From NCBI RefSeq assembly GCF_037042905.1, contig NC_087245.1, positions 23,128,001 to 23,192,000 on the forward strand: DNA of 64,000 nucleotides. The letters are read 5' to 3'. How positions within the stretch are numbered: position 1 is the stretch's first letter; each line of letters opens with the position of its first letter. A program made the translations under genes and the position numbers. The notes below the pieces were generated by a model. That model was not told the DNA's origin. It worked only from the letters and a program-made list of their open reading frames with translations, and did no database searches. The stretch is from Lytechinus pictus. Lineage: Eukaryota. Of the stretch, positions 1-64,000 are shown piece by piece.

Positions 1-3000
1 GAATGAAAATGTGATTATCTTTAGAGTGATCGTTCCCCCGACCCCGCCACTTAAAGCACATTCGCTCCGTCCCTGAATGGTTTCAAAACAATAAAGGTGG
101 CTTTACTGCAGAGCAGAAGCTCATTTTTTTTGCCTCAATAGGGGCTCCATAGTAGCAGATTTTTCCCATAAATACGCAAAATAAAAAAATGGGGTGGGTG
201 ACCTCGGCAGTTGTCAGAGAAAGAACAGAAGTTATTGGCTGGTGAAACTATTTACTGCAAATGGAATCATCATTAAGGTTATCTTACCCCAACTCCACCA
301 CTTGAAATACCCACGATCCGCCCCTGAATGAAATGTTCAAACAAAGTACATTAAAAGATAATAAGCATTTAATTTTGTGTTTGTTTTTATAGTAAGTGAC
401 AGCGGTAACAGCGGTAAGTAGTTTGAAAGTGCAATTGATCTAAAAATCGGCACAAATTGGCCCCTCCATCTTCTGCGAATTAGTTTCATAATCGAAAATC
501 AAGTGAAGTCAGAGAATAACTATTCAATGAAAATGTGATTATCTTAAGCATGATCGTTCCCCCTACCCCGATACTTGAAGCACACTCGCCCTTATCCCTG
601 AGCGGTTTCCATGACAATAAAAGTGGCTTTACAACATAGTAAAAGCTTGTTTTTTTGCCTCAATAAGGGCTCAATAATGATATTATTTTGGAATGTTTTG
701 TCAAAATCTGTCAAAAATTTGATTTCTTTTAAGTAAAAACGTCATTTGTTCTCACAGCTCTTAAGACATTTTGCCACATATGCCATGTCTAGCTCCCTCA
801 TTTTATTTTTTTGGTGGTGGTGGAGGGGGGGGGGGGGTTGAGTCCCTACATCACTGGTAATGAGTTTGGTTCTGATCAGATTATATCGCCAGTAAATAAG
901 AAACTATTCATTCATGCAATGTTGGATCCCAAAATAGTTTCAAAGAACAGAGGTTATTGGCTGGTGAAACTATTTTTTTTAAGAATAGGAACATCATTAA
1001 GGTTATCTTGCCCAAACTCCTACAAGTGAAATACCCATCATCCGCCCCTGAATGAAATGTTAAAACAATGAACATTTAAAGATATTAAGCATTTTATTAA
1101 TGTTTGTTTTTATAGGCAGTGACAGTGGTAACAGCGGTAAGTAGTATGGAAGTGCAATTGATCTAAAAATCGGCACAAATTGGCCCCTCCATCTTCTTCT
1201 AATTAGTTTCATAATCGAAAATCAAGTGAAGTCAGAGAATAACTATTCAATGAAAATGTGATTATCTTAAGCATGATCGTTCCCCCTACCCCGATACTTG
1301 AAGCACACTCGCCCTTATCCCTGAGCGGTTTCCATGACAATAAAAGTGGCTTTACAATATAGTAAAAGCTTGTTTTTTGCCTCAATAAGGGCACCATAAT
1401 GATATTATTTTTGGAATGTTTTGTCAAAATCTGTCAAAAATTTGATTTCTTTTAAGTAAAAACGTCATTTGTTCTCACAGCTCTTAATACATTTTGCCCA
1501 ATATGCCATGTCTGGCCCCTCATTCTTTTTTTGGTGGTGGTGGGGGGGGGGGGGGGGTTGAATCCCTACATCACTGGTAATGAGTTTGGTTCTGATCAGA
1601 TTATATCGCCAGTAAATAAGAAATTATTCATTCATGCAATTTTGGATCCCAAAGTAGTTTCAAAGAACAGAGGTTATTGGCTGGTGAAACTATTTTTTTA
1701 AAGAATAGGATCATCATTAAGGTTATCTTTAAGATCACCATTAAGGTAATCTTGCCCCAACTCCACCAAGTGAAATACCCACCATCCGCCCCTGAATGAA
1801 ATGTTAAAACAATGTACATTAAAAGATATTAAGCATTTTATTTATGTTTGTTTTTATAGGCAGTGACAGCGGTAAGAGCGGTAAGTAGTTTGGAAGTGCA
1901 ATTGGTTTAAAAATCGGCACAAAATGACCCCCTCAACTTCAGCTAATTACTCTCATGATGAAACAAATTAAAAAAAATAATAGAATATCAAGTGGAGTCG
2001 GATTATAGTTATTGAATGAAAATGTGATTATCTTTAGAGTGATCGTTCCCCCGACCCCGCCACTTAAAGCACATTCGCTCCGTCCCTGAATGGTTTCAAA
2101 ACAATAAAGGTGGCTTTACTGCAGAGCAGAAGCTCATTTTTTTTGCCTCAATAGGGGCTCCATAGTAGCAGATTTTTCCCATAAATACGCAAAATAAAAA
2201 AATGGGGTGGGTGACCTCGGCAGTTGTCAGAGAAAGAACAGAAGTTATTGGCTGGTGAAACTATTTACTGCAAATGGAATCATCATTAAGGTTATCTTAC
2301 CCCAACTCCACCACTTGAAATACCCACGATCCGCCCCTGAATGAAATGTTCAAACAAAGTACATTAAAAGATAATAAGCATTTAATTTTGTGTTTGTTTT
2401 TATAGTAAGTGACAGCGGTAACAGCGGTAAGTAGTTTGAAAGTGCAATTGATCTAAAAATCGGCACAAATTGGCCCCTCCATCTTCTGCTAATTAGTTTC
2501 ATAATCGAAAATCAAGTGAAGTCAGAGAATAACTATTCAATGAAAATGTGATTATCTTAAGCATGATCGTTCCCCCTACCCCGATACTTGAAGCACACTC
2601 GCCCTTATCCCTGAGCGGTTTCCATGACAATAAAAGTGGCTTTACAACATAGTAAAAGCTTGTTTTTTTGCCTCAATAAGGGCTCCATAATGATATTATT
2701 TTGGAATGTTTTGTCAAAATCTGTCAAAAATTTGATTTCTTTTAAGTAAAAACGTCATTTGTTCTCACAGCTCTTAAGACATTTTGCCACATATGCCATG
2801 TCTAGCTCCCTCATTTTATTTTTTTGGTGGTGGTGGAGGGGGGGGGGGGTTGAGTCCCTACATCACTGGTAATGAGTTTGGTTCTGATCAGATTATATCG
2901 CCAGTAAATAAGAAATTATTCATTCATGCAATGTTGGATCCCAAAATAGTTTCAAAGAACAGAGGTTATTGGCTGGTGAAACTATTTTTTTAAGAATAGG

Positions 3001-6000
3001 ATCATCATTAAGGTTATCTTGCCCGAACTCCTCCGAGTGAAATACCCACCATCCGCCCCTGAATGAAATGTTAAAACAATGTACATTAAAAGATATTAAG
3101 CATTTTATTTATGTTTGTTTTTATAGGCAGTGACAGCGGTAAGAGCGGTAAGTAGTTTGGAAGTGCAATTGGTTTAAAAATCGGCACAAAATGACCCCCT
3201 CAACTTCAGCTAATTACTCTCATGATGAAACAAATTAAAAAAAATAATAGAATATCAAGTGGAGTCGGATTATAGTTATTGAATGAAAATGTGATTATCT
3301 TTAGAGTGATCGTTCCCCCGACCCCGCCACTTAAAGCACATTCGCTCCGTCCCTGAATGGTTTCAAAACAATAAAGGTGGCTTTACTGCAGAGCAGAAGC
3401 TCATTTTTTTTGCCTCAATAGGGGCTCCATAGTAGCAGATTTTTCCCATAAATACGCAAAATAAAAAAATGGGGTGGGTGACCTCGGCAGTTGTCAGAGA
3501 AAGAACAGAAGTTATTGGCTGGTGAAACTATTTACTGCAAATGGAATCATCATTAAGGTTATCTTACCCCAACTCCACCACTTGAAATACCCACGATCCG
3601 CCCCTGAATGAAATGTTCAAACAAAGTACATTAAAAGATAATAAGCATTTAATTTTGTGTTTGTTTTTATAGTAAGTGACAGCGGTAACAGCGGTAAGTA
3701 GTTTGAAAGTGCAATTGATCTAAAAATCGGCACAAATTGGCCCCTCCATCTTCTGCGAATTAGTTTCATAATCGAAAATCAAGTGAAGTCAGAGAATAAC
3801 TATTCAATGAAAATGTGATTATCTTAAGCATGATCGTTCCCCCTACCCCGATACTTGAAGCACACTCGCCCTTATCCCTGAGCGGTTTCCATGACAATAA
3901 AAGTGGCTTTACAACATAGTAAAAGCTTGTTTTTTTGCCTCAATAAGGGCTCAATAATGATATTATTTTGGAATGTTTTGTCAAAATCTGTCAAAAATTT
4001 GATTTCTTTTAAGTAAAAACGTCATTTGTTCTCACAGCTCTTAAGACATTTTGCCACATATGCCATGTCTAGCTCCCTCATTTTATTTTTTTGGTGGTGG
4101 TGGAGGGGGGGGGGGGGGGTTGAGTCCCTACATCACTTGTAATGAGTTTGGTTCTGATCAGATTATATCGCCAGTAAATAAGAAATTATTCATTCATGCA
4201 ATGTTGGATCCCAAAATAGTTTCAAAGAACAGAGGTTATTGGCTGGTGAAACTATTTTTTTAAGAATAGGATCATCATTAAGGTTATCTTGCCCGAACTC
4301 CTCCGAGTGAAATACCACCAACCGCCCCTGAATGAAATGTTAAAACAATGTACATTTAAAGATATTAAGCATTTTATTAATGTTTGTTTTATAGGCAGTG
4401 ACAGCGGTAACAGCGGTAAGTAGTATGGAAGTGCAATTGATCTAAAAATCGGCACAAATTAGCCCCTCCATCTTCTGCTAATTAGTTTCATAATCGAAAA
4501 TCAAGTGAAGTCAGAGAATAACTATTCAATGAAAATGTGACTATCTTAAGCATGATCGTTCCCCCTACCCCGATTCTTGAAGCACACTCGCCCTTATCCC
4601 TGAGCGGTTTCCATGACAATAAAAGTGGCTTTACAACATAGTAAAAGCTTGTTTTTTGCCTCAATAAGGGCTCCATAATTATATTATTTTTGGAATGTTT
4701 TGTCAAAATCTGTCAAAAATTTGATTTCTTTTAAGTAAAAACGTCATTTGTTCTCACAGCTCTTAAGACATTTTGCCACATATGCCATGTCTAGCCCCCT
4801 CATTCTTTTTTTTTTTTTGGTAATGGTGGAGGGGGGGGGGTTGAGTCCCTACATCACTGGTAATGAGTTTGGTTCTGATCAGATTATATCGCCAGTAAAT
4901 AAGAAATTATTCATTCATGCAATGTTGGATCCCAAAATAGTTTCAAAGAACAGAGGTTATTGGCTGGTGAAACTATTTTTTTAAGAATAGGAACATCATT
5001 AAGGTTATCTTGCCCGAACTCCTCCAAGTGAAATACCCACCATCCGCCCCTGAATGAAATGTTAAAACAATGTACATTTAAAGATATTAAGCATTTGATT
5101 AATTTTTGTTTTTATAGGCAGTGATAGTGGTAACAGCGGTAAGTAGTATGGAAGTGCAATTGATCTAAAAATCGGCACAAATTGGCCCCTCCATCTTCTG
5201 CTAATTAGTTTCATTATCGAAAATCAAGTGAAGTCAGAGAATAACTATTCAATGAAAATGTGATTATCTTAAGCATGATCGTTCCCCCTACCCCGATACT
5301 TGAAGCACACTCGCCCTTATCCCTGAGCGGTTTCCATGACAATAAAAGTGGCTTTACAACATAGTAAAAGCTTGTTTTTTGCCTCAATAAGGGCTCCATA
5401 ATGATATTATTTTTGGAATGTTTTGTCAAAATCTGTCAAAAATTTGATTTCTTTTAAGTAAAAACGTCATTTGTTCTCACAGCTCTTAAGACATTTTGCC
5501 CAATATGCCATGTCTGGCCCCTCATTCTTTTGTTGGTGGTGGTGGAGGGTGGGGGGGGGGGGGAAATCCCTACATCACTGGTAATGAGTTTGGTTCTGAT
5601 CAGATTATATCGCCAGTAAATAAGAAATTATTCATTCATGCAATGTTGGATCCCAAAATAGTTTCAAAGAACAGAGGTTATTGGCTGGTGAAACTATTTT
5701 TTTAAGAATAGGAACATCATTAAGGTTATCTTGCCCGAACTCCTCCAAGTGAAATACCCATCATCCGCCCCTGAATGAAATGTTAAAACAATGTACATTT
5801 AAAGATATTAAGCATTTTATTAATGTTTGTTTTTATAGGCAGTGACAGCGGTAACAGCGGTAAGTAGTATGGAAGTGCAATTGATCTAAAAATCGGCACA
5901 AATTGGCCCCTCCATCTTCTGCTAATTAGTTTCATAATCGAAAATCAAGTGAAGTCAGAGAATAACTATTCAATGAAAATGTGATTATCTTAAGCATGAT

Positions 6001-9000
6001 CGTTCCCCCTACCCCGATACTTGAAGCACACTCGCCCTTATCCCTGAGCGGTTTCCATGACAATAAAAGTGGCTTTACAACATAGTAAAAGCTTGTTTTT
6101 TGCCTCAATAAGGGCTCCATAATGATATTATTTTTGGAATGTTTTGTCAAAATCTGTCAAAAATTTGATTTCTTTTAAGTAAAAACGTCATTTGTTCTCA
6201 CAGCTCTTAATACATTTTGCCCAATATGCCATGTCTGGCCCCTCATTCTTTTTTTGGTGGTGGTGGGGGGGGGGGGGTTGAATCCCTACATCACTGGTAA
6301 TGAGTTTGGTTCTGATCAGATTATATCGCCAGTAAATAAGAAATTATTCATTCATGCAATTTTGGATCCCAAAGTAGTTTCAAAGAACAGAGGTTATTGG
6401 CTGGTGAAACTATTTTTTTAAAGAATAGGATCATCATTAAGGTTATCTTTAAGATCACCATTAAGGTAATCTTGCCCCAACTCCACCAAGTGAAATACCC
6501 ACCATCCGCCCCTGAATGATATGTTAAAACAATGTACATTAAAAGATATTAAGCATTTTATTTATGTTTGTTTTTATAGGCAGTGACAGCGGTAAGAGCG
6601 GTAAGTAGTTTGGAAGTGCAATTGGTTTAAAAATCGGCACAAAATGACCCCCTCAACTTCAGCTAATTACTCTCATGATGAAACAAATTAAAAAAAAAAA
6701 TAGAATATCAAGTGGAGTCGGATTATAGTTATTGAATGAAAATGTGATTATCTTTAGAGTGATCGTTCCCCCGACCCCGCTACTTAAAGCACATTCGCTC
6801 CGTCCCTGAATGGTTTCAAAACAATAAAGGTGGCTTTACTGCAGAGCAGAAGCTCATTTTTTTTTTGCCTCAATAGGGGCTCCATAGTAGCAGATTTTTC
6901 CCATAAATACGCAAAATAAAAAAATGGGGTGGGTGACCTCGGCAGTTGTCAGAGAAAGAACAGAAGTTATTGGCTGGTGAAACTATTTACTGCAAATGGA
7001 ATCATCATTAAGGTTATCTTACCCCAACTCCACCACTTGAAATACCCACGATCCGCCCCTGAATGAAATGTTCAAACAAAGTACATTAAAAGATAATAAG
7101 CATTTAATTTTGTGTTTGTTTTTATAGTAAGTGACAGCGGTAACAGCGGTAAGTAGTTTGAAAGTGCAATTGATCTAAAAATCGGCACAAATTGGCCCCT
7201 CCATCTTCCGCTAATTAGTTTCATAATCGAAAATCAAGTGAAGTCAGAGAATAACTATTTTATGAAAATGTGATTATCTTAAGCATGATCGTTCCCCCTA
7301 CCCCGATACTTGAAGCACACTCGCCCTTATCCCTGAGCGGTTTCCATGACAATAAAAGTGGCTTTACAACATAGTAAAAGCTTGTTTTTTTGCCTCAATA
7401 AGGGCTCCATAATGATATTATTTTGGAATGTTTTGTCAAAATCAGTCAAAAATTTGATTTCTTTTAAGTAAAAACGTCATTTGTTCTCACAGCTCTTAAG
7501 ACATTTTGCCACATATGCCATGTCTAGCCCCCTCATTTTATTTTTTTGGTGGTGGTGGAGGGGGGGGGGGTTGAGTCCCTACATCACTGGTAATGAGTTT
7601 GGTTCTGATCAGATTATATCGCCAGTAAATAAGAAATTATTCATTCATGCAATGTTGGATCCCAAAATAGTTTCAAAGAACAGAGGTTATTGGCTGGTGA
7701 AACTATTTTTTTAAGAATAGGATCATCATTAAGGTTATCTTGCCCGAACTCCTCCGAGTGAAATACCACCAACCGCCCCTGAATGAAATGTTAAAACAAT
7801 GTACATTTAAAGATATTAAGCATTTTATTAATGTTTGTTTTATAGGCAGTGACAGCGGTAACAGCGGTAAGTAGTATGGAAGTGCAATTGATCTAAAAAT
7901 CGGCACAAATTAGCCCCTCCATCTTCTGCTAATTAGTTTCATAATCGAAAATCAAGTGAAGTCAGAGAATAACTATTCAATGAAAATGTGACTATCTTAA
8001 GCATTATCGTTCCCCCTACCCCGATACTTGAAGCACACTCGCCCTTATCCCTGAGCGGTTTCCATGACAATAAAAGTGGCTTTACAACATAGTAAAAGCT
8101 TGTTTTTTGCCTCAATAAGGGCTCAATAATTATATTATTTTTGGAATGTTTTGTCAAAATCTGTCAAAAATTTGATTTCTTTTAAGTAAAAACGTCATTT
8201 GTTCTCACAGCTCTTAAGACATTTTGCCACATATGCCATGTCTAGCCCCCTCATTCTTTTTTTTTTTTGGTAATGGTGGAGGAGGGGTTGAGTCCCTACA
8301 TCACTGGTAATGAGTTTGGTTCTGATCAGATTATATCGCCAGTAAATAAGAAATTATTCATTCATGCAATGTTGGATCCCAAAATAGTTTCAAAGAACAG
8401 AGGTTATTGGCTGGTGAAACTATTTTTTTAAGAATAGGAACATCATTAAGGTTATCTTGCCCGAACTCCTCCAAGTGAAATACCCATTATCCGCCCCTGA
8501 ATGAAATGTTAAAACAATGTACATTTAAAGATATTAAGCATTTGATTAATTTTTGTTTTTATAGGCAGTGATAGTGGTAACAGCGGTAAGTAGTATGGAA
8601 GTGCAATTGATCTAAAAATCGGCACAAATTGGCCCCTCCATCTTCTGCTAATTAGTTTCATTATCGAAAATCAAGTGAAGTCAGAGAATAACTATTCAAT
8701 GAAAATGTGATTATCTTAAGCATGATCGTTCCCCCTACCCCGATACTTGAAGCACACTCGCCCTTATCCCTGAGCGGTTTCCATGACAATAAAAGTGGCT
8801 TTACAACATAGTAAAAGCTTGTTTTTTGCCTCAATAAGGGCACCATAATGATATTATTTTTGAATGTTTTGTCAAAATCTGTCAAAAATTTGATTTCTTT
8901 TAAGTAAAAACGTCATTTGTTCTCACAGCTCTTAAGACATTTTGCCACATATGCCATGTCTAGCCCCCTCATTCTTTTTTTTTTTGGTAATGGTGGAGGA

Positions 9001-12000
9001 GGGGTTGAGTCCCTACATCACTGGTAATGAGTTTGGTTCTGATCAGATTATATCGCCAGTAAATAAGAAATTATTCATTCATGCAATGTTGGATCCCAAA
9101 GTAGTTTCAAAGAACAGAGGTTATTGGCTGGTGAAACTATTTTTTTAAAGAATAGGATCATCATTAAGGTTATCTTTAAGATCACCATTAAGGTAATCTT
9201 GCCCCAACTCCACCAAGTGAAATACCCACCATCCGCCCCTGAATGAAATGTTAAAACAATGTACATTAAAAGATATTAAGCATTTTATTTATGTTTGTTT
9301 TTATAGGCAGTGACAGCGGTAACAGCGGTAAGTAGTATGGAAGTGCAATTGATCTAAAAATCGGCACAAATTGGCCCCTCCATCTTCTGCTAATTAGTTT
9401 CATAATCGAAAATCAAGTGAAGTCAGAGAATAACTATTCAATGAAAATGTGATTATCTTAAGCATGATCGTTCCCCCTACCCCGATACTTGAAGCACACT
9501 CGCCCTTATCCCTGAGCGGTTTCCATGACAATAAAAGTGGCTTTACAACATAGTAAAAGCTTGTTTTTTGCCTCAATAAGGGCTCCATAATGATATTATT
9601 TTTGGAATGTTTTGTCAAAATCTGTCAAAAATTTGATTTCTTTTAAGTAAAAACGTCATTTGTTCTCACAGCTCTTAAGACATTTTGCCCAATATGCCAT
9701 GTCTGGCCCCTCATTCTTTTGTTGGTGGTGGTGGAGGGTGGGGGGGGGGGGAAATCCCTACATCACTGGTAATGAGTTTGGTTCTGATCAGATTATATCG
9801 CCAGTAAATAAGAAATTATTCATTCATGCAATGTTGGATCCCAAAATAGTTTCAAAGAACAGAGGTTATTGGCTGGTGAAACTATTTTTTTAAGAATAGG
9901 AACATCATTAAGGTTATCTTGCCCGAACTCCTCCAAGTGAAATACCCATCATCCGCCCCTGAATGAAATGTTAAAACAATGTACATTTAAAGATATTAAG
10001 CATTTTATTAATGTTTGTTTTTATAGGCAGTGACAGCGGTAACAGCGGTAAGTAGTATGGAAGTGCAATTGATCTAAAAATCGGCACAAATTGGCCCCTC
10101 CATCTTCTGCTAATTAGTTTCATAATCGAAAATCAAGTGAAGTCAGAGAATAACTATTCAATGAAAATGTGATTATCTTAAGCATGATCGTTCCCCCTAC
10201 CCCGATACTTGAAGCACACTCGCCCTTATCCCTGAGCGGTTTCCATGACAATAAAAGTGGCTTTACAACATAGTAAAAGCTTGTTTTTTGCCTCAATAAG
10301 GGCTCCATAATGATATTATTTTTGGAATGTTTTGTCAAAATCTGTCAAAAATTTGATTTCTTTTAAGTAAAAACGTCATTTGTTCTCACAGCTCTTAATA
10401 CATTTTGCCCAATATGCCATGTCTGGCCCCTCATTCTTTTTTTGGTGGTGGTGGGGGGGGGGGGGGTTGAATCCCTACATCACTGGTAATGAGTTTGGTT
10501 CTGATCAGATTATATCGCCAGTAAATAAGAAATTATTCATTCATGCAATTTTGGATCCCAAAGTAGTTTCAAAGAACAGAGGTTATTGGCTGGTGAAACT
10601 ATTTTTTTAAAGAATAGGATCATCATTAAGGTTATCTTTAAGATCACCATTAAGGTAATCTTGCCCCAACTCCACCAAGTGAAATACCCACCATCCGCCC
10701 CTGAATGATATGTTAAAACAATGTACATTAAAAGATATTAAGCATTTTATTTATGTTTGTTTTTATAGGCAGTGACAGCGGTAAGAGCGGTAAGTAGTTT
10801 GGAAGTGCAATTGGTTTAAAAATCGGCACAAAATGACCCCCTCAACTTCAGCTAATTACTCTCATGATGAAACAAATTAAAAAAAAAAATAGAATATCAA
10901 GTGGAGTCGGATTATAGTTATTGAATGAAAATGTGATTATCTTTAGAGTGATCGTTCCCCCGACCCCGCCACTTAAAGCACATTCGCTCCGTCCCTGAAT
11001 GGTTTCAAAACAATAAAGGTGGCTTTACTGCAGAGCAGAAGCTCATTTTTTTTTTGCCTCAATAGGGGCTCCATAGTAGCAGATTTTTCCCATAAATACG
11101 CAAAATAAAAAAATGGGGTGGGTGACCTCGGCAGTTGTCAGAGAAAGAACAGAAATTATTGGCTGGTGAAACTATTTACTGCAAATGGAATCATCATTAA
11201 GGTTATCTTACCCCAACTCCACCACTTGAAATACCCACGATCCGCCCCTGAATGAAATGTTCAAACAAAGTACATTAAAAGATAATAAGCATTTAATTTT
11301 GTGTTTGTTTTTATAGTAAGTGACAGCGGTAACAGCGGTAAGTAGTTTGAAAGTGCAATTGATCTAAAAATCGGCACAAATTGGCCCCTCCATCTTCTGC
11401 TAATTAGTTTCATAATCGAAAATCAAGTGAAGTCAGAGAATAACTATTCAATGAAAATGTGATTATCTTAAGCATGATCGTTCCCCCTACCCCGATACTT
11501 GAAGCACACTCGCCCTTATCCCTGAGCGGTTTCCATGACAATAAAAGTGGCTTTACAACATAGTAAAAGCTTGTTTTTTTGCCTCAATAAGGGCTCCATA
11601 ATGATATTATTTTAGAATGTTTTGTCAAAATCTGTCAAAAATTTGATTTCTTTTAAGTAAAAACGTCATTTGTTCTCACAGCTCTTAAGACATTTTGCCA
11701 CATATGCCATGTCTAGCCCCCTCATTTTATTTTTTTGGTGGTGGTGGAGGGGGGGGGGGTTGAGTCCCTACATCACTGGTAATGAGTTTGGTTCTGATCA
11801 GATTATATCGCCAGTAAATAAGAAATTATTCATTCATGCAATGTTGGATCCCAAAATAGTTTCAAAGAACAGAGGTTATTGGCTGGTGAAACTATTTTTT
11901 TAAGAATAGGAACATCATTAAGGTTATCTTGCCCGAACTCCTCCAAGTGAAATACCCATCATCCGCCCCTGAATGAAATGTTAAAACAATGTACATTTAA

Positions 12001-15000
12001 AGATATTAAGCATTTGATTAATTTTTGTTTTTATAGGCAGTGATAGTGGTAACAGCGGTAAGTAGTATGGAAGTGCAATTGATCTAAAAATCGGCACAAA
12101 TTGGCCCCTCCATCTTCTGCTAATTAGTTTCATAATCGAAAATCAAGTGAAGTCAGAGAGTAACTATTCAATGAAAATGTGATTATCTTAAGCATGATCG
12201 TTCCCCCTACCCCGATACTTGAAGCACACTCGCCCTTATCCCTGAGCGGTTTCCATGACAATAAAAGTGGCTTTACAACATAGTAAAAGCTTGTTTTTTG
12301 CCTCAATAAGGGCTCCATAATGATATTATTTTTGGAATGTTTTGTCAAAATCTGTCAAAAATTTGATTTCTTTTAAGTAAAAACGTCATTTGTTCTCACA
12401 GCTCTTAATACATTTTGCCCAATATGCCATGTCTGGCCCCTCATTCTTTTTTTTGGTGGTGGTGGGGGGGGGGGGGGTTGAATCCCTACATCACTGGTAA
12501 TGAGTTTGGTTCTGATCAGATTATATCGCCAGTAAATAAGAAATTATTCATTCATGCAATGTTGGATCCCAAAATAGTTTCAAAGAACAGAGGTTATTGG
12601 CTGGTGAAACTTTTTTTTTAAAGAATAGGATCATCATTAAGGTTATCTTACCCCAACTCCACCACTTGAAATACCCACCATCCGCCCCTGAATGAAATGT
12701 TCAAACAAAGTACATTAAAAGATATTAAGCATTTTATTTATGTTTGTTTTTATAGGTAGTGACAGCGGTAACAGCGGTAAGTAGTATGGAAGTGCAATTG
12801 ATCTAAAAATCGGCACAAATTGGCCCCTCCATCTTCTCCTAATTAGTTTCATAATCGAAAATCAAGTGAAGTCAGAGAATAACTATTCAATGAAAATGTG
12901 ATTATCTTAAGCATGATCGTTCCCCCTACCCCGATACTTGAAGCACACTCGCCCTTATCCCTGAGCGGTTTCCATGACAATAAAAGTGGCTTTACAACAT
13001 AGTAAAAGCTTGTTTTTTGCCTCAATAAGGGCTCCATAATGATATTATTTTTGGAATGTTTTGTCAAAATCTGTCAAAAATTTGATTTCTTTTAAGTAAA
13101 AACGTCATTTGTTCTCACAGCTCTTAATACATTTTGCCCAATATGCCATGTCTGGCCCCTCATTCTTTTTTTTGGTGGTGGTGGGGGGGGGGGGTTGAAT
13201 CCCTACATCACTGGTAATGAGTTTGGTTCTGATCAGATTATATCGCCAGTAAATAAGAAATTATTCATTCATGCAATGTTGGATCCCAAAGTAGTTTCAA
13301 AGAACAGAGGTTATTGGCTGGTGAAACTATTTTTTTAAAGAATAGGATCATCATTAAGGTTATCTTTAAGATCACCATTAAGGTAATCTTGCCCCAACTC
13401 CACCAAGTGAAATACCCACCATCCGCCCCTGAATGAAATGTTAAAACAATGTACATTAAAAGATATTAAGCATTTTATTTATGTTTGTTTTTATAGGCAG
13501 TGACAGCGGTAAGAGCGGTAAGTAGTTTGGAAGTGCAATTGGTTTAAAAATCGGCACAAAATGACCCCCTCAACTTCAGCTAATTACTCTCATGATGAAA
13601 CAAATTAAAAAAAATAATAGAATATCAAGTGGAGTCGGATTATAGTTATTGAATGAAAATGTGATTATCTTTAGAGTGATCGTTCCCCCGACCCCGCCAC
13701 TTAAAGCACATTCGCTCCGTCCCTGAATGGTTTCAAAACAATAAAGGTGGCTTTACTGAAGAGCAGAAGCTCATTTTTTTTGCCTCAATAGGGGCTCCAT
13801 AGTAGCAGATTTTTCCCATAAATACGCAAAATAAAAAAATGGGGTGGGTGACCTCGGCAGTTGTCAGAGAAAGAACAGAAATTATTGGCTGGTGAAACTA
13901 TTTACTGCAAATGGAATCATCATTAAGGTTATCTTACCCCAACTCCACCACTTGAAATACCCACGATCCGCCCCTGAATGAAATGTTCAAACAAAGTACA
14001 TTAAAAGATAATAAGCATTTAATTTTGTGTTTGTTTTTATAGTAAGTGACAGCGGTAACAGCGGTAAGTAGTTTGAAAGTGCAATTGATCTAAAAATCGG
14101 CACAAATTGGCCCCTCCATCTTCTGCTAATTAGTTTCATAATCGAAAATCAAGTGAAGTCAGAGAATAACTATTCAATGAAAATGTGATTATCTTAAGCA
14201 TGATCGTTCCCCCTACCCCGATACTTGAAGCACACTCGCCCTTATCCCTGAGCGGTTTCCATGACAATAAAAGTGGCTTTACAACATAGTAAAAGCTTGT
14301 TTTTTTGCCTCAATAAGGGCTCCATAATGATATTATTTTAGAATGTTTTGTCAAAATCTGTCAAAAATTTGATTTCTTTTAAGTAAAAACGTCATTTGTT
14401 CTCACAGCTCTTAAGACATTTTGCCACATATGCCATGTCTAGCCCCCTCATTTTATTTTTTTGGTGGTGGTGGAGGGGGGGGGGGGGGGGTTGAGTCCCT
14501 ACATCACTGGTAATGAGTTTGGTTCTGATCAGATTATATCGCCAGTAAATAAGAAATTATTCATTCATGCAATGTTGGATCCCAAAATAGTTTCAAAGAA
14601 CAGAGGTTATTGGCTGGTGAAACTATTTTTTTAAGAATAGGAACATCATTAAGGTTATCTTGCCCGAACTCCTCCAAGTGAAATACCCATCATCCGCCCC
14701 TGAATGAAATGTTAAAACAATGTACATTTAAAGATATTAAGCATTTGATTAATTTTTGTTTTTATAGGCAGTGACAGCGGTAACAGCGGTAAGTAGTATG
14801 GAAGTGCAATTGATCTAAAAATCGGCACAAATTGGCCCCTCCATCTTCTGCTAATTAGTTTCATAATCGAAAATCAAGTGAAGTCAGAGAATAACTATTC
14901 AATGAAAATGTGATTATCTTAAGCATGATCGTTCCCCCTACCCCGATACTTGAAGAACACTCGCCCTTATCCCTGAGCGGTTTCCATGACAATAAAAGTG

Positions 15001-16810
15001 GCTTTACAACATAGTAAAAGCTTGTTTTTTGCCTCAATAAGGGCTCCATAATGATATTATTTTTGGAATGTTTTGTCAAAATCTGTCAAAAATTTGATTT
15101 CTTTTAAGTAAAAACGTCATTTGTTCTCACAGCTCTTAATACATTTTGCCCAATATGCCATGTCTGGCCCCTCATTCTTTTTTTTGGTGGTGGTGGGGGG
15201 GGGGGGGGTTGAATCCCTACATCACTGGTAATGAGTTTGGTTCTGATCAGATTATATCGCCAGTAAATAAGAAATTATTCATTCATGCAATGTTGGATCC
15301 CAAAATAGTTTCAAAGAACAGAGGTTATTGGCTGGTGAAACTATTTTTTTAAAGAATAGGATCATCATTAAGGTTATCTTACCCCAACTCCACCACTTGA
15401 AATACCCACCATCCGCCCCTGAATGAAATGTTCAAACAAAGTACATTAAAAGATATTAAGCATTTTATTTATGTTTGTTTTTATAGGTAGTGACAGCGGT
15501 AACAGCGGTAAGTAGTATGGAAGTGCAATTGATCTAAAAATCGGCACAAATTGGCCCCTCCATCTTCTCCTAATTAGTTTCATAATCGAAAATCAAGTGA
15601 AGTCAGAGAATAACTATTCAATGAAAATGTGATTATCTTAAGCATGATCGTTCCCCCTACCCCGATACTTGAAGCACACTCGCCCATATCCCTGAGCGGT
15701 TTCCATGACATTAAAAGTGGCTTTACTGTATCGCAAAAAACTAGTTTTTTTGCCTCAATAGGGGCTCCATAACAGCAGATTTTCCCCAAAATATGCAGAA
15801 TAAGGAAAGGGGTGGGTGACTTCGGCAGTGGTCAGAAGAAAGAACTGAGGTTTTTGTTTGGTGTAACTATTTACTGCCCCAACTCCAACACTTGAAATAC
15901 CCACCATCCGCCCCTGAATGAAATGTTAAAACAATGTACATTAAAAGATATTAAGCATTTTATTTATGTTTGTTTTTATAGGCAGTGACAGTGGTAACAG
16001 CGGTAAGTAGTTTGGAAGTGCAATTGATCTAAAAATCGGCACAAATTGGCCCCTCCATCTTCTGCTAATTAGTTTCATAATCGAAAATCAAGTGAAGTCA
16101 GAGAATAACTATTCAATGAAAATGAGATTATCTTAAGCATGATCGTTCCCCCGAACCCGCCTCTGGAAGCACACTCGCTCCGTCCCTGAGTGGTTTCATA
16201 ACAATAAAAGAGGCTTTACTGCAGAGAAGAAACTTATTTTGTTTGCCTCTATAGGGGCTCCATAATAGCAGATTTTTTACCATAAATACGCAAAATAAGG
16301 AAATGGGGTGGGAGACTTCGGCAGTTGTCAGAGAAAGAACAGAAGTTCTTGGCTGGTGAAACTATTTACTGCTAATGGAATCATCATTAAGGCTATCTTA
16401 TCCCAACTTCGCCATTTGAAATACCTACGATCCGCCCCTGAATGAAATGTTTAAACAAAGTACATTAAAAGATAATAAGCATTTTATTTCACATTTGTTT
16501 TTTATAGGCGAGGACAGTAGTAACAGTGGTAAGTAGTTTGGAAGTACAATTGGTTTGAAAATCGGCACTATTTGGCCCCTCTATCTTCTGCTAATTAGTT
16601 TCATAATCGAAAATCAAGTGAAGTCAGAGAATAACTATTCAATGAAAATGTGATTATCTTAAGAGTGGTCGTTCCCCCGACCCCGCCACTTGAAGCACAC
16701 TCGCCCTTATCCCTGAGCGGTTTTCATGACAATAAAAGTGGCTTTACAACATAGCAAAAACTTTGTTTGGCCTCAATAGGGGCTCCATAATAGCAGATTT
16801 TCCAATAAAT
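1..16810. repeat. Highly homogeneous tandem array of long (~720-745 bp) and short (~495-550 bp) units with higher-order structure; continues beyond the left edge
   Basis: Near-identical units. The short unit (marker gaatgaaaatgtgattatctttagagtgat) recurs at 1, 2014, 3281, 6734, 10923, 13651. Higher-order offsets are ~4188 bp (5839/10027, 6580/10769, 7128/11317) and ~2728 bp (10769/13497, 11317/14043, 12756/15487). Confidence 0.97.
393..16528 (+). CDS. Array of 25 tandemly duplicated 21-nt microexons encoding G/V-S-D-S-G-N/K-S heptads
   Basis: Exon starts at 393, 1116, 1860, 2406, 3127, 3673, 4395, 5118, 5839, 6580, 7128, 7846, 8565, 9307, 10027, 10769, 11317, 12037, 12756, 13497, 14043, 14768, 15487, 15982, 16508. 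Each is 21 nt, follows a T-rich tract plus TAG and precedes GTAAGT. Only phase 1 is stop-free in all copies, and several variants are synonymous (GAC/GAT, AGC/AGT, GGC/GGT). Confidence 0.82.
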
Positions 16811-19800
16811 AGGCAAAACAAGAAAAGGGTGGGTGACTTTGTCAGCCCCCTGGGTGGGATAGGCTTTGATTCCCAGCACTTCTTTATAGTAAGCTTATAG
16901 GAAAAAAAATCACCCCCTTTAGCCTCCAAGTATTTTGAAGAAAATTAAAGTGGCTTCAATATATAGCAGAAACACCCCTTGTTTCATGAGGCTCCAAAAT
17001 CTGGAATTTTCCACGAAAAATTGGTGGGTGACCTCAACATAATTGAAAGCGTACTCATTAAAAATTTTCACATTGTGCAAAATAATATTTTTCATGAAAA
17101 ATCAAAGATAGCCGCCAAAATTGCCAATTTTGAAGCCCATGGGACACGATTTGGCAAACGATGGTGTTTTTATCTGCTTATCATCCTATTGATGTTTACA
17201 ACATGAAGCTGATAATCTTGATTTTGTGTTGATTTATATAGGTGATGATAGCAATCCTAGCGCCGACGGTGGTGACGATGGTTAGTATTTCCTACAATGG
17301 AAAATAATGTAAGGTCGGCATTTAAAAAAAAAAAAAAATGAAGGCTGGATACGAAATATGCATCGTAACAAAAAATTAAATGACAAAAAAATTGTTATAA
17401 CTTTAGCTTAAAATCTGGGATAGTGGGTAGCCATAGTGATGGTGGTGATGATGATTATAATAACAATTATTTGAAATAATAGGGATTGTAAGATAAACGA
17501 GTAATACATTTTGAGATCAGTAAAAATAAGTTACCTTTAATGGAATCTTCTCCCTCCCCCATTAGAGTACACCAGCGTCGCCCTAGCCTCTTGTCAAAGC
17601 CCTGATGGCTGCTTTTTGTCAAATGAACAAATAGATATAACGAAAAGGAGTATACATCTCTCAAAAGAAGCAATGGACTATAATTGATCTATTGTCATAT
17701 AGGGTAAAACGGCTCTTACACGTTCAAAGATTTCAACGCGGATCACCGTGGATCTCATTCCTCTTCGATGTTCTAGCTAGTATACCAGGACCAAGGGAAC
17801 GATTTCTTTTTCTACACTGTTAGAAAAATTATCCTTAAAATAAAAGAAGTTCCTGCAGCAGAGTCTCGAGAACACCTGTCATCTTACTAGATTGCGTAAT
17901 CTTACAGGAAATTGGTATTTGGTGTAAGGAACCGTACAAATTTCCTTTAATAAAACACCCTTTTCCCCTTTTTAAACAGACCTGTTCTGTTAAATTGCAG
18001 AAAATTCCTGTTTTATGAATTTACAGAATGATTATCTTATTGATTTCTGCAAAATCTTCTTTTTTCTGTAAAATCAGGGGTTTTTTTAACAGTGTAGGGG
18101 AAGCTGGTTTGGAACAAAAATTTCACAAGTAAAAAAAAAAAGGAGACCATTCCAAAATGAATGTGATTTTGGTCAGGAAAAATTTGAAAAGCAAAATATG
18201 AAAATTAAAAGGGTTTCACTATTAAAGTGAAGGTGATTTTTTTACTGTTTAGCATACCTATCTCATTTCCAGAGTGGGCTTCCCATGGTGAATAACACAC
18301 GAGGCACCCCCCCCCCCGACAAATCTTTGGGGTGCTCTAAAAAACCCCAGCACCCCCTCCCTCCCAGGATCTTGCTAGCTACTCTTTTAACAGAAACAAC
18401 AACAAAAAAAGTGAAAATTAAAAAGGGAAAATAAGTTTGTAAAAATTCAAAGTGGGCACTGTACTAAAATATGTATAACAATCAAACCATCAATGCCTTT
18501 GTCAGTAAATATTAAAACCATCATGGTGCTTTATCGACCTTTCTCATACGCGAAATCAATTTTTTGTAAATAGGATCATTATTAAGGTTATCTTGCCCGA
18601 ACTCCACCAAGTGAAATACCCACCAGCCGCCCCTGAATGAAATGTTAAAACAAAGTATGTTAAAAGATAATAGGCATTTTCTTTATGTTTGTTTTTATAG
18701 GTAGTGACGGCAGTAACAGCGGTAAGTAGTTTGGAAGTGCAATTGATTTAAAAATCGGCACAAAATGACTCCTTCAACTTTTGCTAATTAGTGTCATAAT
18801 CAAACAAATTAATGAAATATAATCGAAAATCAAGTGAAGTCAGAGTACAACTATTCAATGAAAATTTGATTATCTTTAGAGTGATCGTTCCCCCGACACC
18901 GCCGCTTGAAGCACACTCGCTCCGTCTCTGAGTGGTTTCATGACAATAAAAGTGGCTTTACAACATAGCAGAAACTTATTTTTGGGCCTCAATAGGGGCT
19001 CCATAATGATATAATTTTTTGAATATTTTGTCAAAATCTGTCAAAAATTTGATTTCTTTTGATTAAAAACGTCATTTGTTCTCACAGCCCTTTAGACATT
19101 TTGCCCCATATGCCATGTCTAGCCCTCTCATTTTTTTTTGGTGGTGGTGGGGGGGGGGGGTTGATTCCCTACACCACTGGTAATGAGTTTGGTTTGGATC
19201 AGATTTTATCGCCATTAAACAAGATAATATTATTAATTCATGCAGGCAATAGGCAATAAATAGGCAAAACAAGAAAAGGGTGAGTGACTTCGGCAGCCCC
19301 CTGAGTGGGATAGGCTTCGATTTCCCAGCTAATATAAAAAAATCACCCCCTTTAGTCTCCAAGCATTTTGAAGAAAATTAAAGTGGCTTCAATATATAGC
19401 AGAAACGTCCCTTGTCTCATGAGGCTCAAAAATTGAGAATTTTCCAAGAAAAATGGGTGGGTGACTTCAACATAATTGAAAGAGTACTCATTCAAAATGT
19501 TCACATTGTGCAAAGAAAAATATTTCTCATGAAAAATCAAAGATAGCCGCCAAAATTGCCTATTTTGAAGCCCACGGGACACGATTTGGCAAACGATGGT
19601 ATTTTAATCTGCTTGTCATCCTATCGATGATGACAACAGAAGAAGTGTAATGTTTACAACGTAAAGCCGATAATCTTGATTTTGTGTTGATTTGTATAGG
19701 TGATGACAGCAATGCTAGCGTCGACGGTGATGACGATGGTTAGTATTTCCTATACAAGGGAAAATAATGTAAGGTCGGCATTTATAAAAAGGAAAATGAA

Positions 19801-22800
19801 GACTGGATACGAAATATGCATCGTAACAAATTATTAAATGAAAAAGAAAATTGTTATAACTTTAACTTAAAATCTGGGAAAGTGGGTAGCCATAGTGATG
19901 ATGGTGATGATGATAATAATAACAATTATTTGAAATAATAGGGATTGTAAGATAAAAGAGTAATACATTTTGAGATCAGTAAAAATAAGTTACCTTTAAT
20001 GGAATCTTCCCCCTGCCCCATTAGAGTACACCAGCGTCGCCCTAGCCTCTTGTCAAAGCCCTGACGGCTGCTTTTTATCGAATGAACAAATAGATATAAC
20101 GAAAAGGAGTATACATCTCTCAAAAGAAGCGATGGACTTTTGATATATTGTCATATAGGTTAAAATGGCTTTTACACATTCAAAGATTTCAACGCGGATC
20201 ACCGTGGATCGTCATTCCTCTTCGATGTTCTAGCTACCAGGACCAAGGGAACGATTTTAATTTTTTACTAGGGGGTGCTGGTTTGAAAGAAAAAATTCAC
20301 AAGTAAAAAAAAAGGGGGGGGCATTCCAAAATGAAGATTTTGGTCAGGAAAAATTTGAAAAGCAAAATATAAGAAAGGAAAAAGGGTTTCACTATCAAAG
20401 TGAGGTGATTTTTTTACTGTTTAGCATACCTTTCTGATTTCCAGAGTGGGCTTCCCATGGTGAATAACACACGCAGCACCCCCCTCCCCGACAAATCTTT
20501 CGGTGCCTCAAGACCCCCAGCACACCCTCCCTCTATAGCTACTCTCTAATGTAACATAAACAACAATAAGAAAAGTAAAAAGTTTAAGGGGAAAATAAGA
20601 TTTTTTTTAATGTAAATATAGTACCATACAAAATTATTATACAAATTATAGAACTCTTATGAAAACTTGATCAATGGCAGATATGAGATGAAACATGGAA
20701 CACTGACAAATAATCATCCATATGTAACAGGATAAGTCCTCCCCAAAAATATATATATGTTTTTTGTCTCGCATACCAGAGGTGAAGGCGAGACTTAGGG
20801 ATCCAAATGTCGTCCGTCCGTCCGTCACAAACATAACACAGAACTCCGCAACCGTAAGTCGCTTTTCAGCCAAACTTGGACGTAAGATGTAACTAGGGAA
20901 CCTGCATGTTATGCTGCAGTCGGAGGTCACGTGGTAAGGTCAAAGGTCATTTTCATGTCAACGTTAAAGTCTACTTGCAAGACTCTCTTATGACACATAA
21001 CTCTGCAACCGTAAGTCATTATTCACCCAAACTTGGGTTGTACATATACTGAGGAGAACTGCATGTCATGGCGCAATCAGAGGTCACATGGTAAGGTCAA
21101 AGTTCATTTTTAGGTCAATGTTATGACACATAATGGCAACCGTAATTCACTTGTAAATCAAACTTGGGTTGTAGGTGTACTTAGGAGCCCTGCATGTTAT
21201 TGTGTTCGGAGGTCACATGGTAAGCAAGGTCAAAGTTCATTTTGAGGTCAACATTAAAGTTTACAGGCAAGATTTTTGTGAAAAATGTTATTTCATCCTA
21301 GTTATTTCACATTGAAGATTTGTTACAATTCTGTTGCGAGCCCTCGCAAATCACAATATATCTGGTTATGTTTATAAGTGGGTGAGACACAAAATCGCCT
21401 ATGCCTTGTTTAGTTTGCGTTCATCTGCCTATACATATCATTGCCATAATTATATTCATATTTTGATATACATGTACCCTTCTTAATTTAACCAGCTATG
21501 TTTCTCGCTCTTCAGTTTCCCACTGGGGTTGAATCAGAATTACATATGAGTATTACTACTCTCATACTCCTCTCTACTGTCCTCATCTCCCCCCAACCCT
21601 CTTCCCTACTCTATTGTATCTCCTTTTCCCATTTTCTCTACACTCTGGTCTTCCTTTCCTTAATCTGCCAAGTCACCCAAAGTGTTTGTCTTTTTATTTG
21701 TAAATAATATATTTATAATGTTTTATTGCTTTATCATGTTATCATATTATTGTTATATTTTGTAAATCCAATGCAATTCAGCCTAAATGGCTGCGATATG
21801 TGGATATTCTAATAAAAACTTCAAACCTTCAAACCTATAGGCCCTGACGCTGACGCTGGTGACAGTGACGTTGGTGAGTATCTTATTGAAGAGAAATATG
21901 AAAAAAATACTTTCTTAATCAAGAAGAAATAGAGATTAATAATAATGATAGGCATTTATATAGCGCCATCTAACTAGAAATATTCTATTCCGAGGCGCAT
22001 TGTTTATTATTATTATTACCCCGGCTTTAGCTCGAATTGCCTTTCAGCGCTCAGTGCATTCAAGGAATTACTCCTGCCGGGTACCCATTCACCTCACCTG
22101 GGTTGAGTGCAGCTCAATGTGGATAAATGTCTTGCTGAAGGAAATTACGCCATGGCTGGGATTCGAACCCACGACCCTCTGTTTCAAAGTCAGAAGACTA
22201 ATCCACTGGGCCACAACGCTCCACAGGATGAGCATATCCGGTCAATGGCATTTAATTTTGTTTGGTATTACTGCGGAAGTAATAATATACCATAAATTGA
22301 TAATGATAATTGTTTTGGATAAAATGATAAAGATATATGAATTTAAAGAAATCCTTTGTCTAATTTTATAATCACATTGAAAAAAGGCTGATGATATGCA
22401 ACGCACCTGAAGGAATAATGACGGAAAAAGTCAAATACGAATGTACTGCAATGTGATGTTTATATTATATGGTAGCTCCATCATCAGTAAATAATGTTTT
22501 TACGTTGTGCCCTGAATAATATAAAGCAAAATTGGTCTCCATATGATTTTTATTTTTTGGCCTATTCTTGGTTTTGTATATTGGAGTTGATAGTGAAAAT
22601 TGAAGAAGCTGCATGTAAAAATGAGTTTTTATTATGTCTTTTTTTTTCAGCAGTTGCTAATCCACCACCTCCTCCTCGTAAGTTATACTTAAAGATCAAC
22701 TCTACCCAGAATAATGTTGGCTGTAATTAATAGAGCAAAATCAAAGAAGCATAAACGCTGAAAATTTCATAAAAAACGGATGTAAAATAAGAAAATTATG

Positions 22801-24598
22801 ACATTACAAGGTTTCGCTTATTTTTCACAAAACAGTCATGTGCATAAACTCAGTGACATGCAAATGAGAGTCGATGATGTCCCTCACTTACTATTTCTTT
22901 TGGGGGTTTTTATTGTTCGAATTATACAATATTTCAATTGTTAACAAATTTGAGAATAGGGGCCAAAATGACTGAACAAAAAATGTTAAATCACTGCTCT
23001 AGGAGGAATAAAAATTTGTTTTACAGGAAAATGAGGAAAATTAGAATATTTCATACAATAAAATACAAAAGAAATAGTGAGTGTGTGACGTCCTGAAAGC
23101 TCTCACTTGCATACGGACTAGGATGTGCATATTACATCTGATTTTGATGAAATTATCAGTGTTATGCAAATTGGATTTCCCCCATTTTATTCGAATGAAC
23201 TTTTCATTCGGATGGACGTGTCCTTTAACGATATTACAATTTCTATCAAAGTCATGTTTTACTAAATAATATATATAGCCAGTTATCCGTAAAGAGATTC
23301 ATCTGATTGGTAGAACTAAAACAAACAACTTTTCATCTTTTCACAATAAATTTGGATTTTACTTTGTGAGCCTCTGCATACTTGTTTCTGCCACGGAAAT
23401 AACCTGCATGGTTCTTCAGACTAGCGCTTACACGCCGTAGACGGGGGAGTATCGGCAGCGCGACAGTCGGTGAGAATGGGAATGTACCTTGTTCTTCTGG
23501 ATGTGAATGACCTCCCTAATCCACTTTTTGTTTATTTATTGTAATTTCTAGCTAGGATCTGGCTCATATTCCAGTTTATTTTTGTGATTCCTTTGGGTTA
23601 ATGGTCACTAATTGCCGTTTGTCCAGTTTCTCCTAGATTGCAAGGAATTTGGTATATACCAACCTTTTGAGTCATCAGATTCAATAGGGGTGGTATACTG
23701 ACTTCTTTACCATGATTGCAACAAGGTGTATATTGGAGAAACTGCAAGGAAGTTTGGAATAAAGAAGGCTGAAAACAAACAAGAAGCGGAGAGTCTAAGC
23801 AAAGCCCACTTCACAAGATCGAGAAGGGGGGGGGGGTGGGGGAACTGTTAGTGACCATTTAGCCAAAAGAAATCACACAATAAACTGTAATAAGAGCCAG
23901 ACCCGAGGTAGAGATGATAATGAATACACAGTGTGGATTGGGGAGGCCATTCACATCCAAAAGAAACATTCAATGAACAGAGACGCTGGACAATACAAAC
24001 TTTCTACTTATGGACATTTCTATTCTCACGGACTGCCGCGCTACCGATACTACCCCCATCTACGGCGAGTCAGCGCTAGTCTGAAGAAAGCCTGCAGAAC
24101 CGAGAAGGCGAAATCGCACAAAAAATGAAAATCTATTTCATTTTATTTAATATTAGCCAGTGTCTTTTTCATGAAATGTTTTCTGTCAGATCATGATTTG
24201 AAAAAATGGTTACAAAGCTTATTTATTTATGATTTAAATCATTCCTATTCATATAATTGTAAATATACAGAGAAATCATAATGATAAATGTACTATCATT
24301 AATAATGGTAATCGTATATTCATCATTATATTCCCTTAGGTATTAAGGTCTTAACTTTCTATGTTAATGCAAGAGACTCGTTTTTGCTCCTAAATTAACC
24401 AATACGTTTTTGGTATTTGTAAACAGCTCCTGGCCCGGTTGAATGTGCCACAGGTCCACAGTTTATCGGTGCAATCGACCCAGTCAACGGTATCACCATC
24501 TCCTTCACTATTGTCACCGATGCTGATGTTTTCATAGTCGCATTTTCCCCGAAATATACGTATTCTGGCCCTGAAGTCTATCAGATGAGTAAGTATAT

Positions 24599-24644
<46 letters not shown>

Positions 24645-27600
24645 GTGTGGGGATGTGACTGATGTGTGTGTATATTATGAATAAAATAAGTTTTAATTTT
24701 AACGACATTCTCTTTGTACCAATTGCGATTATTTCATTCCTTATAACAGTTTAATATGTGCCGATACTCGCAGTGGTCATGGTGGTCGGGGTGGGGTGCT
24801 TGCTTCGACCTGTTTTTTGCCCAGTACCAACCCAGTTTTGTCAGAATGATGAAATAAATACCAAGGATATGGAATGTGGTATAGCATTTTTGCATTGCAC
24901 TGAAGAGTAGATTCATGTTTACAGTGTTATAGGAAAGTTCCTATGTCCGGAATTGAAAATAGGATCTTCCTTTTATTTGCCGGTGCCGGTGGGGGGGGGG
25001 GGGCAGTGGGCTATGATTCCTCCGTCTACCCCCCCAAAAAAAGCACTATCGCCACTCTTCAGCTTATGGGAGAGGTTACAATAAAAAAAAACCAAACTTG
25101 CAAGCGTGTTCGAATGCTGAGGCGTTAGCGGACGCACAGTAAATTGCCTCTTTTTTTCAATTTCACAGAGCACCGCATCGTCTTGTTTCCAGAAAGGGTA
25201 CTTTTTGTGGTTAATAGCATGAAAGACGAAAAGAGGGGCGCGTTCAATAATCATATGTTATTCTCCAAGTTAACATCCTTGGAACGCTTTCGAAAGAGGG
25301 GGCTGACCAAAAAATCACAATCAGATGGTGATATTTTGGGATTTGGAAAAAATATATTATGGTAGAGTAATCCGTTAGGAATACAATAAAATGGACTGTT
25401 AGATTTAGTAATCGAGAGTGCTTATGCGTCATAACCATGAACGTAAATCCAAATTTGAATTTTAACTTGCACAATATAATTATATAAGGATAAAACAGGC
25501 GCGTAGCCAGGGGGGGCGGTGGGGGCGGTCGCCCCCCCCCCCCCCAAAACGTCCCCAAAAAGAAAAAAAAAGAAGGGAAAAAAGAGAGGAAAAAAGGAAA
25601 AGGGAAGGGAGGAAAGGGAAGAAAGGTAGCTTTGTCGTTTTTTTTTCTTTTTATTCTTTATTTTTTTTTCTCAAAAGAGAAACTCCTTCACTCTTGCTCT
25701 AAATTTATATATGAATTTTGCTTCCGCGCTGCGCGCGGTTAAATGACAATATTGAAGTTCTCCATTGTTTCCTCCACCCTTTCTCTAACCCTTCTTTCCA
25801 CCTCAGCTATATGTGTTTATTGCCAGTTAAAGTTCAAATATATACATTATGGCATGGAATTAGAGTAAGGTTAGGCCGAAGTATATGAAGTTATCTTTTT
25901 TTTTTTGATCGTGCAACTTCTGGTCGGGTCGGCTCCAGGCGGGTAAAATCTTTATATCAATTTCTGCCGTCACCTCCATAAAGTCAACTTCTCCCGCTTT
26001 TCAGCTCTTTACTAAACAACCATAATTTGCGGCAAACAGGTTCCTAATTTAAAAAGAGGAATGTATAAAATTCGTGTCGTATTGAATAAAAAAGTACAAT
26101 ATTTTTTTTCAAATTCTATTAATCTTCATGTTATTTCCCTGCACATTCATCTCCTGTCCTGTTTTGCGCCCTCAGTTTGAAATTTTGAATGACACTCAGG
26201 GGCCGCGGAACGGTTTTCAAAGTGGGGGGCTGACCATGCAAAAAATCACAATCTTATGGTCATTTTTCCGTTTTTGTACACGGTTTTGGAAAAAGTGGGG
26301 GGGGGGGACTGAAGCCCCCCAGCCCCCCCCCCCCGCTTCTGCGGCTCCTGACACTTAGGTTTCTTTATAATTCAAAATGAAGCGCTTCAGGATAAGTCAT
26401 AGAAATTAGGCATCTTTTTTATATAATTTCAATAAATCACTGAAGTTTCAACTTTTTGCGCACTATTTTCCTTGTAATGAAGTTCAATAATCTTAGGAAA
26501 TGAATTGAATTAGAGCCGATGGGGTATTAAAGATATCTGCATTTGATGAAACGTCCGCCCTTTGAAATTTCAGAGTTTTATTGCTCTGCGCGGGGAGGAA
26601 TATCTTCCTCCCGGCATAAACACTTCTTCTCCTCTGTTTTGCGAGTTAAAGATATATGCACTGTCGCTAAATTGTTTGTATTCAAATCTGATCTTTCCAA
26701 GGGAAGTATTCAATATATCTTTGAGAATACCCTTTTCTCGGGACCCTTTTCATGGCAAAAAAATTGATAAAACGCTTTAGCTTCCGCGCTTCGCGCGGGG
26801 TTATTATGATTTTAATTTCCTCCATTGTATTCCTTTTTGTGCGTTCACAATCACTTTTGAAAACAAGGTTCAAAATCACAATATAGTCAACTGAATTGGA
26901 GCTGATATAGGTACTAGAGTCAGAGAGACGGCTCCTTTTTCATTTTAATTTATGAAACACCAAAAGCTTCGCGCTTCGCACGGGAGGGGGAAACTCCCCC
27001 TCCCTGCACCCACCCCCTAGGGAGCGCGCTTCGCGCGCTCTGTAAGTGTTGGCACGCTTCGCGTGCATTTCCCGCCCCCTCCAAAATGAAATCCTGGCTA
27101 CGCGGTTGGGATAAAACGCAAGACGTATCAATGAAGACGACGTCGAATCATGTGTTACAGACTGACAGAGGGAATAGTACTGAGTAAATACACTGTCAGG
27201 GATGATGGAAGGACAAGAAAATCCCTAGGCATTTTTTTTGCCCAAAATAGAAATAAATGGATGATTTTATTACACAATTAAGTCGTCTTGAGTTTTCCAT
27301 GCTTCATTTTTTGCATATTTCTCTTATTTCCCTTCTATTATGCTATCCCTTTTCGATTCCTATCCACTTAGGATCATCTTACTTTGCCAAATCGCTGGGA
27401 AAACGAAATATAACGGAGGCGTGAATTGCCCCCCCCCCCTCCGTGTCTTATGGCTTTTAAATAACTAATTTGATCCTTGAATGATTTGGCTTAATATTCT
27501 GATGTGATGCTGAACATTGCCATTGAGCCTGACATTTCGGCGTATTGTCGAAATCTGGGTTGCAATTTGATTCTTTTTATTTTGTTTGTTGTTCTTAGGG

Positions 27601-28392
27601 CTGAGCACCACCCCGACTGTGGCATCAGTTGTCAACCTCGGATCGAGAGGCGTCTGCGATCCAGTCCCGGAACCGTTCCTTCTAAAGAATACACCCAACC
27701 GGGTGACAGTTACCATCAGCAGGTACAGATGCGACGTCACCAACGGCCGCGGTGCTGTACTCGCCATTAACAGCACCAATGAGAGTGATTTCAGATACAT
27801 CTATGGTTCTTGCGTCAATGGGAACTATTGCGCAATCCGTAAGTCCTAGCATCATATATGACTATGAAGGATGTAAGCATGCAGGGTCATCGGAAGTCCC
27901 GGGAGGGGGGGGGGGTAAAAAGAAGTGTCAATTACCCCCCCCCCATTTCATTTATTTCATTCAAGATAAAAAGAGCCATGTATGACTATATAAATTATCT
28001 TGCTATTAAGGCATAGTGCAGTGACCTGGATCCGTCATCATTTATCTGTTATTATAATCTGTCGCCCTCCTCACCCCACCAACTAACTATAAAAAAGAAG
28101 TGAACACTTTCTTAAGGGGGGGGGGGGGCTGAAAACTGTACCTATAGATATATTCACCAAATTTGTGTACTGAACCCTTCGATCCCACTACCAAAGTTTA
28201 ACAGCGCCCTTATGTTAAGCTTGGTCGCTTCGTTAGAATATCTATACATGTGTTTCCTCATTAGATTATTAGATGGATTACTGAATAATGGAAAGAATAT
28301 AATTTCACATTGTCATTTTGAAGATGTAATAAATCCCTCTCTCCCCTCGCCCTTCTCTCTCTGATCATTCCCCTATAGATTGCTTGGACTAA
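393..28392 (+). CDS. Multi-exon gene (5' part outside window): Ser/Gly/Asp/Asn-rich heptad-repeat protein with poly-Pro linker and C-terminal 6-Cys domain, probably secreted; 33 predicted exons, ~366 aa in window
   Basis: All internal exons are bounded by AG and GT(A/T/G)AGT, have lengths divisible by 3 and are phase 1-1. They splice into one stop-free frame: (G/V)SDSG(N/K)S x24, GEDSSNS, GDDSNPSADGGDD, GSDGSNS, GDDSNASVDGDDD, GPDADAGDSDV, AVANPPPPP, PPGPVECATG...YQM, RLSTTP...NYCAI, HCLD*. Manual prediction without transcript support. Confidence 0.8.
17242..17280 (+). CDS. 39-nt exon, GDDSNPSADGGDD
   Basis: ttgatttatatAG|GTGATGATAGC...GACGATG|GTTAGT; phase 1-1; paralogous to 19700-19738. 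Confidence 0.72.
17815..18094. mobile_element. MITE with TA target-site duplication (Tc1/mariner-type signature)
   Basis: TA|CACTGTTAGAAAAA...TTTTTTTAACAGTG|TA; the paralogous duplicate has the empty site, a single TA at 20269-20270. Confidence 0.88.
18701..18721 (+). CDS. 21-nt microexon, GSDGSNS (diverged heptad copy)
   Basis: gtttttatAG|GTAGTGACGGCAGTAACAGCG|GTAAGT; flanks homologous to the array unit. Confidence 0.78.
19700..19738 (+). CDS. 39-nt exon, GDDSNASVDGDDD
   Basis: ttgatttgtatAG|GTGATGACAGC...GACGATG|GTTAGT; frame and splice sites conserved with 17242-17280. Confidence 0.72.
20762..21410 (+). mobile_element. Non-autonomous Tsp/Helentron(DINE-1)-like element with internal tandem repeats
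   Basis: Subterminal inverted motif GTCTCGC...GCGAGAC, a (GTCC)n microsatellite near 20810, about three 130-155 bp repeats (caaccgtaa...ggtcaaaggtca), 3' GGGTGAGACAC motif and T-rich flanks. Family assignment is by architecture only. Confidence 0.65.
21500..21834 (+). mobile_element. Probable 3' UTR fragment of a non-LTR retroelement
   Basis: Pyrimidine-rich tract, then AATAAA at 21811 and a short repeated tail (cttcaaac)x2; the 5' boundary is uncertain. Confidence 0.35.
21841..21873 (+). CDS. 33-nt exon, GPDADAGDSDV
   Basis: cctatAG|GCCCTGACGCTGACGCTGGTGACAGTGACGTTG|GTGAGT; phase 1-1 with acidic composition like neighbouring exons; weak polypyrimidine tract. Confidence 0.65.
21938..22222 (-). 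mobile_element. tRNA-derived SINE
   Basis: Minus strand begins GGAGCGTTGTGGCCCAGTGG (A box), contains GGTTCGAATCCC (B box) and ends ...GGCGCTATATAAATGCCTATCATTATTATT, an L2-like tail. Confidence 0.85.
22651..22677 (+). CDS. 27-nt poly-proline linker exon, AVANPPPPP (NAGNAG acceptor)
   Basis: ctttttttttcAG|CAGTTGCTAATCCACCACCTCCTCCTC|GTAAGT; strong splice sites; phase 1-1. Confidence 0.78.
22689..23228. mobile_element. ~540-bp TTAA-flanked MITE (Kolobok-like), family A, degenerate
   Basis: TTAA-AGATCAACTCTACCC...GGATGGACGTGTCCT-TTAA; internal similarity to the copies at 40677, 51354 and 58658. Confidence 0.8.
23385..24115 (+). mobile_element. Degraded Penelope-like element: GIY-YIG endonuclease remnant with inverted duplication of its 3' end
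   Basis: From 23687 the + strand reads GVVY*LLYHDCNKVYIGETARKFG, and later WIGEAIHIQKKHSMNRDAGQYKLS. 23385-23615 is a diverged reverse complement of ~23845-24115. Confidence 0.8.
24427..24588 (+). CDS. 162-nt exon, first half of C-terminal domain (PPGPVECATGPQFIGAIDPVNGITISFTIVTDADVFIVAFSPKYTYSGPEVYQM)
   Basis: gtaaacAG|CTCCTGGC...CAGATGA|GTAAGT; open in phase 1; GC-richer than flanks; missed by the ORF track. Confidence 0.8.
24594..24640. repeat. (TA)n microsatellite
   Basis: Directly visible just after the donor site. Confidence 0.95.
25496..27108. mobile_element. 1.6-kb non-autonomous DNA transposon with 8-bp TSD (hAT-like)
   Basis: GGATAAAA|CAGGCGCGTAGCCAGG...CCTGGCTACGCGGTTG|GGATAAAA. 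Confidence 0.88.
26197..26350. mobile_element. Small MITE nested in the 25496-27108 element
   Basis: ACACT|CAGGGGCCGCGGAA...TTCTGCGGCTCCTG|ACACT (apparent 5-bp duplication). Confidence 0.75.
27599..27838 (+). CDS. 240-nt exon, second half of C-terminal domain (RLSTTPTVASVVNLGSRGVCDPVPEPFLLKNTPNRVTVTISRYRCDVTNGRGAVLAINSTNESDFRYIYGSCVNGNYCAI)
   Basis: tttgtttgttgttcttAG|GGCTGAGC...GCAATCC|GTAAGT; lies in ORF 27586-27849; phase 1-1; contains NST and NES sequons. Confidence 0.85.
28379..28392 (+). CDS. Putative terminal coding exon, HCLD-stop
   Basis: Long pyrimidine tract with a CTGAT branch-like motif and ccctatAG|ATTGCTTGGACTAA; supplies the sixth Cys; ATTAAA near 28608 is a possible poly(A) signal. 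Confidence 0.6.
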
Positions 28393-29474
28393 GAAGTACC
28401 ATGGACTAACAAGTACCATACATCAGCCTGAGCATGCCTGCTCGAGCATACTGAATTAATGAACAGAACTTTATTCTACACAGTAATCATTCTACAATTA
28501 ATCCTCCTCGCTCTCCACATGTGAATATGAAATACTTTAGCCCCCCCCCCACACACACACACCATCAACAATACTAAAATTACAGCAGTAACCTTTTCCA
28601 TCGATAAATTAAATACATTATAATGATATGATCAATCATACCTCTACTTATGTCAACTTAACTTTTGAATCATACAATGTCATTAATTTATTTAACTGAT
28701 GATATAAAAGGCAAGCAGTATGAAGTGGATCGTAATGAAAATAATGATTGATTCAGAGCACACGTGACCACACTTTAGTTTGAATAAGAGATTTCATGGG
28801 TTACAAGTGGTCATTATTGTCTTGATAAGCATAATCAAGTGTGATTTATCGAAATAACGAGATTCTGCATAATTATTTTGTACAACGAAAAAAAAAGTTA
28901 AATAATTCATTATTCTATCACTCAGAAAAGGTCCAAACACCATCGACTGTTGACTCGGGCGTGCTTTATCATGCACTTTTGTGTGAAATCATTTCTAATA
29001 GGATATCCTCTAAATTCATAGTGATCATTAGCCCAGCATTGAAACGATCATCAAACGATCGAGTAGATCAGTTTAATCTATCAGAGTAAATTGCACAGTT
29101 CATTTGTTTATTAATTCTTGCCAAATAATGACTCGAATTTCACAACATTATGAAATCAATTATGCTAACTGTTTTAGTCGCCAAACGTGCAACATCATGA
29201 GGATTAATTAAAATACTGTGTAGAAATAAGTGTTTGTCAATGTATTCTTGCATGAGATTTTGTGAAGAAAAGAAATAGCGTGTGGTGTGTTTTGCATATG
29301 ATTTGTTGAAATGTATTTTGACGCAGGAGATAGGGAAGAGGGAGAAGGAGACAGATGTAGGGAGATTAGAGGGAGGGGAGGGAGAGAGTGACAGAGAGAG
29401 AGAGGGGGGTTGGAGATACTTGAATCAACACGTGACATAGTGCGTTCACACTGATACTCACATAGTGTACAATG

Positions 29475-30092
29475 TTAAAGGGATGCTCCGGGCTGAAAAT
29501 ATTTATATCTAAATGAATAGAGTAAAATTCACAAAGCAAAATGCTGAAAATTTCATCAAAATCTGATAACAAAAGGTGAAGTTAGGGAATTATAAAGTTA
29601 AGCAATATGTTGTGAAAACAGTTATATGCCCATCATCATGAATATTCATTAGATGGACTATTGATGTCACATCCCCACTTTCCCTTTTCTTATGTTATCA
29701 CATGAAATCATGATTGTTTCACTTTTTCATACATGTGTGAATGATACACTGTATGTCTCCCTTATAATGAAATGAGTCGCAGCTATTAATATCTGATGCA
29801 CTTAATCAGTTGTTATTCCAATATTTTTGGTTCTTGAATGAAAAAATTGAATAAACCTAATTTCATATAATAAAATACAAAAGAACAAGTGGAGATATGA
29901 CATCATCAGTTTGCACAATGAATATTCATGGAGACATGCCTAGAACTGTTTCACCGGAATAATGCAAATCTTTAAAATGCCATAACTTTGTTATGCAATG
30001 TCAGATTTTGATTAAATTTTCAGTGTTTTGTTTGTCTGATTTTTCTTAATCTGTTCAAATCGTACTATTTTCGGTCTGGAGTACCCCTTTAT
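29475..30092. mobile_element. ~615-bp TTAA-type MITE (Kolobok-like), family B
   Basis: TTAA-AGGGATGCTCCGGGCTGAA...TTCGGTCTGGAGTACCCCT-TTAT; an inverted copy lies at 37155-37685. Confidence 0.8.
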
Positions 30093-31444
30093 TTAAGTAA
30101 AATATCCAAATATATTGAAGAGTCATGATGAATGATTCGTTCTGGGAGAAGCCAAATAATAACTTATATGCGTTCTAGCTTCAAATGATTATATTAAATT
30201 GTAAGAGACGTAATAGCTTACCTTTGAAAAAAAAACACCGACCTGTTCATTCTACAAAATCACCGGTGCCTCTATGTAGAAGAATATCCCCACTGTAATA
30301 TCGCCATCTACGGCATACGACAACATTCAACTCCACAGATCGTCAAAGCATGGAAAGTTTTAGTCCCGGTTTCAGCTTTCGAGTTGCAAATATCTTATTC
30401 TTTTCTATATTATACAAAACAGGCAAAACAATATATTTTATGTAACTGGTATTAATGGTGCTTACTCGGTCATTGAGGCGGATAAAGGTATCATTTTGTG
30501 TTATAATTCGTTGAAAGTAATTAAATTCCAAGGTATAAAGTGAGAAACGAAGAGCACCCCGTGGAATACAACAAAATACGATTTTGAATGAAAATATGTA
30601 CGCCAAGGGTTGACATTTCTCTGTATGCTTTGAGCTATCATCACGGCGTTTCCGAGCAAGAGGTTGACACGTTTTGATAGGACCCCCCCCCCCCCCCCCT
30701 CCTCCTCCAACACTTGGTGCCGCCAGTGATTTTAACGGTGTTTAAATTTATAATCATCTAATCGTTATATTCCATTATTATTTTGAATATCACTTTCCCC
30801 GGACATGTTTCTTAACGCCAAATGAATGGAGAAGACTCTCAGATACGCTCCATCAACCTTGTTCAATTTTTCATTGTTCGTTTAGATCAAATTGGAAATA
30901 CCTATCTGCATCACTTGAGATTAAATTAAATTAAATTCATTTCAGTTCAATTCAATTATTATCGTGTAATCGTTAAAAAACACTAAAATTGTCCTCGGGC
31001 TTTTGATACATAAAACATAGTGCAAAGTTTGGGAAAATTTAAAAAACAGAGATAATGATACACAAATAAAGATACCCCTCCCAGTGACAACTTGTGTTCC
31101 GTAAGTGTCATTCTTTCGAACTAAGGTTTCAAGTTTTTATTATTTAAGCGCCCCTTTTAGTCATTTAGCTGGGTAAACATAACGCCTTTTCATAACAAAA
31201 CTCTTCAATCTTTTAAAGAGCTACTGATTTTGATGAGGGACTGTCCATTACGTAATAAGACTTCCCGTTTAACATTTTCGAGAGATGGGGGTTAACAATA
31301 TTTTAAGAGACAAATTTGTCTGTAATCTGTTTGCAATCGCACTTGAAGTGTAACAGTTTTTTATCGTGAGAAAACAAGAAATATAAATCACACTAACCCT
31401 TTCCGGGGGGCGGCACCAAAGTATTACGATGGGGGAAGGGGAGA

Positions 31445-31863
31445 CGGTTAATTTCCAATTAGTCTAATGCCAATTCGTCCAATTGCCAACTCGTCTTCTA
31501 TCATTTGGTCGACCGTCAGTTCGTCCATTTACCACGTGGTCTACTTTCATTTAGCTAATGCCATTCCGCCTAATAACCAGTTGGTCCAACGGCCATTTAG
31601 TCCATATACCATTTGGTCTAATTGGACTAAGTGTTAAATTGTGCAAAATGAATGAAAATGAAATGGATATTAGACCAAATGCTTATGAGACGAAATGGTC
31701 ATCGACAAAATGGTGATTAGACGAAGTGATGATTGGACCAAATGGTTAATGGGCCAAATGGTTGTTAGACGAAATGTTGATGGACGGAATGGCGTTAGAC
31801 TAAATGAAATTATCCCATGTGTTGAGCGGACGAGTTGGCAGTAGACGAATTGGCAATTTACCG
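31445..31863. mobile_element. Foldback-like MITE made of short subterminal repeats, 6-bp TSD
   Basis: GGGAGA|CGGTTAATTTCCAATT...AATTGGCAATTTACCG|GGGAGA; left arm (catttggtc/ttcgtcc) units mirror right arm (gaccaaatg/gacgaaatg) units. Confidence 0.8.
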
Positions 31864-32904
31864 GGGAGACGAGCTTTCTATTTTCAGTTGGATTGTAGGG
31901 TAATTACACAACCTATATCTCTCCTTTCTTCTCGCTTTCCTTTTCTTATACGTACTATTTTTTTTCTCCTTCTTTTTTCTTATGTTTATCGTTGGAAAAT
32001 TCACTCTGAATGCGTGTAAATATTTATCAAAATACAATGCAGTATAACGTACTATCTGAGCGGCCTGCAGATCCACACTTTAAACTTTCTGCTCGGATTT
32101 GAATACCCTATCCAATTGGGAAATCAATTGAGATTTTAATGAAAATACTGAAAAGTTTCTTGTAAAAATGACGGAATTTATGTTTCAAAAACTTTTTAAT
32201 GAAATGATGGAAGACCTCATTCGTTGAGACAAAAATCGAACATTCTATGTCATTTTATTAGAAATCTGATTAAGTGCCACGAGCCCCGAACGGTGTATCA
32301 AATTTAAGTAGCCTATTTTTTCAATTCAATTTAATTCAACATTTATTTTCTTCCGATTGACAATTCTTCCATTTTCATGTAGAATATACAATGATGATGA
32401 TGATGGGTTCTTGTAAAGCGCCGCGGCGCGCCGGTATCCGCCTCAGCTGGGCGCTCATGGCGCTTGCTCAAAAATAGGAAATATCTCACAAATTTCAATG
32501 TCTTCAAACAGTGCTTATGATCATCATTCAGTTCAAATCAATAATATCATGAATATAGTACACAAACAATGAATATAAATGCATTATGCAAATTATGTAT
32601 AATTATTGAAGAAGGCTTAAAAAAACCCAGAAAGCACAGATAGAGAACACTAAACGCAGGATGAGTTCATTCAGGGTATTAACAATAGGGCCTACTGCGA
32701 AAATTATTTAAAAATATATACTAAAATATTTCATTCATCAAGCAAATATAAAAAACACACACAAGATATGAGACTGTCTCTACGTCACCAAGGATACCAG
32801 GTAAAATTTTACTGAAATATGATAGGAAAATTTCAAAAAATGAAAAGACAATACACCCGATCATAATCATACAGTAATACCCCTTCTCTTATTGTATAGG
32901 GGCT

Positions 32905-34382
32905 CACTGGCGTAAATCCCGGGGGGGGGGGTGGGGGGATATATCCCCCCCCCCACTTTTCGAGGAGGGGGAGATGGCCTGTACAAACATCCCCCCCCCC
33001 CACTTTTTACGAAAGAAATGAAAAAAAATCACAAGAGATAATTGTGTTATTGGTGAAAATTCTTCCTAAAATACCGCTTAACAAATAAAACAATATTATT
33101 GAATCATAAAATGCAAATAAAGAGCCATTTCACCATTTCCAAACGAAATACTTATGTCCTTATTATAACATTGAAGAGAAACCCCTGTTTCTTCCAAAGG
33201 TCTTTGGGAAGGGATTAAGATGGAATGTCAATTTTTTTTTAATGTAATCTATAATAAAACCATTAAACCATCATGATCATGGGGTAAAAATAGATAATAA
33301 TATTGGAGGGGTATTTGCCATATGGACATACAGTGGCGTAACTACGGGGGGCATGGGGGCACATCCCCCCCCCCCATCGGCTGACACAAAAAAACGGGGA
33401 AAGGGGGGAAAGGAGAAAAAAGGGAGAAAGGAAGAGAAACGTAGTGGGAAAGAAGAAAATATTATTCATTATAATGTTATATTATATTATAATTATGTTA
33501 TGTTACATTACAACTTTATGAAACATAATTTGCCCAGGGCCTACGTCTTTTTTTATTGTTCCTGGTGCTCGCATTGTCTGTTTAACGAGATATATAATCC
33601 TGTTGTACTAAAACATCCCGTTTTCAAGTCAATATAAACCAAATATATTTCCTAGCACTTGAGTTATCATTGTTTTATGTAGTGACATATGCTTCTTTTT
33701 CATGGCTCAAAAGTGATTGCCCCATGTTAAGGTCTTCTTATATATGAAACATTTCCTGTCCGTGATTACGTTCGCATTAGTGGATTGGTGAGACATGTCT
33801 GCTCTTCATGAATTCCTAAAATCAGTCCTTAAAATGTCCCTTCTTCTGATCTGAATATCAAAAATTTTCAGCTCGCGCTTCGCGCTCGCATCATTTGGTT
33901 AATGAAATACGTATGGTCCTAGTTAATTCCTACAAAGAAACCTTAGAATGCCCCACTTCAGGTCTGAATTATCTAAGTTTTCAGCTTGCGCTTCGCGCTC
34001 GCATTGTTTAGCGAGAAAGGTACCTATCATGATTACACAAATTTGATTACATTGTCCCTTTTTAGGTGTGAATATAAAAATATTTCAGCTCGCGCTTCGC
34101 GCTCGCATTATTTGATCAGTGAGATACATATCCGTTTAATGACATTGTCCTTAAAATGTCTCTATTAGGTCAGTATAACTGGCAACTTAGCGCGCTTCGC
34201 GCACTCACTTAGTGATTCAAAAATTTTGCTGGTGCCCCCCTCCCCAATGCCGTGACCCACGGTACGCCACTGTGGACATATCAATGACAAATCCTTGCAT
34301 ATCTAAAAACATGATTGCAAAAAAATTCCAAAATATTTCAGTCATCCCCCCCCCCACCCATCAACACGGATTTACGCCAGTG
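32905..34382. mobile_element. Non-autonomous DNA transposon carrying a nested element
   Basis: TIRs CACTGGCGTAAATCC / GGATTTACGCCAGTG; flanks ATAGGGGC(T) and ATAGGGGC(A). Confidence 0.85.
33331..34272. mobile_element. hAT-like MITE with perfect 8-bp TSD, nested
   Basis: TGGACATA|CAGTGGCGTA...TACGCCACTG|TGGACATA; internal gctcgcgcttcgcgctcgca repeats. Confidence 0.88.
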
Positions 34383-34610
34383 ATAGGGGCAAATGTTACT
34401 CACTCCTCACAAAAATGACATCGCTACGAAAGAAGGAGAAAAATATTCTTCTAAAACATACAAAAAGGAAATAGGAAAGCCAGCTGATCACTGACGTTAC
34501 TTGAACATTGTTTATTTTTACCAAATGAATGCCCGGTTACTCCGTTGATTGTATTTTTTTTAAGTTTTGCATTTTGTCTGCGTGTCTGTTTGCATTTTCA
34601 TGATCTGAGT

Positions 34611-34746
34611 CAGTGGCGTAATGCGCCAAAAAATTCGAGGGGGCCAGCTATGGCGTTTACTCTTCTCTCTTTCCTTTTCTCATTTTGTGATTTTTTTTAG
34701 CGGGCACCTCCCCCCCCCCCCCCAGCTCCCCGTCCACACGCCACTG
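34611..34746. mobile_element. Small hAT-like MITE
   Basis: ATCTGAGT|CAGTGGCGT...ACGCCACTG|ATTTGAGT. Confidence 0.75.
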
Positions 34747-35606
34747 ATTTGAGTATCTCATCCCTCTATCTAGTACCAAATTAGTCATTGTATTTCAGTG
34801 ATACAAGATTGTATTTTACTCCACCCGGGACCCTGGCAAGCAGACGGTGTTCATACCATATACCTTTGTCTCTCTCCCTATTTCTTTACCCCTACCCCCT
34901 CCCTCCCCATGTACTCCCTCTCTCTATCTCCTCTTCCATATGTTTTCCCCACTCCTAAGCTCCTATTGCAGCGTTTGAAATCCTCGTAATCCATCACCAA
35001 TTGTGATTTCTATTTGATATCTTGCTTGTGATGGATGGCTTTATTTGCCCTGGATTGTCGGTCAATGACTTCCCCCTGTGATTAAAGATATGAATAACAT
35101 ATCTACCAAACGCATGATACATTGCACCCGTCTGCAAAGTCTGCAAAACCAGGAAGCTCCTTGGCAAAACTCAGATCATACGAAAAGTCGTATAACATGT
35201 ATAAGTTGATCCTGTAACCGCAGTGCACAATAATCAAAGATCGAGTGAAAGACAACTCGAGTGACTCAAAATCATATGATGACAGGGACATGACCAAAAT
35301 AAAAAAGACAATGAATGTAAGAGATCATTCAAATTAAAATATGATTTTAAGAGTACACCTCCCTTCAGGCATGCTACATGTACTTATTCAAACAATTACG
35401 TTGGAATGTGAATTCGGCAGGATGAATTTTATACTATATTATTATTGTTATTATTGTTATTATTGGATCACTTGACAAACGGAACGGACACTGCTATTAA
35501 TTGGATATGTTTTTATGTAATCTGCAAAGAGAAAAATCCAGAAAATCCAGTTTAAACAATCACTTATGGAAAATGTTTACTCATTAAATGATTCATAGCA
35601 TTCTAT

Positions 35607-35771
35607 GGCCTGTATTCTGAACTTGGGTTTGATTTAAACTCTGCTTTAAAGTTTTGGTTTAATTACGGATAGCCAAATGTGACACAAATCTCTAACATTG
35701 CAAGTTCAATCTATCGGCTCGTAATAATTATTAGCAGAGACAGACTATGGCCAGACTTCAGAATACGGGCC
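35607..35771. mobile_element. Small MITE (PIF/Harbinger-like ends)
   Basis: GGCCTGTATTCTGAA...TTCAGAATACGGGCC inverted termini. Confidence 0.7.
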
Positions 35772-37154
35772 TAAGCATGCTAAGGGCATGAAGTGTTAAA
35801 GCCGAGTATAATGTATATTGAATTGTACAATGTTATATTAATCAACGATGTAAGACGTCAGAAGTTCATCAAAGATTGTACCAAAACAGGACGAAAACCT
35901 TTATTGTAGAGTAAATACATACATGCATATGATAAGAATACCTATCGCTTCTCATCAAACCTGAAGTTAAATCAGTTATCGTTTAAAATTGACCCGATTT
36001 TGATATCAGTGTCGAAAATAAAGTAATCGAAAATATTTCTCCAGAAATTCATCAACTTATCATTTTCTTTCAAACAATTTTTATATGCGTTTTTATGCTT
36101 CCTAGCTAAAATCATATAATAGCTCTTTTCATTTCATTCCTTAAGATGATAATTCTAATTCTTACATTCTTGAATAGGTATGGCCTTATTTATTCAACAA
36201 GAAACATACTTTTCAAATCAGCATGAATCGGACAATTATATTTTCTTGAAGCAAAACACTTCTTTATTCGCATGATCAACCAAATCAGTTCCATTTATGC
36301 ATGACCCTAAAACCAGAGGCGTCTTGTTTTCCACGCCATATTTTATTTGTCGTGAAATCATTTCCTAGACTTAATTTAAACATTGTTGCCCAAGTTTGAG
36401 GTAAAAGATGTACATAAAATTGGATAAAAAGATATTATGTATATAATTATATCTTGGACCCACCTTTAATGTCACTATCTGAAAGAGGCGACCAGGGCTC
36501 GAACCTCGAAATCAATTTGTAAATTCCATGTAACGCCCAGTTTATATCATAAACACTGCCCTCTAGCTCTATACGAGTACCATATTGCGGTCAATTCAAA
36601 ATCAAAATGAACTTGCTACATATGATGACATGACACAAAGTTTTGCACACATATTTCAACATTGACATAACTGCACCATTTGATACTTCAAAATATGAAT
36701 AATGAATATATATGATTTAAACTCACTCTCTTGGCGGTGCAATCACTCGATGTTGGGATGCATTTTGAGGACATGGATTCTGTGTACGTGTCAGAGCGGG
36801 GTTTCAAAACAACATTTCTGGCTTTCTTTTATGCACAATGTCAATGAGATCTATATATCTGGCCGCTGCATTTGGACAAGTGATATGGTGTCGTCAAAAA
36901 TTCCAAATGAACTTTGAAATAAAAATCTAAAATCAAATTACATGTACAGAAATTTCTGTACTTCTATGAATCAACTAACATGTCCTTGTATTCGGGAATG
37001 AATTATTCACTTCGAAATTCATTTTCTTTCCCCTGCCATAAGCTTATCACAAATATTTCATGATGAGTATGCCATTTCTTTGCCGGTCGATATTATATCG
37101 GGTACTGTTGGGTTCAAGAGTAATAACTTGGCTATTATTAGACCAACACTACAG

Positions 37155-37685
37155 ACATCAAATTTGATCACAATCTGATAACAAATAACAAAGTTATTTA
37201 TTTTAAAAATTTGTATTATTACGGTGAAATAGTTCTAGGCATGCCTTTATGAATATTCATTAGGTGGGCTGATGATGTCATATTCCCACTTGTTCTTTTG
37301 TATTTTATTGGGTTTATTCAAAAATTTCCTACCAAGAACTAAAACAATTGGATTGACAACTGATTATGTGCATTAATTATTTACTGCCGCAACTTATTTC
37401 ATCATAATGGAGACACATCATTTACACATGTATGAAAAATGAAACATTTATGATTTTATCTAATAACATAAGAAAAAAGAAAGTGGGGATGTGACATCAT
37501 CAGCCCACCTAATGAATATTCATGACGATGTGCATATAACTTTTTCACAAAATATTGGTAAACTTTAAACTTCAATATCTTCATTATTTGTTATCCGATT
37601 TTGATGAAATTTTCAGCATTTTGCTTAATGAATTTTACTCTATTTATTTAGATATGAATATTTTCAGCCCGGACCATCCCTTTAA
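37155..37685. mobile_element. Truncated TTAA-type MITE, family B
   Basis: Ends TTCAGCCCGGACCATCCCT-TTAA; reverse complement of 29475-30050. Confidence 0.75.
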
Positions 37686-38924
37686 TATATAATCTTGGCT
37701 GAATTTGTTGTTTTGTTGTTGTTTATTGGGTCTGCATGCTCAAAGTGTTCTCCTATATGTCAATTATGTTGTTGTTTATTTCACATTTTTCTTCCCCTCT
37801 TTTGGCCACTATCATTATTCTAAGTACCTCAAATCAAATTATTCATTGATATTAAATTACTAATTTAATATTAATGAATAATTTGATTTGAGGGGTCCAC
37901 GATTTACAAGCACAGCTTCACAGTGGACCTCTCCATTTCCAGCATGTTATTTTCAGCCACCGATATTTAATGATCCATAATAAGTTTCAATTGTATAATT
38001 AAGATGAATATATATATATATATTGCGTTACATGTTTCTGTATTATATTTCAATTGTTATAACTGTATTCATGATGGATTTTTTTTTCTACTATTTTGTT
38101 GGAAACGAGAAAAAATAAAATTAAACTGAATGTATTTTGTAAGGAGCGTATTATGCCATACGAATCATGCCAATGAAAACGTCCGACTCTGGCAAATGGC
38201 CAATGTTGGCGGGGCACATTCCACCCCAATACGCAAATGAGGACCGTTTTTTTTTTTTTTTTGCTTTTCAAATTATTGCTGATAGAAATCACCATTAACA
38301 GCAAGGAATGAAGCTTTTTTTGGGGGCTTACTAAATGAAATATGTCCCCTTTTGGAAAATCCTGGACCCGACCCTGTTGGTTTTGGGGTCGGTTTTAGCG
38401 GTGTTAAGGTAGGCATATAAGCACTTTTGTTTTGCTAAACACATCTGCTGAATGTTCCCCATGAAATTGACGAACTACAATGTACTAATAATCGTCCTGA
38501 TCATGCAGATCGCTTCTAGTCGTAAGCATGATTTTGGAAGGTCCGGCGGCTCTCCGTGTATTTGAGTGTTATTGTGGGCAAAGGCAGATATCTGTCATCA
38601 AAATAACATCCACGACACGTCGCATCGTCATCTCTGACATCAATTTCCTGAACAGTTCCGTAGATCAACACTTCTCTGACAGGGAAAGGGAGATAGAAAA
38701 ACAAATTAGATGGACGGAAAGCGAATTCAATGATAATGAGCATGAAGCCATGCGTCGGAATGAACGGTACATACTTAATAACGATCTGCACCCTAATTGT
38801 TGAAATAACAGCACCTTTTGGGGTGCTACCGTGCACCCAAAATGAAAAAAGTGAAAATATACACCCTTTTTTATTGTTGGCAGTTATTTGCAATCAATGT
38901 AAAATGTGTATGTTGCATACGGTT

Positions 38925-39365
38925 TGAAGGGCAAGCCCACCCCAACAAAATGTAGATTTGAATGAAAAGAGGAGAGAGAAAAAAAATCCATCTTGCATAA
39001 CGCTGAAAATTTCATCAAAATGGTATGTAAAATAGGAAGGTTATGATATCTTAAATTTTGCTGAATCTTTTAAAGTGGTTATTTATGCAGTGCATACCGA
39101 CCAGAATGTGCCTTTATGCACATCCTGGTCATGGCCTTGGGAGCTGAAAAGTGTGTGTGTGGGGGGGGGGGGGAGGGGGAGTATATCCCCCTCCTTTATT
39201 TGGAAATCCCCTTATTTTTGCATTTTGTATATAGACAATTTTGTTGACAAACCAGCACCCCTCTTTAAAAAATAGTTCCCATGCCCCTGATCCTGGTCGG
39301 TGGGCAAATGAGGGAAATATTGAAGTCATCCATTCTCTTTTTTCATTTTGATTTTATCGTATGAA
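38925..39365. mobile_element. Family A MITE fragment interrupted by a small 8-bp-TSD element (39130-39289)
   Basis: AGGGCAAGCCCACCCCAACAAAA terminus; insertion ATCCTGGT|CATGGCCTTGGGAGCT...AGTTCCCATGCCCCTG|ATCCTGGT. Confidence 0.7.
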
Positions 39366-40676
39366 ATTCACTTAATTAAAGAGCGAATATTTTGAGTCAT
39401 TTTAGAGAGTAAAGATTATAATTATAATCATAATCAAGGTATGTGTTTTTGTATAGCATAAAGCTAGACACAATTCTCTGGTATTGGCTCTCACAACTCG
39501 TTCGAGGTTAAGGTTCCGTGGCCGCCGTCGGCAGGAGGGGGTGGGGTGGTGCGATCAACAACTGAAGGAATTGACTTCTTAGATCAAGGGTCCATACCAT
39601 CGTCTTTATTATCGTCCTATCGGGCAAACACTAATTAACTAATGCCATTGTTAATGTACATTATTTGTTGAGAAAAGTACGTTAATATTTCCATTTCCCT
39701 GTTCATTTTGCTAGCTCATTGATTTTATGCACTACATTCCAAAAGATATGATGAAAAGGTCATCAAATTATTCCCCAATTTATTTTCAGATGTCGACCAC
39801 AGATTCGAAGAATCCCCACTTGATAGACCGTACTGTGCCTTGTACGTGACCGATTAGAAAACAAATATCATCTCACGAAAAACAAACATTCTATTTAACA
39901 GTAGAATGCCAAATCCTGTCGATGACATTTTGAATCTAGCCCGCGGTAAACTGACCTGGCATGGAAGACGGTTCAGACATGTCTGAAGAAATCTTTGGAT
40001 TCAATTTCGGCATGTTCGATATTCTGTTTATCATGCCTTGCCTAGACTTATCTTCTGTTCTTGATTCCAAAGGACTTTCCAAACGACTTTCCTTTTATTT
40101 TACGCGGGAAGTGAGTTCATGGCGCTTCCATTTTTTTAATTCCTTCAAAATAATACTCCATTTCTGATTCAGGAGAGGGGGAGTGGGTGGTGAACTTGCT
40201 AGTTTCGGGTGAAACGATATCTGTAAACGATACATAATAATAGAAAGGCGGTCCTTACTTCCATACTGCTTTATGTATGCTTATATCTTTCCTAACCATA
40301 TTTTAATCATCTAATAAGATATTCGCATTCGACTGTTTGCGGTGCTAAGTTCGTATGAACACGCCACCAGCTCTCTCTTTCCCTTCTCTCCTACTTTTTT
40401 CTCTCTCTCTCTGTCTCTCTTGTCTCTAACCATTATGTGCCCTGTGGTTTGTTTGCAGTTTAAGTTTTTCATCTCTTAAATTTTCGACACCCATCCCCCC
40501 CCCCAATTCCCCCTCTCTCTTTATTTCCCCCTCTTTCTTTCTTTTTCACCCTCTCCATGCATGCGCACCTTCTCTCGGTCGAACTGGCATTATAGCATCA
40601 AATTAATTTGATCGTCATGGACAACATATAGCTATTCGCAAGTCAACAATTTTTTTAACACCATACATTTTTTTTC

Positions 40677-41272
40677 TTAAAGGACAAGTCCACCTTAACA
40701 AAAAATGATTTTAATAAAAAGAGAAAAATCCAACAAGCATATCACTGAAAACTTCATCAAAATCGGATGTAAAATAAGAAAGTTATGACATTCTAAATTT
40801 TCGCTTAACTTAAAAAAACAGTTATATGCACATCTTGGTTGGTATGCAAATGAGGAGACTGATGACGTCATCCACTCACTATATCCTTTGTATTTTATTA
40901 TATGAAATTTGAAATATCTAATTTTCTCCTCATTAACAAGTGAAACAATGATTAATTCCTCCCTGAACATGTGGAATTAGCATTGTTTTACTATATGGTT
41001 CAGTCAAGTTGGTCCTTATTGTAAAATAGGTAAAAAATGAAATATTGTATAATTCAAACAATAAAAAACAAAATACATTGTGAACGAGGGACATCATCGT
41101 CTGTCTCAAACGCACGTCACTGAGTTGTGCGTATCACTATTTTGTGAAAAATAAGCGAAACATTGAAATGTCATAACTTTCTTATTTTTCATCCGATTTT
41201 GATGAAATTTTCAGTTTTATGCTAGTTTGATTTTATTCAAATCAACATTTTTCTGGGTGGACTTGACCTTTC
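40677..41272. mobile_element. ~595-bp TTAA-type MITE (Kolobok-like), family A
   Basis: TTAA-AGGACAAGTCCACC...GGTGGACTTGACCT-TTCA; long imperfect inverted arms. Confidence 0.85.
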
Positions 41273-42958
41273 AGTGGGAAAATTATTATTCATTGATTCT
41301 GCGCTCTTTGTCTAAATAACTGTATAAGATTAATGTAGATGTGATAAACTTGGTATTTTAGGGGTACTTAGTTACCCATACATGTAATTATTTTCCAAAA
41401 AGCTGATCTATCCACAGATCCTACTATAGGATCCATGATTTGCCAAAAAAGCAAAGGCGACAAATTATATCCTTGAGGGAATGTGGTTGCCTGGCCGGGA
41501 TGATGATTCGGTGCTTAAAATTTTAAACAGCGTTTTTACAGTGCATGTTGCAACAGCTTTAGAATAACTCTTCCAAACTCTACTGAATACCAGAGCTTGT
41601 TTAAAGCAATTAAGCAATCCACTGCAACATTCGTTTGATTGTTCGTCACTTTACAATCATAAAGAGGATCAACATTATAGAGTCCCCAAAATACAAACAT
41701 AATGGTAAGAACTATTCTAAAGAAAATAGAATAAAATTGTGTGTATAAAAAGTACCTTAACATTAATGTATAAGAAAAGATAAAAATATGAGAGACGATT
41801 GGAAAGTCAATTCCAAGGTCAGTAGCTGGTCTTCCATGGAACCCCCCCCCCAAAAAAAAAAAAATGTGACAGATTCTATCAAAGAGCTTCAAATAAATGT
41901 GTGGCATCTGTTTAAATTGCGCTTATATACCTGATGAAAATCGTGGGATTTCCTGAGTTTTTAATGATTTTTTTTTTCTCTTTAATCAATTCATCAAATT
42001 CAGGTATTATTCGGGTATCCATGAGCAAATAATATTATTACAAAATTTGCCCGTTATCATTAGCAAATTTCGTATAGACGAGAAAGCAGAATGTAATCAT
42101 CTTTCAAACTCGGGAGGAAAAGAGTAAAGTCTGAGTGGTGATATAGATTATGTTCTCTCTTTGAGTCGATCAACACAGGTTCTACAAGCCACGAACCATC
42201 TCCTTTATCAACGTGGTAAAGGTTTGTAATATCTTCCCAAAAAATATTTACAAAAGTCTTGTTGTGACTCAGTTTTTCACATAAAACGGAAATAAGATCT
42301 CAGAAGTCATTGTCATTTAGGAACATTACGATATTGTTATATCTACAGCATGCAAGTGTTATTTTTACAGAATTACTTTCGTCGTACATCCATCCTTGTG
42401 AAAACTGTCGTTGTTTGATGCTTTTCTCTATGTTTTAAAGTGATGTCTATATTTTGGTTGATTTGACCGTTTAAATCGAAACGATGATGGAAAAGCGATT
42501 TTCGCTCAGAGAGGACTGCGGATATTATGAGAACCCTTCTTCTTAGGCAAAGGGTTGGGGTCACTGTGACCAGTAGAATATACTCCAAAGTTTGAACAAA
42601 ATAAAAACAAACAGAGAAGCTCTAGTTATTTGTAAATCCGTGTTTGATGAATAGAAATATGTTTCATGGTGTCACTAACGAAGAGTAGAGCCGGTTCATC
42701 TCCGTTGGTCGAGAGGTGTTAAAACGTGGATGCGTGTGTTTGGTTTTCTCCACCAACTGTTTAGCAAGTGGATTTGAATATGTTTATGCAGGTGTATGGT
42801 ATTTGCTATGAAGAAAGGAATATATTTGTTAATTTTTTTCTAAAGAAATGTTTTTGATAGAAGGGATAAGGAACAACATTCCATTATAGTTTGGAATAAC
42901 ACTAGGTTGCCTCTGTGTCATCAATAATGCAGACCTATTCATAGACCCTATTTTTTGT

Positions 42959-43565
42959 TTAAAGGGGAATCCAGCCTTGGCCATAAAATGTTGTGTTGGG
43001 AAGGAGAAAAATAAATTTAACAGAATGGTGAAAGTTTGAAAGAAATTGGACAAGCAATACGAAAGTTATAGCTGTTTTAAACTTGAGATCACTAATACTA
43101 TGTAGATTTCAAATTGGCAACTGGGGAAGTAAATTATGACAAGGGCAAGGACAACTTTCCCATAGGCCATGTACTTTATTATCAGGGATTTGTGGTTTTC
43201 TCCTAAGTACCCATTCCATTCCCCTGGGGCAGTAATCTAAACATAACCCAGGTAGTATATTGTTTTATGTCTTCATGAAAGAAAAATATAATTTGAAATA
43301 AAACTTTTAGGAATAATGACATTTTAGCCATAATATGTATTGGAGTACATGAAAGAGTAGTCCTTGCCTTACATCACTATGACATCCCATATGCGGCCAA
43401 TTTGAAGTCTCCATGGGTATAGTGATTACCAAGATTTACAACTTTTAAAAATTCATAACTTTCTTGTTGTTTGTCCAATATTGTTCAAACTTTCACCTAT
43501 CAACTTGTCAGATTTTTCTTTTCCTTATAAAAACAAGTTTTCATTTGGGTTGGATTTCCCTTTAA
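42959..43565. mobile_element. ~600-bp TTAA-type MITE (Kolobok-like), family C
   Basis: TTAA-AGGGGAATCCAGCC...GGTTGGATTTCCCT-TTAA. Confidence 0.85.
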
Positions 43566-44826
43566 CAGAAGAGGTACGTGGTGTCTGACCAATATCTTCT
43601 TCAACTGACATAATTATATATGGTTTGAACAAAGGCTAAATTTCCATTCAAAGGCTAACCCAATTGGACAATCCTGACCGTCATACTATTACTCCAATCT
43701 GCAATCGCAATGCTTTGTGATTTTAAATAGAAATACGGTTAAATTCTTATACTGTAATCAAATGAATATTAAAACAAAAACCATACTGAATCGTTCGTAA
43801 TTGTATGAACTTACAACTCGGCGTTTATTATACAACGTGTAGGTACAACTCGTACAAGCATGGATAGGATTGCGCTCTGCTTGTATCCATCACCAGTACT
43901 TACCACGTGATCACACAGAAAGGCGCCACGCACAGCCTTGAGATTACGTAATCCATCTTCACTCCACTCGTGCCTACAGCTCCGACAAACAACTCCCCAT
44001 CTTCTCATCATTATGTGTTTGTTATCTGATTACTATTGATAATCCTTCACGCGAGGTTAGACCTCAGGGTAGTAATCAAAAGAAATGAAAAATTATTTTC
44101 GAGCATGTGCAAGCAAAAAAAAATCAAAAGCTCATTAGTGAAGAGGAATCGGTCACCAAAACGAAGTCTGAAAAGAGTCTTCGATGAGTGAAAATGTTTG
44201 ATGCAAGAAACAAACCATGCTTTCACCAAGGACTATCCATGCATTCATTCCTCATAATTGGTCCCTCGTTGAATTTACGTTTTAATATTATGATTGATTT
44301 TTTTAACCCAATATTTTCGTCATAATTTTTCTCTGAATAGAAATAATATGAAGCTCTAATATCAAACAATGTCAGCTTTTCATTTGGTGACAGAGATCCA
44401 TCTTTGTTTTGTATATAGCGATTTTAGATCGTTTATGAATGTATAATGAACAAATAAATTCCCTCTTGTGTGGACTAAAAAGAAAGATCAGTTTGGTGAC
44501 AGGAAGAGTTTGGTTTATGGGTTTTTGTAGTCGATGAAAGATTGGATGCTGCTTGGTCATCAGATGGACGGATAATAATTCTTGTCAAAGCCACAAACGG
44601 AAGGACAATTCGTAAAAGGATTCAGTCTGCAAGTGATTTGAGGAAATTGTGATGTCTGAACTATAAATAAACTCAATCTTGACATGGAACTGTATTGTTC
44701 TCTCTCGATGATAATGTATATATTATTGCCAATGCCCATTACTTACAATTCTCATATTTGTATTATCTTTTACCCCCATTTTATAGAGTGATTGTTTTAT
44801 TGAACTATAGGATTTATTTTGTGTGA

Positions 44827-47800
44827 ATGAGTGTGTGTGTTCATTGTGAGAGCTCTACTCTTTTCTCTACTCAGTCATGGCTATGTCAGTATTGTTGTGC
44901 TACTATTTTTCCATTCAATCATGTTGAAGATGATAGTGAATTTCATTGGACCTTATTTGATTATTTCAATTTAAACAAGACGATTGATATCGAGCATTTG
45001 TTGAAATTGAAATTAAATCCCTTTTCAATGAACAAAACTGATACTAATGAATTTTCTGATCCAGACATTCGTCTTGACAGTGCATGTGAATATATATTTT
45101 GTGAAGAATTCAGTAGACAGTTTAGCAATGTTAAGTCAAAACTATCTATCTTTCACTTAAATGCTCGAAGCCTAAATAAAAATTTCGATGAAATGGAAAT
45201 TGTTTTATCATCTTTAAACTTTGAATTTGATATAATTGCTGTTACTGAAACTTGGTTTAGTACTTCTACAAATATAGAAATGTATAAATTAGATGGTTAT
45301 TCACTTGTTTCTAAATGTAGACCTTCCAAGACTGGTGGTGGAGTTGCTCTATACTTGAAAGATAATCTTACTTATAATTTGTTGTCTGAATATACTTGTT
45401 CTGAACCTAATTATGAAATGGTATTTGTTGAAATTGCCAACAACCCCAAACCTACCGTTATTGCTTGTGTTTATCGTCCACCAGACTCTGATATATCTTG
45501 CTTTGATGACAAATTACAGAATGTTCTAGAAACACTGGGGAGAGAAAGAAATGATATCTATATTTGTGGTGACTTTAATATAAACTTATTGAACTATGGT
45601 TCCCACAATAAAACAAATGAATTTTTAGATACTATGTTTTCATTTAATTTATATCCTTTAATATCAAAACCATCTCGAATTACTGACAAAAAAGCATCAA
45701 TGATCGATAATATTTTTACAAATACTATACAAGATGAAAAACAAAAAGGTCTTATTTATAGTGAAATTTCGGATCACTTTCCAGTGTTTTCGATATCATG
45801 TGATAATCATGCAAAGCCTGTTGTAAAAAATATTAAGAAGCGTGTTATTAATGATTCAACTTTGTCAATATTTAAAGAATGTTTATCATGTACTGATTGG
45901 AGTGATGTTTATATTTGTGAAAATGCCAATGAATCATATGACTTGTTTTTTGATAAATTTAATGTAATGTATAACAAATGTTTTCCTATTAAATCAATGA
46001 ATCAAAATAGAAAATCACATAAACCTTGGATTACACAAGGGATATTGAAATCGGTTAAGCATAAACATAGATTATATGTAAAAAGTATAAAGAGACCTAG
46101 TTCTAGTCATAAAAACAAATATTTAGAGTATAAAAATAAGTTAACAAATATCATCAGAACATCAAAAATGAAATATTATGAGTCTTTATTTTGTAACTTA
46201 AAAAATGATATGAAAAAAACATGGTCTCAAATTAATATAATACTTGGTCGAAATAAACATAATAAACTACCTCAAACCATGTATGATAGAAATGTGAAAA
46301 TAAGTGGTAAGAAAAATATTGCACAACATTTTAACAACTTTTTTATTAGTGTAGGTAAAAAACTTACCTCATCATTTCAAAATCAAAGTTACTCTTTTGA
46401 AAAATACCTGTCAAAACCAAACTTAAGTTCATTTTTTGCTAGGTCAACAACTACTCATGAAATTGTCCAATTATCTCATCTTTTAAACATTGATAAATCA
46501 AGTGGACCTGATTCTTTTTCCCCTAAAGTTGTTAAAAAATGTATAAATAGCTTTGTTAATCCACTATGTGACATATTTAATAAGTCTTTGAATAGTGGAA
46601 TAGTCCCAAACAGACTAAAGGTGGCAAAGATTGTACCCCTTCACAAGAAAAATGATATTAATGATGTAGAAAATTACAGACCCATTGCCCTTTTATCAGT
46701 TTTTGCAAAATTATTAGAAAAGGTTATGCATAAAAGACTATATGATTTTTTACTTAAATGTGACATTTTGACTTCAAAACAATTTGGCTTTCGTCAAAAC
46801 TATAGTACTGATTTGAGCCTAGTTAATTTTACAAATGATATCCTCCGTGAAATTTCTAATGATATGTTTTGCTATGGAGTATTTATGGACTTATCCAAAG
46901 CATTTGACACCATCGACCACCATATTTTACTTAAAAAATTATATCATTATGGTATTCGTGGTGTTCCACACCAATGGTTTTCTGATTATTTACTTAACAG
47001 AAAACAGTATGTGGTGGTCGATGGTGTTGAATCTGATTATATGAATGTTGACATTGGAGTACCACAGGGATCAGTACTTGGACCGCTTCTTTTTATTATT
47101 TATATTAATGATATTGTCAATTCGTCTAAATTACTTAATTTTTCATTATTTGCAGATGACACTGTCGTGTATCATTCACATTCTAACATACTACAACTGG
47201 TTTCCCTTTTAAATGAAGAATTAGATAAATTGAATGTTTGGTTTAAATGTAATAAGCTGTTTTTAAATAATGATAAGACAAAATATGTTATTTTTCATAA
47301 GAAGAAAAAAAAATACCTAATTCAATTGAATCTGTTAAAATAGACAACGTTTTTATTGAACGTAAGCAAAATATATTTTTCTTGGGTATTTACATCGAGG
47401 AGTGTCTTGATTGGAAATGTCATATTGATTATGTCTGTTCTAAAATTTCTCGTAGTACTGGTGTCTTGTATAAATTAAAAAATATTCTCCCAAGGAACAT
47501 ATTAATGAAAATTTATAATTCAACAATCCTTCCACATTTAAATTATTGCAATGTTATTTGGGGAAATACATACAAAACAAAACTAGACAAAATTTACAAG
47601 TTACAGAAACGCATAGCTCGGTTAATTACAAATAGTCATCATTTATCCTCAAGTTTGCCACTGTTTTTAAAAATGAAAATTATTCCTGTAACTTACTTAA
47701 TAAAGCTTAATACATCCATGTTCATGTTCAAATTTCACAAAAACCTTTTACCGCCTGTTTTTATTGGTATGTTCCAACAAAATTCTGCATTTCATAATTA

Positions 47801-47993
47801 TCCAACTCGTCAAAGCAAAAACTTACACATTCCTCTTTGCCATTCAACATTACTCTATAATTCTTTATCTTCTGTTGGGGTACGTGAATGGAATAATCTA
47901 AATTTCGATATAAGATCCAGTACTACGATAAATCGATTTAAGTGTCTGTATAAGAAACTTATATTTAGTAAAATGTTTTCCATGGCTGAGTAG
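44827..47993 (+). pseudogene. LINE ORF2 endonuclease/reverse transcriptase with a single frameshift
   Basis: Motifs HLNARSL, VTETW, GGGVALY, CGDFN, SDHFPV (APE) and NYRPIALL, DLSKAFD, GVPQGSVLGP, FADDT (RT). Adding one A to the A9 run at 47305-47313 joins ORF 44827-47343 to ORF 47382-47993 (HKKKKKIPNSIESVKIDNVFIERKQNIFFLGIY). Confidence 0.9.
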
Positions 47994-48388
47994 GATACTT
48001 ATCTATTTCATCTTCTAAAGTTTTTTGTTAATTTATTCTTTTTACTTGCTTGTATCACTCTCTTTCCTTTCCTTCTTTTCTCTATGATCTCGAGCTATGT
48101 GTTTGCTGTGTTTGGATTGATGCTTGGATGTACATGTATTAGGATGGGTATGTACGTGAGTGTATGGGTGCATGGGTGTGTGTATGTGTACAGACTAATA
48201 TTTTACATGTATTTTTATGTAGGGCCCAGTTTACAAGCAGTTTTGCTTCTTTTGGGTCCTGGCCATTTTTGAATTGTTATCTTGTTTGTCAATGATTGAT
48301 TTGTATGATACTTATTTTATGATGTTCATGTACTATGTTGATTTTAAATGGTCAAATAAATGAAATGAAATGAAATGAAATGAAATGA
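44827..48388 (+). mobile_element. CR1-group LINE (L2/Crack/Daphne-like), ORF2 plus 3' UTR and (TGAAA)n tail
   Basis: APE endonuclease and RT domains; AATAAA followed by (TGAAA)n at 48355-48388. No ORF1 or TSD recognised. Confidence 0.93.
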
Positions 48389-49029
48389 TAATTTATGGTG
48401 GATTGCCTGGACACCCCCCCCCCCCCATACACATTGTCAAACCCGACATGCAGCCCCATAACCCCGCGTCGCGACCGCCTGGTAGTGAATGACCACTCTG
48501 AAAATATCTTAATTGATATATATTTTTTTGAAATATGAAATCATAGTTCATTGAATATATAATTCCATATAAATGCATATGAATGCATATGAATACCATG
48601 TGGGTGCATGGCCGTACGCAGCGGGGGTGGGGGAGGGGGCAGTTACCCCCAGATATTTTGAAAACCTATCTTTTTACTGAAAATTTTCACAAAATTCACC
48701 AAAATTGTGCAGAAAATCCTTCACTTTTACTTTAGAGAACGCAAATGTGCCCCAATGACAAGCTTGGTCGTTTCGTTCACTCGCTTTCAAGTTTCTTCGA
48801 TTTTTAATACGTCTTGCGCCCCCCCCCCCCCCCAATAAAAAAAAAACAATCTGCGTACGGGTGGGTGTGTCATAAAGCTGTTCGTATGTTGCGAACTGGT
48901 GACCCTTTTTGTGCTAAATGATATATCCCTATGTAACTGACTGAGCACCAAAGAACATGTTCCAAACATGTGTAACTTTACGTAAACCTTCATGAAATAC
49001 TTACAATGACGTGTAAAAATTTTCTTGTA

Positions 49030-49395
49030 ATCTTTAAGAGTGTTGTTCCCTTTACAATGTTAATCTCCATTTCTATATTTGCAAAAAAATTATCTTCTGG
49101 CATAAACGTGTTCATTATTTTCTTCAGGCGATTCACCCCGGATGATTGCGTACATAATTATGTTACCATGGCGACATATTACATAAGGGCTGTTATACTA
49201 GCGTTTGGGAGTAATGATTTTTAGAAGAGTTCCCTTTACCATGTTAACCATCATTTCTATATTACAAAAAAAAACTGTGATGCGAATTATCTTCTTGCAT
49301 AAACGTGTTCATTATTTTCTTCATTTTCTTTGCGTACATAATTATGTTACCATGGTGACATATTACATAAGGGCTGTTGTACTAGCGTTTGTGGG
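49030..49395. repeat. Two-copy ~180-bp tandem duplication
   Basis: gttccctttac...cataaacgtgttcattatttt...ctagcgttt occurs twice. Confidence 0.8.
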
Positions 49396-51353
49396 TATTA
49401 AGGTACTCCTATTTAAACAAAAGACGGAAAGTGGCTTTTTGAAAGGCTGAGTATTAATCTCATACCTCCTCAGAACAGATATGAGTAGGCCAACCTATTA
49501 TCATGATATTGCTACTTGTTTATTTGTTGGTGTTATTACTTTAATTCAAGCATGACTAGGAATGCTAGTGAGTTTCAAGAAAATCATTCTTAAAAGACTG
49601 AAGAAAAGAATAAACTTTACGGCGGATTAATATAGCTAATTACAGTAACTAGTGATATCATTAATTTTTGAAAAAAACGAGTTTTCTAATATATTCAAGT
49701 TTGATCAGGTTTTATCTATATTGAAAATGAAACCGTTCACAATTCATTCAGATATACTTTTAATGGTTGCACGATTACTTCGGATAATACTATAGAAGCA
49801 TTTTTATGTTGGAATTTCGGAATACGAATAGCTTATTGAAAATATAAATATTTAATTAAAAAAAACTTTAAAAACCGCCGTAAAAGAAATAGAAGATACA
49901 TATATAGAAATAGCAGCACTGGTAGTAGTGCACCGTTATTATTGTTGTACATATAGAAATATTAAAAGACGTGGAAACGTGAAAAGAATTCCCGGTGAGA
50001 ATAAATTCACAAAGCTTTCTATATATACCAAAGAGGAGGAAGAGGAGCATGAGAAAAAGTACCGCCAAAGATATTACGTAACCTTGGGCGTTAATGGGGA
50101 GACTTCACAGCGTGTGACTGCACTCATTAGCGAGCATACACAATGTCATTCAGACAGTACTGTGCAATCAAATGTTACAAAGAACAGAATGCGAGGAAGA
50201 AGTGGTACAAATATGAAGAGCAAACCGTTTTATTATAGAGAGAATGTAGAAAGCGTTTCCCCCCCCCCTCCAACGGTAAAGACATTAATGAGAAGATACA
50301 AAATATACCCACTATCTATATATGCTGTATTGTCTCTGGTCTTTCCCCACTGACGATCAATCATTTATTTTGGAAACTACCATTTAATTATTTCATCTCA
50401 TTAACATAACATCTAACATTATTTGAAAAATACTTTGTTACATCACACGCAGGAAAGATTAAAACATATTCTTTCTTGTTCCAAAATTTGATCAGAATAG
50501 AATAGAAAAAAGAGGATAATTGCTTTCTTTAAAGCGGGATTTCATGAATCTACTCATTGAAGGGTTCTTTTTTTTTCTTTCATGCCGAGTATAACAAAGA
50601 AACTGGTAGAATGGTGTATATAATGTATTTTTTTAATGTATTTCAATAGAATGAAAATGTAATTTGTATTGAAAATACAGAGCGTTTAATCTTAAAAAGT
50701 TACGAAGGGATGAATGACCACCCATTTAAGCCATATTTCTTTGGAGGCGCGCGGCTTCTACTACTTTTGTACAACGTCGTATTTTTTTTCCACATCATAA
50801 ATTTCGATTTTAAAAATGATATAACACGCCGAATTTCTTACAAAATCAATAATAAATGTAAAAATTATCGACTTTTGGCTCAATTAATTAGCTCGCTCAC
50901 ACCTTTTTTTTCCAAAGCCCAACCCTAAAAAATATTGACACGATCGCATCGTCTTACAAACTGGAAGATGCACATAAACTGAAGAGGGGTTTTCATTTTA
51001 GAGAGTCAGTGGCGGCTTCCCCGTAGTCCGGTAGGAGACTATATACGTGAAGTTTATTTGCCGTGATCGTGGTAATAAAACAGGCTGGAAATATAGACTG
51101 GCAATTTAGCAGGCTGCTACATAATACAAATCATGGAATACAGTGATATGATCATGTAGATGTAACCATGTGATTGGAATCAAAATTTGAAATACTAGTA
51201 AACATTCATTATAGTAAAAGAAAATGTGGGTATCGATTGAAAAACAACAACCATATACAGATACAGAAATAAAGCAAACTAAGGGGGAAAATTGATACAT
51301 TTATAATATTATAAAACAAAGCATGGTTTATATAGCTCACTCAGACCCGACGT

Positions 51354-52949
51354 TTAAAGGACAAGTCCACCCCAACAAAAAGTTGATTTGAATAAAAAGA
51401 GAAAAATCCAACAAGCATAACACTGAAAATTTCATCAAGATCGGATGTAAAATAAGGAAGTTATGACATTTTGAAGTTTCGCTTAATTTCACAAAAATAG
51501 TTATATGCACATCCTGGTCGGTATGCAAATGAGGAAACTGATGACGTCATACACTCACTATTTCTTTTGTATTTTATTATATGAAATATGAAATATTCTA
51601 ATTTTATCCTCATTGTCAAATATCATATTGCAAAATATGTCAAATATCATATTGTTACATATCATATTGCAACATAGTTTGGGGTAACTGTGGTAATACA
51701 AAACTTAATTCGATTTTCTTGTTACAAAAAAGAGCAGTACGTATTTGTACAGGATCACAATATCTCGCTAGATCCAGTCCTTTATTTTTTAAATTAAGAA
51801 CTTTAAAAATTTCAGATATAAATACATATCAAGCTGCTATCTTCATGTTCAAATACAAAAAGGGAATACTTCCCCCTTCCTTTCAAAATATGTTCACAAT
51901 CAACAACACCATTCACTCGTATCCAACACGAAACTCTGACAAATTTCATCTCACAAATCCAAAACTAATAATAGCACACAAATCAATTAGACATTACGGT
52001 GCAGATTTATGGAACAATTTGTCACCTGAAATTAAGTTATGCTCTACACTTTATTCATTCAAGGCTGTTTTGAAGAGAAATACACTGTTAAAATAAAATA
52101 CCTAAAATTTATGTGTGTTACGTACCAACCGATATTACAACCCCCCCCCCCTCCCCTGCACTTGCACTCTCGCACACTTGCACTTTAACTTTTATCAACA
52201 TGATTATAACTTCCTCATTTTAATTTTTCTTTCCCTATCTACTTTTTTGGTAATATTTCTATTATTTTGTGCAATAAAAGATAAGTCTCTTTTATTGCAC
52301 TGTTTGTCTGATTTTCCTTCCCCTTTCCTTTTGAGGCCTTTATCAATTTCAAGCTCTAAGCTTATATGAAGGTCTCCCACATTTCAAAATGTATTATTGT
52401 TGATATATGTATATATATTTTTTTCTGCTATTTTTTTTAACAATAAAAAATAAGAAATTTATCAGATATAAGTATATTTCAATTAGATTGTATATCATGC
52501 ATATGTTATTAATTATATCATTTGCTTATTATGTTATGCTAAGAAAAAAAAATGATTACACTTGTATATGCTTTTTTTGGAATGTGGAAATAAATAAATC
52601 AAATCAAATCAAAATGAAACAACGATTAATTCCTCCCTGAACATATGGAATTAGCATTGTTTAATACTATATGGTTTAGTCAAGTTGGCCCCTATTGTCA
52701 GATCTGAAAAATAGAATAGAAAAAAAATAGAAAACAAAAGAAAAAGTGAGTGAGTGACATCATCGACTGACTCATTTGCATGTCACTGAGTCGTGCATAT
52801 CACTGTTTTGTGAAAAATAAGCGAAACTCTAAAATGCCATAACTTTCTTATTTTACATCCGATTTTGATGAAATTTTCAGCGTTATGCTTGTTTTATTTT
52901 TCTCTAAATATTCAAATCAATATTTTTCTGGGGTGGACTTGACCTTTAA
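51354..52949. mobile_element. Family A TTAA-type MITE split by a LINE fragment
   Basis: TTAA-AGGACAAGTCCACCCC...GGGGTGGACTTGACCT-TTAA; halves 51354-51620 and 52613-52949 match 40677-41272. Confidence 0.88.
51621..52612 (+). mobile_element. 5'-truncated CR1-group LINE (ORF2 C-terminus, 3' UTR, (AAATC)n tail)
   Basis: YCNIVWGNCGNTKLNSIFLLQKRAVRIC...HSYPTR...GADLWNNL is homologous to 47382-47993; AATAAA plus AAATC repeats at 52589-52612. Confidence 0.88.
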
Positions 52950-53683
52950 ATGTGTATGAGGGGCCTGAATTTTGAGAGCTGAAAAGTGTTAGAAAATCAA
53001 ATAACCAAGAAGTCAAAGTTAATGGTTTAGTGTAATATATAAACCAATATCCCTCTATTCTTTCCTTCTGACAGACATCTGACATGAGCGTAGGCAAAGA
53101 CACTTTTAAAACTTTATAAAGAGTTACTGTAATTGGCTGATACTGTCTACCATGTTGTTACAATGAAATAGGCCAATATCAGGACATGTGTATTGTGAAT
53201 CCGACTCCGGTTGTTACTATTCCATTCTTTTTCCAATCACTACCAAGTGTCGATCAAGCCATGTACCTAAAGGTCCATGCTCAAATAAACTTCCCTCGTT
53301 GAGCGTTGGCCATTGAGATAAGATATTCAATCTCACTAAGAAGATTATCGTAATTATGATGATGGCCCTCTCTTAATCCTCATGTTCCTTTTATCCGGAC
53401 TTGACGGACAGACATTAATACAAAGACCAACAGGTGAAAGAACATGATACAAAGAAAATGATGGTCGTGCAGCTTTCCGGGTTTTATATTGCAGGTATTT
53501 TTAAAAAGGCTATAGAGAATAAGCATTAACTACACTATTAAAAGGGATTAGTCGTATGGATCAATATGACTGGAGAATATAATGTGTCCGATGATAAACC
53601 ATACCCTTGGTTAGAATCTACCTAAAATCTAGTTGGTTTGACCATTATTTTTGGTAGGAAACACGTGAAAAAAATATTGGTAA

Positions 53684-53831
53684 TATCTCAGTCACATTTG
53701 CTCTACTGCGGCCGTATACGGCAAGTCGAAAACACCATTATGTAGCTGGTAAATCAATGTTAAAACGGCTGTTTTCGACTCGCCCTACGGCCGCCGTAGA
53801 GCAAATGCCGGAGCAAATGTGACTGAGGTAT
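53684..53831. mobile_element. Short palindromic MITE
   Basis: ATATCTCAGTCACATTTGCTC...GAGCAAATGTGACTGAGGTAT with internal symmetry. Confidence 0.75.
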
Positions 53832-56162
53832 GAAAATACAAGTATAAACGACTTCGTGTTTCGTTGGTTATCTGGTATTATATACAAACTGCAAAAAGTC
53901 AATGTGATATCATATATCAGTTATCGAAATGCAAGAAAGTTACGACAGGCATTCTCGATTTATTAACATTTTTTATTGTTAGTGAGCAATAAAGGTGTCA
54001 GCGTAAAGCGTAACGGGCTATGTTGTCTCTGAGTTAAAATCAAATAAAAGTCGTAAACTTGTATTTATGACACTTGTCACCGATGATATATGGGAAGCTT
54101 TCAGCATGTCAATACTGATGGAAACAGGGGAGCGTAAAACAAAGCTTAGCAAACATCGTATAATATTTTTGTTTTACGATTGATTGCATCGACTAAGATG
54201 TACCACCAGTCGTGGAAATCATGCGTATGATTAATCACAAATATTTGTGTTACGGGACCCAACGGTTACAAGTTAGCTGTAGACGCAAAATAAACCCTCG
54301 ATTGGGTTGTCGGATCACGACAACTGGTCTGAATTTTCAGACAACGTGTGCTAAATAGGATCGTGTACTGTAAGCTGAATAAGAAGGTTGATTTGTTTCA
54401 TCTGCTGACGACTCTGATAATTCTGATTCGACCAATTAATGTTCAATCTTGATATAATCATTTTGGGTTTTCCTCTCTCACTCTTTTTAAAGAAAAATAC
54501 AAGATCAAATGACGATATGTCAGTGAAAGGATTTAACTTGTGCAACACTTCTGTAAAGGCATGTAAATCTGTCAATGTGCATGCCATGGTCCGTGTAGAG
54601 CCACTTCGTGTATATTATGAACATACCTTGAACATACCTTGAAGCGCCGCAATTCCATCTTCACGTAGGTGGATATTAGTGTGGCAGGGTTTGGGGGGCT
54701 TTGTAGCCCATTAATTACCCAATTTTGATAATCTTTGTTTAACGATGGCCCTATATCTGGTCATTTCATTGCCCATCCAGATCTTTCTTGGTAACTTGGC
54801 CTGCATTGAGTCTGTTCCGATTTTGTTTTCAAAGCAGCAGCTAACTAAAACCAAACGAAAGTCTCTTAATGTACGATTAGATTGGTTAATTGAAAATCCA
54901 GGTTTGCTTTTTTTTCTGGTCTCTTTTTCATATTAAAACATCATGATGCAATAAAAAATGCATACGGCTAATTCTTCATTCGAGCAAAGATAAAATGATT
55001 TCATGCCCCCTTTTCATCGACATTACCCATTTAAAAATAAATCATAAATAATAAATATGATAAGTGAAAATACAACACAGTGGTTGAACCGAAATAGCCG
55101 GCCATATTCAATTTTAGGGACAGCACCTTCCCTGGCTCTCAAAACATCACCAATCCGCCAGTGTCGTCAGACATGATGTGATGTGTTTCGATCTATTTAT
55201 CAAGGCGCCATGAACCCCATCTTAGATCTCTCCCTCTACCACAAACCTTCAAGTTCATCCATCTCCGTGCTCTACATCACTATTCACTCCCATCCCTAGA
55301 TGTTTTAGCCAAATGTCACTCAATGACATTCATGTTTTCATGACACACATTTAGAGAAACAAACAATCATTGTGAAAATCCCCAAGCGAATTTCAACTAT
55401 GTACATGCCATGAGAACCAACTTTTAAAAGTCGTACACTCGGTATTTCGGTCACAGAGTACAAAATAAAAAGGTTGGGGATCTGTTTTTCAGCAAAAATG
55501 TAAAGGCGGATAAACGTGGGATTGGTCGTCCGCGTAGTTTACACTTCGTCATAACCAGGAGGCCTCGCTAGCAGCAGACTCGTATGAATTCAATGTCCCT
55601 TGTGAAAATATTGTTGTATTGTCTTCATTTTCTTTTACAAGGTTGGGAGTGAGAAAGAGATCCCATGTGGATGTAGTGAACATGGTCACCAGACGTTCCC
55701 ACAATCGACGGAAAAATTGCATGTTTTAACCGGGTTTCCAAAATTGTCATGAATTTTGTCAAATGCCTGATTTTATTTCAAACCCGAATTTACGCAATGT
55801 GTGCCCATAAACATGATAAATGCAATTCTGTCAATTTACATCCATTAACTTCATCGCTATTGTAAGGGATTACTGAGTATGTTTAGAAGAAGGAAGGGAC
55901 TCTCCGGAATGGAAAACTGCAAAATGATGTTCGACTTTTTTTTTCACTAGGCGTATTTGGGGGGGTTGGATGAGGCATGCATGGTGAGGAGGAATCATGA
56001 GAAAAATTGATTGTATTAGCCTAAGAAGGGCAAATAGATTGGACAAGAGGTGACACATACAGTAGAATGGGGGGGGGGGGTGAGAGTCAGACACAACAGA
56101 CAACGATCGAGAGCTTAAACGGGAGAGAGAGAGAAAGGGGGGGGGTGGTAGGAGATGAACAT

Positions 56163-56544
56163 CAGTGGCGTAATGGGCGGATATTTTGAAGAGGCCAGAT
56201 ATGCGAACGAGTATTTTTATGATACACTCTAAAAAACAAAGAGCTAATTTAGCTCATAAAGAGTGTGTATAGTGACTGCACTTCGGAGTGCTGATTTGTC
56301 TAGTTTAAATTTGAACGAGAAAAATCAGCACTCCGAAGTGCAGTCACTATACATGCTCTTTAAGAGCTAAATTAGCTCTTCGAAGCTCTTCGTTTTTTAG
56401 AGTGTATGTTGTGACATAATATTCAGAAAATAATGCTACATTTTACTCTTTCCATTTTCTTTTCATTCCTTTTTTTTCTTGGCCGTGAAACTTGGGGGGG
56501 GGGGCGTGCATGGCCCCGAAAATACTCCCATCTATACGCCAGTG
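56163..56544. mobile_element. Degenerate hAT-like MITE hosting a nested palindromic MITE
   Basis: CAGTGGCGTA...TACGCCAGTG with degenerate flanks ATGAACAT / ATGAGCAA. Confidence 0.6.
56225..56404. mobile_element. Near-perfect 180-bp palindromic MITE with TA TSD
   Basis: TA|CACTCTAAAAAAC...GTTTTTTAGAGTG|TA; arms agagctaatttagctc...gtgactgcacttcggagtgctgattt are mirrored. Confidence 0.88.
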
Positions 56545-58776
56545 ATGAGCAAAAAAAAAACTGAGGGGATACTGGACGAGATGGGGCGGAGAGTTATTTT
56601 TTTCTTTCAAAAATTTGCACAGAAACAAAGGTCGAGGGGTTTCTCGAACCCCACACCTGCTGCATCAACTAGGGCTATGGTTGGGGCTAGGGGGATGTCA
56701 GGAATGTACTTTACAGCTGGGAGACAGACTAGGTTAATATTTACCCTATGGGGTTAGTTAATGTCATGGGGAGGGTAACCCCCAATCCGTTGATGGATGG
56801 CTTGTATACACCCGACCTCATTTCGGGGCAAGACAGTCATCATCATCATCATCATTATTTCCATCTTTGCTGAAAGCCATGAACTTGAGTCTTTCAGACT
56901 TTCACTCTTTGATATCGCATTGCATACCTATTCCATCATGAACGAACAAGCCGGGAACGGGCCAACGAATGAGTAAAGGATTACTGTGGTTACGTTGGGT
57001 TCATGTGAACGACGCGTCCTTTTGCTTTTTTTTAACGAGAATACAACCCAAAATTGTTTGGAAGAAACAGGCAAATTCCGAACAAAAGTTTTAAGACAAA
57101 TTACAGACAAGGAATATAAAACGGTTTTGAAAATCTAGAAAGTTAACATTAATTTTCTAATCAGAAAACTGGAAATACACATTATGACAATTTCATAACC
57201 TAGTGTAAGATAAAACAAAATATCAAATTTCAGCTTTTAAATATCATCTTTGTATAATAGCTTTATATTACATATTGCACCTTTAGACGAGATATGAAAA
57301 TAAAAAGAAGAGAATAATTCTACATATCTTCACTAGCTGTGCTTGAAATATTTAAAGAATGCATCTGTGAATATCATTCGATTTCATACAAAAGTAACAC
57401 TTTTCAAGAAACTGTAGTCGATAATACTTATTTTAACTCATGACATGAACACATTTGCCGGCCTTATCATGCTTATGCTATCGTCTTCTAGCTTTAAAAT
57501 TGAGTTAAAAATTTAAAATTGACATGTGGCAAGCTATCAATAACTGATATCTATAGATAGAAATCAACATTCTTCTAATATCAAATCATTAATGTGAGAG
57601 GATCAAATAGGAAATAAGTTGGACTTGAATATTTATGTAGATGAAATAATATCGTTAAAACGATTAGTATATCGCATTCAGGCCTCAAATATTGTCTAAG
57701 AATATTGTCCAAGATCAGAAAAGTTATAAACGTTTACATACATGGATTTTGCACCCATGTTTGTAATTGTATGTAGTAATGTAGGGAGAATTACTTGATA
57801 AGGTTGAAGGTTGAGTGAAAATTGCTGACTACTGTCCTTCCGTTATAGTTGTATATGACGACCACCCGCCTGAATTATATCTAAATTGTAAGATACAGAT
57901 TGAGACTATTTTTTGTATGATATGAAAAGGAGCCATGTTTACTGTACGTGCTGTATGGATTCCACTTTCTCATTTTCTGGATTTTATCTAAGGATTTTTT
58001 TTCAAAGTCGCATCGAAATACAGAACAATTTGGAGGAAATACGTGGCGTGACAAACTAATGAATATAGTCATCCAGAAACATATCCCTTAATCTGATTTT
58101 TCAACATTTTTTTGACACCATTAACGCGTCATTTTACATATTTTTCTGGTAGTGCATTGTACATCAGTATCAGAATAATGTTCAGTCCGGGGGTGGGGGG
58201 GGGGGGGGTCTCCCTCTCTTCATCCGTCTCCATTCGTCACCTCAGCCTCTTGTCTTGCACATGTTTCAATTCGGATTTTTTCCACAAACATGTGTACCAA
58301 ATTACCCAAGAATTCCTATTGCGTTTCCGCTTGTAAGAATCATTTTGTGTGGGGTCGGTTCTCTATCCATTCCCCTCTCCATGCTCTCTGAAATTGTTGC
58401 TCGCTGCGTGAATATGGTTCCAGGTTCAAGTTAGACTTGTTGAAGTCTGAATGTCAATCAAGACACACTACCTCGACCTCATTTCACCTGGAACAGCATG
58501 ATATTAATCACCAATACACACAGTTATGATAATAATCGCCTCGTTAATATCAGGGTCGCTATAAGGTGTCCTATAAAAACACGCTTACATATAGGCCTAT
58601 ACATTGCGAAGAGTTATATCAGACATTTCATGCGAGATATATATGCCTTACCGCTCTTTAAAGGTCAAGTCCTCCCCAGGAAAATGCTGACTTGAATAAA
58701 TAGAGAAAAATCAAACTAGCATAGTGCTGAAAATTTCATCAAAATCGGATGTAAAATAAGAAAGTTATGACATTAA

Positions 58777-60815
58777 AGGAGAATGAAACCTTTGGAACAA
58801 GAAAGCTTGTGTGAAAACAGAAAAATCAAAGAAAAAGATCAACGAAAGTTTGAGAAAAATCGGACAAAATAATGAGAAAGTTATGAGCATTTGAATATTG
58901 CGATCACTAATGCTATGGAGATACTCACATTGGCATTGCGACGAAGATGTGTGATGTCACTTGTGAACAACTCTCCCTATTACTTTAGTATGTATTTCAC
59001 TTAAAGTTGAATTAAGAAGGGGGTGAGTTTCCATAAATATAGGTTCTACATACAATACATAGTATATATAAGTTGTTCAAACACATAGCATGTCACAATA
59101 ATCCTCTGCCTTCTCGATATTTTGCTTTGAAAGTCTATGAAATTAGCCACCTGTCAGAGCCCGAGAGACGAGTGTACAGAAAAGTCACTCGGAGTGTGAC
59201 GTCACCGGGGGGAATTTAGTATAAGAGGTGCCTGAATGTCATACAGAAATGCTATGCAGAGAGAGAAAGATATTTTACAATTTTTTTTCAAAGCAACTCA
59301 AATCAAACAAATAGGACTGATATGTACAAATCTTTACTTTCCCTGTATAAAAAACAGTATGAATAACCACCATGAACTCTTCAATCATGATGTAAGATAG
59401 CAAACAGTGAGTTATTGAATGATATTTTCACTATTTCTCATTTATTTTATCACGATGTTCAATCAAGTGAGTAGCTGGAAAGTAATTCCGGCGGCTAGCT
59501 CAGCGCGCGCTGAACGCATAATACTAGTACACACAACACCCTGGCATTGAGTGTACTGTTATGGTCTGGTATGTCGACTTAGTTCATGGCCGTGCAGCGA
59601 TCCCCTGGCGTTTTTTCTTCTTTTCTTTTGTCTTTGACTCCACTTTTATATCCTCTGGATCATTTCCACTCATAGCTCATTCCACAGAACAATCTTGAAC
59701 CAAACGTATATTCTTTCTCGGCCTTCTGAGTTGTTTTCTATATTTAATTACGCTAGGGGTCACCGTCACACATACAAACGCAATTCGGAAGTGAGTTGAA
59801 GACAGAAAGATATATAGTAATTAGTATACATCTCTATGGTTGAAGACAACAAGAACGGTACGGTAGCTCGACAGCTAGCTGCGCCGGAGCGGGCGGCCGG
59901 TCGGCACAAAGCAATTCCGCAACCAACTGTGTTTTTTTGCAAGAGCCGCGTCACACGCGGATAAATATGTCATAATAACACGTCTGCTACGTTATCGACT
60001 GGTGAGAAGATCTCGATCAAATTTCATATTATTCACCTTGAAATTATTCCTTTAGGGTCTATGGTATCATTCTGAGGGAATTCACATATTTGGAATAATA
60101 GTACGGCCACAAATATTTTAATCATTTCCTCTTTGCAAGTTCTATGGTTCGCAGATACAACTTCAACTGCAGTTATTCCATATGAAGGAGTACGTGCATA
60201 GTACACAAAACGGCACTGCCTTAATTACTACACCGGGACCGAATACCCCCCGGTGACGTCACACTCAAAGAACACCCGTCTCGGTAGGCATTGCAGGAGC
60301 GAACTCAGGGGAAATGGGTAGGGATAAATCGTTCAAATTCACTATTTTGAAAAAAGAAAATGGGGGGTCGAATCACCTATTAGTGTTTGGGGGGTTGTAA
60401 GGTTGCTATTAATGTAAATATCTCAATATTTGGAATCGTCTTCTTAATTCAACTTTAAACTGCCTCTTTTATCACATCTATCAGTAGATCATGTGTTCTT
60501 TCTGTGGGATGGGATGTAATACATCTTTAAAAAAATACATCATGGATAAAGAGTTTGTATCACCTTAAGAAAAAGCAAAAAGAGAAATTTTGGGGGTATT
60601 TTAGAGTCCATCGAAGGGAAAGTTGTTCACATGTGACATCACACATCCTTGTCGCATTGCCAATGGGAGGGTCTCCATAGCATTAGTGATTGCAATATTC
60701 AAATGCTCATAACTTTCTCATTATTTGTCCGATTTTTCTCAAACTTTCTTTGTTCTTATTCTTTGATTTTTCTGTCTCGACACAAGCCTATTTGTTCCAA
60801 ATGTTTCATTCTCCT
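58777..60815. mobile_element. TTAA-type MITE family D (middle element)
   Basis: TTAA|AGGAGAATGAAAC...GTTTCATTCTCCT|TTAA. Confidence 0.88.
59005..60454. mobile_element. 1.45-kb Kolobok-like non-autonomous element (inner element)
   Basis: TTAA|AGTTGAATTAAGAAG...CTTCTTAATTCAACT|TTAA; internal inverted motif GAGTGTGACGTCACCGGGGG / CCCCCGGTGACGTCACACTC. Confidence 0.88.
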
Positions 60816-62149
60816 TTAAAAATTTTCGCATATTTTTCACAAAACAGTGATATGCACAACTACGTGACTCAGTCGATGATGTCCATCACTTACTATTTCT
60901 TTTGTTTTTTATTGTTTGAATTATACAATATTTCATGTTTCATATAGATTTGACAATAAGGACCAACTTGATTAAACCATATAGTATTAAACAATGCTAA
61001 TTACACATGTTCAGGGAGGAATTAATCGTTGTTTCCCTTGACAATAAAGAGAAAATTAGAATATTTCGTATTTCATTATAATAAAATACAAAATAAATAG
61101 TGAGTGGATGATGTCATCGGTCTCCTCATTTGCATACCGACCAGGATGTGCATATAACTGTTTTGTGAAATTAAGCGAAACTTTAAAATGTCATAACTTT
61201 CTTAATTTATATCCGATTTTGATGAAATTTTCGGTATTATGCTTGTTGGATTTTTTTTAAATTCAAATCAATTTTTTGTTGGGGTGGACTTGTCCTTTAA
61301 TATCTCCATGGGGAAACAAAGTGGCAATCGTACTTATCGAAGTGGGAGACGCCCCCCCCCCCCCTCCTCAAAGGGGAGTGAACTTTCCCAATCATGGAAA
61401 TCCATGTTTACCACTATTCTTCATCGTCTTAATTTTTTTATTTTGGCCTCGAACACCTTTCTTTCCTAAATCATCAAAATAAACATAGTGTGATCGCTGT
61501 TCCAAAGAAATATTCTATTATCAGACCAAAAACTGTCATATTGGGCATTATCATCGCAATAGGCATGATGTATACCCGTTTCATTCAAACATGTAACCCT
61601 CCTGTTCTTCTCCAGTTTTCTTTTGTGAATGAACAAGCAAAGAGTTTGTTGAACGCTGCATCTCATTCCGTTCCAGTGACTCTCAATTGAAATTCATTAC
61701 TACGGTATTAGGACATTTGTATTGCGGTTAATTGGAAATCAGAGCCGATAAATAGAAGCCATGAAAAATATTCATAAATGGACAAAATGTAGCTTACTGT
61801 ATTATCCCCCCCCCCTCCATCAGTCAAAGAACCTTGCTTGTTCGAATTTTACATTCAGTGTTGATCGCTCGCTCAGAATCGTTTGTGATTCACTATGTAT
61901 CTGTTTTCGTAAAGTTTATTGTATTTTATTTTTATTTACTTATTTTTTCTTTATGGGGGCAGTATAGGGGTAGGGGACCTCTTTGTCATGTTATTTGTTT
62001 ATACCTTTCTGTATAAAGTAACTAAAATGATTTCACACAGTAGGCAAAGTTATGTTGTATAATGATTATATAGGCCTGTTATGCATTTTTTTCATGTTGT
62101 TACACGATGCCATGGATTTGTATATAATTTTATGGAAATTTTGAACAAA

Positions 62150-63400
62150 ATTTACCAATCAATCGATGAGGAAAAAAGTCTGCCGTTCAAAAGTTATTGA
62201 GGATCACGCATCGTTTTCACTTTTCAAAATTATTTTGTTATTAAATATTAAGTGCTATGATATATAAATGTTGGACGAGTTCAAATTCACTGGAATTCTA
62301 GTATTTGTTTATGGACTGTATATGCTGCGATTCCATACGGTTTGGGGGAAACTGACATACAAAATGTATAAAACAAAAATTATGTTCTATCGTCTTTCAC
62401 TTATTGTGATTCTTATCAGCAGGAGTACTTTGCATCGTTGTCTTATTTCATTTTTTTTTTCATTTGTCTACCAAATTTGAATCGATAAATAAAGATCGAG
62501 GCGATTCTTTTGATAATGATAACCACCTTCGAACTACTATACGACCTTCATTAGAATTCCATCAACCATGAAACATCTTTTATTTTTGTCTATACAACAG
62601 AGAAACGTTTCAAAACTCAAACATTCCTAAGTTAAAACTTCCCCATTAACAATTGACATAGAACTTGACAAACAAAAATGGGATTGTCTCAATTCAAAGG
62701 GGATGTTATTTCTTCACAAGCCCCACAATATTGACATGGGCAAGCTTTGGCAGTGAACTATACACGGTGGTGAGAGGACTCTATCAAAACAAACTATGCA
62801 GACCTCTCATGTCGACTGGTAAAAGTTCAAGTTCTAAATTCCTTCGTTTCTACAGAGGTGTTTCCATTTCTTTTATCATTCTTGAAATATTCAATCTTTT
62901 TTTGTCTTCTGTAAAACATTGGTGCATGCAAGCAGTTGATCGGTATTTGAACAGGAAAACTGCAAACAGGTTAAATTATACTTTGATGGTGTTTCTTGTA
63001 TCTCAGGGCAGAATACCTTCTTATTTCCTGTTTAAATTTCCCTGGTACTTGGAGATGTATCTATGGTTTCAAACCTTTTCTATTTCTTTCGACCATTTTT
63101 TCATTCTCTGGTTGTAAGATTTGCCGGTAATGTATACATTGTCATACAAGTCGAAGTTAATTTCCGGAAGCGATCCATTTGAAATGAAATGCATGTTAGG
63201 AGAAATTTCGAAACTGAAATCGACCAATGCACCTTATAACGTGAAAAGGTTTCGGCTACCATTTGCTAAAGATAAATGCGTTGTTGGACTATTAGCCAAG
63301 GTCGGACCTATCAATATTGATCTCATTTTAGACTGGCTCATTTTTTCATATGATTTACTGAGGTTTTTTTTTTTATCAAAACATACTCGAAATGTTTCAT
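62150..63400 (-). mobile_element. Possible highly decayed L1/Tx1-like LINE remnant
   Basis: The minus strand has a Cys cluster (ACPCQYCGACEE, then ETIPFLF in another frame) reminiscent of the ORF2 C-terminal zinc knuckle; many stops and frameshifts. Confidence 0.25.
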
Positions 63401-64000
63401 AATATCAATTTAAGAAAAACAAACAGTTAAATAAATCCCAACTAGTTAGGGAGTTGAAGAATGTCCCAAATATCTTCATAAAGTTCGCAGTACTGTATTA
63501 CAAATCCTTGATTGTAGGAGAGATTGGAGAAAAAAACTGTGCGATTGAGAAAATACAAGAAAAGACAAAGGTAATGTCATATAGAAGGGGCGGGGGTGGG
63601 ATAAAACGTATTACTGTACACCCCTCCCCAATTGTCATAAGTATGCACCTGTATGCGTTCGGAGCAAGTTGTTGCTAGTCTGCGATTACAGCCGAAGTGT
63701 GTGAGTGCGTGGTCATAGCTAAATTAATGTTACCATCGCATCAATGAATAACACCCAGCATTACTAACATAAAATACCACATCCCGAGACAAAATGACCA
63801 CCAAAATAAATAACCTCCATAAAAAGAAAGGGTGGCTTGAATTACAATTTTCATAATCTTACAGACTCCGATAAAATACAGCTTGCAGAGCGAGGTTATA
63901 ATTATTTTTTATGATAAAATATAATTGCTATACTGTATTTGGATATCTTACATAAATAGTGGCTATAATAATTGCCTGTTCTTGTATTGTTGATGTTTAA

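Follow-up and report, generated by a model that had tools for sequence, protein, structure and literature searches.

Does a repeat of some 30 kb in the genome of the sea urchin Lytechinus pictus, which looks like a satellite, in fact encode protein? The window analysed here (the whole stretch of 64,000 nucleotides) opens within this repeat, and a preliminary description of positions 1-16810 had proposed that it consists of 25 copies of a 21-nt exon, one per 0.5-0.75-kb unit, which together build a heptad-repeat protein. We consider it very probable that the satellite look is deceptive: the repeat forms the central part of a single protein-coding gene and is a real coding microexon array.

Each cassette consists of a polypyrimidine tract ending in TAG, 21 nt of exon and GTAAGT. 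A scan of the window with the expression T[AT]TAG + 21 nt + GTAAG[TC] gave 25 matches between 388 and 16503 (exon starts 393 to 16508), and one further cassette at 18701 brings the number in the window to 26. With a looser expression applied to 89 kb, 42 true cassettes were found at the locus, in addition to 2 unrelated chance matches. Sixteen of the 42 lie upstream of the window start (C1:23117643-23127867, or -10357 to -133 in window numbering), the array thus reaching approximately 10.4 kb beyond it. The count of 25 for positions 1-16810 was therefore correct, but the array neither begins at position 1 nor ends at 25 copies. Spacing from one cassette start to the next is 495-761 nt, with the sole exception of 2193 nt between the last two cassettes, where a 39-nt exon intervenes. 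As no spacing hints at a decayed or missed copy, there is exactly one cassette per unit, as had been described, and 97% of each intron + exon unit is non-coding, in line with the earlier estimate of about 3% coding.

An intact AG and GTAAGT are present in all 42 cassettes. No variation is seen at positions -8 to -1 and +1 to +9 or in the polypyrimidine-TAG acceptor and the donor GTAAGTAGT, in contrast to 12 variable columns among the 21 of the exon. The 12 distinct exon variants are all open in the phase-1 frame, in which one base is borrowed from the preceding exon. This is the only frame open in all copies: reading from base 1 meets a TAA in ten TAAGTGAC... copies, and reading from base 2 meets a TGA. 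The introns are 0.5-0.7 kb long, and an in-frame stop follows immediately after every cassette donor. The encoded heptads are mostly GSDSGNS, GSDSGKS or VSDSGNS, with the general form (G/V/D)S(D)S(G)(N/K)S.

A degenerate cassette pattern was run against the 811.7-Mb genome and returned 41 forward matches, all within C1:23117640-23146727, on the strand of the gene and between its N- and C-terminal exons; the reverse strand gave 0 matches, as did a reversed control pattern. Were the locus a non-coding satellite or a transposon-derived repeat, the splice-like motif would be fortuitous. Its satellite-like look would fit such an origin, as would a segment at about 1385-1657 of the window that matches dispersed repeats at 66-87% identity, among 39 matches listed. 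However, these matches are restricted to the intron part of the unit and never include the cassette, which occurs at no other locus in 812 Mb. Furthermore, three cassettes are found in spliced contigs, and heptads are present in a RefSeq protein and two orthologues (see below), leaving a non-coding repeat hardly conceivable. Assignment to the satellite or transposable-element class was rejected on the grounds of the single locus, the 41 forward, 0 reverse and 0 control matches and the copies spliced into contigs. Searches of Rfam (gathering thresholds, positions 1-30000) and with ARAGORN (whole window) gave no matches.

Support for the use of cassettes as exons comes from assembled contigs and from the RefSeq annotation. 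In run X1, a 631-nt contig (record 1, depth 34.5) joins the cassettes at 15982, 16508 and 18701 to all of the downstream exons with GT..AG borders (joints in Table 1), and the first two joints are repeated by an X20 contig (depth 104.7). The RNA label of runs X1-X4 is a guess; X1 shows zero depth in three bins of unique intron sequence (16762-17192, 18917-19347 and 19779-20640). The C-terminal exons match this locus only, genome-wide, so the spliced contig does not stem from an intronless retrocopy. It breaks off within a few bases on the 5' side of cassette 15982, which is the expected behaviour where 31-mers are repeated. In the raw RNA runs X21 and X22, of which approximately 6% each was covered, essentially no depth was seen on the unique exons of the gene, a result with no bearing on the array. 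The X1 joints and the 681-residue open frame of the conceptual splice support the reading that the heptad exons are in frame with the exons at 24427 and 27599.

The RefSeq protein XP_063956129.1 (P0012, Lytechinus pictus, 345 aa) comes from a model in which ab initio prediction may have played a part. It agrees with the conceptual splice of exons 1-26 at 344 of 345 residues. It spans the first 20 cassettes, consecutively and in genomic order, and ends G-K-stop by read-through into the intron (GTAAGTAG). The earlier expectation that repeat masking and ORF finders would miss the array altogether is overstated, as the NCBI pipeline modelled 20 cassettes, albeit in a truncated model. The array is annotated automatically and only in part, and literature searches turned up no paper describing the gene, or an architecture of this kind, in sea urchins. 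Of the 25 cassettes in positions 1-16810, usage is supported for 6: those at 393, 1116, 1860 and 2406 by the RefSeq model, and those at 15982 and 16508 by contigs. Across all 42, three are found in spliced contigs and twenty in the RefSeq model. The nineteen central cassettes (exon starts 3127-15487) are presumably used in mRNA as well.

A different outcome would be that the edge cassettes alone are functional and the homogenised centre is skipped as an intronic satellite, such that the protein contains far fewer heptads. The RNA contigs do not reach cassettes 3127-15487, heptads are far less numerous in the L. variegatus models, and exon and intron diversity are equal within the array (pi 0.095 for exons vs 0.114 for introns; 43% vs 41% of columns variable), so that within-array conservation alone is not proof of coding constraint. 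On the other hand, the 20 consecutive cassettes of the RefSeq model extend well into the homogenised part, none of the 42 copies contains a stop in the coding frame, and all 42 units have unchanged splice signals where approximately 41% of intron columns vary. We regard a skipped centre as improbable.

Conceptual splicing of the complete gene gives 55 exons with a coding sequence of 2046 nt and 681 aa, in which the only stop is the terminal one. The gene spans about 53 kb. An exon of the N-terminal domain lies at C1:23114228-23114479. From 5' to 3', five N-terminal exons are followed by a 15-nt exon, 41 tandem cassettes, a 39-nt exon, the 42nd cassette, exons of 39, 33, 27, 162 and 240 nt, and the terminal exon. 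Of the 55 exons, 47 are no longer than 39 nt; these are all symmetrical and contribute roughly half of the coding sequence (1035 of 2046 nt). All 54 introns are in phase 1 and every internal exon has a length divisible by 3, which means that each such exon could be included or left out with the frame preserved. At the (A)VANPPPPP exon, the X1 contig takes the distal AG of a CAGCAG acceptor and its exon starts at 22654; the same presence or absence of Ala distinguishes L. variegatus isoforms.

Table 1 Features of the microexon gene in the window (window coordinates; joints written as last base of one exon > first base of the next).
Feature	Position	Strand	Remarks
Array, in-window part	1-16810	+	25 units of 495-761 nt; 21-nt exon starts 393, 1116, 1860, 2406, 3127, 3673, 4395, 5118, 5839, 6580, 7128, 7846, 8565, 9307, 10027, 10769, 11317, 12037, 12756, 13497, 14043, 14768, 15487, 15982, 16508
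Four cassettes (393-413, 1116-1136, 1860-1880, 2406-2426)	393-2426	+	Exons 23-26, the last in XP_063956129.1
Nineteen central cassettes (exon starts 3127 to 15487)	3127-15507	+	Splice signals and frame intact; cassettes 5118, 8565 and 12037 are variants marked by GAT/AGT
Cassette GSDSGNS	15982-16002	+	Spliced; joint 16002>16508 (X1 and X20 contigs)
Diverged cassette GEDSSNS	16508-16528	+	Joints 16002>16508 and 16528>17242 (X1, X20)
39-nt phase-1 exon GDDSNPSADGGDD	17242-17280	+	Joints 16528>17242 and 17280>18701 (X1)
Isolated 42nd cassette GSDGSNS	18701-18721	+	Joints 17280>18701 and 18721>19700 (X1)
39-nt phase-1 exon GDDSNASVDGDDD	19700-19738	+	Duplicate of 17242-17280; spliced contig, joint 19738>21841 (X1)
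33-nt phase-1 exon GPDADAGDSDV	21841-21873	+	Spliced contig, joint 21873>22654 (X1)
27- or 24-nt exon (A)VANPPPPP	22651-22677	+	Tandem CAGCAG acceptor; joint 22677>24427 (X1)
162-nt exon	24427-24588	+	First half of modelled C-terminal galectin-fold domain; X1 piece 24427-24583; 95% identity to P0001 residues 345-399
240-nt exon	27599-27838	+	Second half of C-terminal domain; X1 piece 27599-27838, joint 27838>28379; 90% identity to L. variegatus XP_041473643.1
Last exon	28379-28800	+	HCLD-stop, CDS end 28392, then 3' UTR; X1 contigs cover 28379-28800

In a phmmer search of 1.84 billion representative sequences, the real homologues were all from sea urchins (P0012, P0013, P0017 and the fragment P0033); for approximately 190 of the 195 matches, the alignment is confined to the low-complexity stretch at roughly residues 200-290. 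The L. variegatus protein XP_041473643.1 has the same architecture with GSNSGNS heptads, and all array copies differ from this sister species at the same heptad position. Its models contain only about 12-16 heptads, compared with the 42 cassettes found here. Eleven distinct isoform sequences (labelled X1-X15) exist for L. variegatus; gaps of 7 and 14 aa separate them inside the heptad run, and near it they differ by 4, 7, 11 and 31 aa. The Strongylocentrotus purpuratus models carry GNGDDSS heptads, and the isoforms differ by exactly one heptad and one 25-aa block.

These isoforms bear on the question of whether each mRNA holds only a subset of the 42 cassettes through regulated or stochastic skipping, giving a protein ladder with steps of 7 residues. 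This is a sub-question of the coding-array explanation as opposed to its denial, and we lean slightly towards an affirmative answer. The phase-1 introns and multiple-of-3 exons keep any skip in frame, and both the isoform differences in and near the L. variegatus run and the single-heptad and 25-aa-block differences in S. purpuratus speak in its favour. Against this, no isoform is seen in this genome, where the RefSeq model has cassettes 1-20 consecutively, and isoform models built over near-identical microexons can be alignment artefacts. No shorter database protein with the heptads of P0012 residues 199-345 scored in a search, a result that does not bear on skipped-exon orders. The in-frame skipping put forward in the preliminary description is hence supported by isoform models, in the relatives only.

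The anatomy of the array points to growth by duplication of whole units. Units in the array body are 97-100% identical to their best partner, while the edge units u1, u39 and u40 reach 89-90%. The introns of the ~720-nt units contain the dispersed repeat mentioned above, co-amplified with the units. Both observations support the proposal that repeat number changes by intron + exon duplication. Whole units of approximately 0.55-0.76 kb would thus have been duplicated, and unequal crossing-over or gene conversion may have homogenised them. A scan of one intron for inverted and direct repeats found only short, weak pairs and no pairing of the intron ends. A higher-order pattern is superimposed on the array, in that a cassette ending in K is always followed by a V cassette 543-548 nt on.

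Tandem repeats of this kind raise the possibility that the copy number has been inflated or scrambled during assembly, in which case the gene would be real and 42 not the true count. Several units are 100% identical to another unit, a situation in which assemblers err. However, the ordered higher-order pattern of K and V cassettes and the private differences in many units speak against such an error, which we consider unlikely.

The cassettes and the short exons next to them jointly encode a segment of approximately 350 residues, acidic and rich in Ser, Gly, Asp and Asn, that is predicted to be disordered. An AlphaFold2 model of the L. variegatus orthologue, based on a 7-sequence alignment (mean pLDDT 57), is all-beta over residues 50-198 (pLDDT about 65-92) and 354-482 (mostly about 60-80), with pLDDT ~30 over residues 199-353. 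The model thereby suggests that two homologous, all-beta galectin-like domains flank a disordered linker. Both modelled domains superpose on galectin carbohydrate-recognition domains with Z ~13 and an rmsd of 2.3-2.5 Å over 125-134 aligned residues, the matched targets being 139-145 residues long. The best Foldseek matches are tandem-repeat galectins. The N-terminus MFRLLILVALLGFGLLHVEA is hydrophobic, with residues 2-14 modelled as a helix; it reads as a putative signal peptide, and the protein may be secreted.

Each 21-nt cassette would add one acidic, serine-rich heptad to the spacer between the two domains. The number of cassettes, possibly combined with regulated or stochastic skipping, may set spacer length and charge. 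Heavy phosphorylation of the linker, or attachment of glycosaminoglycans to it, is plausible in view of its repeated Asp-Ser-Gly and Ser-Gly motifs.

Tandem-repeat galectins such as galectin-8 and -9 appear to share the arrangement of two galectin-fold beta-sandwich domains and a linker. They differ from the modelled protein in that sequence identity is 6-15% and the Pfam galectin family (Gal-bind_lectin) is not matched, and their linker has about one-tenth the length of the highly acidic one found here. In galectins, a stacking tryptophan is essential for galactoside binding; tryptophan is absent from both domains of P0001 and P0012. Pfam searches gave 0 families at E<=1 for P0001, P0013 and P0163; translations of two exons of the window likewise gave 0, at E<=10. 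An ESM Atlas query returned clusters of PF12248 (Methyltransf_FA; 0.95, 171 shared features), kept as a mere lead since Pfam itself is without a match. A likeness to xylanases was rejected, a profile search of PDB sequences giving only E 0.25-0.42.

In its structure, the locus fits the class of tandem microexon arrays that encode a peptide repeat: its exons are head-to-tail duplicates of 30 nt or less (42 x 21 nt), each with its own acceptor and donor, and the copies are frame-compatible with one another and with the flanking exons. A close comparison is with the P exons of avian fast skeletal troponin T (TNNT3), likewise very short exons (15 nt) duplicated in tandem, each contributing one acidic motif and lengthening a variable region. 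In contrast to the 42 cassettes found here, TNNT3 has up to seven such exons, and its product is sarcomeric, as opposed to a putatively secreted two-domain protein. Here, furthermore, homogenisation extends to introns and exons alike, in the manner of a satellite with higher-order repeats, and there is no sequence relationship between the two genes. Other genes with one repeat per exon, such as fibrillar collagens (54-bp exons), titin (PEVK exons) and caseins (short exons), also have a repetitive or disordered segment encoded by numerous small exons that are compatible in frame and go back to tandem exon + intron duplication, with skipping leading to length variants. The unit here is much shorter (21 nt, 7 aa) and the copies are nearly identical, introns included, which indicates recent or ongoing homogenisation. 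Dentin sialophosphoprotein (DSPP), whose repeat is encoded within a single large exon, and the fungal Hyr/Iff cell-wall proteins share only the Ser/Asp/Gly/Asn-rich composition, the matches being confined to low complexity, and membership of either family was rejected. Both occur as automatic names on these protein models.

A parallel with schistosome micro-exon genes (MEGs) had also been drawn. MEGs are described as having a coding region made up mostly of very small symmetrical exons, signal peptides, and alternative splicing that yields families of near-identical proteins, and as apparently restricted to platyhelminths (PMC4350168). The likeness lies in a coding region composed largely of small symmetrical exons. 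The sea-urchin exons differ in being near-identical tandem duplicates that code for a low-complexity repeat between two folded domains. No MEG is found among the real phmmer homologues in the 1.84 billion representatives, the other matches being low-complexity only. The parallel holds as an analogy, not as a relationship.

Length changes in repeat proteins usually come about by slippage within a single exon. In this gene, what is gained or lost is a whole unit of intron plus 21-nt exon, and the array evolves in a satellite-like manner, with a homogenised centre and older edges. A tentative interpretation, which we put forward as a possibility, is that the coding satellite acts as a ruler tunable by splicing and by evolution, in which 42 interchangeable phase-1 microexons would determine how long, how charged and how heavily modified the spacer is. 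If so, unequal crossing-over would shift the spacer between individuals by 7 aa per 0.55-0.76-kb unit, combinatorial skipping would vary it between cells, and the array would be by far the largest of tandem microexons known to us. It would also offer a natural system for studying exon definition by the spliceosome across dozens of 21-nt exons in a row. The locus is a test case for the recognition of such long microexon runs, for concerted evolution acting jointly on coding sequence and splice signals, and for the question of whether the linker length between paired lectin-like domains is tuned by exon number. It also carries a warning for annotation, as three sea-urchin genomes contain three different models of this one gene: one complete with 15 labelled isoforms, one truncated after 20 cassettes, and one apparently split in two.

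Searching the window for the cassette, defined as T[AT]TAG + 21 nt + GTAAG[TC], returned 25 matches in positions 1–16810, the first exon starting at 393 and the last at 16508. This is exactly the number in the preliminary description, and the array is not a chance pattern. The same expression identified a further cassette at 18701 and, as the 5' end of the window falls within the tandem array, 16 more in the upstream DNA, the first at 23117643 of the contig (NC_087245.1). The total is thus 42 in the assembly as given, with 2 additional unrelated chance matches over 89 kb. A degenerate version of the pattern matched 41 times in the 811.7-Mb genome, in every case on the + strand and between 23117640 and 23146727 of the same contig, while its reverse strand and a reversed control pattern both gave 0 matches. 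Cassettes are spaced 495–761 nt apart, with the sole exception of 2193 nt ahead of the last one; no spacing points to a lost copy and no unit is without a cassette, so that one cassette per unit holds and none has been lost. As proposed previously, a frame open in every copy is obtained only by borrowing one base from the preceding exon, the other two frames being stopped by TGA, or by TAA in the ten copies that start with TAAGTGAC. Each of the 42 cassettes is followed by GTAAGTAG (for example window 414–421), and an unspliced read would therefore give G-K-stop at once, an in-frame stop being built into every donor.

The N-terminal exons were located 14–25 kb upstream of the window by a tblastn-type genome search using the Lytechinus variegatus relative as query, and the remaining exons flank the array on either side. 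Joining 55 exons by script gave 2046 nt encoding 681 residues, with one stop, at the end, and phase 1 in 54 of 54 introns. The conceptual product contains 166 Ser, 103 Gly, 94 Asp+Glu, 58 Asn, 30 Lys+Arg and 11 Cys. A (TA)23 microsatellite (window 24594–24640) lies six bases past the donor of the 24427 exon.

Features in and around the cassette array (window coordinates)
Feature	Position	Detail
15-nt exon	directly ahead of array	encodes VPDSS
Downstream exon	17242–17280	
Downstream exon	19700–19738	
Downstream exon	21841–21873	
Downstream exon	22651–22677	
Downstream exon	24427–24588	
Downstream exon	27599–27838	
Terminal exon	start 28379	
838-aa open frame	44827–47993	lies in this span; Pfam endonuclease domain, E 1e-11, and reverse-transcriptase domain, E 1e-33

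Part of this gene is already annotated. The protein XP_063956129.1, recorded as 'dentin sialophosphoprotein-like [Lytechinus pictus]', equals the conceptual product in 344 of 345 residues, spanning exons 1–26 and including 20 cassettes in exact genomic order together with the Leu made by the sole cassette ending in T. It ends in G-K-stop, the result of reading into GTAAGTAG, which explains the odd ...SGK terminus of the truncated RefSeq model. The expectation that ORF finders would hide the array is therefore only partly correct: a truncated NCBI pipeline model already takes in the first 20 cassettes as exons. No L. pictus protein containing the C-terminal exon was found among proteins of 141–2000 aa.

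Sequencing runs were examined for evidence of splicing. In four runs (X1–X4), whose RNA label is a guess only, 0.20–0.27 of the sampled words of window 24400–28800 were present, approximately the exon share of that stretch. Mapping of reads or contigs from X1, a further contig run (X20) and two raw RNA read runs (X21 and X22) to window 15900–28800 identified a 631-nt X1 contig (depth 34.5) with GT..AG joints at 16002>16508, 16528>17242, 17280>18701, 18721>19700, 19738>21841, 21873>22654, 22677>24427 and 27838>28379, and with pieces on 24427–24583 and 27599–27838. The first two joints recur in an X20 contig (depth 104.7), and X1 depth is zero in the unique intron bins 16762–17192, 18917–19347 and 19779–20640. 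As the C-terminal exons have no genome match besides this locus, the X1 contig represents spliced RNA as opposed to a retrocopy. Cassettes 15982, 16508 and 18701 are thus shown to be exons, the first two being joined directly to each other (16002>16508) in both contigs. Upstream of 24427 the X1 contig has 205 bases, compared with 198 bases of mapped exons, and hence reaches only a few bases past cassette 15982. Such an end is to be expected where 31-mers repeat, and the contig is silent on cassettes farther upstream. Evidence of use thus covers the first 20 cassettes (RefSeq model) and these three (contigs), and not the 19 central ones (exon starts 3127–15487). The raw runs X21 and X22, of which ~6% each was read, had essentially zero depth on the unique exons.

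The exon at 27601–27840 (27599–27838) shares 90% identity with XP_041473643.1 of L. variegatus, a protein that belongs to a cluster of 11 sequences labelled isoforms X1–X15. A phmmer search with this protein against 1.84 billion representatives gave 195 hits, of which 4 are real homologues (XP_063956129.1 among them), the others aligning to the low-complexity stretch only. The L. variegatus isoforms show 7- and 14-aa gaps inside the heptad run, and near the run they differ by 4, 7, 11 and 31 aa and by one Ala. The latter matches a tandem CAGCAG acceptor at window 22648–22653, where the X1 contig takes the distal AG. In Strongylocentrotus purpuratus, the model LOC105440177 carries the N-domain and terminates in GNGDDSS heptads, and a neighbouring-accession model on the same contig starts with GNGDDSS heptads and has the C-domain at its end; the two probably constitute one orthologous gene, split by annotation at its own heptad array. 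Isoforms of the C-domain model differ by exactly one heptad and one 25-aa block. The in-frame length variation anticipated for the array is in line with the 7-/14-aa and one-heptad differences, which were seen only among models from L. variegatus and S. purpuratus; no isoform was seen in L. pictus. Within the K-type cassettes (heptad GSDSGKS), the internal GGTAAGAG is a plausible cryptic donor that would yield an in-frame 12-nt exon.

AlphaFold2, run on the orthologue from L. variegatus with an alignment of 7 sequences, gave a model (mean pLDDT 57) with two all-beta domains, residues 50–198 (pLDDT about 65–92) and 354–482 (mostly about 60–80), separated by a segment (199–353) with pLDDT about 30. 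Foldseek ranked tandem-repeat galectins top (E about 1e-7), and VIA-align of each domain with single galectin domains gave Z about 13 and rmsd 2.3–2.5 Å over 125–134 aligned residues at 6–13% identity. No Pfam family matched the L. variegatus protein, the two S. purpuratus models or the window exons at 24427 and 27599, and tryptophan is absent from both domains; these are therefore galectin-fold domains, as opposed to demonstrable galectins. In a MAFFT alignment the C-domain of S. purpuratus falls onto the N-domains, 14 columns being invariant, which indicates that the two domains are homologous to each other. Composition and this moderate-confidence orthologue model lead us to infer a disordered acidic spacer, encoded by the array and with a length set by cassette number. 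Every heptad has Asp-Ser-Gly and Ser-Gly, motifs that would make phosphorylation, or the attachment of glycosaminoglycans, plausible.

Collagen, titin PEVK and casein exon arrays are analogues of this arrangement. Avian troponin T P exons are described as tandem microexons, 'up to seven', with one short acidic motif each (PMC7581897), and are in this respect like the urchin array. The account of schistosome micro-exon genes in PMC4350168 defines them by small symmetrical exons giving variant secreted proteins, and as apparently restricted to flatworms; they have no homology to the urchin gene in the phmmer search of 1.84 billion representatives. Alternative splicing of the galectin-8 linker is described as giving short, medium and long isoforms that differ in function (PMC5796159). 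Three features of the urchin array are unusual: its scale, at 42 exons of 21 nt; exons homogenised along with their introns, as in a satellite; and a position in which it links paired lectin-like domains. Literature searches found no published description of the gene or its architecture.

In the body of the array, each unit is 97–100% identical to its best partner, and the edge units u1, u39 and u40 only 89–90%. These identities support the proposed growth by duplication of whole intron-exon units. Conservation of the exon across the copies does not exceed that of the intron (pi 0.095 vs 0.114), so that duplication or conversion, and not coding constraint, explains the homogeneity. At positions -8 to -1 and +1 to +9 the splice signals show no variation in any of the 42 cassettes, an invariance partly imposed for TAG and GTAAGT by the search expression, while ~41% of intron columns vary. 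At heptad position 3, all copies have Asp (GSDSGNS) where L. variegatus has Asn (GSNSGNS), which is, judged on sequence, a mark of concerted evolution. A higher-order pattern is also present, a cassette ending in K always being followed 543–548 nt on by a V cassette (VSDSGNS). The exon 3' half (AGCGGTAAC) nearly repeats the exon end and donor (AGCG followed by GTAAGT), an internal copy that reads GGTAAGAG in the K-type cassettes (1860–1880 and eight others).

Most array introns contain a dispersed repeat of ~260 nt with a GGTGGTGG(G)n run, for example at window ~1385–1657 in the ~720-nt units; the ~546-nt units are without most of it. At least 39 matches at other loci are listed, at 66–87% identity. 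An insert of roughly 175–220 nt, present in ~27 of 40 aligned units, sits within the part matching dispersed repeats elsewhere in the genome, indicating that a mobile element entered one intron and was then amplified with the unit. A block of one cassette unit and a 39-nt exon is duplicated at window 16400–17300 and 18560–19760, and array unit 1000–1720 is 84% identical to window 18585–19244. L. variegatus isoforms X14 and X15 are without 31 aa, among them the corresponding heptads and portions of the two 13-aa VEDSNPS blocks.

Intronic repeats at 21934–22364, 22796–23226 and 20641–21071 had very high depth in all four mapped runs, the word depths summing to as much as about 60,000 in the contig runs and to about 800 in the raw RNA runs. 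Several positions in the reads disagree with the window, pointing to expressed dispersed repeats (SINE-like) and not to this locus; ARAGORN found no tRNA at these three repeats. Downstream of the gene, the 838-aa open frame is followed by a 230-aa frame, and 44827–47993 is, by its sequence features, a non-LTR retrotransposon.

What the first reader, a model, noticed from the sequence alone, without database searches (positions are those of the whole stretch)
393..28392. Probably uncharacterised extracellular protein: (GSDSGNS)n acidic tract, poly-Pro hinge and 6-Cys domain; candidate biomineral matrix phosphoprotein or proteoglycan
Seen: ~220 aa of almost only G/S/D/N grading into Asp-rich exons, then AVANPPPPPPPGP, then ~135 aa with six Cys and two N-glycosylation sequons. 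Established: Ser-Asp tracts are mineral-binding phosphorylation substrates in vertebrate dentin sialophosphoprotein (FAM20C recognises S-x-E/pS), and Ser-Gly dipeptides near acidic residues are glycosaminoglycan attachment sites. Inference: a convergent SIBLING-like or serglycin-like matrix protein in an invertebrate. The signal peptide is outside the window, so secretion is unproven.
Basis: partly seen in the sequence, partly recalled or inferred. Interest (0 to 1): 0.8.

Follow-up and report, generated by a model that had tools for sequence, protein, structure and literature searches.

The report
Two-headed urchin matrix protein, micro-exon tether
A real, spliced sea-urchin gene builds a long serine/glycine tether from dozens of 21-letter mini-exons and ends in a domain predicted to fold like a sugar-binding lectin; a close relative's version also has a likely export signal and a second such domain, so it is likely a secreted two-headed matrix cross-linker rather than a look-alike of the mineral-binding dentin proteins.

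Summary
33 exons (26 of them 21-nt, all introns phase 1) encode a 220-aa G/S/D/N tract, seven prolines and a six-Cys domain, and assembled RNA joins the last nine exons. The gene is uncharacterised but not an orphan. Lytechinus variegatus XP_041473643 is the full-length orthologue (93% in the domain), with a signal-peptide-like start and a second, paralogous domain before the repeats. S. purpuratus has it annotated in two halves. Both domains resemble the FAMeT module (PF12248; language-model score 0.94-0.95, Pfam HMM negative), known from sea-star adhesive and mollusc shell proteins, and both are predicted to have a galectin/ConA-type beta-sandwich fold, without galectin sugar-binding residues. 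The dentin-like reading weakens. The heptad is neutral in L. variegatus, only 1 of 83 serines fits the FAM20C S-x-E/pS rule, and SIBLING/SCPP features fail. What is conserved is a Ser/Gly-rich heptad tether of variable length between two domains. Best reading: a secreted bivalent matrix cross-linker whose tether possibly carries glycosaminoglycans. Tissue, ligand and modifications are unknown. New variant of a known kind, interest 0.4.

The parts
393..16528 (+). Array of 25 exon+intron units (495-744 bp), each with one 21-nt phase-1 micro-exon encoding a G/V-S-D-S-G-N/K-S-type heptad; cut off by the window's left edge
   Evidence: units 78-100% alike; joints into 15982/16508 in RNA
17242..17280 (+). 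39-nt Asp-rich exon
   Evidence: spliced in RNA
18701..18721 (+). 26th, diverged 21-nt micro-exon
   Evidence: spliced in RNA
19700..19738 (+). second 39-nt Asp-rich exon, in a 1-kb duplicate (19254-20257 vs 16803-17805, 88.7%)
   Evidence: spliced in RNA
21841..21873 (+). 33-nt Asp-rich exon, end of the tether
   Evidence: spliced in RNA
22654..22677 (+). poly-Pro hinge exon; tandem acceptor (alternative start 22651), distal AG used in RNA
   Evidence: both forms among L. variegatus isoforms
24427..24588 (+). 162-nt exon, first half of the FAMeT-like beta-sandwich domain
27599..27838 (+). 240-nt exon, second half of the domain (4 of the 6 Cys, both sequons)
28379..28392 (+). last coding exon (2 Cys-region residues and stop); transcribed 3' UTR continues to at least 28689

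Best explanation
This is a spliced sea-urchin gene whose product is likely a secreted, two-headed extracellular-matrix cross-linker: two paralogous domains predicted to have a lectin-type beta-sandwich fold, which would bind glycans or matrix proteins, joined by a long and likely flexible Ser/Gly tether that would carry sugar chains. Shown here: exon structure, splicing of the last nine exons, the repeat tract, the hinge and the six-Cys domain. Shown in orthologues, inferred for this gene (about 0.9): signal peptide and N-terminal domain. Predicted (about 0.9): disulfide-bonded galectin/ConA-type fold, FAMeT-like. Inferred: each head grips a matrix partner (glycan rather than protein about 0.45), and the tether sets reach and hydration. 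Some D-S-G sites would be xylosylated and carry glycosaminoglycan (about 0.4). Tether length changes fast, by unequal crossing-over between near-identical exon+intron units and by in-frame skipping of symmetric exons, without touching the heads. The tissue is unknown.
For: Gene and splicing. Full architecture in L. variegatus XP_041473643, with an 11-residue hydropathy peak of 2.86 at the N-terminus. S. purpuratus XP_030830775 (signal, N domain, ends in repeats) and XP_030830769-72 (repeats, C domain) share a 29-aa repeat run, consistent with one gene annotated as two. N and C domains are paralogous: 26-29% identity, pairwise BLASTP E 2.6e-9 and 1.8e-15. All six Cys are kept in the S. purpuratus C domain. 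ESM Atlas: top three hits for both domains are PF12248 clusters, scores 0.95 and 0.94. AlphaFold: all-beta, pLDDT 77; best matches galectins, Z 11.5, rmsd 2.5-3.3 A over 118-125 residues. The S. purpuratus N domain (pLDDT 61) matches the same superfamily, Z 11.0-11.3. Conserved across three species: a heptad of 35-41% Ser and 17-25% Gly, but not the charge. All differences among 11 L. variegatus isoforms are in-frame deletions in the tether or hinge. FAMeT domains occur in secreted sea-star adhesive proteins, two each in Sfp7 and Sfp8 (PMC9382459), and in mollusc shell proteins (PMC8194122); enzyme activity was never reliably shown (PMC10015273). An acid before Ser-Gly is the stated glycosaminoglycan consensus (PMC9526814).
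Against: No ligand, modification or tissue was shown. The fold is shared with SPRY, thrombospondin-C, laminin-G and levanase domains, so it does not imply sugar binding. The galectin H-x-N-x-R and W-x-x-E-x-R motifs (recalled) are absent and the C domain has no Trp. Pfam gives no PF12248 hit even at E 10. Only 6 of 27 Ser-Gly sites in L. variegatus have an acid nearby, so dense glycosaminoglycan loading is not conserved either. The sequons are not conserved (one kept in L. variegatus, none at that place in S. purpuratus). The 5' half of this gene was not seen: no genome is held. The one-gene architecture rests on a single automatic L. variegatus model plus the overlap of the two S. purpuratus models.
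Confidence: 0.45

Rival explanations
1. Biomineral matrix phosphoprotein: the Ser/Asp tract is phosphorylated in the Golgi, binds Ca2+ or amorphous calcium carbonate, and the heads anchor it in the skeletal or tooth matrix, like C-type-lectin-plus-repeat spicule proteins or UTMP16.
For: Net charge -37 over the 220 aa seen. The S. purpuratus tether has serine runs ending in S-x-E: 40 of 62 Ser are reachable by the S-x-E/pS rule. Urchin teeth hold Ser/Asp phosphoproteins (UTMP16, PMC2758014; phosphodontin, PMC2830187) and a FAM20C-like protein. FAMeT domains are reported from mollusc shell matrix and shell repair (PMC8194122).
Against: The closest orthologue has an uncharged heptad. Only 1 of 83 Ser here (7 of 83 if S-x-D also seeds) and 2 of 48 in L. 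variegatus fit the FAM20C rule (rule from PMC7948968). Three peptide motifs of the S. purpuratus orthologue were absent from the larval spicule peptide tables, where SM50 and MSP130 were found as controls, and the three motifs searched were absent from the phosphoproteome supplements (no positive control there). This is weak: few peptides tested, the gene may be missing from that database, and the adult tooth and test/spine supplements could not be read.
Confidence: 0.25
2. Component of tube-foot adhesive, cuticle or mucus: FAMeT-like heads plus a disordered Ser/Gly region, as in sea-star footprint proteins.
For: Six sea-star footprint proteins carry FAMeT domains; Sfp7 and Sfp8 have two each plus predicted disorder, and Sfp4b is Ser/Gly-rich (PMC9382459). 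Contig depth varies from 35 to 1637 among four samples of one study, and two RNA runs of another study show almost none, as for a tissue- or stage-restricted product; contig depth is a poor measure and the samples are unnamed.
Against: No EGF, hyalin, WAP or vWF domains (Pfam blank). No sea-star protein among the 7 hits of the exhaustive search. The urchin tube-foot paper names no FAMeT protein in its main text (PMC7037938); its supplement could not be read.
Confidence: 0.15
3. The tether is an unmodified, nearly neutral spacer whose expansion is drift of an unstable tandem array; the function lies only in the two heads, for example as a soluble protein-binding or pattern-recognition factor.
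For: Units are up to 100% alike, with an irregular higher-order pattern, as after recent unequal crossing-over. Heptad sequence, charge and length differ among three species. SPRY-type protein-binding domains match about as well as lectins. PF12248 is paired with DM9-type DUF3421 domains in arthropods (PMC10015273).
Against: All 26 micro-exons keep frame, splice signals and Ser/Gly content. The 7-residue Ser/Gly period is kept between Lytechinus and Strongylocentrotus although the letters changed.
Confidence: 0.13
4. The array is satellite DNA or an assembly artefact, and the repeats are not part of the protein.
For: Units are near-identical; RNA joints inside the first 23 units cannot be placed uniquely, so the number of heptads per message is not shown.
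Against: RNA contigs join micro-exons 15982, 16508 and 18701 to the domain exons in 5 of 5 contig runs; orthologues carry equivalent heptads; units differ by diagnostic changes.
Confidence: 0.02

Closest known systems
L. variegatus XP_041473621-XP_041473723 ('hyphally regulated cell wall protein 1-like', automatic name) and S. purpuratus XP_030830775 (LOC105440177) + XP_030830769-72 ('TPRXL-like', 'SRP40-like')
   Same: Orthologues: C domain 93% and 49% identical, same six Cys, heptad Ser/Gly tether, Pro-rich hinge.
   Different: Names appear to reflect low complexity only; no paper in the library cites the six accessions searched. The heptad is acidic here, neutral in L. variegatus, and mixed acidic/basic with poly-Ser in S. 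purpuratus; the tether is longer here (at least 220 aa against 139).
FAMeT-domain (PF12248) secreted proteins: sea-star footprint proteins Sfp1/3/4a/5/7/8 (PMC9382459, passages and section 2.4 read), mollusc shell proteins (PMC8194122, passages read), crustacean 2x pfam12248 proteins (PMC10015273, passages read)
   Same: Both domains are nearest to PF12248 clusters by language-model features; two-domain layout; extracellular material.
   Different: Below Pfam detection; no EGF, WAP, hyalin or DUF3421 partners; crustacean tandem forms have a linker of about 40 aa, not a micro-exon array.
Tandem-repeat galectins (galectin-4, -8, -9)
   Same: Two beta-sandwich domains of this fold joined by a linker; bivalent cross-linking of glycans is recalled knowledge.
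   Different: 7-17% identity; sugar-binding motif absent; signal peptide and conserved Cys, whereas galectins lack a signal peptide (recalled); much longer linker.
DSPP/SIBLING (SCPP family); urchin UTMP16/P16 and phosphodontin
   Same: Secreted, Ser/Asp-rich repeats; small symmetric exons allowing in-frame splicing (PMC5118209, passage read).
   Different: Phase 1, not phase 0, introns; no RGD; FAM20C rule barely met; folded heads; no transmembrane segment as in UTMP16 (PMC2758014); not the Glu-rich S-x-E repeat of phosphodontin.
Serglycin and Ser-Gly proteoglycan cores
   Same: Many Ser-Gly dipeptides with acids nearby (45 of 45).
   Different: No unbroken (Ser-Gly)n run (serglycin feature recalled); two globular heads; chains not shown.

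Membership tests
SCPP/SIBLING | [quoted passage not shown] | tested here: not met
   All 32 introns are phase 1; feature from PMC5118209.
SCPP/SIBLING | RGD integrin motif (recalled) | tested here: not met
   0 RGD in the window part and in both orthologues.
SCPP/SIBLING | Dense S-x-E/pS FAM20C sites | tested here: not met
   1 of 83 Ser here, 2 of 48 in L. variegatus; but 40 of 62 in the S. purpuratus 3' half.
SCPP/SIBLING | Descent from SPARCL1 | not tested
   No direct comparison; of 7 hits the four credible ones are urchin proteins or an unnamed fragment like them.
Ser-Gly proteoglycan core (serglycin-like) | Ser-Gly sites with nearby acids | tested here: met
   45 of 45 here, 6 of 27 in L. 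variegatus, 11 of 11 in the S. purpuratus 3' half.
Ser-Gly proteoglycan core (serglycin-like) | Unbroken (Ser-Gly)n run (recalled) | tested here: not met
   None in the translation.
Ser-Gly proteoglycan core (serglycin-like) | Glycosaminoglycan chain attached | not testable with these tools
   Needs biochemistry.
FAMeT domain PF12248 | Pfam HMM score above the gathering cut-off | tested here: not met
   No family for the two window exons at E 1 or the full L. variegatus protein at E 10. Hence called FAMeT-like, not filed as a member.
FAMeT domain PF12248 | Language-model features nearest to PF12248 clusters | tested here: met
   0.95 (170 of 256 features) and 0.94 (162); first cluster has PF12248 on 56% of members. 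A lead without E-value; not calibrated for parts of proteins.
FAMeT domain PF12248 | Same fold as a bona fide member | not tested
   No PF12248 member was folded here.
Galectins | Galectin/ConA beta-sandwich fold | tested here: met
   Z 11.5, rmsd 2.5, 118 aligned (2ymz_A); TM 0.52-0.66 for galectin rows; predicted models only.
Galectins | H-x-N-x-R and W-x-x-E-x-R sugar-binding residues (recalled) | tested here: not met
   Neither motif in any of four sequences; no Trp in the C domain.
P16/UTMP16 | C-terminal transmembrane segment | tested here: not met
   Only internal peak is 1.7 (19-residue window), in beta-strands of the model; polar C-terminus; feature from PMC2758014.
Secreted protein | Signal peptide | tested here: inconclusive
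   Outside the window; hydrophobic N-termini in both orthologues by hydropathy only, no SignalP available.

The most novel reading that the evidence does not exclude
An echinoid invention converging on tandem-repeat galectins: two FAMeT-type domains are lectins with a new sugar site, and the micro-exon array is a tunable molecular ruler and glycosaminoglycan brush whose length and charge are set by copy number and exon skipping. That would give the mis-named FAMeT module of shells and adhesives its first function, and a direct test of how low-complexity matrix proteins retune material properties between close species.
Probability: 0.17. Interest if true: 0.72.

Novelty: new variant of a known kind. 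Interest (0 to 1): 0.4.

Why it matters
FAMeT domains recur in sea-star glue and mollusc shell proteins with no known function (PMC9382459, PMC8194122, PMC10015273). Here two very divergent copies are predicted to have a lectin-type fold, which suggests a glycan-array test. The gene is also a clean case of a matrix protein whose spacer changed charge between two closely related urchins while the C domain stayed 93% identical. Practically, it corrects misleading database names and a probably split S. purpuratus model. It is not evidence for an invertebrate SIBLING, and building repeats from duplicated symmetric micro-exons is a known mechanism (recalled).

Tried and rejected
No genome held, so the 5' end could not be read. 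Pfam: no family for either domain exon or the full orthologue. PDB by sequence profile: 0 matches at E 10. Word-index searches found only the L. variegatus cluster or nothing among proteins of 495-2000 aa; weak negatives. Of 7 hits, three (a stink-bug repeat protein, an IMG hypothetical protein, a nematode ETS factor) were dropped as repeat-inflated short matches. No N-domain copy lies in the window (tblastn). The chance control used a wrong acceptor pattern and was redone. Rfam: nothing. Literature: no paper holds any of six accessions; one paper holds farnesoic acid + sea urchin + matrix + proteome; the automatic names occur in none of the 20 papers listed of 1,198; the micro-exon search gave one unrelated paper. 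Supplements of the tooth, test/spine and tube-foot proteomes were unreadable and may hold this protein; one small spine-transcriptome supplement was blank. Methyltransferase activity rejected: no SAM-type glycine motif (motif recalled) and a beta-sandwich fold. No complex prediction was run.


Full report
Observation. The region 393-28392 looks like a satellite but holds a 33-exon open frame on the + strand: 26 exons of 21 nt, then 39, 39, 33, 27/24, 162, 240 and 14 nt, all introns phase 1. It translates to 220 aa of 83 Ser, 52 Gly, 41 Asp and 23 Asn, seven Pro, and a domain of about 136 aa with six Cys and two sequons. The acceptor-21-donor pattern occurs 26 times in the array against a mean of 0.07 in 200 shuffles. 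Seven public runs were laid, of nine listed. All five contig runs (two studies; library type guessed or unknown) show the GT..AG joints from exon 15982 to 28379. In X1-X4 a single 631-nt contig holds acidic exons, hinge and domain, with no mismatch in the two long exons. The joint 24588-27599 is seen from the contig pieces rather than the joint table. The two raw-read RNA runs (about 6% of each read) show no joint. Joints inside the first 23 near-identical units cannot be placed, so the heptad number per message is unknown. RNA uses the distal AG at 22653.

Gene history. The 24 units compared are 495-744 bp and 78-100% alike (mean 89.5%), with an irregular pattern of Val, Lys and plain variants. 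This fits recent unequal crossing-over (inference). The two 39-nt exons sit in an older 1-kb duplicate (88.7%). An earlier unchecked note (e1-8076406) counts at least 19 copies in a 12.2-kb stretch ending at 1880, which would put about 16 more upstream and the total near 42.

Relatives. The 240-nt exon finds L. variegatus XP_041473643 at 91%; the whole domain is 93% identical, so the window is likely from a Lytechinus species (inference). That protein has a hydrophobic N-terminus, a globular domain, a 139-aa heptad tether, the same seven Pro and the same C domain. Eleven isoform sequences differ only by in-frame deletions of 1-32 aa in tether or hinge; these are automatic models. The exhaustive search gave 7 hits: this protein, two S. 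purpuratus clusters, an unnamed 98-aa fragment, and three spurious rows that were dropped. S. purpuratus XP_030830775 has signal and N domain and ends in G-N-G-D-D-S-S repeats. XP_030830769-72 begin with the same repeats and end in the C domain (49% identical, all six Cys). The two share a 29-aa run, consistent with one gene split in annotation. N and C domains are paralogues (26-29%, E 2.6e-9 and 1.8e-15). No credible homologue outside sea urchins was found, at the sensitivity of single-sequence and word-index searches.

The domain. Pfam and the PDB sequence search are blank. The ESM Atlas places both domains next to PF12248 Methyltransf_FA clusters (0.95 and 0.94), with a galectin cluster at 0.85. 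AlphaFold on a 6-row alignment gives an all-beta C domain, pLDDT 77 (the L. variegatus sequence was folded). It matches galectins best (Z 11.5), followed closely by levanase, SPRY, legume-lectin and thrombospondin domains. The S. purpuratus N domain (pLDDT 61) matches the same superfamily (Z 11.0-11.3). Galectin sugar-binding motifs (recalled) are absent. So the fold suggests a binding module but does not name the ligand. In the passages read, FAMeT methyltransferase activity was never reliably shown (PMC10015273). The domain occurs in six sea-star footprint proteins (PMC9382459) and in mollusc shell proteins (PMC8194122), function unknown.

The tether. Ser (35-41%), Gly (17-25%) and the period of seven are conserved; charge is not: -37 in the part seen here, -16 in L. 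variegatus where the heptad itself is neutral, and -3 and -5 in the S. purpuratus halves. By the S-x-E/pS rule (PMC7948968, passages), 1 of 83 serines is reachable here and 2 of 48 in L. variegatus, but 40 of 62 in the S. purpuratus 3' half, so phosphorylation is plausible in that species. Ser-Gly with an acid nearby: 45 of 45 here, 6 of 27 and 11 of 11 in the others; acid-Ser-Gly is the stated glycosaminoglycan consensus (PMC9526814, passages). Neither modification is shown, and neither motif is fully conserved.

Mechanism and rivals. Best reading (0.45): a secreted bivalent cross-linker, two lectin-fold heads on a flexible, length-variable and possibly glycosaminoglycan-bearing tether. Rivals: mineral-binding phosphoprotein (0.25), adhesive or mucus component (0.15), inert spacer with function only in the heads (0.13), artefact (0.02). 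For the mineral reading, three orthologue peptide motifs were absent from the larval spicule peptide tables (PMC2909932 supplements, controls found), and three motifs from the phosphoproteome supplements (PMC2830187, no control). This is weak, and the adult tooth, test/spine and tube-foot supplements could not be read (of PMC2614417 and PMC2527298 only the titles, and for the former the abstract start, were seen). Contig depth ranged from 35 to 1637 in four samples of one study, hinting at regulated expression, but the samples are unnamed and the measure is poor.

Comparison and novelty. Not a SIBLING/SCPP (phase-1 introns against phase 0, PMC5118209 passage; no RGD). Not serglycin, not P16/UTMP16 (no membrane anchor; PMC2758014 abstract and section), not phosphodontin, not a galectin by motif, and not formally PF12248. 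The parts are of known kinds; their combination is in databases only under misleading automatic names, and no paper in the library cites the six accessions searched. Verdict: real gene, new variant of a known kind of secreted FAMeT-like matrix protein, interest 0.4.

Noticed in passing
window 44827-47990 (+): LINE-type retroelement: 838-aa frame with endonuclease and reverse transcriptase (Pfam RVT_1 E 1.4e-33) and an overlapping 230-aa frame, apparently broken by a frameshift; a similar-looking fragment at 51602-52093.
   Followed up: partly
window 1860, 3127, 6580, 10769, 13497 (+): The five Lys-variant micro-exons contain an internal GTAAG donor that would give an in-frame 12-nt exon; some L. 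variegatus isoforms differ by 4 aa. Use in RNA not shown.
   Followed up: partly
RNA contigs laid on 12777-18719: Heptad variants with Arg for the second Ser, and a contig of equal depth in which an exon like 18701 precedes an array exon, are not in the window: probably upstream copies or alleles.
   Followed up: no
S. purpuratus XP_030830775 and XP_030830769-72 (P0020, P0019): Probably one gene annotated as two; the 3' model's hydrophobic start may be intron read-through.
   Followed up: partly
window 56239-56380: Inverted repeat with 71-nt arms, 92% complementary, no loop.
   Followed up: no
window 20771-23572, 25441-27308 and 29470-61260: Dispersed high-copy repeats in the introns (very high depth in all runs) and several repeat families in both orientations downstream.
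   Followed up: no
window 24594-24640 and 31661-31807: (TA)n microsatellite directly behind the 162-nt exon's donor; a 16-bp tandem array downstream.
   Followed up: no
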